Assembly: GCA_965637545.1 (NCBI GenBank)
Contig: OZ281495.1
Span: forward strand, 24,738,001 to 24,802,000
Source of the DNA: Phallusia mammillata
Lineage: Eukaryota
Reading direction: 5' to 3'
Length of the DNA stretch: 64,000 nt
The position numbers and the translations under genes were made by a program. This document shows, piece by piece, positions 1 to 64,000 of the stretch. Within the stretch, counting starts at the first letter, position 1. Every line of letters begins with the position of its first letter. The notes under the pieces were generated by a model. The model was given only the letters and a program-made list of their open reading frames with translations. It did not search any database and was not told the origin of the DNA.

Positions 1-303
1 TAGACACAAGTTTTGACCTTTACGAATAGATTGTAAACTATGAGGAAAATCAAATTTCTTTTTGACTATAATTGACAAACGACATGTACACGCTGACGGT
101 CGTTGGTGGATAAAGGGTCCTTTTTCGGCCCACAATACAAAAAAGGTTGCATGTGCAACCCTTATCTACCTTTTAGGTCTAAAAATCACATAAATTGAAT
201 ATGAATGGTCAACATAACAATATAACCTTGTTTCAACTCAAAAATATCTATAAAATATATTTCACCTAAAAAAATAAATCCCGGGTCACACGAACTCTCT
301 TAG

Positions 304-523
304 GTCTTTCGGGTTCATCAACCATTGCTTCGGATTTCGCTGTTCTGTCTGGGGAAGCGACGCTGGATGCTCTTGTGTTTGTGGGATCTCCCTCTCAATT
401 CAAGATGGCGGATCGCACGAGCGCCGATGATCTCGTACACGTTTACGTCGAGTCTGTTCAAGCACATTCCTTCTCCAACTTCCGCACAAGCAATTCCATA
501 ATTCATCTGTCTGACAGACACAG
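304..523 (+). CDS. giant repeat protein exon 1 (in window)
   Basis: tag|..|gtaaac; LSGSSTIASDFAVLSGEATL; phases 1/2. Confidence 0.8.
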
Positions 524-3500
524 GTAAACTATAGCGTTTACTGTGTTATACATAAACGAAATCCTGGAATTTTCATAATGAAAGCTTTCGATTTGCCGAC
601 ACTCAATGATGTACGTAAAAATAGAATGATTTGAATACTAGTGAAGCAGCTAAGATGAAAATATATTCATACTGGGATCAATTCTAAAGCGATTATGCAG
701 ACCGGCATCTAGAAACCATGGTACGCCAGGCCCATTGAAGGCGTTATACCGCAAGTGTTTTCTGACCTGTTCCTTGCCATATGGGAATGCTTGGAAGACC
801 GGCTTAATTCGGTATAACGCCTTCAATGGCCCTGGCGTGCTATAGTTTGCTAGTGAAGCAGTGTGAAAGAAAGATATCAAAGACGTTTGGTTTGAAATAT
901 TAGTCAAAAAATATGTCTTAAGTTGAAATATCCAAATTCAAATTCTGATTTTAACTAGTTTAGCCTTAATACTAATTTTTGTTCAAAGGTTTTACCTCGA
1001 AACGTTGTCAGCTGGAAGCACAGAGACCGTTTTCTCATTGCCAGTCAATGTTGAGGTTTACTTGGGTGGTGCTCTGCTTCTTCCAACATCCAAACCGACT
1101 TTACTTGTGGAAAGTGGACGTCGATTGAAGTGGTGCGGAGGTGCTGACGGATTTACGAGTCTGCTTATTGCTAGTAGTTCGACAGTTGAAACCGACTTCC
1201 CCGCACACACTGGAACTGATATTAGAGACCAAGGTGAGGATTGACTGCTTTTGTGGGTGTTACTGGGAAAGTTTGGCAGATATAAGGTTCCACATAGTAA
1301 TCCAAAACCCAGGGTAGAAAATCTCAGGGCAAAGAAATAACCGTAACGACTTTCTTATGGAATAAATCTCATAACGGCTGATTGAGTTTGGCCTAAGATT
1401 TTGGATTATGGTAATGTAAAATAAAACAGTTATCACTTGGGAACTTTATACTGTGGGGGTTGATTTCAATACAGACAACAACTTTGTAGTATTAATGCAA
1501 ATCTGGGCTAAATGGCTTCATGTTTTAAGTGCGACATATACGGTTTTAAATTAACCGCGAAAATAAATACAAGTAAAAGGATCTAAATATTTCGACAAAT
1601 GCTGTTGTCACCATTATCTTGAATTATGAAACGAAAAAAAGTCCACAGCTGTAATTCTTACGTTTATTATGTGTAGTTCTTTATATACCTTGTAAATCAT
1701 GTGGATAATACTTCAAATTCTGTCAAAGTTTTAGTATCTCTACTGATACTCAAATGTCCATAGTACTAAAGTAAGTTCCAAGTCAAGCCAAGAGTTAATA
1801 TAATTGTTTTCGTTCAAACGTAGGTGTCATCCAACTTACCAATATAACTGTAATGGAGGGCGGTCGGCTCATCCACTCAACCACTTGTGGTGACAACCCG
1901 ACCAACAGACAGTTGAATTTCAAAATATCGGATACAATGGAAATTGATGCCAGCGCGACGGCCGACGATTCATCCTTTAACATCGAGGCTAAGCGACTCC
2001 TGACGACCAACACGGAGACTGTGATTGGCCTTCCCACCGGAAATATATGCCCCGCGACCAATTTGAGTCATGAAGTCACAATTCCAGTGGTCGAGTGTCC
2101 GAATGGCGAATACAACTGTAGCTTGTGTGTCGCCTGTCCCGGAGGCAAACTGGCCGAAGCTGGGTAAGCATAGTTTTAATTTTTATATTTGTTAATTGGC
2201 TACCAAATTGTATTGGGCTTGGTGAAAAAACTAAAATCGTAACTGTTATACTTACTAATAGAATTTATGTTAATGAATTATAAAGTTAGCAGACGGGCTT
2301 ACTTTAAAACCAATACATGTCATCGGTAGCATAATTGCTAGAAAAATACAAGTTAAGTTTTTTACCCTAACAACATGGGACACTTTATGGTAATTCGACG
2401 ATTTATTATTTACGAATGATGACAAAAAAACACTAATTTTGATACCTTGAAGTTAAAGTAACACATAATCACAGCAATGACAAATCATACACCAAAAGCT
2501 TTGATTTATTATAAAACGCACAGTTTACAAGTTTGCTTCAATTTATTCAGGGAATACGGAACTGGCGCTGCGATTTGTGGCTCCTACGTCAATTGCGACT
2601 ACACCACTCTAACTCTGCGCTATGCTGTGTTCTGCAACCTCAACAACCGCGATTATGATTTGACCGAGCTTAACCTACTTAGCGGATCAAGGTAACTAAG
2701 AATGCACCACATAATCTTGTTTCAATATATAAGCTGTTGCTGCCAGGCATAATTTCAACTATAAAGAACTCTTCTGGCAATTGAATTAAAATACAATAAA
2801 TTATAGTTGATGGACTTGATTGTGTATACCAGTGGTTCTCAAACTGTGCGTCGCGACGCCCTGGTGCGTCGTTTCAATTTTCCAAGGGCGTCGCAAAAAA
2901 GTTTTGTTTCGTAGCTTTTTGTTGTTGTATCAATAAACCCGACTTTAATAATAAGTTTCCTCATTAACTTTTATTTGCTGGTGCGTCGCAAGTCCAGAAA
3001 AACTTGTCCAGGGGCGTCGCAACAAAAAAAGTTTGAGAACCACTGGTGTATACAGTAAAAAAACGTGTTATTGTCTTTTAGGTTAAACGTGAATGCCTTG
3101 GGAACTCCCGCAACCTTAAACTTCGACACTTTTACCGTGAATTACGGCAGCCGAATTATTATCACAGCTAATCAGGTGGGTAAAACTTTGAAGTTGAAAC
3201 GTAACTTTCTTGAGAACTTTTTAAAGATAAGCGCTCTATTATTGATTTTTCTTATATTTTAAATTAGAACTATTTAAATGTTTATAAAATTGGTATATTT
3301 TACCATTAAAGGCTACTACTTAAATATATTTTAAAAAGGTGGTGATGGCTGTTACTGTAACAGGCCATGCGTCATTCTGAATAAATGCATTTTGGTTAAT
3401 TGAATTTACTATTGCGTCTTATAAAGTGGGTGAAACCGTGCAAATGAATTGTTATAAAATCGGATACAAAAACTTTTGTGGTGCTGCTAGTTTACTTTTA

Positions 3501-6500
3501 AATTAAAAATTATGGTAAATACAACCATTAATTTAATATAATACAAACGATTCTGACTAATTTCATGCCAAGTTAATGCATACTCGTGTACAAAAAAAAT
3601 GAAATTGGGAATGCGATTACCAGAATCGTCTTTATAACCTATTTGAATCGTTTTCGATTTTCGTGTGCAATAGACCTAAACTATAGAAAACTGGCTTTGC
3701 AGGACGTAAAAATAACAACCAAAGGAGCAATGCGTATTGACGGCCTTATCTACTTTGATCCACAATCAAGCGATGCCACACTCACTCTTGAAGCCCCTGC
3801 ACTAATCGGCCACGGTTCAATCATGTCCACCACTTCGGCATCAATCAATGTGAAACTCACAGAAGCCCCGCTCACTGGCACCACCAAGTGGGATCCGTTC
3901 CGTGGAAAGTTTAACACCAATGGTGGCACAGTCTTGATCGAAGAGCCCGAATCCTCAGGCGGCACCAGGGTGAAGGTCATTTTTGACGGACCGGGTACCT
4001 TTGAGAGAACCTTGCCATCGGAAACGACCAGCATTATTCTGCGGGAAAACGCGCACCTGATCCTTGCGAGCCGTGATGCCTCCGCTCCTGCTATTACCGA
4101 GTTGGGAGGAGATGGCACCGGAACCCTTGAACTAACAGGTCTGAAATTGTTGCAGTTGCTGTGATATTGGTGACGTTAATTAGCCATTATCTTGTCAATA
4201 ATATACTTGGGAATTTGCATTTTTTAAGGTTATTAAGTTTGAAAAATTAGCCAAAGATTTTGTTATATAATGTGCATCGTCTGAAAAGTATTCCATCATA
4301 AAACAGTATTATTTGTATCAGTGGATTAATTCGAAAACATTTCCAATTGTCACCAACATGCAAAATTCGTTTCCTTCTTTATGTGTCTTTTTTAGGTGAC
4401 GGTACGCAACTTACCATCGCTGGTCCCAGCTCCGGGGCAGCAGTCGTCACATCCAAAATCGTGATTGACGAATCAGCAACAGTCGCTTTTGTGGTCCCTG
4501 GAACCTCACCTGAAGCATACGCCGACGCCAGTGTTATCCACGCTACCGTCCGCGGGACTTTGATCGCCAAATCCCTGCTGATTCGCGCCGACGGCCTGGT
4601 CTCGCTTAACAGTCCCACATCTTCGGTTTGCGTTGAAAGCGTCGAGTTGAAGCAAGATTCTGTGCTTTCAATGGCTGAGAAGTCACGCCTCGGAAAATGT
4701 GAAAGTGGAAGTGCAGATAATACAACCACTGTAGATATTGTGGGCGACCTGACCATGCGTTATTTCTCCACCTTCGAGTTTGTCTCTTCTTCGGCTCTTA
4801 CCAACGCCATTGTTACTACTGGTGGTGACATCAGGCTGAAGGACGGGGCACGGTAGGTTAAAATGTGCTTGTAAATTATGTAAAATGACTAGTTTTTGCC
4901 CAATACGAACTTATAAAATGCACTTAAAAAGGACTTGAAAATTAACATACACAAAACGTAAAACCTTTGCCGTTGAAACTAAGGTTACCAAAACGATTTT
5001 TAAAACGCTTTCACAACGAAATGTATCCTTATTTATCAAACATAAATACTTCGGACGTTAAAAAAATTAGGTTCTTTTCGTGTTGTAAACGTTTTTAAAC
5101 AGCATACTAGAACAAAAACGTAGGAATATGTACCCCAAAAATGTAAACTATAACTTAAAACACTACCAACAGCTAAATTGTTAAAAACTCTTGCTCTTGT
5201 AAATAATAAAACTGCTGTAAGAGCAATACTCATTAATACATTATGCCTGGCAGCATCATCTTGTTTAGCTAAATTGTTGGTTCGATGTAGAATGAAGATC
5301 GGCGATGCGAGCCACAAAGTGCACGGAATCAAAGTAACATGTCGGTCGTTGTATGTCGATGCTGGTGCTTCCATATCAGCTGACGGAGTGCTAACCTCAT
5401 CTTCTGAAGTTGTCGAGGACGATGTGGACCTTCTGCTCTCCATAGAAGACGACCAAACCACCACCATAAGGTCACAGAGCTGGGATGCTGGCTTCTTACA
5501 AATTGTCGCAAGTGACCTGGTACAACTCGGTGGCAATTTGGCAGCCAGTGGAGCTTCACTAGCAGGTAAGTTTGTGAGATGGGATAAGGTTATATTTTGT
5601 TAAATGACTTGTAATCTGGTAACTGGTTAAGTGGCATTTGTAATTGGAAAGTAGCATTGGTAATTGTGTTTGGTAACTGGTTAAGTGGTATTGGTGGCGG
5701 TATCTGGTAACTGGTTAAGAGTTATTGGTTTTTTTTAGTTTAGTAAGTGATTAAGAGTCATTTGAATATTTGGCACGTCACGTGTTCTGTTCGTTGTGAC
5801 GCAGTACTTATTTTCACACTCATGACTGCAACCGCGATTTGAACGTGTGCACAAGATTCCTCAATAACATTATGCTAAAATTTGTTTTGACATGGAAGTT
5901 CAAAGAGACAATAAAATCTACTCACTTTTCTGGCAGCCACAAATAAATCACTAATAAAGTATGTATATAGTAATAAGTTGCATTGACAAACACAAGTAAA
6001 AAGAATCAATCAACTGAACAAACGCAGTATTATATAAGAAAATCCAATATTTGACAGGATCAACATCAGTGGGTGGAAGAGGTGGAAAAGTAAGCATCCA
6101 AGCAAGATCCTTGGAGGGACATGGAAACATCGCAGCATCCGGAGGAGACGGAAGCAATACTAACGGAGGAACCGGAGGAAGAATTGAAATCCGCATCGAT
6201 TCCACCCTGGATAAATATACTGGACATTTTGAAGCAGTTGGCGGTTTCTTGAACAGCAATAAAGATATCAGGTACAACATGATTTACTGCGGCATATTTG
6301 TGTATAAATTCTCAGTTTGGGTTTGTAGAAACCAGTGCGTTTGAACAAAATGTATAAACAACTTTTTTTTTCAAATTGTAAAAACAAATTAAGATTAAGA
6401 GCATTAATACAAAAATGAAAAACACGGCAAAACAGGTTTAAAGTATGTGTACGCTCATGTATGAAAGGTAAGGTTAAGGCAAGATATATCAGCGCTAATT

Positions 6501-9500
6501 ACGTGGCAACCACATAGTAAAAAGAACTAAGTTTTCTTTAATTTACACTCAACGTCGTTATATTTACTATATCGTTACATAACGTTATCTTTATTCAGTT
6601 AACATTGTATTCTAAATAAACGCATAAACTCAAAGCAAAGGGAAATACACAGTTGGATTTGATAAGTGTTTTGTTTGTAGTTATATTCTGTAGGTATAAG
6701 TGAACTATATATTACTTATTTCAACCAAAACATTTTCGCAGAGCCGCAGCTGGAATAATATACCGGTCGTATCTCTCATCGTTCGAAACGCGAGTTACCG
6801 ACCTTCGATTTGACAACAAACTCTCCAGCACAGACTCTCCTTCATCATCATCAGACTGTCCCTCATCCGAGCTCTTTACCACCAAACTCTCATTAAAGTC
6901 TTCTCTCGCAGTCGACGGTGTTGTCTCCTTCACTCAAATGACCATAGCGTCCGGCGCAAGAGTCCAGTTACAAGTGGACGGTTCGAAACTGACCACCGAG
7001 TCCCTGACTGGCAACCAAATGGGTCAGCTGATTCTGCCAGCCAATCAGAGTTTCGAAATCAAGAGTGACGTCGACTCACGTAGCGATTACGTCATGCCGT
7101 GTGCGGTACGTGTGGATGTGGGAGCGATGCTTGTTGTTCCAAATCGGTTAAGGATTTCCGAGTCGACCTCTAGCGCTTGCAGTTGTAAATACGATATGGA
7201 GCTACGTGGTAAGCTGGCTGGAGTCAGGTACCTCACTGTTGGTAACAGCGCTCGTACCCTATTCGCCACCACAGCAAGCGTTTTGGTTTTTGCCGACGAC
7301 ACCAGCACCACCGGAGAAAAGATTACGCTGTCGGCCCTTACTTTGCTTCCAGAGTCGACTCTTTCTCTTGGCGTTGAAGTCATCTACGACAAAGTGGTTG
7401 TGCCTTCAAACCAGGTCACTCTCGAGGTGTATGAGTCTTTGGACGTACGGTACGGGGCGACGCTCCTGTCTTCAGATCTGTTTATCCAGACACCGAACAT
7501 CACTGTATCCTACGGCGGTCGCATATCTGTGGACGGCTTCGGTAACATACCAGGACATGGACTAGGATCCTACCCGGATTCGAATACCGATTTAGTGCGC
7601 GGTGGTAGCCACGCTGGCTGCGGCGGTGTTTCGGATCCCAAGGGTTCGACTGATATCGCTTCGTGGTGCAAAGTGTACGGTGATGTGAAAGCTGCGAAAT
7701 TGCCTGGAAGTGGTGGTGAAAAGTATACCACGGGCCCTGGTCTGCTTTGTGACGCTGCCGTTGACACAGACGAAGCTTGTGGACTGAAGGCTAAAGCTGG
7801 ATCAGGCGGAGGCCGCATTCTTATCGACGCCACTTACTTGCGAATGGACGGTGTTGTCAGTAGCAACGGAGAGCAAGGTCATATCGGTACAGATGTGAAA
7901 ATCGGAGGCGGAAGTGGAGGTTCTGTTCATATCACAATCAGCGACACTTTCAGGGGCACTGGATCTTTTGAAGCCGCTGGCGGACACGGCATTGTTGACC
8001 AAAGCGGAAGGCTTGGAGTGGGTGGCGGTGCTGGTGGCCGGGTTTCTATTGTCCTAACTACAGCTTCTCTCTTCACTGGCACGTACTCTGTGCACGGAGG
8101 TAGTCTGGACTCTACAGCTCGCTCTGGTGGCCCTGGAACCATCTTTATCGAAGACAGAAGAGTGAATGAAGATACTGGTGTGAGATCCGTTTACAAAGTC
8201 CTGATTATTGACAACTTGCCAGTTGAAGCGTCTGACAATGGTTTGTACTCAACTGTTATATATTTGCTAGAATTTGACAAAATTATCATGAAATGTATGT
8301 AACATAGGCGGAATCAAGAAGGAAACAACTGAAGATGTTTACGACCCCACTGTTCAACGCCCTGTTATGATTTTGAACGAAACTGTTGGGAATGGCGTGT
8401 ACGATTACGACGACTTGTTCGTTTTAAGTTCGGTGCATTTGCTGATTGAAGGAGTTGATGTGACTGCAAGGGTATGTTACCAATCGAGTGGGTTAAAAAG
8501 GAATATTTTCCCCTGTGGCGACCATATTAAGTTTATGCACAGAACCTGCTTTTCTAGTTTTTCCTACTGTTATTTATCACCCAAACCAGTAGTTCTCAAA
8601 CTGTGCGTCGCGACGCCCTGGTGCGTCGTTTCATTTTTTCCAAGGGCGGCGCAGAACAGTTCCGTTTCGTGGCTTTTTGTTGTTGTATCAATAAACACAA
8701 CTTTAATAATAAGTTTCCTCATTAACTTTTATTTGCTGGCGCGCGTCACAAGCCCAGAAAACTTTTCCAGAGGCGTCGCAACAAAAATAAGTTTAAGAAC
8801 CACTGACCTAAACTAAGCATAACATTTTTGTGGTAAACTTAAATTCCGTGGTGTCAAATTTTACTTCCACAAAGAACCTATAACTTAGGTGTTTATCCAC
8901 GTTTAGTGGCGTTTTGGGGTTCCACGGTGAGATAAACAACTTTAAGGTACGATATTTTTAAGTACCAAAGTTCACCTTATTTGGCACATTTTGCTAAATC
9001 CTTATTCTTGCAGATTGGTTAATTTCTTAACACGCTTGTTACCAACACTTTACTCAAGTTGGCACCTTAGATATGGAGTGAAGTAACACTTTCGATTTTT
9101 TTGTCGCAAAGGTAAAACGGCTGCACAGCGAAAGTTCAGCTTTGATCGAATTGCAAGATGACCAGATTCTAATACTTGAAGACAATCCTCTGAATCAAGT
9201 TCTGTCGTGCAGCCTGCACCTTTCAGCTGGTGCAGAACTGAGACTTCCTCCATCTGTTGCCATGCAAGGACCGGATAACAAGATAGCAGGTAACAGAGGG
9301 AATTGTTTTAGTAGATACCGTATTTGGACATCCGTTTGTAATACAAATAAAACTAAACACTAAAAAAGGCCGAAAAAAATTAAGAAAATTAAAAAAGGAA
9401 CGGCTTTATGAGTTTTGTTAAAGACAAGATTTTGTTTTGTACAAAAAATACAAGACTTAGATGTAAACCTATGATAAAGAGCTCAATATAAGTCCATTGT

Positions 9501-12500
9501 TTCATTTAGTAACTTACATAATTTATCTAATTATCGTTTTGTGTACCACAGGTCTTTTGACCAATGTGTTTGAGATGGTGGTCAGCAGTGGTCAGTCGGT
9601 TGCCTTCTCCGGCACTGGACGAACTGGCACATTTGTGGATGGTCAGTACGGTTCACTGACCAAGCCTGGAGTCTACGCATTTTCCAAACTTACCATCAAG
9701 GATCTCGCCACTGTTATGTTCGATCAAGGAGAAAACTCAGGCACCGAGAACCCAATGAGAATAGGTACGTGTATTCATGAGTTTGGAAAACAGAGTTTGC
9801 TATTGATATGTGGCACAAAGGGTTAGCAAATATTCAAAGCAAAACTCTGCAAAAATGCGAAAGACAAATAACAACAAAATTAACTGAAAAACTTAGCTTC
9901 TGATCTTAAATTTAGTTAAGGTTAGGAATAAAGTGTTTTAAAACGCTGTACTTGTTTAACTGGTAATTCAAATACCTGTGCTTTTTACGCCATCTATCGG
10001 TATTTAGCAAACTTTGTGTGGTCTGTGTCCTTTCTTCAGTATCTCTACGATTGTGCTTAGTTTTAATAAACCTTACTATATCGTCATATTTTGAAACCAA
10101 CATAGCAGTTCTAATCTGAAATGCTACAGGCACGTTAAAATTGTTCAATACTGATAAGATAGATCTCTTAAATGTTTTTACCACCTATATTGCTATTAGG
10201 GATGCGCCGAGCCGAGCCAGAACCCGAGTACTCGGTACCGAGCATCGCTATTTTTGATGCTCGGTGCTCGGCCGAGCAGTTGCACAAACTGACCCGAGCA
10301 TTAAATTTGCATATTCATGCCCTGCTAACATAGGTAACTAGTGTTCGAAAGGGTGTCTATGAACAAAAACAAATGATTTTTCAAATGTATTAGATTGTTG
10401 AAAAACGTGTACTTCTGAGGCCTGTACAGCTTAATACACCGCTGGTGACGTAAGAGGCCTTGTAGAGCTAAAACTTAGAAAGGGGATTTTTTGTGACGTC
10501 ATAATGCATCAAGCGTGCTCGGCCGAGCACCGTGCATTAACGTGAGATGCTCGGTGCTCGACCAAACAGAACATTTGCAATTTTGGCACATCCCTAATTG
10601 CTATACTTACCGCTTGTTTTGTAGGTTCCTTGGAGATATTCTATGGAGGACGGCTGCTCGGTAAAATCCTGGCTATCCAAGGTAACGACATGACGCTTCA
10701 TGCTGGTTCTTCCATCGATGTTTCGGGAGGTGGATTTGAATCAGGCCTTGGTCCTGGTCGCGGATCGCAGGTATATACTTTAGAAGTACTAAAGGAATGT
10801 CTTGAGTCAGCCCTTCTGGAAATATATGACAAGCATTCAACGGATAATAACACACGGCAGAGTTGTTAACGGGCCTGAAATTGGAGCCCGAACCCAGCCG
10901 GAAAGCCGGCTTTCGGGCCCGTTTAGGCCCGTAAGTTTTCTTTACAGGAAAGACTAAGACAACAAACACAAGAGACATCTGGTCTTGAACAAGGCGTTTT
11001 ATGGCTGTTTGCCAACTGGCTACTTAGCTAGTTAAATAAATTGTGTGCCCGCTTCAAAAACACAATCCATCAAGACCAATATTTAAACGTCTAAAACCTG
11101 CCCTTTTTGACTATTAGTATTATTAACACATTTGTAGATTAACAACGTTGGATTTGGAGCTGGACATGCGGGTTATGGAGGTTATGATCCAAACTCAGAC
11201 CCACAAACACCTGGAGCATGGTACGGTCAATTATCATCTGTTACACAACCTGGAAGTGGAGGAGGAAAGTCATCTACAGGAAACGGAGGAACAGGAGGAG
11301 GACTTCTCACTATTGTAGTCAGCAATGTATTGGAACTTGAAGGTATGTGAACTGTTAAATTTTACCATTGATTTGCGTACGCCATTTCTCGGTTTCTGTT
11401 CGGTTAAGTTTGCCTATTTTATTTCTATTTGGCCTGTTCTTAAATTAAGCTTGCAATGGTTAAACGGTAACTTATATTACATGAATAAATAGAATAACTG
11501 CAGGATTTAAAGTGATAGAAATAGTAATGATATAATTTTGCCACTATAATCTGTGGTTCAAAACATCATAGTCGGCAACGAAAACATAGTTAACGAGTAA
11601 TCTAGAATCTTAAACATAAATACAGCACATTTTTATTATTTGTTGTTAGGAACTGACATGGTTTTGAATCTCGTTTGGCACAACGTTTTGACTTGTTAGG
11701 CAATCAATTTTTTTCTAGTTTATTTTGTTTAAATCAAGTTTTTTTATGGGCAAAAATGTCGCCTACCCGTAGACAGGTTAAAGCATTTTTATCTGTAACA
11801 CTTTCATGTGGAACTGTAAATGCTTTACACTCAAAATAGGATCAATCATTTCTGATGCGACACACGGAGTTGCAGCGCACTCTGGTGGAGGAAGCGGGGG
11901 TGGAGTCTCCATTAAAGCTGATTCACTTACTGGACACGGTCACATGTCGGCTCGTGGTGGAAACGGAAACGGAGAAGGAACTGGTGGAAGTGGAGGAAGA
12001 ATTACTGTTGACTTGACACAAAAGTATGGGGTCTTATTGAAGCAATAGTTTGTGTTTGCCTGAGGATATTTACTCACGATAGACGAAATTTGATGGGATT
12101 AGTTGCAAATCTAGGAACAAATGGCTTACTAACCTGCAAGCTTTTAAAAACGTCCGCACAATGATCCATAACTTGAGCATAATGTGTTTCTGATCTTTAC
12201 TAAGTTAAACATAGACGCTGTTTATGTTATAACATGAAACCAATCAGTTTGTAAATTTTAAGCATGTGCGCATCTGTGAAACGTGCTCTAAGCAGAATTT
12301 CCAAATGTCTTTTTCGCTGGTCATTCTGCATAGCCATGCGTTGAAAATATACTGCTTAATCATGTAAATAAAAGCTGCTGAATCACGTCTTAAAAATATA
12401 TTATTGCAATAACATACACCTGGCTTTGTTTAGATGGAGCTTCAAGGGAACAACTGCGCTTTCTGGTGGTAACAGTCCACTTAATGCTTACTCCGGTGCA

Positions 12501-15500
12501 GCTGGAACACTGTACGTTCGTGATCTCATTGGCAAAGTGGGAAGCACCAGACAAGTTACATTTGACGCCCGAAACCTCAACGACGCACTCAAGGATGTTG
12601 CACCAAGTGTTATCGACACTTCTAATGCATCCTCTTATCATATCGATAAGATTACTATGCTTGGTACTAAAACAGTAGTTGTTGGATATTTGGTAAAAGC
12701 GTTAACATATGTTTTTTTAAGTTCAATACTTTTGCAAGTTACATGAATGTGATAAAATGGTTCTGTCAGGGTTGTAAGTCGGATCGAGATTTTCGTGTCG
12801 GGTTCAGGCTTGTTGTAATAATCAGTACTTGATTCGGGCCTAACTTTGCACTAGTCTTTTTTGTGCACAATTTTCACAACGTCTTGGTCCAATTCGGGCC
12901 TTTTTGAATAGAAACGGCTTTGGGTGGGTTTCGGGCTTATACCATCGGGTTCGGGCGCAAACATGCCCGCTTAAAACTAGGTTGTATTTTATTGCCATCG
13001 TTTACACTTAATTGCTTGTAGGCAATGTCCGAGTTAAGATCAGCGCCGATAACACTGAGTTGATTGTTGACGAAATATCTTCAAGCGGCGTTGGATGGAT
13101 AGAAGTGGATCCCACACACAAGTGGACGATTTCACCAAAACTTGCAGAACTTCGAATCACGTTTAATATGTTGGTCCAAGGTTCAGTGCTTTTCCCTGAC
13201 ACTCTCACTATCCATGGAACGAAGATTACTCTCGAAGGTAAAATGATTTAATGGGTTACAATTACTTGGGCAATGTTCTTAGTAAAATTACACAGTTAGT
13301 GTTTGGGTTTCTGCAAGAGCTCCGTTACGAATCTAGATGCAAAACGCAAGGATTTTTTTACACACCTTTGGTCCGCAATGTGTTAGTTTTTTGCCACTTT
13401 TGTGTGTTATGCATGCTTTTGCGATTTTGCTACCGACGAGTCCGTTTAGTTGCAAACCGGATTATCGCACGAAAATGCTTGTCAAATTGGAGTTGCTATT
13501 ACTAGAACTGCGTTGTTTTTACCAAAAGCAAGGTCAAAAGCTACAGATACGTGTTTATAAAGCAGTATTCCTTTTATGTTCAAATGCTTTGGTAGTCTTA
13601 GAACCATATGTAATTATACTTAAAATACCGTTTTTTTTCTACTTGTCTGTATTGTTTATTTTAGGTAATCTCACCACATCCAACATTATCCTTGACGACA
13701 AATCTTCACTTCACCTTGCTAAAACCTCTCTACTCGCATCCGCACAACAAGCAGAGGAAAGCACATGCCATTCCATCAGCACCTTTACAGCCAAGAGAGG
13801 ATCTCACTTCACAGTTGAAAACCACTTCTGTCTTGCTGTCAACGAGTTTACACTCAAGAGCGGCGTCAACGTTGAGTTTGAGTCGATCGATTTGAGTGCA
13901 GCCAAAGCAACGCTCGAGCTCGACTCAGGCATGAGTGTAAGCGGTAAATCCTCAACTCAAGTCCCGTTGGAGCATCTTCCCGATGTAGCAACCAGCGGAA
14001 CGGAAGACTTCGCTGGAGGTGTACATGCTAGCTTGGGAGGTGGCTGGTATCTGAAAACCGAACCACAGTGTCTTGTCCCACCAAGCTCTTACAAACAACC
14101 CACCACTGCAGGTTTCGCTGGCCGAGGTACAGCGACCAGCAACGCCGGTTCAACAATAAGAATCAAAGCGCACTCTTTACGTGTTGACGGCAGTCTTCAC
14201 GCTGATGGCTCTGATGTTCTTATCTCTTCGGGATTCCCTGCGGATGCAAGTAAAGGAGCGGGAGCAGGATCGGGAGGAAGCGTCTGGCTTACTGTGTCCG
14301 GATCCCTGGATGGATGCGGAGCAATTTCAACTGATGGTGGTTCATGTAAGATCGACGGATACTCGAGCCTTTCTTCCTCGGAGAGATCGAGACTGGCAAC
14401 AGTTGCAACATCACGTTGCGGGTCTGGCAGCGGAGGAAGGATTGCGACTCACGTTAAGAGATCGGAAAACCGATTCTCCGGAAAGTACAGGTATGTAACT
14501 GAAATATGACTAAGTATTGCTCATCCAGCAGTTTTATTGTAAACAATCGACGTTTCGACGTCCTATACAAGACGCCTTCATCAGGATAATGACATAACTT
14601 GCAGGACAAATTTCTTTTAAAGCGACAAAATGCAAACCACACACATGTAAAACAGCGATAACAAGATCACGCGGCTGCAAACTCGCACCACCGTAGCGAT
14701 AAAACAAGCTCAGTGGTGTAAAAGCGACCGATAATTTATCGGCATTAGAACATCTGTTTTAACGTTCATTGTGTTGGCGCGTGAATGGATGTTCCAAGAC
14801 TCTAGGAAACTTCGCTTGTGAAAATCAGTTTCCTTCACCAACACTTGAGCAGCAGAAAAGTTAATGCTGTGATGGTGAGTGGTTGCATGGTTTGCCAACG
14901 CTGATTTCTTCGCATCCTTCTTGCCCACATCCCTTTCGTGCTCCTTCCGGCGCGTATTTAGACTTCTACCAGTCTCACCGATGTATATTTCGTCACACTC
15001 CCCGCACGGTATAGCATACACCACACCCCTAGTTGCAGTAGCATCTAGAGGATCTTTTGGGTGCGACAGCATCTGGCGTAGGGTGTTTGCTGGTTTGATC
15101 CCAACCGATACTCCGAAATCGGTCAACATACGACGGATTATGTCTGTTAACCTTGGTATGTAAGGTAAGGTGACGAAGGCACGTTCTTTGTACTGGATTT
15201 CTTTCCGTGAAATCTTTTTGTGATCACGGAGAATCCAGTTCGGGTAGCCATTTAACCGCAGGGCCTCATTTACCCTGTGCAACTCCGCCTGAAGCAATGC
15301 TGGGTCTGTCGTCAAGCGTCTGGCCTGGTCTTTAAGTGCTTTGACAACAGCCCTTTTCTGGTACAAAGGATGATGGGATGTGAAGTGTAAATAGCGCATG
15401 GTACTGGTCGGCTTGTGGTACACACGCGTGGAAAGTTTACCATCCGCCGCTTTCAAAATTTCCACATCTAGNNNNNNNNNNNNNNNNNNNNNNNNNNNNN

Positions 15501-18500
15501 NNNNNNNNNNNNNNNNNNNNNNNNNNNNNNNNNNNNNNNNNNNNNNNNNNNNNNNNNNNNNNNNNNNNNNNNNNNNNNNNNNNNNNNNNNNNNNNNNNNN
15601 NNNNNNNNNNNNNNNNNNNNNNNNNNNNNNNNNNNNNNNNNNNNNNNNNNNNNNNNNNNNNNNNNNNNNNNGATGAAGGCGTCTTGTATAGGACGTCGAA
15701 ACGTCGATTGTTTACAATAAAACTGCTGGATGAGCAATACTTAGTCATACATTATGCCTGGCAGCAATAGCTTATTTCATGAATTTAAAGGTCTGTATGG
15801 ACCCAGCGTCCTTTCGCAGTTGCGGAAATACGTTGATCTAAGACGTAGCATTGTGAGACACAAGATGCACTTATTTTTCAACCATAGATGCCTTAGTGAC
15901 AATGTGTTGCCTCGGTCGCTTCGGTTCAGATCGCCTCATAATTCGGCCGCGGGTAAAAAGATAATGTGGAAATGCGGAATGGCCTTCATTCGACTGCGCA
16001 TAGGCCTTTCTCACCATCGGATAAGGGAATGCTCTGAGCTCTCAGAAGAACTTTTGCTCAGATTAGCCGCAATTCTTTCACACCATCACATGTGTCGCTT
16101 TGAACTGTATGTTAAATCGGGTAACGAAGCCCTTCAACGCCAACTTACGATTAACACGGAACGTCATCTCTGTTCGATTGTCCCAAAACGCCAGGAAGCC
16201 GTAAATGCAACCGGACAGCTTCAGAAGAAAAATTGGGTCGTTAATCTGTCCAGCTATCAGCCGAACGAAGTGGAGCTAAAGGTCCTGCAACTAGGAACCA
16301 ACTTTGCAGTGGCACCAAGAACAGTTCCAAAGGCAAGTATGCTGGCCTGTGTTGAAAAGGGTATTTATTCTTTGCCGTTGCATGTCAAAAATCTAATACA
16401 AAGCAAGCTTGTTAATTGCATTAAAAGTCACAGGGGCAATCCTTGTAATCTTACGACATCCGAGCGTCGTGCAGTCACAGATCTAAAAGCCAATGACGAC
16501 ATTACCATTTTACCAGCAGACAAAGGTAATAGTACCGTTATTTTGGACCGCAAGGTTTATGAAGACAAAATCCACGAGCTTTTGCATGATTCAAGCACGT
16601 ACAAGAAACTGCCACGTGACCCGACCCGAAGAACGGAACAAGTTCTTAACAAGTTTGTTGGTGTTTTGCACAAGGAGAAGAACTGTATTTCAGATGCGAT
16701 GTTCCATCACTTGCACAGCACAGATGGTTCTGCTCCAAGGTTATATGGATTGCCGAAAGTCCACAAGAAGAATGTACCTCTTCGTCCAATCGTGTCGTTC
16801 ATCGGAAGCCCCACTTACAACCTAGCCAAGTATTTGGCTCGAATTTTAGCGCCGTTGATCGGAAACACGGAATTTACCGTCAGAAATTCTGCAGAGTTTG
16901 TAAAATCTTTGAATGCGCAACAATCATTGAGTGAAGACGAAACGTTGGTTTCATTTGATGTTACTTCACTGTTTACCAACGTACCAATCGACCTAGCATT
17001 GGAAATAACCAAGTCACGGTTACTCGATGATTACAGCTTTAAAGACAGGACCACATGGACACATGAAGACATACATAGAGGTCTGGAGATTTGCTTGCAA
17101 CAAACTTACTTCAGATTCAGAGGTTCCTTTTACAAGCAAATGTATGGCACGGCTATGGGCTCTCCTGTGTCAGTGGCCGTTGCCAACATGGTCATGGAGT
17201 CTGTGGAGGAACGCGCCTTGCAAACTTTTGACAAACCACCACGATTTTGGCGACGATATGTAGATGATACATTCTGTATCATTCATAAACACCGGGTAAC
17301 AGAGTTTCTACGACATTTAAACAATGTGCAACGAGGAATTGCGTTCACTATGGAATTGGAAAGCAAGAACCGGCTTCCTTTCCTAGATGTGGAAATTTTG
17401 AAAGCGGCGGATGGTAAACTTTCCACGCGTGTGTACCACAAGCCGACCAGTACCATGCGCTATTTACACTTCACATCCCATCATCCTTTGTACCAGAAAA
17501 GGGCTGTTGTCAAAGCACTTAAAGACCAGGCCAGACGCTTGACGACAGACCCAGCATTGCTTCAGGCGGAGTTGCACAGGGTAAATGAGGCCCTGCGGTT
17601 AAATGGCTACCCGAACTGGATTCTCCGTGATCACAAAAAGATTTCACGGAAAGAAATCCAGTACAAAGAACGTGCCTTCGTCACCTTACCTTACATACCA
17701 AGGTTAACAGACATAATCCGTCGTATGTTGACCGATTTCGGAGTATCGGTTGGGATCAAACCAGCAAACACCCTACGCCAGATGCTGTCGCACCCAAAAG
17801 ATCCTCTAGATGCTACTGCAACTAGGGGTGTGGTGTATGCTATACCGTGCGGGGAGTGTGACGAAATATACATCGGTGAGACTGGTAGAAGTCTAAATAC
17901 GCGCCGGAAGGAGCACGAAAGGGATGTGGGCAAGAAGGATGCGAAGAAATCAGCGTTGGCAAACCATGCAACCACTCACCATCACAGCATTAACTTTTCT
18001 GCTGCTCAAGTGTTGGTGAAGGAAACTGATTTTCACAAGCGAAGTTTCCTAGAGTCTTGGAACATCCATTCACGCGCCAACACAATGAACGTTAAAACAG
18101 ATGTTCTAATGCCGATAAATTATCGGTCGCTTTTACACCACTGAGCTTGTTTTATCGCTACGGTGGTGCGAGTTTGCAGCCGCGTGATCTTGTTATCGCT
18201 GTTTTACATGTGTGTGGTTTGCATTTTGTCGCTTTAAAAGAAATTTGTCCTGCAAGTTATGTCATTATCCTGATGAAGGCGTCTTGTATAGGACGTCGAA
18301 ACGTCGATTGTTTACAATAAAACTGCTGGATGAGCAATACTTAGTCATACATTATGCCTGGCAGCAATAGCTTATTTCATGAATTTAAAGGTCTGTATGG
18401 ACCCAGCGTCCTTTCGCAGTTGCGGAAATACGTTGATCTAAGACGTAGCATTGTGAGACACAAGATGCACTTATTTTTCAACCATAGATGCCTTAGTGAC

Positions 18501-21500
18501 AATGTGTTGCCTCGGTCGCTTCGGTTCAGATCGCCTCATAATTCGGCCGCGGGTAAAAAGATAATGTGGAAATGCGGAATGGCCTTCATTCGACTGCGCA
18601 TAGGCCTTTCTCACCATCGGATAAGGGAATGCTCTGAGCTCTCAGAAGAACTTTTGCTCAGATTAGCCGCAATTCTTTCACACCATCACATGTGTCGCTT
18701 TGAACTGTATGTTAAATCGGGTAACGAAGCCCTTCAACGCCAACTTACGATTAACACGGAACGTCATCTCTGTTCGATTGTCCCAAAACGCCAGGAAGCC
18801 GTAAATGCAACCGGACAGCTTCAGAAGAAAAATTGGGTCGTTAATCTGTCCAGCTATCAGCCGAACGAAGTGGAGCTAAAGGTCCTGCAACTAGGAACCA
18901 ACTTTGCAGTGGCACCAAGAACAGTTCCAAAGGCAAGTATGCTGGCCTGTGTTGAAAAGGGTATTTATTCTTTGCCGTTGCATGTCAAAAATCTAATACA
19001 AAGCAAGCTTGTTAATTGCATTAAAAGTCACAGGGGCAATCCTTGTAATCTTACGACATCCGAGCGTCGTGCAGTCACAGATCTAAAAGCCAATGACGAC
19101 ATTACCATTTTACCAGCAGACAAAGGTAATAGTACCGTTATTTTGGACCGCAAGGTTTATGAAGACAAAATCCACGAGCTTTTGCATGATTCAAGCACGT
19201 ACAAGAAACTGCCACGTGACCCGACCCGAAGAACGGAACAAGTTCTTAACAAGTTTGTTGGTGTTTTGCACAAGGAGAAGAACTGTATTTCAGATGCGAT
19301 GTTCCATCACTTGCACAGCACAGATGGTTCTGCTCCAAGGTTATATGGATTGCCGAAAGTCCACAAGAAGAATGTACCTCTTCGTCCAATCGTGTCGTTC
19401 ATCGGAAGCCCCACTTACAACCTAGCCAAGTATTTGGCTCGAATTTTAGCGCCGTTGATCGGAAACACGGAATTTACCGTCAGAAATTCTGCAGAGTTTG
19501 TAAAATCTTTGAATGCGCAACAATCATTGAGTGAAGACGAAACGTTGGTTTCATTTGATGTTACTTCACTGTTTACCAACGTACCAATCGACCTAGCATT
19601 GGAAATAACCAAGTCACGGTTACTCGATGATTACAGCTTTAAAGACAGGACCACATGGACACATGAAGACATACATAGAGGTCTGGAGATTTGCTTGCAA
19701 CAAACTTACTTCAGATTCAGAGGTTCCTTTTACAAGCAAATGTATGGCACGGCTATGGGCTCTCCTGTGTCAGTGGCCGTTGCCAACATGGTCATGGAGT
19801 CTGTGGAGGAACGCGCCTTGCAAACTTTTGACAAACCACCACGATTTTGGCGACGATATGTAGATGATACATTCTGTATCATTCATAAACACCGGGTAAC
19901 AGAGTTTCTACGACATTTAAACAATGTGCAACGAGGAATTGCGTTCACTATGGAATTGGAAAGCAAGAACCGGCTTCCTTTCCTAGATGTGGAAATTTTG
20001 AAAGCGGCGGATGGTAAACTTTCCACGCGTGTGTACCACAAGCCGACCAGTACCATGCGCTATTTACACTTCACATCCCATCATCCTTTGTACCAGAAAA
20101 GGGCTGTTGTCAAAGCACTTAAAGACCAGGCCAGACGCTTGACGACAGACCCAGCATTGCTTCAGGCGGAGTTGCACAGGGTAAATGAGGCCCTGCGGTT
20201 AAATGGCTACCCGAACTGGATTCTCCGTGATCACAAAAAGATTTCACGGAAAGAAATCCAGTACAAAGAACGTGCCTTCGTCACCTTACCTTACATACCA
20301 AGGTTAACAGACATAATCCGTCGTATGTTGACCGATTTCGGAGTATCGGTTGGGATCAAACCAGCAAACACCCTACGCCAGATGCTGTCGCACCCAAAAG
20401 ATCCTCTAGATGCTACTGCAACTAGGGGTGTGGTGTATGCTATACCGTGCGGGGAGTGTGACGAAATATACATCGGTGAGACTGGTAGAAGTCTAAATAC
20501 GCGCCGGAAGGAGCACGAAAGGGATGTGGGCAAGAAGGATGCGAAGAAATCAGCGTTGGCAAACCATGCAACCACTCACCATCACAGCATTAACTTTTCT
20601 GCTGCTCAAGTGTTGGTGAAGGAAACTGATTTTCACAAGCGAAGTTTCCTAGAGTCTTGGAACATCCATTCACGCGCCAACACAATGAACGTTAAAACAG
20701 ATGTTCTAATGCCGATAAATTATCGGTCGCTTTTACACCACTGAGCTTGTTTTATCGCTACGGTGGTGCGAGTTTGCAGCCGCGTGATCTTGTTATCGCT
20801 GTTTTACATGTGTGTGGTTTGCATTTTGTCGCTTTAAAAGAAATTTGTCCTGCAAGTTATGTCATTATCCTGATGAAGGCGTCTTGTATAGGACGTCGAA
20901 ACGTCGATTGTTTACAATAAAACTGCTGGATGAGCAATACTTAGTCATACATTATGCCTGGCAGCAATAGCTTATTTCATGAATTTAAAGGTCTGTATGG
21001 ACCCAGCGTCCTTTCGCAGTTGCGGAAATACGTTGATCTAAGACGTAGCATTGTGAGACACAAGATGCACTTATTTTTCAACCATAGATGCCTTAGTGAC
21101 AATGTGTTGCCTCGGTCGCTTCGGTTCAGATCGCCTCATAATTCGGCCGCGGGTAAAAAGATAATGTGGAAATGCGGAATGGCCTTCATTCGACTGCGCA
21201 TAGGCCTTTCTCACCATCGGATAAGGGAATGCTCTGAGCTCTCAGAAGAACTTTTGCTCAGATTAGCCGCAATTCTTTCACACCATCACATGTGTCGCTT
21301 TGAACTGTATGTTAAATCGGGTAACGAAGCCCTTCAACGCCAACTTACGATTAACACGGAACGTCATCTCTGTTCGATTGTCCCAAAACGCCAGGAAGCC
21401 GTAAATGCAACCGGACAGCTTCAGAAGAAAAATTGGGTCGTTAATCTGTCCAGCTATCAGCCGAACGAAGTGGAGCTAAAGGTCCTGCAACTAGGAACCA

Positions 21501-24500
21501 ACTTTGCAGTGGCACCAAGAACAGTTCCAAAGGCAAGTATGCTGGCCTGTGTTGAAAAGGGTATTTATTCTTTGCCGTTGCATGTCAAAAATCTAATACA
21601 AAGCAAGCTTGTTAATTGCATTAAAAGTCACAGGGGCAATCCTTGTAATCTTACGACATCCGAGCGTCGTGCAGTCACAGATCTAAAAGCCAATGACGAC
21701 ATTACCATTTTACCAGCAGACAAAGGTAATAGTACCGTTATTTTGGACCGCAAGGTTTATGAAGACAAAATCCACGAGCTTTTGCATGATTCAAGCACGT
21801 ACAAGAAACTGCCACGTGACCCGACCCGAAGAACGGAACAAGTTCTTAACAAGTTTGTTGGTGTTTTGCACAAGGAGAAGAACTGTATTTCAGATGCGAT
21901 GTTCCATCACTTGCACAGCACAGATGGTTCTGCTCCAAGGTTATGTGGATTGCCGAAAGTCCACAAGAAGAATGTACCTCTTCGTCCAATCGTGTCGTTC
22001 ATCGGAAGCCCCACTTACAACCTAGCCAAGTATTTGGCTCGAATTTTAGCGCCGTTGATCGGAAACACGGAATTTACCGTCAGAAATTCTGCAGAGTTTG
22101 TAAAATCTTTGAATGCGCAACAATCATTGAGTGAAGACGAAACGTTGGTTTCATTTGATGTTACTTCACTGTTTACCAACGTACCAATCGACCTAGCATT
22201 GGAAATAACCAAGTCACGGTTACTCGATGATTACAGCTTTAAAGACAGGACCACATGGACACATGAAGACATACATAGAGGTCTGGAGATTTGCTTGCAA
22301 CAAACTTACTTCAGATTCAGAGGTTCCTTTTACAAGCAAATGTATGGCACGGCTATGGGCTCTCCTGTGTCAGTGGCCGTTGCCAACATGGTCATGGAGT
22401 CTGTGGAGGAACGCGCCTTGCAAACTTTTGACAAACCACCACGATTTTGGCGACGATATGTAGATGATACATTCTGTATCATTCATAAACACCGGGTAAC
22501 AGAGTTTCTACGACATTTAAACAATGTGCAACGAGGAATTGCGTTCACTATGGAATTGGAAAGCAAGAACCGGCTTCCTTTCCTAGATGTGGAAATTTTG
22601 AAAGCGGCGGATGGTAAACTTTCCACGCGTGTGTACCACAAGCCGACCAGTACCATGCGCTATTTACACTTCACATCCCATCATCCTTTGTACCAGAAAA
22701 GGGCTGTTGTCAAAGCACTTAAAGACCAGGCCAGACGCTTGACGACAGACCCAGCATTGCTTCAGGCGGAGTTGCACAGGGTAAATGAGGCCCTGCGGTT
22801 AAATGGCTACCCGAACTGGATTCTCCGTGATCACAAAAAGATTTCACGGAAAGAAATCCAGTACAAAGAACGTGCCTTCGTCACCTTACCTTACATACCA
22901 AGGTTAACAGACATAATCCGTCGTATGTTGACCGATTTCGGAGTATCGGTTGGGATCAAACCAGCAAACACCCTACGCCAGATGCTGTCGCACCCAAAAG
23001 ATCCTCTAGATGCTACTGCAACTAGGGGTGTGGTGTATGCTATACCGTGCGGGGAGTGTGACGAAATATACATCGGTGAGACTGGTAGAAGTCTAAATAC
23101 GCGCCGGAAGGAGCACGAAAGGGATGTGGGCAAGAAGGATGCGAAGAAATCAGCGTTGGCAAACCATGCAACCACTCACCATCACAGCATTAACTTTTCT
23201 GCTGCTCAAGTGTTGGTGAAGGAAACTGATTTTCACAAGCGAAGTTTCCTAGAGTCTTGGAACATCCATTCACGCGCCAACACAATGAACGTTAAAACAG
23301 ATGTTCTAATGCCGATAAATTATCGGTCGCTTTTACACCACTGAGCTTGTTTTATCGCTACGGTGGTGCGAGTTTGCAGCCGCGTGATCTTGTTATCGCT
23401 GTTTTACATGTGTGTGGTTTGCATTTTGTCGCTTTAAAAGAAATTTGTCCTGCAAGTTATGTCATTATCCTGATGAAGGCGTCTTGTATAGGACGTCGAA
23501 ACGTCGATTGTTTACAATAAAACTGCTGGATGAGCAATACTTAGTCATACATTATGCCTGGCAGCAATAGCTTATTTCATGTAACTGAAATATTACTCAA
23601 AACACAATGCTCCGTGGTTAGGCAAGATCGGTGTTTTTGGTCCAGTATTAGTCCCTACATTGTTTTATGACCACAAAGTAACTAAGTCGAGTTGGGCTTT
23701 TTGGGTCGGTTAGGTTCGGGTTTGGGATTCAGTTTAAACATAACAGACTCGATACAATACCTGATTTTAAATTCGGGCAAATTTGTGTTTTTTTCACGCT
23801 GGTAAATTTTTAGACCTAATTTATTTGAAAAATGAGTTTATCACGCAAACAATGTAATTTAACCTAAGTTTTTTTTATGTCACCATGAAAATTGCTCAGT
23901 TTGTCGAGTTTGCGGTTGTCATGTAATTCCACTTTTCTCTCTGAAATATTCCAATTGGCGTAAATACATATATGATTCATATCTTTTTTAACAGTGCACG
24001 AGGTGGCGGAGCAGGTGAATCAGACGCCGCTTATTCTGACTCGGTTCCATCTGGACTTGGAGGCGGTCCCGGTTCAGTTTACATCTTCGACTCTTCTACC
24101 AACTATCAAGTGCTGATTGTGAAGAACGACAACTCGCAAACGCGACTGTGCTACGCTCTGGTTGACAATCACATGCGAGATATTCTTATACTTGACGAAT
24201 TGCATTTGAACGACTCTTCACGTGTCAGGATGTTGGATAGCGAAACGTCAAAATTGAATTTGCAGATCAATGAAATGATTGGAGACCGAACTGGTAAATT
24301 TCGGATTTTTGTTAGTTGGTCATTAGCAGTTTAAATGTGGCCGAGAAGCCCAAGCTGCGAAAGCTATTGTATTGTTGCTCCCCTTTACTTTAGGGGACAC
24401 ATATAGTTTTGTAAACCGAACGCTTGTTTCGCTCCTTTTTGTCAATCTTTTATGTGACTCAAGTATTTATAAACAGGTGTAACTGATGTGGCCCCTCATA

Positions 24501-27500
24501 TTACTGATGATGACATGACTATTTGCCGAAACGTTTGAATAATAAAGCATGTCGCTTTTTAAGTCTATTTGGTCCGTTATTTTCCTCATTAAATATTGAC
24601 AAAAACTTTAAGTTGATGCTTTTTACCAATTTGTCCTTTAGAATCAAAAACTATTCACACCTATTACAGTATCTTTGCATAAACACGTGTGTGGAGACCC
24701 AATCGTAAATAAGACGTATAATATATAAATTGCCAATGTATAGGAAATCCACGGCTCTAGTTTAAAGCAATAGTCGCAAAGTCATGTGCAAAATAACAAT
24801 CCAAGGCGAAATCAATAAAAAAATAAATTGTGGTGATTTGGGAACGGCGGTTAAAGCTGTATACTACCTTAATATTCATTTCTATGTGTTTTACGACAGT
24901 AACAGCAAATTTTTTTTAAGGTGTTCTTCACATCATGAAGAACCGCACCATTATCATCCGACCTGACTCGAAACAAAACGAGACAAGCATTAAACCACCA
25001 GTGAACTTTGAAGTCGATTACCGCGGAATTCTTAAGCTCGCAACACACGCTCATATCTTGGGTCTGGGCGATCCGGCTCTGAGACTCGACGGTGAGGTTC
25101 ACGAAGTACAACATCTCGTGCTGGGACAGAACGTGGTCGCTGTATTCGGAGAGACTGGTCGTATTTTCGCAAATGCCGAGGCATCAGGCACCGATTCCCC
25201 GCAAAATGGCTTAAAGACTGCCGAGGTCCAGCTCGCTTCGTTAACTCTCGAAGCTGGAAGCAAGATGGATTTCCCCAAGGACACTGGAGCGAGCTTGGTC
25301 ACAGGATCAATGCGTGTCAAGACTGGAGCAAAGATTGTTGCTGACTTTATGTTGCTGGAAGCCGGAGATGTTCACACCGAGCCAGGCAGCATGATCACGT
25401 GTTCAGGAACTGAGCGATCGTCATCGAATTCACGTGACGTGACTGGACAAACGCTAGAAGTGCAAGATGGCGGCGGTCATGCCAGTGTTGGAGGTTCTGG
25501 AAAGGTAACAGCTTGTTGGTCGTTAATGTTGTGTGGAGGCTATGCGATGGGTCCTATCTCTATCTGGTACCTTGCACGAGGCTGTTGTACAATGCCGGCA
25601 GTTCTACCGACTTTTTGCTCTAAAAATAAATAAATAGAGCATTATTAATAGCGATCTTTGTTCCAAATCAATGTTTTCAATTGACATAAACGAATTTACA
25701 CATACAATTTTCAAATTTGTCTCCAAAACTGTTTTACTTCGCCAATGCCAATGCAATCTCATGGCATTAACTATGATAATAGACTATAGACTGCTTCTAT
25801 AGTCTATTATCATAGACTGAGTATTTGTTCAAATGTGTACACGCGTTGTTATGAAACCAATTTCCTTTTAGAACGGCCATGGAGGAAAAACTCACGGTTC
25901 AGTGACGGCTCCAACAGATTTCGGTACAGCAGGTGGAAATTACGAACCTCAACCGTACACAGGAACCGCATCCACAGGAGGCGCTGGTGGTGGCTTTATC
26001 TCAATTAAGGTCGGTACAACATTAACCATCGACGGTGTTATCGACACTAACGGCGCCCCTGGAAGAACATCATACGGCGGAAGCGGTGGTAGTGGAGGTT
26101 CTATCACTCTTTATTCAAGGTTTGTTTTTGCTCCAGTTTGCAAGTTTATATTTGTTGTAAGTTAACTTTGTATTTTCGGAACACTATACACGGACTTGAA
26201 GAGTAATTTAATCATAAATGTAACTGTCAAAGAACTTCTTTGTTATCGTATGTGACGTCACTTCACACACCAGGCATTCACCTTTTTTCTAAGTGCTTTA
26301 TATACCGTGTTCTACAGCTCGATTGACAATCTGCACTGATGATGACAACAGTGATTGTTGAAACGTCTGCATAATGTATTCTATATATACATTTTTTTGA
26401 CAGTTATGTTTATGATTAACTTTGTATTTTCGCCTTTAGAAACTTGTACGGATTTGGTTCGCTAACCGCTAGCGGTGGATCTGGGACATCACAGGGCAAC
26501 ACTGCGTTTGGTGGAGGCTCCGGAGGAAGGATTGCAATTCATGTGTCGCAGATTTACGACTACAAGGTACATGCATGAAGCATGGTTTGTTTCTTCATTC
26601 TCTAGGTAAATCCAATTTCACGCACTGTTTTACTATGCCCGTTTGTTTTTCTACGAACTCTTTCTCACCCTATCTTTTTCTCTCTTTTCTGTCACACGAC
26701 TTTTTACACGTGACTTTATAACGGTTTTAAAAGTTGTAACGTTTTCAAGTAAAGGCTGATTGTCTTCGAATGAAACAAAATGTGGCTGTACTGCATCTTT
26801 CCAGCACTGTCTTTCCTCACATTTCCTCATTTTTGGTGCGTGTGTTGGACTCGCAGTATTTACAATTGAAAATCGAAACACCCCTTTAGAAACATCATTC
26901 GATGTGTGTATTTTATCTCTATTTTACCTGTTTATTTAGGGTTCAGCAACCGCCCTGGGGGCTTCTGGTTCATCATCAGGAAGCATTTCAAGATATGAGG
27001 ACAGACATGGTGGTCCAGGCTCTGTATATATCCAAGAAACTCGTAACCAACTACCTTACTACTCCCTGCTTATCGATGGCAACAGCCTTGACGTCTTTAA
27101 ATACGTCTCACTTACCGAGGCAGACCACAACGTCACTGCTGTATACGATCAGCTCACCATTGTACGAAACGGCGCATTCCGAATGGTACCAAGTGTCACA
27201 ACAGGCGGTGAACTTAGGTCTTTGTCGATTTTACGGTTTGCCGGCGACAAGACTGGTCTTATTCGGGTTTACGACAGCCAAAGGGTAAGCGTGGGAATTG
27301 ACAAGAACGGTTTAGCTGTGGGTGCAAGCACCGATGGTAACGCTACGAACAACGCCTTCGCACGGCCTTACGTGAACTTCATTATCCAATCTGGCGGTGA
27401 AATCATTCTTAACCGTCGCTTTTTGGTCTCTGGTATCGGAGTTTCCTTGCTCAACGATCCAGACTCTGACCAGTCCCAGTTCGGCTTCGCGCATTTCTCG

Positions 27501-30500
27501 AAGGTTTCGTTCTTGCTGGACGGCCGGATGACCAATGTTGACCACTTCCACGTCGGCCAAGACTCGGACGCCGTAGTTGACACCAACGCACATTCAGCTG
27601 TGATGGAGAAAGGTGATTATGTGATGATCGGAGAAGCTGGGCAGTTCCGTTTCGGTAGCGTGGACTTGTACACCGGGGCTACACTCAGGTAAGCAAATTA
27701 AGAGTGTATAGTCGAATAATAACCGGTGCAAATAATTTTTTGCAGACATAGTTTAACAATACTTGTATTTTTCTATTTTGACAATGTGGAAATGTAATTC
27801 TATTTGAATAAGAATTTGATGTTTTCCACTGAAATATTTATTTTGAATAACAAATAAAAATGTCTACATTTGTGATTATAAATGTCACTTTTTCACTTAA
27901 CATGCAAGGTTTACTCATTGTTATTGACTCAAACTGATTGTTCAGATTTATGCCTGACCTGGGTATGATCGGTGACGTGTGCTTCGTGCGCTTGGAATAC
28001 AATTCGGCTCTCATAGCGGAGAGTTTCTACCTGAAGATCGGCGAACTGGAAGTCGATGCTGGTGCACGAATGTCGGCGTCAGGTGGTGACAGAGAGCAGG
28101 ACACCATCCACAGCAGTCATGGAGATGGAAAGAACGGAGCGGCCGGTGTGTCTTGTGTTAATTTTTTTCCAACAAATTTGTCAAAAGATCGAACTAGCCT
28201 ACGAAGAGCTGTGCAGAGGAAACCGATTAATCGCAGAAACAATTTGTAAAGCTTGATATGCAATCAACCGGATTTGCGAATAACTGGATTTGCGATTTGC
28301 GAATACGATTTTCTTGACAGATGGTTACGGATTTGATTTACGACTGCTATGCCATTAACCGATATGCGATTAACCGTGTTTTTCTGTATTACAAACACAA
28401 ACATATAAAACTTTGTTTTAGTGGCACAGCTGTTGTAGTCTTATAGCGTGGGTTCAATTCCAATTACAAGTCGATCTTCTATTATACGTTTTTTTTCGAG
28501 TAGTAATCGCCCGAGCGACGGTTTGAATTGGTTTAAAGTACTGTGATTTAATTAATTTGTCTTTTTCGAAAGTTTTTCATGCAATTCAACAATTATTTGA
28601 CAAACTGTTTCTTTTAGCTCTTTTGGTAACCGTTTAAATACATGAAAATTGTCGCAGGTGGCTACGGTTCTTATGGAGGTCACGATGGGTCACTTGCTGA
28701 TCGCGGAGGTTACTTCGGTACACTTTACCGACCCCGTCTACGCGGAGGATCGGGATCGGATAGCTCAGGAACCAAAGCGAGAGGAGGAAGCACAATAGAG
28801 TTGCACGTTGCTGTTCAGCTCACTGTTGAAGGTAAGAAAATAATTGCTCATAATGGCAAAATGAGAAAACGTTGATGTGACCTACATAGATGGCTATATT
28901 AGTTCATAGAAATGGTTGATTTTCCCAAAACAGAAAGAGGGGGAACCAAGTCGTCTTATTAGGCAAAAATGTCTGGACATCGTAAAATAATCAGTTGGAC
29001 TTCACCAAACAAAAAGTGCGACGCAAAGATCATTGTATCTGACTTTTTTGATACATTTTGTTACCTTTTCCAAGTGTATCTTTTTTTGGTTATTTTAGCC
29101 TAAACGCATACAAAATACAACAACTTTTTTTACGTCGAACATGTGTGACATGGTAAATTACATGACTGGTACCGCTTTGCAAAGTAGATTTTGCATTTAA
29201 AGGGACAATCGAATCAAAGGGAGCATCTGCATCTTCTCATGGCGCCGGAAGTGGGGGTTCCGTCTTTGTGGTAGCTCATCACTTTGCCGGACATGGTACA
29301 GTGTCAGCAGATGGTGGAGCAGGTTTGACTGGTGGTTCTGGTGGAAGAATTGCCATCTACACGAACCAGACAACTGGTTTCCAGGTTGGTTGATTGCTTT
29401 TCTTCGTTGGTGATTTTCAATGATTTGACAATGAAGCTGAATTTGAAAAAACATTTTGACCAAATTATTGATTGTTGTGAAAAAGCAAAATGTCTCGCCA
29501 ATTATATTACATGTAATGCAGAGATAAACTATTCGTTATCTCTACAACATATAAAATTTGCGTGTTTCATGGAGTTTTTGTTTAATCCCGTTTCGAAATG
29601 TAACAAAAAAGGATTGTACTTGTATTGACAAGGTACAATTCCATCTAATTCTAAAAGATCCCCGACTATAGGACAAATATTTTGTGTTCGTCAAATTTGA
29701 CAAAACATTCGATCTTATCTAAAACTTTTTAGAGTGCTTTTTATTGCGTGCCTATTTGCTAGGCTGCTGTAAATACTGGTTAAGAAAAAAATGCCTAAAA
29801 CTGTAATGATTATTTACCAGGGCTTTTACAATGCACGCGGTGGTGAAGGAACCTGCGCGAGCAACTCGATCACGTGTCACGGTTCCCCCGGGTCCGTGTA
29901 CCTCAACGAGCTTGTGCCTGTTGATCCCAACAACGTCACAGCCGACGCGGCCCGAGAAGCGGTCGAAGTTTTGATGATTGACGGTGCCGGACGCCCCTGG
30001 GATTCCAACTACTACGTCCTGGACGAGGAGGACGAGAACGCCACTACAACTCATCACGTGACCACCCTCCAGGAGATTAACCTTCTTAACGGTGCCGCTT
30101 TGCAGCTGCCTGATGATGGACGAAATAGAAGTCTGGAAATTATCAAGTAAGTAAAAACTATGATACTTTTCTTTGCGACACTTGTTTTTTGGCTGTTTAT
30201 AAAGGTAATTATAAAGGTTTTATTAGACTGTTGCTTTACCGTTTGCTCTATCCCTAAAAAAATATTGCAATATTACAACTTTTTATGACACAGTTAACAT
30301 TGACAAACTTTAATGCTTGCAATATAGTATATATTTTCCTCTACATTGCTATAAAAGACCAAAATGAAACAATCTTTCGTTTTTCCTTTTTTTCTGCGTA
30401 AATCGTATCAAGGGCCTAATTTATTCTTCGGTTAATTTGCAACTGTGTTTTGTAGGTTTTCAGGCGATCTTACTGGTTTGGTTCACATGAAGGATAAACA

Positions 30501-33500
30501 TACTTACTACATGTCTGTAGCTGAAACAGAAGCCACCATTATTAAGCCCAGAGCCAGTTTGTGGATTGATGAAGGGGCGAGTGCTCATCTTGCTACAACC
30601 ACCGACATAATAGGTAAAACTACCTGGTTTTCATCCAAGCAACGCGGTTAAGCGTTTAAATATCTTTTGTAAATAAATTTCTGCGTTTACTGTAAAAAAT
30701 GCCCAACTGTTAAAAGTGTAATATATCCATTTCGTCTACCGTGAATCAGTGTTTTTTTAAGGTGTTTTGGGGGACCGAAACGTTTTTTTAAGATGTTTTT
30801 GGGGGACCGAAACGTTTTTTTAAGATGTTTTTGGGGGACCGAAACGTTTTTTTAAGGTGTTTTGGGGGACCGAAACGTTTTTTTAAGATGTTTTTGGGGG
30901 ACCGAAACGTTTTTTTAAGGTGTTTTGGGGGACCGAAACGTTTTTTTAAGATGTTTTTGGGGGACCGAAACGTTTTTTTAAGATGTTTTTGGGGGACCGA
31001 AACGTTTTTTTAAGGTGTTTTGGGGGACCGAAACGTTTTTTTAAGGTGTTTTGGGGGACCGAAACGTTTTTTTAAGATGTTTTTGGGGGACCGAAACGTT
31101 TTTTAAGGTGTTTTGGGGGACCGAAACGTTTTTTTAAGGTGTTTTGGGGGACCGAAACGTTTTTTTAAGATGTTTTTGGGGGACCGAAACGTTTTTTTAA
31201 GATGTTTTTGGGGGACCGAAACGTTTTTTTAAGGTGTTTTGGGGGACCGAAACGTTTTTTTAAGATGTTTTTGGGGGACCGAAACGTTTTTTTAAGATGT
31301 TTTTGGGGGACCGAAACGTTTTTTTAAGGTGTTTTGGGGGACCGAAACGTTTTTTTAAGATGTTTTTGGGGGACCGAAACGTTTTTTTAAGGTGTTTTGG
31401 GGGACCGAAACGTTTTTTTAAGATGTTTTTGGGGGACCGAAACGTTTTTTTAAGATGTTTTTGGGGGACCGAAACGTTTTTTTAAGGTGTTTTGGGGGAC
31501 CGAAACGTTTTTTTAAGGTGTTTTGGGGGACCGAAACGTTTTTTTAAGATGTTTTTGGGGGACCGAAACGTTTTTTAAGGTGTTTTGGGGGACCGAAACG
31601 TTTTTTTAAGGTGTTTTGGGGGACCGAAACGTTTTTTTAAGATGTTTTTGGGGGACCGAAACGTTTTTTTAAGATGTTTTTGGGGGACCGAAACGTTTTT
31701 TTAAGGTGTTTTGGGGGACCGAAACGTTTTTTTAAGGTGTTTTGGGGGACCGAAACGTTTTTTTAAGATGTTTTTGGGGGACCGAAACGTTTTTTTAAGG
31801 TGTTTTGGGGGACCGAAACGTTTTTTTAAGGTGTTTTGGGGGACCGAAACGTTTTTTTAAGATGTTTTTGGGGGACCGAAACGTTTTTTTAAGATGATTT
31901 TGGGGGACCGAAACGTTTTTTTAAGGTGTTTTGGGGGACCGAAACGTTTTTTTAAGGTGTTTTGGGGGACCGAAACGTTTTTTTAAGATGTTTTTGGGGG
32001 ACCGAAAATTTGCCAGTAGCCTAATAAATAATTCGTTTAAGCAAATATTTTTTGTATTTAAATGAAACACTTGCGGTCTCTTAAAACTACTTAGCGGTCA
32101 CCCAAACCAAACCTTAAAAAAAACCTGCCGTGAATATTACTTTACAACTGAAATTAGCCATCGCGTTTATGTAGACCAGCGATCAGCATGAATCATAGTA
32201 CGCCTTAGAGGTCGGTCCCGGAATAGCTCAGTCGTGGGTTCGAGTCCCACCGCAGGCTATATTTTTCTGGCCTATGCCTTGCCATATGTGTGAATTTTGG
32301 AAGACCGCCTTGATTCGGTATAACTCTTAACTGAGATGTCGGATTCTTGTTTTCATGAAAATATTTTTGAAACACGCAACCATAAGCTTAAAATAGCGTA
32401 ATACTAACATACGAATAATTTTTCTTTTGGCTGTTTTTAAATGCAATTTATTGGCAATTTGAAATATTGTAACCTTATACACAGGAATTGGATCAGTTGC
32501 ATTCAAATGGTATGGGGAGATAGTAGGAGTTCATTATTTGAGGATTGCACCAACACGTGCTGCTTTGATCGGACCAAACGCAAAAACATCACACGTCGTT
32601 GATAATGTTAAGGAAGTCGGAGTTCCTGGTCATTTCAGGTTTGACTTGAACTAAATGGGTATACGATATGATCTATTGTACGTTATACTGAAGTTTGATT
32701 CCTAAATTTATTAAAATTCACTTCAGGTAAAAAAATGTCGCTTTCGGACTTTTGAAAATTCGGGTTTTTGAAAGTCGGAGGAATAAAGTTAGTTGGAGGA
32801 AATGAGTAAACTTTCACCTCTTTGTTTTAAATGTGCTCAATTTAACGACGCTTGTGCACAACCAAAACATTTTCATTGCTTTAGTAATCATTGTGAATTA
32901 TCGCGTGTTTTGTTTTTAACAAAATTATTTGGCATAATTTTGTTTTTGGAGAGGCTGGTTGTTTAATATTCAGGTTGAAACCATTTAAATGGTAATAAAC
33001 CGTGTGTAAAAAATGTCTTTTAAAATCCGTGTATAATCCATTTATGTTCTCATGTTGTTTCGCCGCTTATTCATTTTTTATTTGTAAAACGCAGATTGAC
33101 AACTTGGGAATTGGGAGCTTTATCATCAGCCACTATACCTCCCCCACACGGCATGACCTTTACTACCGTCACTCTCGACATGAAATGGTCGTCACAGATG
33201 GCAGCAGAGAGCTACACCGTGATTGCAACCGACGTCCATCTTGAACCGAGCGCAACAATGTCGTGCAGAGGAAGAGGAAAGGAAAGCGATCTGCCTGGCA
33301 CTCCGACCACAGCCCGCGCCGGTGCATCTTACGCCACTTTAGGAGGAGACGGTTTGTGCAATTTATTTTCAGCAGCACTAATGATTTTATAGCGACCCGT
33401 TTATACGTTTTTTGTGAAGTGAAATCTTTATTGTACTAGAACTTTTAGTTTACAATTACGTATTCTGTAAAAAAAAATGTACATAAATTCTTGAAAAGAC

Positions 33501-36500
33501 GAAAAGGTTAAATACAGTGACACAGGATTAATAACAAACTGTTAGTTTTGTTAGTTAAATCATACTAATACATTGTCTAAGAACCTTGTGTCAGAGGCGC
33601 TTTTAAATGATGTTTGGAGTGAAAACTATAAAATATTAGAAAATAGATCGACGTTTCCAGCAATCTCCTGACCTAAAACATGCACATAAAACGCATATTG
33701 CTTTATTTCTGTCATTTTTTACCAACTTGAACCTCGATTTTTACGGTTTAACAACATTATCCTTTGAATTATAATATATAAGCCTGACACTTTTAACGTT
33801 TATTAAGCCTTTTCCGTTTTTATTGAACGTTAATCCCGCTGGACACTTTACGATAGGACGAACAAAAAAAGCTGTTTTGTGTCAAATAAGATTAAGATTA
33901 TCTTAGTATACGAATGTTAAAGTCGTATCCATACATTAACGATATAATTTGATATATGTACAGGAAATGGAAAAACCTACGATTCGATTTACGAACCAAC
34001 AATCGGCGGATCACGTGGTGCAGCAAACGGTGGAACACAAGGGTCACGTGGTGGAGGTGTTTTCCGCATTGAGGTCGGGAAGGAATTCTTCCTGGATGGA
34101 ATATTGGACGCAAGAGCCGATGACGCGACGTCAAGTTCTGGCGGTGGAAGTGGAGGAGCTGTCTGGATCACAGCAGGTTTGTCAACGGATGTTTTGATCT
34201 ACAATTTTTAGTGGAATAAATACATAATCAGACTTTGTTTTTCTGCTATAAACCGGCTTTGTTTTTTTCTGCTACAAAGCAACTAATTTATTTTTCGGCC
34301 TGATTTGCACTTGGAACCCAAAATAAAGTTTTGTCTTATGAGCAAGAAACAATGCGATTGGTAAAGCCAAAAACATAATGTCATTAGGTTCATATAAGGT
34401 TTGTCTGTTGAAAAAACTTATGATTTTTTAACTAGTAACATTATTCCTTGAAATCGGTTTTCCATACGTGCGTTTTTTTGTAAATAAAAACTGTCCTATA
34501 ATTCCAAAACATGTATCCGAAAAACTTAGTAATACCAGACTAAACATGTAATTTATTTATAAACGTACCTGTCAGTGAGCTTGTGTAGAGAGAATACAGA
34601 CGTTTTAGCAATCGCTGCACTGATGATGACAACAGCGATTGTTGAACCATCTGCACTAAGATATGTTTTACATACACATGCTCTGTGGCGGTTATGCTTA
34701 CAATTAAAACATGTATATTACTCTGTAGTATTGTGCAAAATGCAAAACTAACATCTCAAATTCCTAAATTTTGAGTGGGTTTATTCCTTATGCCCAGACG
34801 GCTCGTTTAAAGTAGTGATGTACCGAATCGGCGAAATTTCGATTCGGCCGAAACCGAATATTCGGCGGTTTTGCCGAATAAATTCGGCCGAATCAACCGA
34901 ATCATTTATGACGTCACGCGAAGTCGTAGTTTACGTGTTTGACATGAAAACATAAGTTTATCTACCAGGCAATTAGTGCAGAATGGTTGTGTTTCGTCCT
35001 TATTTTAGTTCTGTGGGGTTTAACATTGCCTCAAGCATGATTGCCAACCCGACAATGAATTACTGATTTTTTGTCTGCAGTGGGAAAAGCGTCAATGTGT
35101 TAAAAAATAAATGCGATTTTCGTTGGTAATAAGCAGAAAGACGCGATTTTCGTTGGTAATAAACAGAAAAGACATGTTTAACGCTTTAAATGTGTGTTCG
35201 TAAAAGATTCGGTTTCGGCCGAATCGCAACAAATTATTCGGCCGAAACCGAATCTTTGCAAAAATGACCGATTCGGCCGAATAAATTCGGCAAACCGAAT
35301 ATTCGGTACATCTCTAGTTTAAAGACGTTTAACTTTCTATTTCAGATTCTTCAAAGGGTCATGGTGAAATTGACGTCACTGGAGGTTACGGCTACGGAGG
35401 AGGAGCGGGAGGAAGGATTGCTCTTCACGTTAGAGAGAGCGTCTTCCGAGGTGCACTGACTGCCGTGGGATCCAGAGGTAGCCATGACAACGGAGGAACG
35501 GGAACAGTTTACATTGAGGATGTGAGATACGAAACTGGAGGCAATGTGACAGAATTCCACTACACTACTCTTATATTGAACAATCAGGTTGGTTAGAATA
35601 AAAATGCTACTGTGTTTATGTGATATGAAACTGTAAAACTTGTTGCCAATTGTCGCTTTATAATCTTATAATGTGCACTTCTGTGACAAATAACCTCGTG
35701 TCCTATTCAACGTTTGCCCAGAAGTTGCTAGAATGCTTTTATATGTAACTTAAAAATGCACAACACATGCGCACACCACCAGTTTTCACAATCGACTGTC
35801 TCAGTCAACAAAACAAGTCACTGATGAGCAAGAAGGTCATATATGTGTGCACTAATCGTTTGTACTCGCGGGCATTTTACCAATCAATCCCACGTGCCTA
35901 ACAAATGCACTCACATTCCGCACAAAGCACGAAGACTACACGCAAATTTTTTACAAGTATTTGTTTCAATTTTGTGTGTAAGTTGTACGACCTAGCTCCA
36001 AATATGAAGCAAATTTGGGAATATTTTAAACCTTAAAAAAGAGTATATTTAAAAATGTCATTTCTTAGTTAAATCAAGTTAGGAAACAATTTAGTTTAGA
36101 AAAACAAGTGGGATTTGGGGAAATACAACAATATAGTTTTTCCTTATCTCTTATCGACACAAAGTTAATCAAAAACCGTATTTTATTTGCAGAACTTCCT
36201 TCCGGTCAAACCTTTCGTTCTGAGCGAAGTAAACCCACGTAACGTAACCTCACGAGACCAAGCCTTAAACAACGGGGCAAACTTTACATTTGACGAGGTG
36301 TCAATGTGGGGAAGCGTGAGGTTTGAAATTGCTACACCCAAACCAGTCACTACTCTTAACTCAGCCGGCCTACACGCCAGTGTTACGATGGTCAACATAC
36401 GGGGAGATGGCTCCTCTCTGTTGTACATCCAGCAGAACCAAACTTACTACGTGGAGTATGTGCCTGCGGAGGAAAGGTAAGTTTCGACGTCGAAAACAGG

Positions 36501-39500
36501 ACCGACTTGTAATCAAGTCCTAAATGAGAGCCCGAACCCGAAAGTATAAGCCCGTAGTCCGACCCGATTTTAATCGTTTTTTAAAAGACTGTTTAGGCGA
36601 GGAAGTTTCATTGGCGTGGCTACATGAAAGCCTACAAAAAGTATAGCTGTACAGAATAGTGATAACATACACAATGGATTATAATAGATAATGGCTTAAA
36701 CACGACCTTTTAGGGCTGTTGGTCATTAGGTTATACCCAGCAACCAGCTACTTAACTGAGGAATTTTTATTTTCCAAATTATGGACACAGAATGTGAAGT
36801 CAGACCCGAATCAAGTTTAACTTTATATGTTCTAGCAAATAAGACGCTTAAAAATAACGTTTAATATACACGTGAAGATAGAATAGTATGTTGCTTTATG
36901 AAAACTTTATGGCAATAGATTTAAGTTCAGAAAATATTACTGCATTTGTCCTCCGCTAAATCCGCTTTTCCAACACCTTTATTTTTTAAATAAGTTACTG
37001 ACGATGTTGCTAAATTCAAATAGGGTCAGAAATGAAAAAATCGAAATAGGGTCAAAAACTAAAAAAGCCTTCAAAACTTGAATCTTTAAGATGATGTAAT
37101 TTTTTACCTGTGGCATCTAGAAAATCAACTTTTACGTTTGTTTTGCGCGCAGGCGGTCAGTCCCACCTGTGAATTTCGAAGTTTTGGAGCAAGGTGATTT
37201 GATGCTTTCATCAGATGTGAGATTGATAGGAAACGAAGACATCCCCATGATATTACGTGGTCGCTTGCTTAAGGTTCTTAACCTTACTTTGCCTGAAGGA
37301 AAACATCTCCTGCTTGGCGAAAATGCGCAAATAATCCCGGAATACGACATCGTAACTGCAACTGGTAAGTAATGTTAAGTTTTCTAGTTGTAACCTAAAA
37401 AACATCTTAGGCTTGCCTGCAAAAAATTACATTTTAAAGTGGAAGAGGTTTTGCTCTCTTGGAACGCTCTTTAGAAGAAACTGATAGATTTGAGATTCTA
37501 TTTCAATAAGGAAACTGACTTTATGTTTCTAATTATAACCAATTGGTTTAAACACCCGAAGATATGTGAAAGTTAAAAAGGACAAAAAATTTTTAATGTA
37601 AAATCTTTTTCTATCCATTACAGTAGAAGTTCTTAACCGTTTTAAACACATTACACTTTTACGCTAATCTCCAGCTATGCCGAAACCCTCTCTAACCCAT
37701 TTTTCACCAATTTAAGAAAGCTTTTCGTATTTCATTTCACTGTAAACCGTAGAACGGAATACGATTTATTAATTTTGAATTCAATTTTGACCAAAAAACA
37801 TATTACTAATTCAATGAGCATTTTCACAGGATATAGATTTAGTCTGGACGTTCTGACGATGGAAGCCTCTTCTGTGGTTGACTACGATTCAAACGAACCT
37901 CTCCGTTTGGAGCTCGGCACACTGACGATGAGATACGGAGCTCACATGAATGCCGACACTCTCTTTATCACAGCATTTAATATCGACATGGAAGGAGGTT
38001 CTTACCTTGATGTGACGGGACTTGGACCAACTGCAGGACAAGTAAGTTTGAATGTGGATACTAACAAGTTGGCCAAGCGCTAGTACTTTGTAATGACAAA
38101 GATGTTGGTTCCAATTTTATCTCGGTCGCTTGTGTTTCACTGAGCAAGAAACTTAAGCGCCATTTGCAGGCATCTCGACGACGCACGCATTGTGAGCATA
38201 ATTGACCGCCCACTCAGGATAAAAATGAAACAAAAAAACAATTTAGAGACGCCAAATTACTTTTGCATTGTTAGACGTTGGCCCTACAGTATCTAGTCCT
38301 TTTCAATCCTGTTAAATACATGATTTACGGAACCGAAGATTTTAACGTAGTTTAAAAACGTGGTTTACTTTTTCGTCTGTTTTCGCAACAAATACCTTTC
38401 CAAATACTTCACACTTTCGATTTAGTATCGTTTAGAAGCATTTTAGTTGCCTAATATCCAACTCAAATCTCTTGCGGGATTGTATCATACTAACACGAAA
38501 TCCAAATCTTTGGCAAATAAGCAAATCCTAGGATAGCCATATTTTGAATTGAGTTGAGTTTATATTATTATATTAGACGTTTAAGTGGACTCGAAATTGG
38601 GACCTGAACTCGATCTTTTTAAAACATAAAGCCTGAAATAGGCCCGAAAGTTTCAGCCCGTTAAATTCAAGCCTCAACCCGAACCAAAAAGCCTGACCCG
38701 ATATATAACTGTTATACAGCATAGCTTAAATCTCTTTATTGTAAAGTCATTCCAATTTATTTCCAGGGACCTGGTGCAGCAACCGAATCTGGTCATGGCG
38801 CTGGACACGGTGGTCTCGGTGGAGGAAACGACAATAACAATGTCACATCTGGAAGTGCTGCTGCTTATGGTTCCTTCGTTACTCCGGAACATTCTGGAAG
38901 CGGTGGGTCAGGAAACCAGGTATACCAAGTCTTTATCAAACTCCTAGATATCCTCAGACTTTTTGGATTAGTTCTTTTACCAAATCTGGTTCATAAAATG
39001 TATGGCCAATCTAAATTAAAATCAAATTGTTTTGGGACTGTGTGCAAAAGTAAAAGAATTAAAAAGAAGCAGAAAGGTGAAAGGTCCTAACATTGGTTTT
39101 GTTTGTAGGGTGGTCGTGGTGGAAGTCGAATTCGCATCGATGTAACGCACACTCTACATTTGGACGGATGGTTGAAAGCGGATGGTGGCAATGCTGGTTC
39201 TGGTTCCAACGATGGTGGTGGATCTGGTGGTTCAGTCTACATCACAACAGGTAAATACTTTCCGCTGCTATGTTATTTTACTGGCTGCATGAAGCTTGTT
39301 TCTACACTTCAACAAGTTATAAAAAACATAAAACTTTGCTCTAAGGTCTAAGCGACCAAGGTTTTTTTTGTGGGCAAAAACTGACGTTGTTTTGTATTGG
39401 TTTTAGGTTCATTCACTGGACACGGATATCTGACAGTGAATGGTGGAAATGGTGCGGGTACAGGAGGCGGCGGAGCTGGTGGAAGAGCTGCTGTCAAATC

Positions 39501-42500
39501 CAAAGTCTCGACTAGATTCAGCGGAATTTACAGGTACTTGTCTCAAATTAGAGACTGCACTTTTAAACCTAAAAGGAAACAAAATACCTTTATGGGTTTA
39601 TTAATTGTTACAAACCACCTAAAACGTGAAATATTATCTTGTGCGTTTAGCGCTATTGGTGGAAGCGGAGCTGATGTTTCGACACATGGTGGCGCTGGAA
39701 CGATTTTCCATATCGGTGAAAGCATGGAGCTCTTTGACGGACGACAGCAGGTAAAAACCCTCACTGCATTACCAGTACTTAACCTTAACCTCATCCTATC
39801 ATGAATCTTTACTTTACAGTCGTCTGCTGACAGTGGCGGATTTTATGGCAACTTGCTTGTAGACAACCATGAAAGGAAATCAGTGGCTCCCACTGTTTTA
39901 ATGTTGGAGGGCGACGCAGCCTCTGCGCGTCTATCAGAGCTTCAGATTTACAACAGCACTCGAGTCGTGTTCGAGGGCACCGACACAGTTGTAACAGTGG
40001 ACGGGTAAATAACCATTGTGAACTGTATGTTGACTGTATGCGTTTGTAATTATTTTATCTCAATCGAATGCATGTTTGAAATTGACTTGTAGATTATACC
40101 AGCGAGGTAGGAAACCTATGACTTGCGAGTGTCGGACTCAAATCTTAGTTTGCAACCCAAGAAGTGATAAATGTTTTGCTTTTTAATCGTAGTGTTGAAA
40201 TTTCCTTCCCGTGTATTTTAATCATTTAAGCGTTTTAAACCATATTTATTTGTATGCGAAGTTAAAAACATAATCTATGACTTTCAAGAAAATACATTTT
40301 AAAATATGTGACTTATTTGGCTGTTTCGGCTAATAAGGTTCCAGACCCCTGCTGCGTACAGTACAAACGTATATTTTTGGGTCAAAAAAAATATTTGTGA
40401 CATTTAACGCGAAGAGCTGGTGATTTTTTAGGATGTTCGTTACCAGACCACCATTCTGAGTCTATTGTTCTTGAGATGATTTAACCACGGCATGTTTTGC
40501 TTTACAGCTTTGCTGGCGATCGTACTGGTCAAATTCATCTCCGCTACTTCCAGAAAATGCATGCTGAGTCAACTGGACTCGCTTACGGGTTCACTGTCGC
40601 TCCTGTTGCATACTGGGTAAGGACTGTGCAGTTCGTAAAAAAAAATGCCAGGTCATTGAGCTGAAACAGTGTAGCAGACAAATGGTCCTTCAAATCTAAA
40701 TTTTAGTATTAAATAGACAGTAAATTAAAGGTCACCGCGTTATAAATGTACAAACGCATATCGATAGAACAAGCGCAGTAGAGTAGGACCTTCGCTTACA
40801 AGTGCGTTTTTTCTTCGACTTACGACAGGTTGATAAGGACGCAGAACTGGTTCTTCCCACACGAACCGTGTTCCTCGGTACAACAACCAGAATCGAGGGT
40901 TTGCTGAGTGGAGCGAAGCGCGTACAACTCGCTAATGGAGCCAACTCTGTATTCACATCTACTGCAAGGTAAATAGGCAATAATAATAAAAAACCTTTAT
41001 TTGAGTTTGAAGGGTTTGTAAAAAAACAACGATATTATGTGGCCTATGTCAGTGATTCTCAACCGGTTTTCCGCGGAACACCACTTTTTCGTAAAAGATC
41101 GTCAGGTGTTTTGCAAGAAATTTATTACTTTGACTAGCGTTCTTTGGAATACCGGTCGAAAATCACTGGTTTAACGCAATGGGCGTAAATAGCTTTATTT
41201 TTATGAAAGTAATTGTCCACTATTACCAATGTGAATGTTCCAGTGGTAGAGGCTTCCTTTATTATTGTGTAATAGTGTAATTCCATAAGAATGTAATTGC
41301 ATGGGCATGTTGCTATACAGCTTGTGTGCAAACTTATATTTTATTGCATCACTTTTGTTAAGGTTGAAAAGAAGAAAAAAACACTGTTTGATGTAAAAGT
41401 TACAGTCTTTAATTTTAATTGTTCTGCTACAGAACTGGAATATGTGTGGACGGCGTGACGGTTTCTGCAACAGAACCTGGCAACCTTACGTTTTCTAGCA
41501 TTGAAATACACAGGTAACCTATCAAAACTAAATCTCCAAATCTCAACACATCTAACACATTACCCGTTCCGTCACACAGATCTTCGGAAGTAAAAATTGA
41601 AGAAACAAGCGAATCCCTAACCCTGAGCGTCGGTGATTTGCGTCTCAACTACCAATCTCTTTTGTTAATGAACAAGGGAACTGTGGTCACTGACAAGGCA
41701 GACCTGGAAAGCCAAGGTGTCTTAAGCATGGTTGGAACTGGATACAACGCCGAAAAAGGGTACGGCAATGGCAGGACCGTCGACGGCGTAGGGTAAGTGT
41801 GAAGTTTGTATGTAAGACTTGCTCCCATATAAGGAGTAATGTTGATTTGGTGACTGTAGGTTGGGAGCGGGCCATGGTGGTTACGGTGGTTCACTGGAAA
41901 AAGACGAAAAAGGTGGAGACGCTTATGGGTCCCTGTACGCTCCCAGTCATCTCGGAAGCGGAGGCGGAAACGGAAATGTAAGTATATGTTGTAGTTTAAC
42001 CTGCTAACACTACATCAGTTTATAAGCTCTGAAAGGAGAATTACTTAAAATATATCTTTCCCGGGCTTGTGACTCGACTTTGGTGGAGCGCAAGTCCCGG
42101 AAAGACAACCGTCGTGGGTTCCAATCCCTCCGCCTGTGCCTTGCCATGTGGGAAAGCTTGGAGACCGGCCTGATTTGGTATAATGCCTTTAATGGGCCTG
42201 GCGTACTATGACTTAAAATTTATGTTTTGTTTTTAATTCATTAAAACTTGAACTGCTGGAGTTTTAATTAATTCAAAACGTATTTGAATTAATAGTAGAC
42301 AGCACTGAAATCCACTTTGTTCAGGAAATCTGGAGTTCAACGTTTAACTTTCATGCTTTCAGGGAGTCGGAGGCAGCGGTGGTGGCGTACTACTGTGGCT
42401 GAACGGCGAAGATTTCTTCCTAGACGGTTTAATTGACGTGTCCGGTTCAAATGGTGAAGGAGGAAATGCTGGAGGTGGAAGTGGAGGTTCTGTTATTATT

Positions 42501-45500
42501 CGCTCTCTCAACTTCTCCGGTCAGTTCAAAAATTAAGATTTGGTGGCTGTTTTTAACAAAAGTGCAATTACAAATGGTGTGATGTCTTGAATTTTTTATC
42601 TTAGGTCATGGTGAGGTTCGCGTAAATGGAGGCAATGGGGTCAATCAAGGTCACGGAGGTTCGGGAGGAAGACTTGCCGTTCGCGCAAAATGGAAGTACG
42701 ATTTCCCTGGTAAGAAAATTATTCTCTTCACCAAATACGTATCTTATTCGATTTAGTTAAGTGTCCCTACTAAAAAAGTAAAAAAAAACGATCGTTCTCC
42801 TTCCTATGCAAAAATATAGCCACTGGAATCCGCTTTAATCATTTACTTTTTGGTTTCAGGTTATTTGCGTTCGGTCGGAGGCAGTGGGCAAATTCCTGGT
42901 GCCGCTGGGACCTCGTACGTTGAAGAAACAGCTCGTGGACCGCAGTATGCGCAGATGAAATACGAACAAGCAGGAGCTACTGTGCCTCACGTCTACGCCA
43001 ATCATACACTAGTGATCGTAGATGCTGAAGACACACACGAATTCTTGCATCAGGACAAGTTAGTTTTCAACCTAATCATAGTCGTATTATGTTAACCTGA
43101 TTTATTGCCTTGTTCAAATAGAATCATAAACAGACGATTAATAAACATAATCGTATAACATATAATGCAATAATTGATTTCGAAACACATTCAGAATAAA
43201 TATTAAGTCAACTACATCTGTGCTTTAACTGTTGAACAGACTAAGCTAGGTCAAGCGAGTTGCTCCTTAGTACTTGTCACTTGGACAAAATTAGTCATGC
43301 ATGGAACTTAGTCAAGCATAAATAAATGAAAAACTATTAAAATCGATACGACATCTAGCACAGGAACTCACACTAGACAGGTTTGCTAAATTCCGGTAGA
43401 TGGCGCACGCAAATGTTTTAAATATAATTTGTGTAAAAAATGCTGAAGGGTAAGACTATTAGGGGTGGTCTGTGGTTTTGTAATAAATAATCATAATAAT
43501 AATAATAACGATAAAATCAAACAAAAAAAAAAATTTTTTTTTTCTGTTAAATTTAGCCCCTGGCCCTATCCCAGTCTCCCTTTTAATTTTAAATAACTTC
43601 CATTTATCGGTATTTAGCAAGCTTTTTCAGTGTGAGTTCTTGAGTTAGTAGCTCTACCAAATCAACTTGAGACAAATTGAAAAATGTTTTGCTAATGTGC
43701 CATATCCGTTTTAATGAATTCACTGCAGGTACGCTGAGCCTTGGATGTACACAATGATTCAAGGTGGTTTAAGAGAAGAAGACGAACGGGAAAACGACGA
43801 TTACGAGTTCAGTGAAGCGAGATTCACTCGACACGCCAACGTGAGATTTTTCCATCAGTCTCATGACGGTTTGGGCCAAGACTCGTCCAGGTAAAATAAA
43901 CTATCAGAATTATTTGTAAACTATTTATTTTATTGCCTTAAATGGAATTGTGAAATCGATACAATCATAAAATATATTTACACATCATATATATAGTAGA
44001 TGCAGAAACACGTTAAAGTAAACATAAAGTTAACTTGGGGCGGGAACTGGGCCGAATGGCCTGGCGCGCCTGACCCATATTTCGTCCTCGGGAGTGTCCT
44101 GGGATCGAACCCCGTGAACGACAAAGGGCAATTTTCAGTTCTCGGACTGTCGCCTGATTGTCGAAAAATACAATAAAAAAAACTGCAAACTGCAACTAAA
44201 CAGACTAATTGCAAGGTCATACAGGTTGCCATATGGCCAAAACCAGCCAACCAAAAACCAGAGAACATTAGTCAGGCATAAATGAAAACAGCTGTTACGC
44301 TTAGCTGGGGACAAATTTAATAATACGTGTAGTGCAGTTTCATTTTCATTGTCAGTTTATCAAATTGTCGTTGATAAACGGTTTAGTAAAAAAAGCAAGG
44401 ACACCAAAACAACCATGGGTTATCGAGTTAAGTGCCTTGTTCTTTAAAAACCTATTAAATGCAACAGATTATGAAACCAGTGAAAAAACATACGTGTGCA
44501 CTTGTAGTATAATTGTAATTGTTTCTGACTGCATTTAAATAAACGCTTTATTAATTAATTTTATATTGTTTTGCAGCGACAAGACAGTTGCCATAGTCCA
44601 CAAATTCTTGGGCGATCGCACGGGTAAAGTTCATCTGAGATGCAACCAGACTCTCTTCGTCGAATATTTGAGAAACACCGCTAATGAGTCAGCTGCTCCC
44701 TGCAGTTACAGGTGAGGTCAAAACAACCATCAAGATTTAAGTTGCATCGTTATGCGTTATGCGAGATTTTATTTTATTGGTCCAGTTTCGAAATTAATTT
44801 GTTTTAGTGAAACCCTAACGCAGTATGGATTTATTTCTTTTGAATACGTGTTAAACTTTGCTTTAGAATTCGTATTTAACGTTCGTGACCATACAACACT
44901 TACATACAAATGATTATTTAACTAAAAACACAAAACGTAAAATAGTAAAGAAACATAATTAAGTTGTTGTCTGAATAATGTTCAGTTTATTAGTAGCTCA
45001 GGCATGTTTTCTAAATGTACAAAATCACTCAGGTATCTTACAAAAAAGATGCGATGCAAACAGTGGCGTATCCAAGGGGGGGGTTTTGGGGGTCCGGACC
45101 CCCCCCCTTTTCAAAAAGTTGTGCGTAAATTAAATAGGCCAAAATCGTTCCGTTTACCACTGCGTGATAACAGGGAGTCGTTATCTCAAAGACGTGAGCC
45201 TTCAATCTCTTGTATTCGCTTGTTATCTAATCGCCAATTGTGACGTAACAAGGGTTTAATAAGGAGGTTTATGCGCTAACAATCGGAAAGTTACGTTCCG
45301 GCTAGGACGCTGATACCAGTTTCTTGCTAAATGGTAACTGCACTAAGTGCAACATATCAAACTGTTTTTGCATTTGAACAATGTAAAAGTGTTAAAAACG
45401 TGTAATGTTGTGTTGCTTTGATCCGCCAAACACGTAATAGTTTGTCAAAAACATTAGATCGATGTAAATCGAGTTATGTTATTAGGGTAATTTGTTACTT

Positions 45501-48500
45501 GCCAGGCACAATTTATGCCTTCTGCAGTTACCACCTTTAGTGCATTCGTGACTTTGCGCAACTTAACAGTAGGATTACCGCTTCAGCAAGAGATTTAGTT
45601 CTTTAGAAATTGGACCCTGTTTTTTTAAGCAACGATTTTGATTACCTGACAGTCACGCTTATTTTGCAGTTGCAGTTTGTCTGAGTAAGCTAGATAGCAG
45701 CGGCGAAATCAGAAAACTACAAAGCTTTCGCTAAAATTACCTGTTCTTCCTGTCAATTAGATGGGTAGAGAAACCGCCAATTTTGGAAAAAGTGCTTTGC
45801 CGCATAATGCGTCGTTTTGAACGACGTGTGACATCATAATGACGTCATTGGGGATTTCCCCCAAAAAAATTGTTGGACCCCCCCCCTTTAAAAATTTCTG
45901 GATACGCCCCTGGATGCAAATAAACATAAATGAAATATCTGGAAAATCTGCAACAAGTTTCAAATTTTTCCAGGGTTGATGTCGGTGCTGAACTGATTAT
46001 GCCAACAAAGTCGGTATTGGTCGGCACACGATCGTGGATTGCTGGGATGTTGGTGGGTGTGGAAGATCTGAAGATCGGTAACGGTGGTGATGTTGTCTTC
46101 CTAACAACTGCACAAACCGCTCTTATCGAAAACGGAATCAAGGTAAAGTATTTTGTTACATTTTTAACTATTTTTGTTAGTTTGAATGTTTTTTCAGTAA
46201 CAATAGCAACTATATACTGAAGAGTCTAGCAAATTGCATACCTGTTGATCGCATAATTTTTTTAATTGCTTGGGAGTGATAAACCTCAACCGCACCCATT
46301 TCTGATTGTCCAAAACTTCTTGGCAAATTGGTTATGTGATTTACCGCATTTGTAAGTAGTTAGATATGTATTTTGGCATTAAATAGACTGGATAACTATT
46401 GTGCTAGGAATTGTAAACGTTTTCCTTGTTTGAGCATATTGTCGTAATCTTCTTTGCTCGGCCAAACACTTTTCGGTCAATCTGACGTCACACATATATG
46501 ACGTAGCAAACTGTTTGGCGAGTTTTTATTCTTGAAAGCTTTAATGTTACAAACATTTCTAAAAAATACGTTTGTAAAACGAATTTCTTCAGTCGCAAAA
46601 TGAAATCGTTTATTCAATATTTATTGCATCAAGGTAACATATACTGCAAACGCTATAATTTTATTACTTTAATAGCACCAAATTACCGATCCTGGCACAT
46701 TCATGTTCGGTTCGTTGGTTGTGATGAGAAACGGTCAAATCGAGTTTAATAAGATCGAGAAACCTGTGGAAATTGATAGCGGATTGCTTAAGGTACAATA
46801 CCAAGGAAATATGTTCCTGCATCACGCTTACATCACTTCTGGTTATGGTGTCGTCGAAAGTGAAGGTAAGTTCGTTTAAAGTTGTTGCCGATAAACATGT
46901 GCAAAAATATTTTGTTGCGTTAGTGTTAAAAGTTGGCTGGGCGGTGGACCGTCAAATGTCTGGTTTTTTATGTGGTTTATGTACGTTTTGTGATCCCCAC
47001 TAGGTAGTACATCATGTAGCAAGTCACCTGTGTACAAATACTTGAGCAGGTTGGTTTGGGTTCTATGACGCATATTTACATTTTAAATCTGATCGCGATC
47101 TACACCTATTAACGTTCTGTGTCCAAACCAGACGATGCAAAAAAAAATGGCCCAGCCCTTAAATTACTATTCTGTTGCAAATTTAATACTTTAAAAAATG
47201 GTTCAGAAATGGCACTATTTTTTGTGAAAACGCAGCACCTTCGTACAAAAATATTATTGTAAAAGAATTATTAACCCAATTGATAATAAGCTACAGACAC
47301 TGCACACTGTTTCGGTCAATAACGTCTCATCAGTGCAGCTAGTGACAAGATGATTGTGTTTTAGGTGTTCTGCACATGGACAGTGCTGGTTACCATGCTG
47401 GGGAAGGTCCAGGTGCTGGAAAGATAGTAGGCGATGTTGGGACTGGTGGAGGACACGGAGGTGTTGGTGGTGCTCCTGAAAGCGAAACTGGTGGCAACGC
47501 TTACGACTCTGTGTACAAACCTGCTGAAGCTGGCAGCGGTGGAGGCAACGCAGGTTTGTGATTGTAGATGTTGGTGTTTTGACAAATATTTTTTTGTTTA
47601 AACCGATGTTTCGTAGCCTGAGTTTTTTTTTAGTCTTACCCTTTTTAATTGAGTTTTCCTTTTTTGTGCCTAATTTCGTTTTGACAAATTAAATTTATTT
47701 GTTTTAGGTTGAAACCGATCTAGAATTTAGGCTTGAAACTCAATGGAATTTGTTGTTTTAAATTGTTCTATCTATTGCCTATGCAGTGTTTTTTTAATTT
47801 CCATTTGTTATTTCGTGCTTTTTTTCAGACTGCCTTTTACAAATGAGTGTTTTTTTTGCCTGGGTAATTTTTCTTCTTTTGATTAGCCGATAATTATTTA
47901 CTCATGACTTGGTTTACACTTACAGACTACAACTTTAAATTGACCTTACAATGCTAAACAAGTATGGAATTGGCCCTTTTTATCTTTCAACCGAATATGT
48001 TTGCACCAAATTTAGTGGTCAATTTTTGTGTCGTACAGGTTCGGTGAAGGGAGGTTCCGGTGGAGGATATCTTCACTGGAAGTTAGGAAAATTGTTGGAG
48101 ATGAACGGACTTCTTTCAGCTTGTGGAGCGAACGCTACTGGGTCAAACGCTGGTGGTGGTTCCGGTGGTTCAATCCTTATACAATCGACCAACGTTACTG
48201 GACATGGTAAGATCATTTTAACTGGTACACTGTGTGTGGTACTGAATACAAGGTAATGAGTAGCAGAGTAGGCCCCAAATGGACATTTTTTTGTTTAACC
48301 ACCAAGCTTCTTAAAATGTATGATAAGGTGTTTATTAGTTGACCTTATTACCGACTATTCGGCGACTTTTAACTCATTTAGTTTATCAAGTTGTCCAGTC
48401 CGAAACCCGGTCCGACATGACAATATTTGAAACATAGACCAAAATAAGCCCAAAATTTAGTGAAATTGCGACACAAAGTGTGAAGTCTAGCCAAAGTTAC

Positions 48501-51500
48501 CCCGAACCTGACCCCAAAAACCCTGACCGACTTAAAATTGTGATTTGCAATGTTAAGTTTCCAAAACATCACAAAAACCAAAACAAGGTGAACATATTGA
48601 TTTTATTTTTAGGTGAGTTCAGCGTTCGAGGAGGTAACGGAGGTTCGGACCGCGGAGGAGCCGGAGCAGGAGGAAGAATTGCGATCCTCTGCACGTGGAG
48701 ATATCAGTACGGAGGAGCGTACACTGATGCGGGAGGACTCGGCGGCGGAAACTCACTCACTGGAAAATATGCTTTGAAACATGGCGCTGCAGCAGGTAAC
48801 CAACCAATAAAGGCTGATTGATAAGCAAAACCTTACAGTAATGTACGCGATAACGGAAAAAAGTGATGGTGCATTTTCTTCTACTCTATTTACATAAACT
48901 ATACTTGCCTAAAATCGCTATCCGTTTGCAGCCTAAGGCTGTACGTTTTTTGACACCATTTTAGGTTTTGAAATAAACATTAATTCATAACTGGGCGTGT
49001 GTCCTGAAAAGAATCCCACCGCAGGCTAGATTTTCTAGCCTGTGCCTCGCCATATGGGAATGCTTAGTGACCGCGGTTGATTCGTTATGACGCCTTTAAT
49101 AGGCCTTGGCGTACAATGACTTATTTTAAGTTTCAATTATAGATCGTTAAGGAATTTACCACAAGTGAGTGTACGTTACCTGCTTTTGTCAATAAATAAG
49201 GAAACAAACAGTAACCAACATCTTAAACAAAACATGCATACACGTGTGTGTTGTACAGGCACGGCTTATGTGGAGGAGAATCTGCGTCCACCGCAATATC
49301 GTCATCTCAAGTACAACCCCGAGCAAAACACGACCTACCTGGCTGTGGATCACACATACGTACATGTTGATAATGAAGGTCGTGACGTACCACCTCCAAG
49401 CGTCATCATGGAGGAAGGAACACGTCACTATGAGTTCGATGAAGCGGAACTGACCGGTCACGCTCGACTGATATTCTACCATCCGGATTCTGAAGCTCAT
49501 AAGCAGGTTGGTTAAAAATCAAGTTGTAATATCCACGTTTTCAACAGTAGTGCAGAATAATAAGCTGTTGCATTTGATACATTAAACAAGGGGTGCCCAA
49601 ACTTTCTTAATGGGGATCAATTTTTATCAGGTAAAATTTTTATCGCCCACTGGCCGAAGTTTCAACGGTAGATTTAGAACACGAATATACGGGATTTAAG
49701 GAAATTGTAGGATTTTGTTGCTTCGGCACCATGTATACTTCCTTTTTGTCGGTAAAGTTCCATGAAGTTTTTGCGCGATTGTTTGCAACCCAAAAACCTA
49801 ATCGAAACTATGGCGGGCCATATGCAACACAAATTGAAACCACAGCTGCGGGCCACAGTTTAGGCCCATAACGGGAACATGGAACCAACTTTTTTTATAA
49901 AACCCGAAACATGCCAGAACGTTGGTAAAAATGCGACACAAATCATGCCAAGTGTAAAGACAAGCCCGAACCAAGTCCATTTTATTGAAACTCGTGCCCG
50001 AACCTGACGCGATTTACAACTCTGTGGCCATGTTCTGTATGTATTAATTCAAAAATATGTACTCTTATTAAATTTATTTATGGAGCAGAATGCAACACAC
50101 AGCAACGGAACAGCTGAGGAACTTGACATCAGTGTAACAGTGGAGATTCACAAATTTATTGGAGATCGAACCGGTTTACTTCACATGTTCGGTGGACAGC
50201 GGGTGTTTGTGGAATATACACCGTCATCTTGGACCAAAACCATCGCACCGTGCAGTTTCCTGATTGAAGCAGGATCCGAAATTATCTTCCCCCAAGAGGT
50301 TGATATTTTTACAGAAGTTTTTCTATTTTAAAACATTCTGTTTTAAGGTGTTTTGTATTTTTAACGATTGTGCATAGAAAAACTTTGGAGTTTGCAAGTT
50401 GAGGAACTGAAATATTGCTGTAAGTTAGTTTAATTTGTTTGTTTGTTTTCAAACGAACAAAAATACAAAAACAGGTTATTTCGATATCACACTTATCACA
50501 ATCGGCTTGAACGTTTATGTCGATGAATGCTGTTTTCTTGTAGACTTTAGTTTTATAAGTGTGTCTTTATTTGTGTTCAATAGGGGCGCAATTATTTGCG
50601 TTGTTACAGTCAGATATGTTACTGTGGTAAACGATGGTTTATTAACTACTTTTCTGTAAACAACGAGATAACCACAATAATTGTCAAGAAGAAACATGTG
50701 TTTATACAAACAGCATAGAAATGAATAAAAGGGTAATTTTTGACGTTACAGATATACAGCAACTTCGGTTTTTACCATTTTTTTCCTTACTTAATTATAT
50801 ACAAATGATAGTGCATCAGGCCGATTGAAGGCGTCATACCGGCCGGTCATCATGTATTCCTTCCATATGTTGGAATGCATGGTGGTCAGTCGGTATGACG
50901 CCTTCAATGGGCCTGATGAGAAAAAATACTAGAAAAATTTATCCTGCGGTGCGATACTACCCACGACAGGAGTTTTTCCGGGACTCGCACTCTACCAACT
51001 GAGCTACGCAGTGGAGAATCCGCTGAAACTCGATGTTTGATTTTGACCTGGACGAGTACAAATTGCTATCATGTAATCCAAATTATTATTGCTTTTATGT
51101 CTCATAGACACACTTGGAGGGAGTTCGAAGCACTTTTGCCGGTCGCATCACAGGCATCCACAAGCTCTTTGTTTCTCGTGGCGGCGACGTTGTTTTCATT
51201 TCAACCTCGAACACCGCGATTCCGCAAGATGGCAGCAACGCGACGAAGGTTTCATATAGTCACATGACCAACCCCGGCAACTTTTCGTTCAGCTGGTTTT
51301 ACGTGAAAACTGGTGGAACTGTCGAGTTCACTCAAATCGTCAATTTCATGCTGCTCATGTCAACTGATGTAAAGGTCAGAAAATTATTATTTCAACTTTT
51401 TTTAGGATTTGTGTCACCCCGTTTAGGAAAATTAGTTTAAAAAACAGTATTTGTTTTTTGAGAGGATGAATTTTTTGAGCATTATTTCTAATAAAACGTA

Positions 51501-54500
51501 GGTTCTGATTCTGAATTTGATATAAATGTTACAGTGAAAACGCCTAGTTGAAAAGCCTTTTTTGGTTTCGGTGATCGAAAATCACTTTATGATACAATTC
51601 ACTGTTTGTCTAATACTCGAGGAGCTGATATTATTAAGTTGGTACTATTTTATATAACCTACGCGCTTGTAACTTATTTCCAAACCCAAATATATTTCCC
51701 AAACAAATGAAATTTGAATGTTATACCTCGAATTTAAAAATGGAATCATTAAGCTCGTTGCTTGGTGAAAGAAGACTATAATGTCTGAAGATTGTTCATG
51801 GTCGTTCGAAAACAAATTGTTCGTATTTGAGATTGTAACATACATATATATAAATTTCGCCGTAATCACATACAATCTTATAAGGGCCAATGACTTTTTC
51901 ATGAATTTTTCCCTTTTTCCGTGGACCAAAATCTGAGAACCACATGTATCAAATATTTACAGATAAAATACTTCGGCAACTTGTACGCAAACATCGCTGA
52001 GATTCAATGCAGTTGTGCGAGAATTGAAAGTGGCGGCAAATTCCATTTGGACGGACGCGGACACAAGGCTGAAGAAGGGCCTGGTGCTGGACGAACAGTT
52101 AACGGTGGGAGCAATTTAAAAAGAAACCCAAAAATACCTTTGTTTTAGATTCAACACTATTGTTAACGTTTTTTAACATTCCACTTGTGATCTGATTTTA
52201 TCATCGATTTGTTATGTTTGTTTTTATAGGAAACGGTCTCGGTGCAGGACATGGCGGTCAGGGAGGTGGCGTTGATGTTACAAATCCACCAACTGCTTAC
52301 GACTCAGTGTTTACGCCAAGTCTGCCAGGAAGCGGGGGAGGTAAGAAAAAATGCTGTTTCGCCAAAGCAATTCTCAATAATCTTAGTCTTGGAACCGAAA
52401 TCAATACCACATACGTGTGCAAAAACCGTACAATACATTTCATAAATGGAGCAATATATGAGACAAGAATAAAAATTTTATACCAAACAGTATTTTTTTT
52501 TTAAATCAAGAATTTAAAATTTATACCAAGGCGTTATTTTTTGCCAAAACATCTTACTGTTACATTTGGCTGTTCACTAAACCCATTGAAAATTTTGACT
52601 AGTTTCAGGCTTTAAAAATTTGTGTATTTATTTTACTGCCTGATTCTAATAAAATCTGATGAATAATTAACAAATTAACATATTTATTCAACGCACATAC
52701 ATGAGTTAGCATATAAGTCAAATTCAACTTCAACTGTAAACCCACTGCAAATGAACTTTATGACTTTGCGCAAGGTCATGCAAGTTGCTGGGACAAGTCA
52801 GGCATAAACACAAAATAAATAAACTTATTAAAATCAGTGAGGGGCAAACTAATGCCAACAACATGCTGAGAATAACAACCTCAAAACTAGATTAATATTA
52901 TTAACTTATCTCAGGTAATGGTCTCAGTGGAAACAACATAGTGGACCAGGGTGGATCAGGTGGTGGCTACTTACAGTGGTTTGTCGGAGACCTGATTGAA
53001 ATGGACGGTTGGCTTGCGTTGCGAGGAGAAAACGGACAAGGACAAAACTCTGGAGGAGGATCTGGCGGAACTGTGCTCATCAAAACCTTTAATATGACAG
53101 GTTTGTTACGTTTTTAAGCTTTTTTAGCATTTATTCTACCCGTCTTGCATTGAGGCAGAGATTATCGAACTTGTAAAAACGGTCAAAAGGCTTAAATTTT
53201 CGAGAATGTTTTTACACGTATAGTTCGTATTCAAACTACTGCATATGGTTGGTTTAAAGCAGTGCCTTTTTCAAATTTTATCGAACAAGGAGCTTTTCAA
53301 GCTATCTGTACATAACTCTCCAAATCGCGGAAATCTCTCGAATTTCTTCCTTCTATCGCATTCTTTGTTGTAGTAACGCTATACACGGACTTTGTTGTTT
53401 AGTTCGAGACTTTTGCCAAACCCCTTTTTGAGGTTTACCAAGAATCAAACAAGGTTAAGGATAGGTTTTAAATCTTACAATCAATACAATACATTTTTTG
53501 CCCAGGACACGGTTTGGTTGACGTACGTGGCGGAAACGGTGGAAGCTCGCAAGGTGGAGGAGGAGCTGGTGGAAGAATCGCCATCCACTGCACGTAAGGG
53601 ATCTACACATAAGTACAGTATTCAGTACCAATTGTATTTGTTCCCTATCATGTTTGTTCTGTCAATCCGCTTGTTTGGCTTCTGTTGGTCTTAGGTTGCC
53701 AAGATTTGCACTTAAATCTATTTTTACGCAATGCTTCAATAATTTCCAGCCCGGGGTTCTCTACCCCTAAGGGTCTGTGGGATGGTTTTAGGGTTTTTTT
53801 AGAACAAAAAACATATTTCTACAATAGCTTTAGGTAAACTCTGCGTAAAGGTTCGTAAACCCAATAATTAAACTTGAATTTAAAAATGCTACCAAAAGAT
53901 TTAGGGAGCACCCAACTATTTGCATGAGTTTCTAGTTTATTAATCAGCTATTTAAAATGACCTATTTGAAAAAGCATAATTAGCCAAAAATGTGCATTGA
54001 TTTGTCAAACACCATTAACTCACGGGGCAAGTTTACATTAGGTACCGCTACTCGTATGGAGGATCCTTCCTTAATCGTGGAGGCGCTGGTGGAAACAGCC
54101 CAGAGAGCAGCTTCTTATCCGAGAACGCTGGTGAATATCAGGACACTGACGCCATAAACATCGTACACGACCCACTTGGTGGCGCTGCCGGCTCTTCGTA
54201 TGTCGAGGAAAACTTGCGACCGCCTCAATACAGAATCTTGAAATACGATGAGAACGCGAATACAACTTATCTGCAGGTTGATCACATGTAAGTACAGTTT
54301 GAACACGTTGCATTAACGAATGAATCACATTAAGCAAAAATGATTCAAAATAATTTTCCGCCAAAATCTTTTTTTTCTGTGTAAACCCCATTTATTAAAA
54401 AAAAACTTACATTCGTTAAAAACTTTCCGAAAATTCAAAGACTATTGATCTACGCTGTTGCTGTTTATGGTATTGTATTAGAATTCTGTTGGTAAAAATT

Positions 54501-57500
54501 ATATTTCAAAGGGTAAAATTTATCGATGTTATCCTACAAAAGTAACCAGACATGAAAAGCCAATACCCAACTTCTTGCCTTTTTTTTAAAAGTATTTGCA
54601 TGCGAACATGCAGGTTTATACATTCCATGAATTTCACAGGTATGTTCATGTGGACAACGAGGGTATCTTGGTACCTGTTGCTTCAGTGTTGATGAACAAC
54701 GAAGCCATCTACTACGAGATCGACGAAATGCATCTTACTGGTGCTGCTCGCCTCATCGTGGAACAACCATCATCAACTAACGAGACATCGGCTGAAGCTC
54801 CCGATGACCTAGGTAGAACCGGTCAATTGGTCAATGTGGTCATTCATAAGTTCCTGGGTGACAAGACAGGCAAAATGCATATCCGGCATAATCAGGTAAC
54901 GCTTTTAATCATGTTAGGTGTTATAACAAAGCATGTCCGTTCCTGGGGTTTGCATTATCGCAAGTATATTTAAACGGAATAGGTTGTGCGCCCATTACTG
55001 TGTCTTTTTTATTAATCGTTTTTTTTAAATGAATGTTGTAAATGTTTAAATGTTGTTTTTGCTTTCCTCCTATCCCAATGAAATTAAAACGGTTTGGGAA
55101 TAACGGTTTTGTAAGGTATTGTAAATTTACCATTTGTTCTGTTGCTATATTTGACCCAGAGTTCGGGCCAAAACAACGGAATTACGATCTCTAATCCCCT
55201 TTACTAAATCCTTGACCGGTTGAGAAGTTCTGACTCTACAGTTTAATCTGTTTGCAGGTGGTTCATGTAGAAGTGAAAGAATCGACGAACAACAGAACAG
55301 AGGCTCCTTGTAGTTTCTTGGTCGATGAAACAGCTGAAATCGAAATGCCAACTGAAGTTCACTTCCAGGGTGTCGACACCGACATACATGGTAAACAGTG
55401 CTACACGTGGCTTTTTGAATTACATTTTGAAAAGCACGCATCAAATTTTTCTCTTCGAACTTTAAAACCTATTACAGACTCCAGGTAATCGCATATTTAA
55501 CTTCCAAGCTTCTTTAAGACATCAACCGTACTATCCCTTTAAGCGGACATAACAAGGGTTAGTCTTCAGGTTCACACTCCTCATGCAATTAAACAGCTTG
55601 TGCGATAAAGTGATCTGCAATTAACCGGATGCGTCTCTATTAGTTTCCTAAAATGTGCGGTTGTTTGGATGTCACAGTTCCCAACGTTGCCTTTGTGTCT
55701 AGGTTTTCAATCCCTCCTGATAAATCACTAACTTAACCTCGTCTTCGACAGGTACAATGACCGGAGTCCATTCGATGTTTATCGAAAACCTGGCACAAGT
55801 TCACTTCACTTGCACGTCGCGTACAGCCCTCAAGGTTGCCGGAATCTACCAAATCGTTACAGACCAGGGCAACTTTACCGTGAGCGTGGCTGACATCAAA
55901 TATGGAGGTTCCCTCAACTTCACTGATCAGTTCGAAGATGATGGCAGAGACATGCTTGTTACCATTCCTGATTTGGAGATCAAACACACTGGAATTATAC
56001 TGCTTAGAAATAGGGCGACCATCGACAGTGGTTTGGTGGACTTGGAGAGTCAAGCCTTTATTACTCTGGATGGAACCGGTTATGAGGCCGGTATGGGACC
56101 CGGAGCAGGTGAAAGTAGCTCATCTGGGGCCACAGGGGCAAGTCATGGCGGCGCAGGAGGACACTTGGACAATGGTAGGTTTGGTTAATAATAAGAATAA
56201 TCCAAATCCTCCGGTGTTATAAAAATACGTTATACAGTCCGTGACAACTTGCTCATGGTTGCTTGTTTCAGATTTTTTTTTTTTGGAGATTTGTAAAAAG
56301 AAACTTTATGTGTTTAGAAATTTGGGATAAACACCGGTGTTTTTTCCACTTTGTTAAATGTAATTCGCCCACATACGGTCTAGAATTGCAAAAAAAAGGT
56401 TTAATTTTTTATCATGCTATTAACACAAAATTTTGAATGAAAAAGCCATACTCACTCAACTGAACAAGAAATGAATATTTCAAACCAATGTACAATACCA
56501 GCTAGTCAAAGTCCTCTTTTTCGGTCGTTTCTTAATCCACAGTAAATGTAATACGAATACCGGTCAATTTTGTTTTAGCAATGGCAGTTAGCAATTCTAT
56601 GAACGATACTCACGACACAACCGCAATCTACCACGGATTCTACGGATCTGTCTTCACTCCAACAACCAAAGGAAGTGGAGGAGCTGGACCTCATGGAGGA
56701 CTCGGAGGAGGATCTCTGATCATGAAGGTTATTGTTTTATCTTCTTATCTTGCAAAAACACAGAAATTTAACAATAGTTGCAAATTGACAACTCGTGAAA
56801 GAAACGGTTACCAATACCATGCAAGTATATGCACTATACATAAACATTCTTTGCTAAAAGTCTTAATTGGTAACTGTTTTTTAGAACTTGAAACAGTGTT
56901 TAGGCGTTGTGCAAATCAATTAAATACTTTCGATAGGTCATGTGTCAAAAATAAAGTATGTTTCATGTTACTTAAAAATCCTATCGCTGAAAACCACTGT
57001 ACTCCTCCCTTCACAAGGAACAGATTAATTTCATCTTGAGTACATTCCTAACTTTTGTCAAAATAGGTGGGAAAAACTTTGCACCTCGACGGCTTGCTCT
57101 CCTCACACGGAACCCATGCTACTGGTTCCAGCTCGAGCGGTGGATCAGGAGGCAGTATCCTTATCGAAGCGACCAACTTTACCGGCCACGGAGAGCTCTC
57201 AGTGCGTGGTGGCGACGGCATGGGACACAACAACGACATTGCAGGCGGCGGAGGCGGTGGTGGTCGTATCGGAGTGCATCTTCGCCACCAGAACAACTAC
57301 GGTGGAAAATACACCACCGAGGGAGGTAGTGGCTATGTCGGGTCCTCGGCTACTTTAGCGGAACCGATAGACGGATCGGCCGGCACGCTGTACAAGTATG
57401 AGTCGCGACGTGGGCCGCAGTACAGGGAGCTCAAATACGGCGTTGAGAATGTTACCAGCTTTAAGCCGCAGCATTCCCTCTTGAAGATAGATGCTGGCGC

Positions 57501-60500
57501 GAGGACTGGCTTTACAGGCGAAGCTGGACTCACCGCTCTGCCCACCATGGTCATGGAGGACGCAACTGAGTTTTATGAATTCGATGAAATCCAACTGCAT
57601 GGTGTAGTCAGTGTGCTGTTCTACCACCCCACTGTAAGTAGTGGCAAATATTTGTATATTCAAGATACTATGTCGTTATAAATGTTCCCTATAGGCAAAG
57701 TATGTATACCAACGGGCTAGTGTTGCTAAGTTGGTAGCATATCATTCCCTAAAAAGCTTTTGCGTTAGTTCGAACTGCATTTTAAACTAGATTTTTCGTG
57801 CAGGTTTGCGTTTATAACGACTTGATTCGGTATAATGCCTCTTTCAGCCAGACTCGTTTTGCTTATAAAATCTGCATCATGACATTAACGTGAATAAATT
57901 GCTTTGTTTTTGCAGAACACTGACACTGTGGATATGGTTGCCCATGAACTGACCGGCGACAAGCAAGGTATCATCACCGTTCGAGATCGACAAACGCTTT
58001 ATGTACATTACGTCGAATCAACACACACATTCCTTGACGCTCCATGCAGGTTCGTACAAATCAACGTTGATTACTACGTTTACTAAAGACGTTTCCCAAA
58101 TCGTTCAGTAAAAATGGGTTTAACTTGAATTTCTTTTTTTCAGCTTTGACATCAGCGAAGGAGGTGAAGTTGTTTTGCCGACCACCGTGATCTTACTTAG
58201 TCGAGTCACTAGATTAGCTGGCAGAATGACTGGTGTACATGAACTTGTGGTTGAGAAGGACGCAATCCTTTATATCATCGGATCAGCACAAACTAGCCAG
58301 GTTTGTCTTTAACAACTTTTTCAGATACTTTATTATGTGTTTTTTTTACTCGATTGCTAAAGTTTTACAAACATTATGACTGCACTAATAACAATTTCAC
58401 AGAAATACTAGTTGAACGAGAAAAATAACAGCCCTGATTGACCTAAAAAGCGACATGCTTTATTAATCAAACAGTTTAGTCAAGCGCTAACGCGATCACT
58501 GGTTATATGAGGGGTCACATCAGATACACCCGTTTATAAACACTTGCGTCACATAACATATTGATAAAAGTTGCAAAACAAGCGTTGCGTAAAAATGTCG
58601 TTTTTTAAGTCTATGTGGGCCTGTTTTTTTTCCTCATAAAACTTATGAACAGATCCGCGTATAGTATTCCGGTTAATTTGGATTTAGGAAAAATGGTACA
58701 AAACTCTGTTGTGTGTTTTTATTTGACAGCTATTCGACAAATCGAATCCATACGACAAACGTCGAACTGGTGTGCAAGTTCCAAGCACGCTGCTAATGGG
58801 AATCCTGACAATTAACAACAAGGGACATGTTCTATCAAGACTCCCAGCTACAACACCAACAGACACTTTTATCCCGACTTTTAACGCCGCCCAACTTACA
58901 CTGAAGAAGGGAGGTTTGTTCACATCAGAGACAAGAAGACTGAGGTTCGAGAGCAGCTGCACTTCGATTGAATCAGGTCAGTTTTACGAGGTTGGTCATC
59001 GAGACGTTGTAAGTTCGAATCCCAACGTTGGTTCTAGTGCCAAAGATTCGTTTTATAGTAAAAGTCTGTAAGTTGAACCTATAGTTTGTACACTGCTGTT
59101 GTTGTCATGCTGAACTGGAACTGTGCCAATTAATAGGCGAATAAGAATAATAAATTGGAGAAACATCATTTTGAATTTAAAATAAATATATTTCGCCTAT
59201 ACCGACTTGATGTTTTAATAAATTGGAAATCAATAAGCAAGGTTCATTGAATCAAATTTATAAAGTTCTTCTGGCAATTGTAGGTTCATTGTAGTCTTTA
59301 TCCACCAAGCAACGAGCTGGGAGATTCTAGTTTGAAGTTTAAAGTGTACAATAAGTTTGGAGTGTTTTCTTGTTAATATAAAACATATAAAATGAATGAC
59401 TTGCTTGAGACATATCAACCCTGCCGAGTAGATAACTTTCTTTGTTTTTTTAGGTGCTATCTTATCGGCTGACAAAGCTGGTGATGGACCGAACACTGGA
59501 CGTGGCACAGGAGTTTGTGGATCTTATGGATGTTCTGGAGGTTCTTATGCATCCAGCGGTGGAAGCGGATACAAAGTTTCGCCAGTCGGAATCAACAAAG
59601 TTCCTTACGACTCGATTTTCCGACCCTTGTCGCCTGGCAGCGGCGGCGGAGGTAAAAAACAAAATGTCAAATGTTAATATCTAGCAGACGTACAACCCAA
59701 ACTTTAAAATGCCTGGCTTTGTATGCACCTTTTCAGAATATTGCATTTCTTTGAAATGTTTTAGTTTTGTATTTTGGCCTATGCGTTTGTGTGGTTCCAA
59801 TTTGCAACATCTTTTTTTGGTATTACAGTCATAGTTTAAAAAACATTGCACGTATCAGTGGTGCAACCAGCGTTAAATAAGGGAAGTGTGTAATAAACTG
59901 CCAATATATTTCTTTGCCCCAAAACGCTTGCATTCGCCAATACTTGAAGTTGCTATAAGACAACGGTTCCCTAACTGGGTTTGCCTGACAGTTTGCCTGG
60001 ATGGTTCCCAACTTGTTTTAGGCCAAGAACTACTAGCCCAAATTAAGTCAACTCGACTACTTCATTGTTGCGAAAAAATACAGTCAATTTCAATACATAC
60101 CCTAACTAATTTTATCTTTGGGGTCACCGCAACTTGGCAAATGTTATCAAGGGGTCACGGAAAGGTTGTGAACCGCTGCTCTAAGAAGTTTGATTCAGAC
60201 AGACATAAATCTACTTCCATGGTCCGTGTTACAGTACTTTGTTACTCGGCCTATATCTTCGAATGTTTTCATAGGAACTGTTGGAGGACGAGGCGGTGGT
60301 CACATTGACATTATAGTGGGTGAGAAGTTTGTTATGGATGGAGAGTTGTCTTCCAGAGGAGAAGACGCAAGATCCAACACTGTCTCAAGCTCCGGGGGTT
60401 CTGGAGGAAGCATCGTAGTTGCAACTTCCACTTTCTCTGGTGTCGGAGCCTTCACCGTAAGTTGGATGTTTGTACGCAATGTTTCCACTTACACAACGTC

Positions 60501-63500
60501 GATTTACGTATTAGAACAGTCTTAAAAAGTTAGCATGAAGACAATTGTTAACTGAGAATGGTAAGTAACAGGTGTCAGTCAATGAATTTACACGGAATAT
60601 ATATATTTCTTGAGTTTCTTATTCAAATAGAAGATAAAGATTCCAGTTAGGCAATATATATATATATATATTCCATTGATTTACCTTGGAAATATCTTCC
60701 ATTCTCAGTTATTTATTCTCATAAACAGTGATCGTCAATGACCATGCTGTCTGTTAAACGGTCAGGTATTGTTCAGTATAATTACTCTTAGTGGACAATT
60801 GTGTTTTTTTTTCCTTTTTTACATGTATATGTTTACAAGTGTTCGAGAACAAACGGTTTCATTCAGGATGGTGCTTTACCATGTGTACTGTTTCTAAAGC
60901 TTTTTGGAGCCGATACGGTAGAGCATGTTAACAAATTTCGATACAACCCAAATAAAGTCTTTAATTCGAAGCATAGCAATTTTGAACAAAAAAACATTTA
61001 ACCAATTTGTATGCATGACACAAACTTATAGTCACGACACTTTTTGTACAGACACTAGGCGGCCGAGGATACTCTTGGACCAGTAACAACCAACAATACG
61101 GCACAGGCGGTGGAAGCGGTGGTCGCGTTGCAATGCACTTGTTCCTGAGAAGAAGCAACGTACGAGCCTCTGCATCGGCCGACGGCTACCAATTCCGTGG
61201 AACAACAACCAACCATGGCGGCACTGGATACGGATACGGGGCTCCTGGAACGCTGTACATCGAAGAAGGCTTTGGAGAGCTTGAAACCAGTCAGTCTGCT
61301 GCTGCTAACGATTCGTCTAGACGTCGACGCAGCACTGACAACACAGGTGAGATAAATCTTCACCCAGAAGGTTGCTTTAATTTGAAGCATGTAATTCGCT
61401 TTCCGATGACCGGCCTTTGGTGAACTGTTGTGGTTGATATACAACTTCATAACAAAGTTAAAATGAACATAAATTCACAACTAAGAGCAGCCCTGAATTG
61501 CTATGTGGACCAGCAATCACGGCACTCGTATGTAAATCACAGTACACCAGGTCCATTGAAGGCGTCATACCGAATCATTCGGCCACCAAGCATTTTCACA
61601 TGGCCAAGGCGTAGGCTAGAAAAAAATCTAGCCCGCGGTGGAATTCGAACCCGCGACAGGAGTCTTTTCGGGACTCGCGCTCTCCCAACTGAGCTACGTA
61701 AGCTCAGTGGTGAACCCGTTTGAATCAGAAGCACCTTTGCCTGGGTCGTATATTGCACATGTCAGCTTCGTAGTAGGAGATCGCCATCTACTCCTGTCAT
61801 TTAGTGAGATATTACATTGTTTTTTTAGACAAACGACAAATACTGGACCAAGAAGCTTATAAGATGCTGATCGTGGACAACGAGAACCGACAAAGCACCC
61901 AATACTGTGTTATGCTGGGCTGGTCAAACGACGAAGAAATCTATTCGCAGAATGACAACCGAACTTCCAGACTTAGGCTAGATGAACTGCGCCTGACGAG
62001 AAAAGGTTGCGTTTATCTGAGGAATTCCATAGACGTGCAGAGTACACCCAATGTTGCTCTGAGCGTTTGGAGAATGACTGGCGATCGTACGGGCCAAGTG
62101 TTAGTTGCCGACAATCAGATGATGATTGTGTCGACTGGAGAAGACCGAACTGAGATTGACAACAAGATTATTCTGTACAGGTAGTTGTACAACCTTTATA
62201 CGAAGCTGCATTGTTACCCTTTTAAAGTAACACTGTCTAGTGCTTAATCCTTCCTGGTGCATTTTAACACTAAAGTTGCCATATTTGTTTTTTTTTCAAA
62301 TATTTTAGGTCAAACTGACTAAAACAAATCTTTAAGAAACTAATGCAGTACTATATTTTTAAAGCATACTCTTGTTTCCAAAAAAAACACAGAGCCTCTG
62401 GACTACTTTTTGCAATGAATGAAAGCAAACCTTGTCAGCTAAAAAAATCTACATTAGATAATGACTTTTTCACAAAAACAATATTATCAGCTTTTGGAAC
62501 CCAACTAAACTCGGCAGAACCTAGCCTTAAACTCCAAATATCCATTTGTTTTCAGGGACGGCTTACTGAGACTTCCAATGTACACTCGTACGAACACATA
62601 CATGCAACTTAGCGGACACGCCGCTGGAGCTCTACACATGACTGTCGCTACAAGCACTGGAAGTTTGGATCTACAATCAACCGGTTTTACATCGACAAGC
62701 GAATGTTTGTTAAATACTAACAGCAGCAGCAACATCACGTGTGTGGTCACTGACGAGGAACGCGGCCAATATCGCTTCAGCACTCTCACTATGAGAGCGA
62801 ACTCCTATCTATACTCCGACAAGTCTGGAATTGTAAGCTTCGCAAACGGGTACAGGACCATGAACTTGAGTGTTTGCGAAAGGTCAGTCACTATTTTTGA
62901 GGCGTTTTACAACATTTTTTGATGATTGTGTCGAACTTGTCATGATTTGTCGCTTATTAAAGCACCACTGATCTTTGAAACGCCCAAATAGACACCTACT
63001 GGTTAATGTACCGTGTCAAATTTTAACAGTTTTATTGAAAAATTTTCCTGTTTTTTTAATGAATGTTAATTTAAGTTGAAAACCTCTGATTGTACCAGAT
63101 TTATTGTGGTTCTGTCGGGATAGAAGTTCCAAAAAACCGCTTGGTATTGAATTTTGTCTGTAGTCTCTGCCCTATGTAACATTATGTAACTTCTAAGAAT
63201 TTGCATAAAAAACTGTTTTATTTTCCGGCGCGTTGTACGAAAATTGGGTAAAATATACTGATTAAATTCCTTTGCTATCCAGATTTGACATTGATGCGGG
63301 AGCTCGGTTTAAAATTGGCGACACAATTCAAGTGAACAGTCACCAGTTTAAGCTGGAATTGGACGCTAAGATCGACGCTGACGTATCTGGATACGCCACA
63401 GGCGGTGGTAGTGGTGGAGGATACACGTGTAGCAGATGTGGTGGCGGAACTGGTGCTGGATACGGAGGAGTTGGTGGTATAGCTGACGGGTAAATGTCTA

Positions 63501-63826
63501 TGAATTGTTCTACCTTGTAATTTGAGTATGCCACAAGACTAAACTTGGCTTCTGAGCGTAAGTTTTAAAATATTTTTAAAATATGTTTAGAAAAATAGAA
63601 TTTTTCTGCCCTGATATTAACAGGTTAACAGATCTGTCACCAATTTATTCAAAATCTTAAAAAATACCTGACGGGCTAACTTATGGGAAAATTTATTAAT
63701 GTACGACTATGCTTTATGTGTACAGCACATGTTCTGGTGGACGACAACATGGTTCAACGTGCTTCCCGTCAGTCATTGGCAGTGGTGGAGGCAGAGTCAG
63801 CAGCAGCAACAATGCTGGAGGAAGAG
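304..63826 (+). CDS. Giant multi-exon glycine-rich repeat protein (partial; 79 exons, ~6,385 aa in window, extends beyond both ends), uncharacterised, probably secreted or cell-surface
   Basis: Manual exon chaining: each exon is open, bounded by AG/GT, and every exon length fits its flanking intron phases; total 19,155 nt = 2 + 6,384 codons + 1. Recurrent motifs GD[RK]TG, PCS[FY], G.GPG.G, G.GHGG.GG, Y.S.Y.P..GSGGG, LDG, GGGSGGS[IV], GG.GGRI[AT], GAAGT.Y occur ~13 times. Many N-x-S/T sequons. Confidence 0.9.
650..849 (+). mobile_element. tRNA-derived SINE copy with fold-back tail
   Basis: 12-bp TSD CTAGTGAAGCAG (638-649, 850-861); family tail ccttgccatatgggaatgcttggaagaccgg..cggtataacgccttcaatggccctggcg. 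Confidence 0.75.
989..1233 (+). CDS. exon 2
   Basis: aag|..|gtgagg; FYLETLSAGSTETVF; phases 2/1. Confidence 0.85.
1824..2163 (+). CDS. exon 3
   Basis: tag|..|gtaagc; VIQLTNITVMEGG..CPNGEYNCSLCVACPGG; 1/2. Confidence 0.9.
2551..2691 (+). CDS. exon 4
   Basis: cag|..|gtaact; EYGTGAAICGSYVNCDY; 2/2. Confidence 0.85.
2830..3045. mobile_element. hAT-type MITE, family 1 copy A (216 bp)
   Basis: TIR CAGTGGTTCTCAAAC/GTTTGAGAACCACTG; perfect 8-bp TSD GTGTATAC. Confidence 0.92.
3082..3175 (+). CDS. exon 5
   Basis: tag|..|gtgggt; LNVNALGTPATLNFDTF; 2/0. Confidence 0.85.
3703..4138 (+). CDS. exon 6
   Basis: cag|..|gtctga; DVKITTKGAMRIDG..GGDGTGTLEL; 0/1; acceptor chosen by phase. Confidence 0.8.
4396..4852 (+). 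CDS. exon 7
   Basis: tag|..|gtaggt; DGTQLTIAGPSSG; 1/2. Confidence 0.9.
5291..5565 (+). CDS. exon 8
   Basis: tag|..|gtaagt; MKIGDASHKVHG; 2/1. Confidence 0.9.
5617..5719. repeat. Short degenerate direct repeat
   Basis: TGGTAACTGGTTAAG three times (5617, 5671, 5705). Confidence 0.75.
6058..6271 (+). CDS. exon 9
   Basis: cag|..|gtacaa; STSVGGRGGKVSI..GGTGGRIEI; 1/2. Confidence 0.9.
6742..8240 (+). CDS. exon 10 (1,499 nt, about one whole module)
   Basis: cag|..|gtttgt; AAAGIIYRSY..GGGAGGRVSI; includes ORF 6938..8302; 2/1. Confidence 0.92.
8308..8471 (+). CDS. exon 11
   Basis: tag|..|gtatgt; GIKKETTEDVYDP; 1/0. Confidence 0.85.
8587..8805. mobile_element. hAT-type MITE, family 1 copy B
   Basis: Homologous to 2830..3045 throughout; TSD ACCCAAAC/ACCTAAAC (7/8). 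Confidence 0.9.
9112..9289 (+). CDS. exon 12
   Basis: aag|..|gtaaca; VKRLHSESSALIEL; 0/1. Confidence 0.85.
9552..9764 (+). CDS. exon 13
   Basis: cag|..|gtacgt; LLTNVFEMVVSSG; 1/1. Confidence 0.9.
10197..10596. mobile_element. hAT-type MITE (400 bp) with TAGGGATG termini
   Basis: TIR TAGGGATGCGCC/GGCACATCCCTA; perfect TSD ATTGCTAT; subterminal CCGAGC/GCTCGG repeats. Confidence 0.9.
10625..10770 (+). CDS. exon 14
   Basis: tag|..|gtatat; SLEIFYGGRLLG; 1/0. Confidence 0.9.
11138..11342 (+). CDS. exon 15
   Basis: tag|..|gtatgt; INNVGFGAGHAGYGG; 0/1. Confidence 0.9.
11840..12023 (+). CDS. exon 16
   Basis: tag|..|gtatgg; SIISDATHG..GGSGGRITV; 1/2. Confidence 0.9.
12434..12663 (+). CDS. exon 17
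   Basis: tag|..|gtacta; WSFKGTTALSGG..GAAGTLYV; 2/1. Confidence 0.88.
12767..12980. mobile_element. Old TIR family with CCCGAAC/GTTCGGG subterminal repeats (other fragments near 10868-10935, 23690-23735, 36515-36575, 38595-38712, 48390-48541, 49962-50024)
   Basis: Left end CAGGGTTGTAAGTCGG; the matching right-end motif CCCGAACCTGAC.CGA.TTA.AAC recurs at several loci (CGATTTACAACTCTG at 50010-50024). Confidence 0.5.
13022..13237 (+). CDS. exon 18
   Basis: tag|..|gtaaaa; NVRVKISADNTEL; 1/1. Confidence 0.9.
13665..14490 (+). CDS. exon 19
   Basis: tag|..|gtatgt; NLTTSNIILDD..GSGGRIAT; 1/2. Confidence 0.92.
14542..14592 (-). ncRNA. Minimal hammerhead ribozyme in the inverted Penelope copy
   Basis: Exact reverse complement of 18262..18312. 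Confidence 0.85.
14710..15471 (-). CDS. Inverted partial Penelope-like ORF (RT C-terminus + GIY-YIG), 5' part lost in the gap
   Basis: ORF 14710..15465(-) equals the last 251 aa of the 796-aa protein and runs into the N gap. Confidence 0.9.
   Translation of the reverse strand, partial: LDVEILKAADGKLSTRVYHKPTSTMRYLHFTSHHPLYQKRAVVKALKDQARRLTTDPALLQAELHRVNEALRLNGYPNWILRDHKKISRKEIQYKERAFVTLPYIPRLTDIIRRMLTDFGVSVGIKPANTLRQMLSHPKDPLDATATRGVVYAIPCGECDEIYIGETGRSLNTRRKEHERDVGKKDAKKSALANHATTHHHSINFSAAQVLVKETDFHKRSFLESWNIHSRANTMNVKTDVLMPINYRSLLHH
15472..15671. other. Assembly gap (200 N, probably nominal size)
   Basis: Run of N. Confidence 1.
15672..15712 (+). ncRNA. Hammerhead ribozyme upstream of copy 1, 5' end cut by the gap
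   Basis: gatgaaggcgtcttgtataggacgtcgaaacgtcgattg immediately after the Ns. Confidence 0.75.
15754..18144 (+). CDS. Penelope-like element polyprotein: reverse transcriptase + GIY-YIG endonuclease (copy 1, 796 aa)
   Basis: RT motifs YGLPKVHK, LRPIVS, VSFDVTSLFTNVP, YKQMYGTAMGSPVS, RYVDDTF, LPFLDV, VYHKPT; EN motif GVVYAIPCGECDEIYIGETGRSLNTRRKEH. Confidence 0.97.
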   Translation: MPGSNSLFHEFKGLYGPSVLSQLRKYVDLRRSIVRHKMHLFFNHRCLSDNVLPRSLRFRSPHNSAAGKKIMWKCGMAFIRLRIGLSHHRIRECSELSEELLLRLAAILSHHHMCRFELYVKSGNEALQRQLTINTERHLCSIVPKRQEAVNATGQLQKKNWVVNLSSYQPNEVELKVLQLGTNFAVAPRTVPKASMLACVEKGIYSLPLHVKNLIQSKLVNCIKSHRGNPCNLTTSERRAVTDLKANDDITILPADKGNSTVILDRKVYEDKIHELLHDSSTYKKLPRDPTRRTEQVLNKFVGVLHKEKNCISDAMFHHLHSTDGSAPRLYGLPKVHKKNVPLRPIVSFIGSPTYNLAKYLARILAPLIGNTEFTVRNSAEFVKSLNAQQSLSEDETLVSFDVTSLFTNVPIDLALEITKSRLLDDYSFKDRTTWTHEDIHRGLEICLQQTYFRFRGSFYKQMYGTAMGSPVSVAVANMVMESVEERALQTFDKPPRFWRRYVDDTFCIIHKHRVTEFLRHLNNVQRGIAFTMELESKNRLPFLDVEILKAADGKLSTRVYHKPTSTMRYLHFTSHHPLYQKRAVVKALKDQARRLTTDPALLQAELHRVNEALRLNGYPNWILRDHKKISRKEIQYKERAFVTLPYIPRLTDIIRRMLTDFGVSVGIKPANTLRQMLSHPKDPLDATATRGVVYAIPCGECDEIYIGETGRSLNTRRKEHERDVGKKDAKKSALANHATTHHHSINFSAAQVLVKETDFHKRSFLESWNIHSRANTMNVKTDVLMPINYRSLLHH
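18262..18312 (+). ncRNA. Minimal type-I hammerhead ribozyme in the Penelope spacer (between copies 1 and 2)
   Basis: CTGATGA 18270-76; stem II ggcgtctt/aggacgtc; GAAA 18298-301; palindromic ACGT helix III; GUC triplet with cut after 18305; stem I atc/gat. Confidence 0.85.
18354..20744 (+). CDS. Penelope-like RT/GIY-YIG polyprotein (copy 2, 796 aa)
   Basis: Translation identical to copy 1. Confidence 0.97.
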   Translation: MPGSNSLFHEFKGLYGPSVLSQLRKYVDLRRSIVRHKMHLFFNHRCLSDNVLPRSLRFRSPHNSAAGKKIMWKCGMAFIRLRIGLSHHRIRECSELSEELLLRLAAILSHHHMCRFELYVKSGNEALQRQLTINTERHLCSIVPKRQEAVNATGQLQKKNWVVNLSSYQPNEVELKVLQLGTNFAVAPRTVPKASMLACVEKGIYSLPLHVKNLIQSKLVNCIKSHRGNPCNLTTSERRAVTDLKANDDITILPADKGNSTVILDRKVYEDKIHELLHDSSTYKKLPRDPTRRTEQVLNKFVGVLHKEKNCISDAMFHHLHSTDGSAPRLYGLPKVHKKNVPLRPIVSFIGSPTYNLAKYLARILAPLIGNTEFTVRNSAEFVKSLNAQQSLSEDETLVSFDVTSLFTNVPIDLALEITKSRLLDDYSFKDRTTWTHEDIHRGLEICLQQTYFRFRGSFYKQMYGTAMGSPVSVAVANMVMESVEERALQTFDKPPRFWRRYVDDTFCIIHKHRVTEFLRHLNNVQRGIAFTMELESKNRLPFLDVEILKAADGKLSTRVYHKPTSTMRYLHFTSHHPLYQKRAVVKALKDQARRLTTDPALLQAELHRVNEALRLNGYPNWILRDHKKISRKEIQYKERAFVTLPYIPRLTDIIRRMLTDFGVSVGIKPANTLRQMLSHPKDPLDATATRGVVYAIPCGECDEIYIGETGRSLNTRRKEHERDVGKKDAKKSALANHATTHHHSINFSAAQVLVKETDFHKRSFLESWNIHSRANTMNVKTDVLMPINYRSLLHH
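20862..20912 (+). ncRNA. Minimal hammerhead ribozyme (between copies 2 and 3)
   Basis: Identical motif, +2,600 bp. Confidence 0.85.
20954..23344 (+). CDS. Penelope-like RT/GIY-YIG polyprotein (copy 3, 796 aa, Y>C in the YGLPK motif)
   Basis: Same as copy 1 except A>G at 21945 (PRLYGLPK > PRLCGLPK). Confidence 0.96.
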   Translation: MPGSNSLFHEFKGLYGPSVLSQLRKYVDLRRSIVRHKMHLFFNHRCLSDNVLPRSLRFRSPHNSAAGKKIMWKCGMAFIRLRIGLSHHRIRECSELSEELLLRLAAILSHHHMCRFELYVKSGNEALQRQLTINTERHLCSIVPKRQEAVNATGQLQKKNWVVNLSSYQPNEVELKVLQLGTNFAVAPRTVPKASMLACVEKGIYSLPLHVKNLIQSKLVNCIKSHRGNPCNLTTSERRAVTDLKANDDITILPADKGNSTVILDRKVYEDKIHELLHDSSTYKKLPRDPTRRTEQVLNKFVGVLHKEKNCISDAMFHHLHSTDGSAPRLCGLPKVHKKNVPLRPIVSFIGSPTYNLAKYLARILAPLIGNTEFTVRNSAEFVKSLNAQQSLSEDETLVSFDVTSLFTNVPIDLALEITKSRLLDDYSFKDRTTWTHEDIHRGLEICLQQTYFRFRGSFYKQMYGTAMGSPVSVAVANMVMESVEERALQTFDKPPRFWRRYVDDTFCIIHKHRVTEFLRHLNNVQRGIAFTMELESKNRLPFLDVEILKAADGKLSTRVYHKPTSTMRYLHFTSHHPLYQKRAVVKALKDQARRLTTDPALLQAELHRVNEALRLNGYPNWILRDHKKISRKEIQYKERAFVTLPYIPRLTDIIRRMLTDFGVSVGIKPANTLRQMLSHPKDPLDATATRGVVYAIPCGECDEIYIGETGRSLNTRRKEHERDVGKKDAKKSALANHATTHHHSINFSAAQVLVKETDFHKRSFLESWNIHSRANTMNVKTDVLMPINYRSLLHH
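23462..23512 (+). ncRNA. Minimal hammerhead ribozyme (after copy 3)
   Basis: Identical motif, +5,200 bp. Confidence 0.85.
23995..24293 (+). CDS. exon 20
   Basis: cag|..|gtaaat; ARGGGAGESD..IGDRT; 2/1, in phase with exon 19 across the retroelement. Confidence 0.92.
24405..24570 (+). mobile_element. Second short HHR-like dispersed repeat family, copy A
   Basis: CTGATGA 24504-10 ... GCCGAAACGTT then AATAAA; homologous in reverse complement to 58440..58595. Confidence 0.55.
24921..25504 (+). CDS. exon 21
   Basis: aag|..|gtaaca; VLHIMKNRTII; 1/0. Confidence 0.9.
25872..26119 (+). CDS. exon 22
   Basis: tag|..|gtttgt; NGHGGKTHGSV; 0/2. Confidence 0.9.
26179..26415 (+). mobile_element. Short non-autonomous HHR-bearing retroposon (Penelope-derived or retrozyme-like) with 17-bp TSD
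   Basis: TTAACTTTGTATTTTCG at 26162..26178 and 26416..26432; internal tgca-CTGATGA-tgacaacagtgattgtt-GAAACGTC-tgca at 26332..26371. Confidence 0.75.
26440..26566 (+). CDS. exon 23
   Basis: tag|..|gtacat; NLYGFGSLTASGG..GGRIAI; 2/0. Confidence 0.9.
26940..27688 (+). CDS. exon 24
   Basis: tag|..|gtaagc; GSATALGASG..FAGDKTG; 0/2. Confidence 0.9.
27946..28145 (+). CDS. exon 25
   Basis: cag|..|gtgtgt; FMPDLGMIGDV; 2/1. Confidence 0.88.
28658..28831 (+). CDS. exon 26
   Basis: cag|..|gtaaga; GYGSYGGHDGS; 1/1. Confidence 0.9.
29203..29384 (+). CDS. exon 27
   Basis: aag|..|gttggt; TIESKGASASS..GGRIAI; 1/0. Confidence 0.9.
29821..30146 (+). CDS. exon 28
   Basis: cag|..|gtaagt; GFYNARGGEGTC; 0/2. 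Confidence 0.9.
30456..30613 (+). CDS. exon 29
   Basis: tag|..|gtaaaa; FSGDLTGLVHMK; 2/1. Confidence 0.9.
30751..32007. repeat. Minisatellite of 40 units (31/32 bp) with a 15-unit, 472-bp higher-order repeat
   Basis: Units AAGGTGTTTTGGGGGACCGAAACGTTTTTTT (31) and AAGATGTTTTTGGGGGACCGAAACGTTTTTTT (32). Confidence 0.97.
32195..32335 (+). mobile_element. tRNA-derived SINE copy
   Basis: Box-B-like GGTTCGAGTCCC, ggcta..tggcc hairpin, family tail. Confidence 0.75.
32485..32638 (+). CDS. exon 30
   Basis: cag|..|gtttga; IGSVAFKWYGEI; 1/2. Confidence 0.87.
33095..33351 (+). CDS. exon 31
   Basis: cag|..|gtttgt; LTTWELGALSSA; 2/1. Confidence 0.88.
33964..34176 (+). CDS. exon 32
   Basis: cag|..|gtttgt; NGKTYDSIYEPT..GGGSGGAVWI; 1/1. 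Confidence 0.9.
34517..34705 (+). mobile_element. Diverged copy of the short HHR-bearing element
   Basis: tgcaCTGATGAtgacaacagcgattgttGAACCATCtgca at 34616..34655; 3' tail similar to the 26372..26415 tail; candidate TSD AAAACATGTAT at 34506..34516 and 34706..34716. Confidence 0.6.
34813..35316. mobile_element. hAT-type MITE (504 bp)
   Basis: TIR TAGTGATGTACCGAAT/ATTCGGTACATCTCTA; perfect TSD GTTTAAAG; subterminal TTCGGCCGAA/ACCGAAT repeats. Confidence 0.9.
35346..35587 (+). CDS. exon 33
   Basis: cag|..|gttggt; SSKGHGEIDVTGG..GGRIAL; 1/0. Confidence 0.9.
36193..36476 (+). CDS. exon 34
   Basis: cag|..|gtaagt; NFLPVKPFVLSE; 0/2. Confidence 0.9.
37153..37364 (+). CDS. exon 35
   Basis: cag|..|gtaagt; RSVPPVNFEVLE; 2/1. 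Confidence 0.9.
37830..38041 (+). CDS. exon 36
   Basis: cag|..|gtaagt; YRFSLDVLTMEA; 1/0. Confidence 0.9.
38767..38919 (+). CDS. exon 37
   Basis: cag|..|gtatac; GPGAATESGHGAGHGG; 0/0. Confidence 0.9.
39109..39250 (+). CDS. exon 38
   Basis: tag|..|gtaaat; GGRGGSRIRIDV; 0/1. Confidence 0.9.
39407..39533 (+). CDS. exon 39
   Basis: tag|..|gtactt; SFTGHGYLTVNGG..GGRAAV; 1/2. Confidence 0.9.
39651..39750 (+). CDS. exon 40
   Basis: tag|..|gtaaaa; AIGGSGADVSTHGG; 2/0. Confidence 0.88.
39820..40004 (+). CDS. exon 41
   Basis: cag|..|gtaaat; SSADSGGFYGNLLVDN; 0/2. Confidence 0.88.
40508..40616 (+). CDS. exon 42
   Basis: cag|..|gtaagg; FAGDRTGQIHLR; 2/0. Confidence 0.9.
40829..40968 (+). CDS. exon 43
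   Basis: cag|..|gtaaat; VDKDAELVLPTRT; 0/2. Confidence 0.9.
41050..41168. mobile_element. Small hAT-like TIR remnant (119 bp)
   Basis: CAGTGATTCTCAACCGGT / ACCGGTCGAAAATCACTG (16/18); no TSD recognisable. Confidence 0.55.
41433..41513 (+). CDS. exon 44
   Basis: cag|..|gtaacc; TGICVDGVTVSATEPG; 2/2. Confidence 0.85.
41580..41792 (+). CDS. exon 45
   Basis: cag|..|gtaagt; SSEVKIEETSES; 2/2. Confidence 0.88.
41860..41977 (+). CDS. exon 46
   Basis: tag|..|gtaagt; LGAGHGGYGGSL; 2/0. Confidence 0.9.
42052..42210 (+). mobile_element. tRNA-derived SINE copy
   Basis: Head gtcccggaaagac..gtcgtgggttccaatccc plus family tail; candidate TSD ACTTAAAAT. Confidence 0.75.
42363..42519 (+). CDS. exon 47
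   Basis: cag|..|gtcagt; GVGGSGGGVLLW; 0/1. Confidence 0.9.
42605..42709 (+). CDS. exon 48
   Basis: tag|..|gtaaga; HGEVRVNGGNG..GGRLAV; 1/1. Confidence 0.9.
42860..43058 (+). CDS. exon 49
   Basis: cag|..|gttagt; YLRSVGGSG..GPQYAQMKY; 1/2. Confidence 0.87.
43361..43642. mobile_element. TIR element with ~43-bp imperfect inverted termini
   Basis: caggaactcacact..gtttgctaaattccggtagatgg vs ccatttatcggtatttagcaagc..agtgtgagttcttg; a related end fragment lies near 9989..10013. Confidence 0.6.
43729..43890 (+). CDS. exon 50
   Basis: cag|..|gtaaaa; YAEPWMYTMIQ..YEFSE; 2/2. Confidence 0.87.
44030..44165 (-). mobile_element. Possible second tRNA-derived SINE family fragment
   Basis: GC-rich island with minus-strand GGGGTTCGATCCC box B; 3' part unrelated to the main SINE tail. 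Confidence 0.35.
44577..44711 (+). CDS. exon 51
   Basis: cag|..|gtgagg; DKTVAIVHKFLGDRTG; 2/2. Confidence 0.9.
45061..45912. mobile_element. Non-autonomous TIR DNA transposon (852 bp), 8-bp TSD, hAT-like
   Basis: TIR CAGTGGCGTATCCA/TGGATACGCCCCTG; perfect TSD GATGCAAA; G/C-run subterminal palindromes; no transposase ORF. Confidence 0.88.
45974..46142 (+). CDS. exon 52
   Basis: cag|..|gtaaag; VDVGAELIMPTK; 2/0. Confidence 0.9.
46676..46865 (+). CDS. exon 53
   Basis: tag|..|gtaagt; HQITDPGTFMFG; 0/1. Confidence 0.9.
47365..47553 (+). CDS. exon 54
   Basis: tag|..|gtttgt; VLHMDSAGYHAGEGPG; 1/1. Confidence 0.9.
48039..48206 (+). CDS. exon 55
   Basis: cag|..|gtaaga; SVKGGSGGGYLHW; 1/1. Confidence 0.9.
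48613..48795 (+). CDS. exon 56
   Basis: tag|..|gtaacc; EFSVRGGNGG..GGRIAI; 1/1. Confidence 0.9.
48995..49122 (+). mobile_element. tRNA-derived SINE copy (5'-degenerate)
   Basis: cccaccgcaggctagattttctagcc plus family tail. Confidence 0.7.
49259..49506 (+). CDS. exon 57
   Basis: cag|..|gttggt; TAYVEENLRPPQYRHLKY; 1/0. Confidence 0.9.
49586..49870. mobile_element. Degenerate hAT-like MITE
   Basis: Left end caaggggtgcccaaacttt; right-end-like gcgggccacagtttaggccc; boundaries approximate. Confidence 0.4.
50089..50298 (+). CDS. exon 58
   Basis: cag|..|gttgat; NATHSNGTAEEL..FIGDRTG; 0/0. Confidence 0.85.
50805..51025 (-). mobile_element. tRNA-derived SINE copy with fold-back tail
   Basis: Minus-strand head tagctcagttggtagagtgcgagtcccggaaaaactc; tail present in both orientations (50814-50918). 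Confidence 0.8.
51108..51374 (+). CDS. exon 59
   Basis: tag|..|gtcaga; THLEGVRSTFAG; 0/0. Confidence 0.88.
51963..52104 (+). CDS. exon 60
   Basis: cag|..|gtggga; IKYFGNLYANIA; 0/1. Confidence 0.87.
52230..52340 (+). CDS. exon 61
   Basis: tag|..|gtaaga; NGLGAGHGGQGG; 1/1. Confidence 0.9.
52915..53100 (+). CDS. exon 62
   Basis: cag|..|gtttgt; NGLSGNNIVDQGG; 1/1. Confidence 0.9.
53506..53593 (+). CDS. exon 63
   Basis: cag|..|gtaagg; HGLVDVRGGNGG..GGRIAI; 1/2. Confidence 0.9.
54042..54287 (+). CDS. exon 64
   Basis: tag|..|gtaagt; YRYSYGGSFLN..PPQYRILKY; 2/2. Confidence 0.9.
54640..54895 (+). CDS. exon 65
   Basis: cag|..|gtaacg; YVHVDNEGILVP..HKFLGDKTG; 2/0. Confidence 0.9.
55258..55390 (+). 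CDS. exon 66
   Basis: cag|..|gtaaac; VVHVEVKESTNN; 0/1. Confidence 0.9.
55752..56174 (+). CDS. exon 67
   Basis: cag|..|gtaggt; TMTGVHSMFIEN; 1/1. Confidence 0.9.
56579..56727 (+). CDS. exon 68
   Basis: tag|..|gttatt; MAVSNSMNDTHD; 1/0. Confidence 0.88.
57067..57633 (+). CDS. exon 69
   Basis: tag|..|gtaagt; VGKTLHLDG..GPQYRELKY; 0/0. Confidence 0.92.
57715..57850 (+). mobile_element. Degenerate tRNA-derived SINE
   Basis: gctaagttggtag (box A-like), gttcgaac (box B-like), ttgattcggtataatgcct tail fragment. Confidence 0.5.
57916..58049 (+). CDS. exon 70
   Basis: cag|..|gttcgt; NTDTVDMVAHELTGDKQG; 0/2. Confidence 0.9.
58144..58300 (+). CDS. exon 71
   Basis: cag|..|gtttgt; FDISEGGEVVLPT; 2/0. 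Confidence 0.9.
58440..58595 (-). mobile_element. Second short HHR-like repeat family, copy B (core degenerate)
   Basis: Reverse complement aligns to 24405..24570 (aaaagcgacatgctttatt..atatgagggg.cacatcag.tacacc.gtttataaa.acttg.gtcacataa). Confidence 0.55.
58730..58976 (+). CDS. exon 72
   Basis: cag|..|gtcagt; LFDKSNPYDKRR; 0/1. Confidence 0.87.
59454..59651 (+). CDS. exon 73
   Basis: tag|..|gtaaaa; AILSADKAGDGP; 1/1. Confidence 0.9.
59961..60178. mobile_element. Older hAT-type MITE (218 bp)
   Basis: TIR CAACGGTTCCCTAAC vs GGTTGTGAACCGCTG; TSD CTATAAGA/CTCTAAGA (7/8); GGGGTCAC subterminal motifs. Confidence 0.7.
60275..60456 (+). CDS. exon 74
   Basis: tag|..|gtaagt; TVGGRGGGHIDI; 1/0. Confidence 0.9.
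61052..61346 (+). CDS. exon 75
   Basis: cag|..|gtgaga; TLGGRGYSW..SRRRRS; 0/1. Confidence 0.9.
61534..61715 (-). mobile_element. tRNA-derived SINE, best-preserved copy
   Basis: Minus strand: TAGCTCAGTTGG (box A), GAGTC-CCGAAAA-GACTC anticodon-like arm, GGTTCGAATTCC (box B), GGCTAGA-T-run-TCTAGCC hairpin, then family tail. Confidence 0.85.
61829..62180 (+). CDS. exon 76
   Basis: tag|..|gtagtt; KRQILDQEAYKMLIVDN..MTGDRTG; 1/2. Confidence 0.9.
62556..62882 (+). CDS. exon 77
   Basis: cag|..|gtcagt; DGLLRLPMYTRT; 2/2; an alternative phase-2 donor exists at 62850. Confidence 0.82.
63283..63489 (+). CDS. exon 78
   Basis: cag|..|gtaaat; FDIDAGARFKIG; 2/2. Confidence 0.9.
63726..63826 (+). CDS. 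exon 79 (gene continues beyond window)
   Basis: cag|..|gtaagc; TCSGGRQHGSTC..GSGGG; 2/1. Confidence 0.87.
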
Positions 63827-64000
63827 GTAAGCTTGCCACACAAAGCGATATACACAGTTCAGCGCGACCTTCTGACAAATATATGTTTGTGTAGCGACTT
63901 TTATATAAGACAGATTCATAGTCATGGTCACCAAAATTTAACACAACATAAAGTCAAAATACCGCATCAAAAATTTTGGTTTTCTGCTTGTACAAATGAT

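What the first reader, a model, noticed from the sequence alone, without database searches (positions are those of the whole stretch)
304..63826. Giant (>6,380 aa, open at both ends) modular glycine-rich protein with an intact frame over 79 exons
Seen: 79 exons chain in frame with canonical splice sites and no stop, and the gene has neither start nor end in 64 kb. A ~430-aa module recurs; 13 GGR[IVAL] hallmarks fall in exons 9, 10, 16, 19, 23, 27, 33, 39, 48, 56, 63, 69 and 75, and a 14th module is starting. Module order: beta-rich block with GD[RK]TG..H and PCS[FY], then G.GPG.G / G.GHGG.GG / Y.S.Y.P..GSGGG / GG.GGG / LDG / GGGSGGS / G.G..GG.G / GG.GGRI / GAAGT.Y.E / ..L.VDN / YEFDE. Inference: the many N-glycosylation sequons point to a secreted or surface rod-like protein (matrix, adhesive or receptor). 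From memory, not verified: similar GGGSGGS modules occur in uncharacterised plant membrane proteins and in giant marine-invertebrate proteins. I recognise no characterised gene.
Basis: partly seen in the sequence, partly recalled or inferred. Interest (0 to 1): 0.8.

Follow-up and report, generated by a model that had tools for sequence, protein, structure and literature searches.

The report
Giant secreted beta-helix repeat protein gene
The window holds the middle third of one sea-squirt gene of about 167 kb that appears to encode a secreted protein of about 19,000 residues, built mostly from some 30 copies of an undescribed, glycine-rich beta-helix module like those of bacterial adhesins; no RNA evidence was found.

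Summary
The 13 G.GGR[IVAL] hallmarks fall in exons 9, 10, 16, 19, 23, 27, 33, 39, 48, 56, 63 and 69/75 as listed.

The chain scores 2442, against 260 on the reverse strand and 47-118 on shuffles. A 421-position module profile runs unbroken across 68 of 69 mappable exon junctions.

The N gap lies inside a Penelope retroelement cluster in intron 14491-23994. No exon is lost there, by frame, module length and a relative's contig.

With 200 kb of flanks the gene closes at both ends:
- It starts with a signal peptide at about -73431 and stops at 93169, about 19,070 aa, with no membrane segment.
- It has 27 full and at least 4 partial modules.
- It also carries dermatopontin, discoidin, a teneurin-type EGF array, VWD and LamG-like domains.

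AlphaFold gives each module as a right-handed beta-helix (pLDDT 87.8), nearest HMW1 and EtpA (Z about 15). Pfam has no family for it. The homologues that carry a name are uncharacterised proteins of Ciona, a sea urchin, an acorn worm and a clam. Giant bacterial and archaeal proteins share only the glycine-rich half.

Function is inferred: an extracellular structural or adhesive fibre. One upstream 1-nt frame break and the lack of RNA support remain open.

The parts
304..6271 (+). Exons 1-9 (304-523, 989-1233, 1824-2163, 2551-2691, 3082-3175, 3703-4138, 4396-4852, 5291-5565, 6058-6271). This is a degenerate module region of about 785 aa that ends in the first hallmark (6168).
   Evidence: Exon chain. 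There are only partial module-HMM matches (positions 64-236, 48-106, 55-250, 316-420). The exons are collinear with the related contigs L023 and L024.
6742..8240 (+). Exon 10, a complete module in one exon (module 6785-8147; hallmark 8027).
   Evidence: It lies in a stop-free stretch of 532 codons. The HMM match covers positions 9-421 with score 326. The AlphaFold2 model of 6785-8239 has pLDDT 87.8 and pTM 0.89. It is 59% identical to P0001 and 43% to Ciona XP_078490748.
8183..12516 (+). Module 2: the end of exon 10, then exons 11-17 (8308-8471, 9112-9289, 9552-9764, 10625-10770, 11138-11342, 11840-12023, 12434-12663).
   Evidence: HMM 9-421, score 363. Junctions are continuous on the HMM. Exons are conserved in L023 and L024.
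12582..24083 (+). Module 3: the end of exon 17, exons 18-19 (13022-13237, 13665-14490), and the start of exon 20 (23995-24293). It spans the intron that holds the gap.
   Evidence: HMM 37-421, 405 aa. Hallmark spacing is 424 aa. In L024 the aligned pieces abut at the 14490|23995 junction.
14491..23994 (.). Intron 19. It holds an inverted partial Penelope-like copy (14512-15471), the N gap (15472-15671), and three direct 2,600-bp Penelope-like units with intact 799-aa ORFs (15745-18141, 18345-20741, 20945-23341). None of this is part of the coding sequence.
   Evidence: The ORF matches RVT_1 (E 1.9e-07) and, more weakly, GIY-YIG (E 0.008, below the cut-off).
24080..27030 (+). Module 4: exons 20-24 (23995-24293, 24921-25504, 25872-26119, 26440-26566, and the start of 26940-27688).
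   Evidence: HMM 2-421, score 362.
27027..29899 (+). Module 5: exons 24-28 (26940-27688, 27946-28145, 28658-28831, 29203-29384, and the start of 29821-30146).
   Evidence: HMM 2-420, score 306.
29950..35513 (+). Module 6: exons 28-33 (29821-30146, 30456-30613, 32485-32638, 33095-33351, 33964-34176, 35346-35587).
   Evidence: HMM 8-421, score 354. The two weak exons (30456-30613 and 32485-32638) are backed by HMM continuity.
35546..39706 (+). Module 7: exons 33-40 (the end of 35346-35587, then 36193-36476, 37153-37364, 37830-38041, 38767-38919, 39109-39250, 39407-39533, 39651-39750).
   Evidence: HMM 7-420, score 375.
39850..42919 (+). Module 8: exons 41-49 (39820-40004, 40508-40616, 40829-40968, 41433-41513, 41580-41792, 41860-41977, 42363-42519, 42605-42709, and the start of 42860-43058).
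   Evidence: HMM 28-421, score 385.
42913..49267 (+). Module 9: exons 49-57 (42860-43058, 43729-43890, 44577-44711, 45974-46142, 46676-46865, 47365-47553, 48039-48206, 48613-48795, and the start of 49259-49506).
   Evidence: HMM 1-420, score 425. It contains the one irregular junction (43058|43729), with 7 extra residues.
49267..54133 (+). Module 10: exons 57-64 (49259-49506, 50089-50298, 51108-51374, 51963-52104, 52230-52340, 52915-53100, 53506-53593, 54042-54287).
   Evidence: HMM 2-418, score 455.
54196..57391 (+). Module 11: exons 64-69 (the end of 54042-54287, then 54640-54895, 55258-55390, 55752-56174, 56579-56727, and the start of 57067-57633).
   Evidence: HMM 1-420, score 424.
57388..61259 (+). 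Module 12: exons 69-75 (57067-57633, 57916-58049, 58144-58300, 58730-58976, 59454-59651, 60275-60456, 61052-61346).
   Evidence: HMM 1-421, score 382.
61829..63826 (+). The start of module 13, the last module: exons 76-79 (61829-62180, 62556-62882, 63283-63489, 63726-63826). It is completed by exon 64090-64896, just outside the window.
   Evidence: HMM 8-420, score 322, genome 61846-64416. A 14th hallmark lies at 64299.

Best explanation
The 79 exons are residues about 8,640-15,024 of a single very large gene, running from about -73,431 to +93,171 in window coordinates (C2: about 24.665-24.831 Mb). It has about 227 exons and about 19,070 codons.

Shown by computation: the product starts with a signal peptide and has no membrane segment. 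Its parts, in order, are:
- a partial module;
- a dermatopontin domain and a discoidin domain;
- 27 full and at least 4 partial copies of a module of about 430 aa;
- about 2,100 aa of teneurin-type EGF repeats;
- VWD and LamG-like regions;
- a Gly-Ser linker;
- two discoidin domains.

Each module is predicted to fold as a right-handed parallel beta-helix. Its glycine runs (GGGSGGS, GGGGxGGRI) form the tight turns between short strands.

Inferred: the protein is secreted and acts as a long, stiff extracellular fibre or adhesive/cohesive scaffold. The beta-helix modules would supply length and rigidity, as in bacterial beta-helix adhesins. The terminal lectin-like, EGF and VWD domains would bind matrix or glycans and multimerise.

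The modules are old duplicates (mean 25% pairwise identity) kept open by selection. The N gap and the Penelope elements are intronic.
For: Exon chain, controls and junction test.

Extent of the array: 27 hallmarks on the + strand, from -68146 to 64299, and 1 on the - strand in 264 kb. Modules lie head to tail on the HMM.

Gene ends:
- A signal-peptide-like ORF lies at -73431, and the last exon reads through to a stop (...GIDDLLNRRN*) at 93169.
- Upstream of the start lies an exon that I recognise by eye as acyl-CoA-dehydrogenase-like, so another gene.

Extracellular domains: DERM E 2.9e-26 and F5/8C E 4e-09. EGF_2, EGF_Teneurin and EGF_TEN, with VWD and F5/8C exon pieces just below their cut-offs. 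No membrane segment.

Fold: pLDDT 87.8, pTM 0.89, all-beta. VIA-align gives Z 15.1 for HMW1, 14.7 for EtpA and 13.7 for pertactin. The weak Foldseek rows are nearly all right-handed beta-helices.

Conservation:
- Two related tunicate contigs are collinear exon by exon at 34-69% identity.
- 296 representative proteins match at E<=1e-3.
- The full 421-position module recurs head to tail in the Ciona, Diadema, Saccoglossus and Solemya proteins.
- Modules average 25% pairwise identity, yet 6,385 codons carry no stop.

Analogy: EGF arrays, FA58C and vWD domains recur in marine adhesive footprint proteins (PMC9382459).
Against: - No RNA support. Four small runs guessed to be RNA from the same species put no contig on any of 15 exons in 38700-44699; only intronic repeats matched. 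The two runs that hold the stretch look like DNA.
- My chainer has no model for a gene start or end, so internal promoters or several transcripts cannot be excluded.
- One 1-nt frame break lies upstream near -27,650. If it is real and not spliced around, translation would end before the window's exons.
- Every named homologue is much shorter (1,197-4,555 aa).
- The adhesive or structural role rests on fold and domain analogy only.
- Whether consecutive modules stack into one rod is unresolved. In the two-module model (Ciona protein XP_078490748.1, not this gene's own sequence) the junction is of low confidence, and long beta-helices align across both modules only at rmsd 9-14 A.
- The signal peptide was judged by eye and hydropathy, not by a dedicated predictor.
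Confidence: 0.6

Rival explanations
1. The locus is several adjacent genes, or alternative transcripts, of one tandemly duplicated family rather than one 19,000-residue protein. The in-frame chain exists because phase-compatible exons were duplicated together.
For: My chainer forces one chain and models no starts or stops. Annotated relatives are 1,200-4,555 aa. There is no RNA evidence.
Against: No internal signal-peptide-like or other strongly hydrophobic segment occurs in 19,047 residues. None of about 226 junctions needs a stop, and modules abut head to tail with HMM end 420/421 followed by HMM start 1-10. Many exons straddle module boundaries, for example 26940-27688, 49259-49506 and 57067-57633. 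Intron positions differ widely between modules, so this is not a recent block duplication of whole genes. The short relatives look like fragments: their module hits start and end in mid-module at the protein ends.
Confidence: 0.2
2. The gene is a decaying or silent pseudogene. The upstream 1-nt frame break is real, and the window's exons are no longer translated.
For: There is a frame break near -27,650, inside a GGA-rich run. An earlier first-reader note of this scan (s1-355988) saw it too. No RNA contigs lie on the exons.
Against: About 13,300 codons downstream of the break remain free of stops through modules only 25% identical to each other. Exon sequence is conserved with two other tunicates while introns are not. 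A single missing base in a GGAGGAGGA-type run is a typical long-read assembly error. The RNA runs laid were tiny (16-34 million letters of contigs).
Confidence: 0.1
3. The modules are catalytic or specifically glycan-binding beta-helices, like pectate or alginate lyases, tailspike depolymerases or CEMIP-type G8 proteins. The protein would then process or bind a polysaccharide such as tunic cellulose or sulfated glycans, rather than act as a passive fibre.
For: PL6 lyases, pectate lyases and tailspikes are among the fold matches at Z 9-11. The Atlas rows include bacterial G8-domain clusters. Discoidin and dermatopontin domains bind glycans or matrix.
Against: The invariant columns of the 35-sequence alignment are 14 glycines and one arginine. 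The near-invariant ones are glycines plus D77, S309, S377 and T452, so there is no conserved acidic or basic cluster of the kind lyases and hydrolases use. No Pfam lyase, hydrolase, Beta_helix or G8 family is hit even at E<=10. The best fold matches are adhesin beta-helices. Relatives also occur in animals without a tunic.
Confidence: 0.1

Closest known systems
Bacterial beta-helix adhesins: two-partner-secretion exoproteins (HMW1, EtpA, FHA) and autotransporter passengers (pertactin, Ag43, TibA, IcsA)
   Same: The predicted fold is the same: a right-handed parallel beta-helix. VIA-align gives Z 15.1 for 2odl, 14.7 for 8cpk, 13.7 for 2iou and 12.1 for 4q1q. Like them, the protein is very long, repetitive, extracellular and probably rod-like.
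   Different: Sequence identity is only 8-18%, and Foldseek finds nothing at E<=0.001. The protein has a eukaryotic signal peptide and introns. There is no TPS domain and no beta-barrel translocator. The beta-helix comes as about 30 discrete modules of about 430 aa, and the protein also carries animal matrix domains.
Uncharacterised animal homologues: Ciona intestinalis LOC100179046 (XP_078490747/8), Diadema antillarum XP_071498054, Saccoglossus kowalevskii LOC144342564 (XP_077861759), Solemya velum KAL5010959
   Same: They carry the same full 421-position module, repeated head to tail. Identity to exon 10 is 33-43%.
   Different: All are shorter (1,197-4,555 aa, up to about 10 modules) and look truncated. 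None has a name, a Pfam family or a paper.
Giant prokaryotic surface proteins with the glycine-rich half-module: P0008 and P0009, of 5,121 and 6,521 aa, with bacterial-type signal peptides; and Nanoarchaeota MAG MFH1641356
   Same: They share the C-terminal half of the module (HMM positions about 180/235-421) with the same motif order: YG..GSGG, GGG.i.i, L.G.iS.NG, GGSGGS.H., G.G...A.GG, GGGGRIS.TG.Y, GG.GTI. The composition-adjusted BLASTP E-value is 1e-08 for one pair.
   Different: They lack the N-terminal half (the GDrTG..H and PCSF block). The repeat period and the intervening sequence differ, and so does the domain context.
Marine adhesive or cohesive footprint proteins (sea-star Sfp1/Sfp2-like, flatworm ap1) and other VWD/EGF/discoidin matrix proteins
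   Same: They are secreted, very large, and combine EGF arrays, FA58C and vWD domains (PMC9382459).
   Different: The paper read here mentions no beta-helix in those proteins. The only GDPH motif lies in an upstream module, not at a VWD domain. The VWD hits on single exons are below Pfam's cut-off. No adhesive-gland expression is known for this gene.
Teneurins and tenascins
   Same: The EGF repeats match the EGF_Teneurin, EGF_TEN and EGF_2 profiles.
   Different: There is no transmembrane segment. The exons scanned show no YD-shell/Rhs, NHL or FN3/fibrinogen parts. The EGF array here is far longer.

Membership tests
Right-handed parallel beta-helix fold (pectate-lyase-like / adhesin passenger) | A solenoid of short beta-strands stacked in parallel coils | tested here: met
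   The AlphaFold2 model of window 6785-8239 has pLDDT 87.8 and pTM 0.89 and is all-beta, with about 35 short strands. VIA-align gives Z 15.1, 14.7 and 13.7 to HMW1, EtpA and pertactin. This is a prediction only.
Right-handed parallel beta-helix fold (pectate-lyase-like / adhesin passenger) | A sequence match to a curated beta-helix family (Pfam Beta_helix/PbH1, G8, Pectate_lyase and the like) | tested here: not met
   No Pfam family is hit on module exons at E<=10, or on four animal homologues at E<=0.01.
Two-partner-secretion or autotransporter adhesins | An N-terminal TPS domain (NPNL/NPNGI motifs) or a C-terminal beta-barrel translocator | tested here: not met
   NPN[GL] occurs once in 19,047 aa. 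There is no such Pfam hit. The gene is a eukaryotic one, with introns and a signal peptide.
RTX beta-roll proteins | Tandem GGxGxDxUx nonapeptides | tested here: not met
   GG.G.D occurs 5 times in 19,047 aa. The glycine motifs lack the aspartate. There is no HemolysinCabind hit.
Teneurin | A type II transmembrane protein with EGF repeats followed by NHL, a YD shell and a toxin-like C-terminus | tested here: not met
   Only the EGF profiles match. There is no membrane segment. The C-terminus is VWD, LamG-like and F5/8C.
Sfp1-like VWD adhesive proteins | vWD-C8-TIL units with an autocatalytic GDPH site, plus FA58C, EGF and lectin domains | tested here: inconclusive
VWD matches on single exons are below the cut-off (21.1 and 16.6 bits against 22.9). 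FA58C and EGF are present. There is no GDPH in the VWD region. C8 and TIL were not seen in the exons scanned.
   The family is absent from the local Pfam copy. The only link is an Atlas structural row with TM 0.50 over residues 112-480.
Penelope-like retroelement (the insert in intron 19, not the gene) | One ORF with reverse transcriptase followed by a GIY-YIG endonuclease; tandem or inverted copies | tested here: met
   The 799-aa ORF matches RVT_1 (E 1.9e-07, above the cut-off) and GIY-YIG (E 0.008, below the cut-off) at residues 695-735. There are three direct units at 99.9-100% identity plus an inverted arm.

The most novel reading that the evidence does not exclude
A chordate makes a secreted protein of about 19,000 residues, among the largest predicted for any animal. 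Its 30 or so beta-helix modules line up into a stiff rod a few hundred nanometres long. That would be a class of animal extracellular fibre or adhesive not yet described. It would be shared by tunicates, echinoderms, hemichordates and molluscs, and built on a glycine-rich half-module that it shares with giant bacterial and archaeal surface proteins, by deep ancestry or by ancient transfer.
Probability: 0.25. Interest if true: 0.8.

Novelty: new variant of a known kind. Interest (0 to 1): 0.62.

Why it matters
Right-handed beta-helix rods are the standard build of bacterial adhesins, but to my knowledge they are rare in animal matrix proteins. Here an undescribed module of about 430 aa, with no Pfam family in the copy searched, makes up about 13,500 residues of one secreted chordate protein. 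It recurs in unnamed proteins of at least four animal phyla.

Defining the module gives a handle for annotating many 'uncharacterised' giant genes in marine invertebrates. The material here is a 421-position profile, a confident predicted fold, and a complete gene model from signal peptide to stop.

It also gives a concrete candidate for tunic, matrix or bioadhesive studies.

The case also shows that automatic annotation truncates such genes: every named relative is a fragment.

Tried and rejected
- RNA evidence. The look-up of sequencing runs listed no holder on record as RNA. Laying four small runs, guessed to be RNA and taken from four studies, on 38700-44699 (15 exons) gave contigs only on intronic repeats (42170-42215, 43113-43145, 43378-43446, 44037-44181) and no joints. 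This shows neither expression nor silence.
- Sequence search of solved structures with the glycine-rich half found nothing at E<=1. Foldseek against the PDB found nothing at E<=0.001.
- Pfam on module exons and on four homologues found nothing real; a FokI_dom_2 hit at 17 bits is noise.
- The word-index protein search gave only 4 hits because of its length window. The exhaustive search was needed.
- N-glycosylation sequons as evidence for secretion were rejected: 51 seen, 49 expected.
- My first chain, without masking, ran through the Penelope ORFs and used tiny bridging exons. The retrained model with a low exon penalty over-called 112 exons in the window. Both were discarded in favour of penalty -12/-15.
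- The all-against-all BLAST of translated segments was swamped by interspersed repeats and was not used.
- Continuous stacking of modules is undecided. The two-module model (of the Ciona protein XP_078490748.1) has pLDDT 76.9 and a low-confidence junction at residues 486-509. EtpA aligns across both modules only at rmsd 9.1 A.
- Literature searches for the homologues' identifiers, for DUF8003/At4g32920, and for beta-helix plus dermatopontin/discoidin/teneurin in ascidians found nothing.
- Exons were searched one by one by reference, and the joined model was used only in my own scripts. No joined-protein Pfam scan, signal-peptide predictor or whole-protein fold was therefore run.
- The search of earlier findings cannot look outside 1-64000.
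Full report
1. THE OBSERVATION

The window is eukaryotic DNA, 36-46% GC. It lies at C2:24,738,001-24,802,000 of a 240-Mb assembly. Earlier follow-up notes of this scan call the organism a sea squirt, which fits a best named hit in Ciona intestinalis.

It scores codon log-odds learned from long open stretches and splice matrices retrained on its own first pass. It then finds the best phase-consistent chain.
- With an exon penalty of -12 or -15 it returns exactly 79 exons inside the window, from 304-523 to 63726-63826.
- These hold 19,155 nt = 6,385 codons with no stop. All introns are GT...AG, the median exon is 198 nt and the median intron 432 nt.
- The same program scores 2442 on the + strand, 260 on the reverse complement, and 47-118 on block-shuffled copies.

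A chain found by a program that demands phase consistency is not by itself proof, so I used the repeat as an internal check.
- Eighteen regularly spaced modules were aligned and turned into a 421-position HMM.
- Searched back against the joined model (in my own script only), the HMM finds modules head to tail, most covering positions 1-10 to 420-421.
- Of the 69 junctions in the window that can be placed on the HMM from both sides, 68 keep the HMM coordinate continuous within 6 positions.
- The other 10 junctions lie in the degenerate first 785 aa or at module borders.
- Modules are only 25% identical on average (range 11-44%), so these are old copies kept open, not recent duplicates.
- Introns per module vary from 0 to 8, and their positions are only partly shared.

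2. THE ASSEMBLY GAP

The gap at 15472-15671 sits between an inverted partial copy (14512-15471) and three direct 2,600-bp copies of an element with a 799-aa ORF. That ORF carries a reverse transcriptase and a weak GIY-YIG match, so the element is Penelope-like. All of this lies in one 9,504-nt intron, 14491-23994.

The flanking exons join in phase. The hallmark spacing across them is 424 aa, against 405-477 elsewhere in the window. The module across them spans HMM 37-421.

In a related tunicate contig from a public run (L024), one aligned piece ends at the residue before the junction and the next begins just after it, with a short intron there. The gap therefore hides retroelement sequence, not coding sequence.

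3. THE WHOLE GENE

I fetched 100 kb on each side. The hallmark occurs 27 times on the + strand, from -68146 to 64299, and nowhere further out. It occurs once on the - strand in 264 kb.

Upstream end:
- The chain's strong exons begin at -73361.
- That open frame starts with MSWPQHSYVLGVTAVLFASLFVKVKA|VDG at about -73431, which reads as a signal peptide.
- Further upstream lies an exon that I recognise by eye as acyl-CoA-dehydrogenase-like, so a different gene.

Downstream end:
- After the last module (61846-64416), about 14 kb of exons carry teneurin-type EGF repeats (EGF_2, EGF_Teneurin, EGF_TEN).
- Then come VWD-like pieces, a LamG-like piece, a Gly-Ser linker, another EGF and two F5/8C domains.
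- The last strong exon, read on past its putative donor, stops at 93169 (...GIDDLLNRRN*). The exons chained beyond that are weak.

Near the N-terminus a 3.7-kb exon carries a dermatopontin domain (E 2.9e-26) and a discoidin domain.

The model has 19,047 residues plus the leader, about 227 exons over about 167 kb, and no membrane-like segment. The window's exons are residues about 8,640-15,024. There are 27 full and at least 4 partial or degenerate modules.

4. WHAT THE MODULE IS

Pfam has nothing for it, nor for four animal homologues. Sequence search of solved structures is blank.

The exhaustive protein search with exon 10, a complete module in one exon, found 296 representatives at E<=1e-3. 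Those that carry names are 'uncharacterized' or 'hypothetical' proteins of Ciona intestinalis, the sea urchin Diadema, the acorn worm Saccoglossus and the clam Solemya, plus one archaeal MAG protein named only for a LamG-like fold. No paper mentions the four animal identifiers.

In the animal proteins the full module recurs head to tail. Giant prokaryotic proteins share only the glycine-rich C-terminal half (HMM about 180/235-421), in the same motif order. Two of them start with bacterial-type signal peptides, and one comes from a Nanoarchaeota MAG.

Fold predictions:
- AlphaFold2, run on exon 10 with a 35-row alignment, gives an all-beta model with pLDDT 87.8 and pTM 0.89.
- Foldseek finds no PDB match at E<=0.001, but nearly all its weak rows are right-handed beta-helices.
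- VIA-align against 48,161 chains puts the HMW1 and EtpA secretion domains, pertactin, a beta-helical antifreeze protein, TibA, Candida Awp adhesins and IcsA on top, at Z 15.1-11.9 with 226-292 residues aligned.
- The Atlas shape search finds a mollusc cluster at TM 0.76, and bacterial clusters, some with G8 domains.
- Invariant columns are glycines plus the arginine of GGR. No catalytic-looking cluster is conserved.

A two-module model was made from the Ciona protein, because no two modules of this gene lie in one exon. It has pLDDT 76.9 with a low-confidence junction. Single-module matches are tight (rmsd about 3 A), while long beta-helices span both modules only at rmsd 9-14 A. End-to-end arrangement is therefore plausible, and coaxial stacking is not shown.

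5. HOW IT PROBABLY WORKS

Shown:
- There is a coding chain far beyond chance, and it is conserved with two other tunicates exon by exon.
- The flanking domains are all of extracellular types.
- There is no membrane segment.
- The beta-helix prediction is confident.

Inferred: the product is secreted and serves as a long, stiff fibre or adhesive/cohesive scaffold. The beta-helix modules give length. The dermatopontin, discoidin, EGF and VWD parts bind matrix or glycans and multimerise. This is the domain logic described for marine footprint adhesives (PMC9382459).

6. OPEN PROBLEMS

- No RNA support could be obtained.
- Near -27,650, upstream of the window, a base is missing in a GGA-rich run. 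The hallmark of that module is thrown out of frame, and my chain escapes through another donor. This matches an earlier first-reader note of this scan (s1-355988). With about 13,300 stop-free codons downstream I take it for an assembly error, but I could not test it, because my one read-laying run was already spent.
- One gene against several transcripts is undecided.

7. HANDLING NOTES

- Exons were searched by reference, and the joined model was used only inside my own scripts.

8. VERDICT

This is a new variant of a known kind: a giant secreted modular matrix protein whose repeating unit is an undescribed beta-helix module. Interest 0.62.

Noticed in passing
window 14512-23542: There is a Penelope-like retroelement cluster in intron 19. 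It has three direct 2,600-bp units, 99.9-100% identical, each with an intact 799-aa ORF (RT plus a weak GIY-YIG match). A 960-bp inverted arm abuts the N gap. It looks recently active. Other first-reader notes of this scan cover it (s1-351740, s1-351809).
   Followed up: partly
G000:C3:3253041-3264912 (L026/L027), against window 5735-14888: A 9,154-bp stretch of this gene (the end of intron 8 through exon 19, plus the start of the inverted Penelope arm) recurs at 100.000% identity on contig C3. It sits directly after a 200-N gap and is followed by one Penelope unit. The rest of the gene (24000-30000) has no second copy. This is most likely an assembly duplicate or a misplaced haplotig. Left uncorrected, it would yield a spurious gene fragment on C3.
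   Followed up: partly
about window -27,700 to -27,580 (L011; C2 about 24,710,300-24,710,420): There is a 1-nt frame break inside an upstream exon of the same gene. Frame 0 reads ...SSGSDGSSNGEEEVVERS, while the expected GGSGGTIRIKSPHVDGAGNVTANGGNG continues in another frame. This is the only break I met in about 19,000 codons. It is either an assembly indel in a GGA-rich run or a real lesion.
   Followed up: partly
L006:5163-8834 (window -64839 to -61166): A single 3,674-nt exon near the gene's 5' end encodes a dermatopontin domain (E 2.9e-26) and an F5/8C discoidin domain (E 4e-09), followed by about 900 aa with only a faint module match.
   Followed up: partly
window 30751-32007: A 32-bp minisatellite (40 copies, 95% matches; unit GTTTTTTTAAGATGTTTTTGGGGGACCGAAAC) lies in an intron. 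It explains the GC-skew spike of 0.32 at 30-32 kb.
   Followed up: no
window 10195-10597; also 24421-24594 and 26242-26423: Young interspersed repeats lie in introns. One element of about 400 bp has dozens of copies at 96-99% identity on all large contigs. Two elements of about 175 bp have many copies at 84-89%. Public RNA-like contigs matched only such intronic repeats (42170-42215, 44037-44181).
   Followed up: no
window 61630-61703, - strand: Rfam finds a tRNA match (32.8 bits, just above the gathering score) inside an intron. It may be a tRNA gene or the head of a tRNA-derived SINE.
   Followed up: no
L004-L005 (window -88,800 to -79,600): The upstream neighbours on the + strand are, by eye (not scanned), WD40-like exons and a 1,571-nt acyl-CoA-dehydrogenase-like exon. 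They mark the 5' limit of the giant gene.
   Followed up: no
L028 (ENA metagenome scaffold, 7,810 nt): A relative of 2,507 aa with full modules is encoded by one uninterrupted ORF filling a metagenome scaffold (8 near-identical members). So an intron-free version of the full animal-type module exists in an unidentified organism.
   Followed up: no
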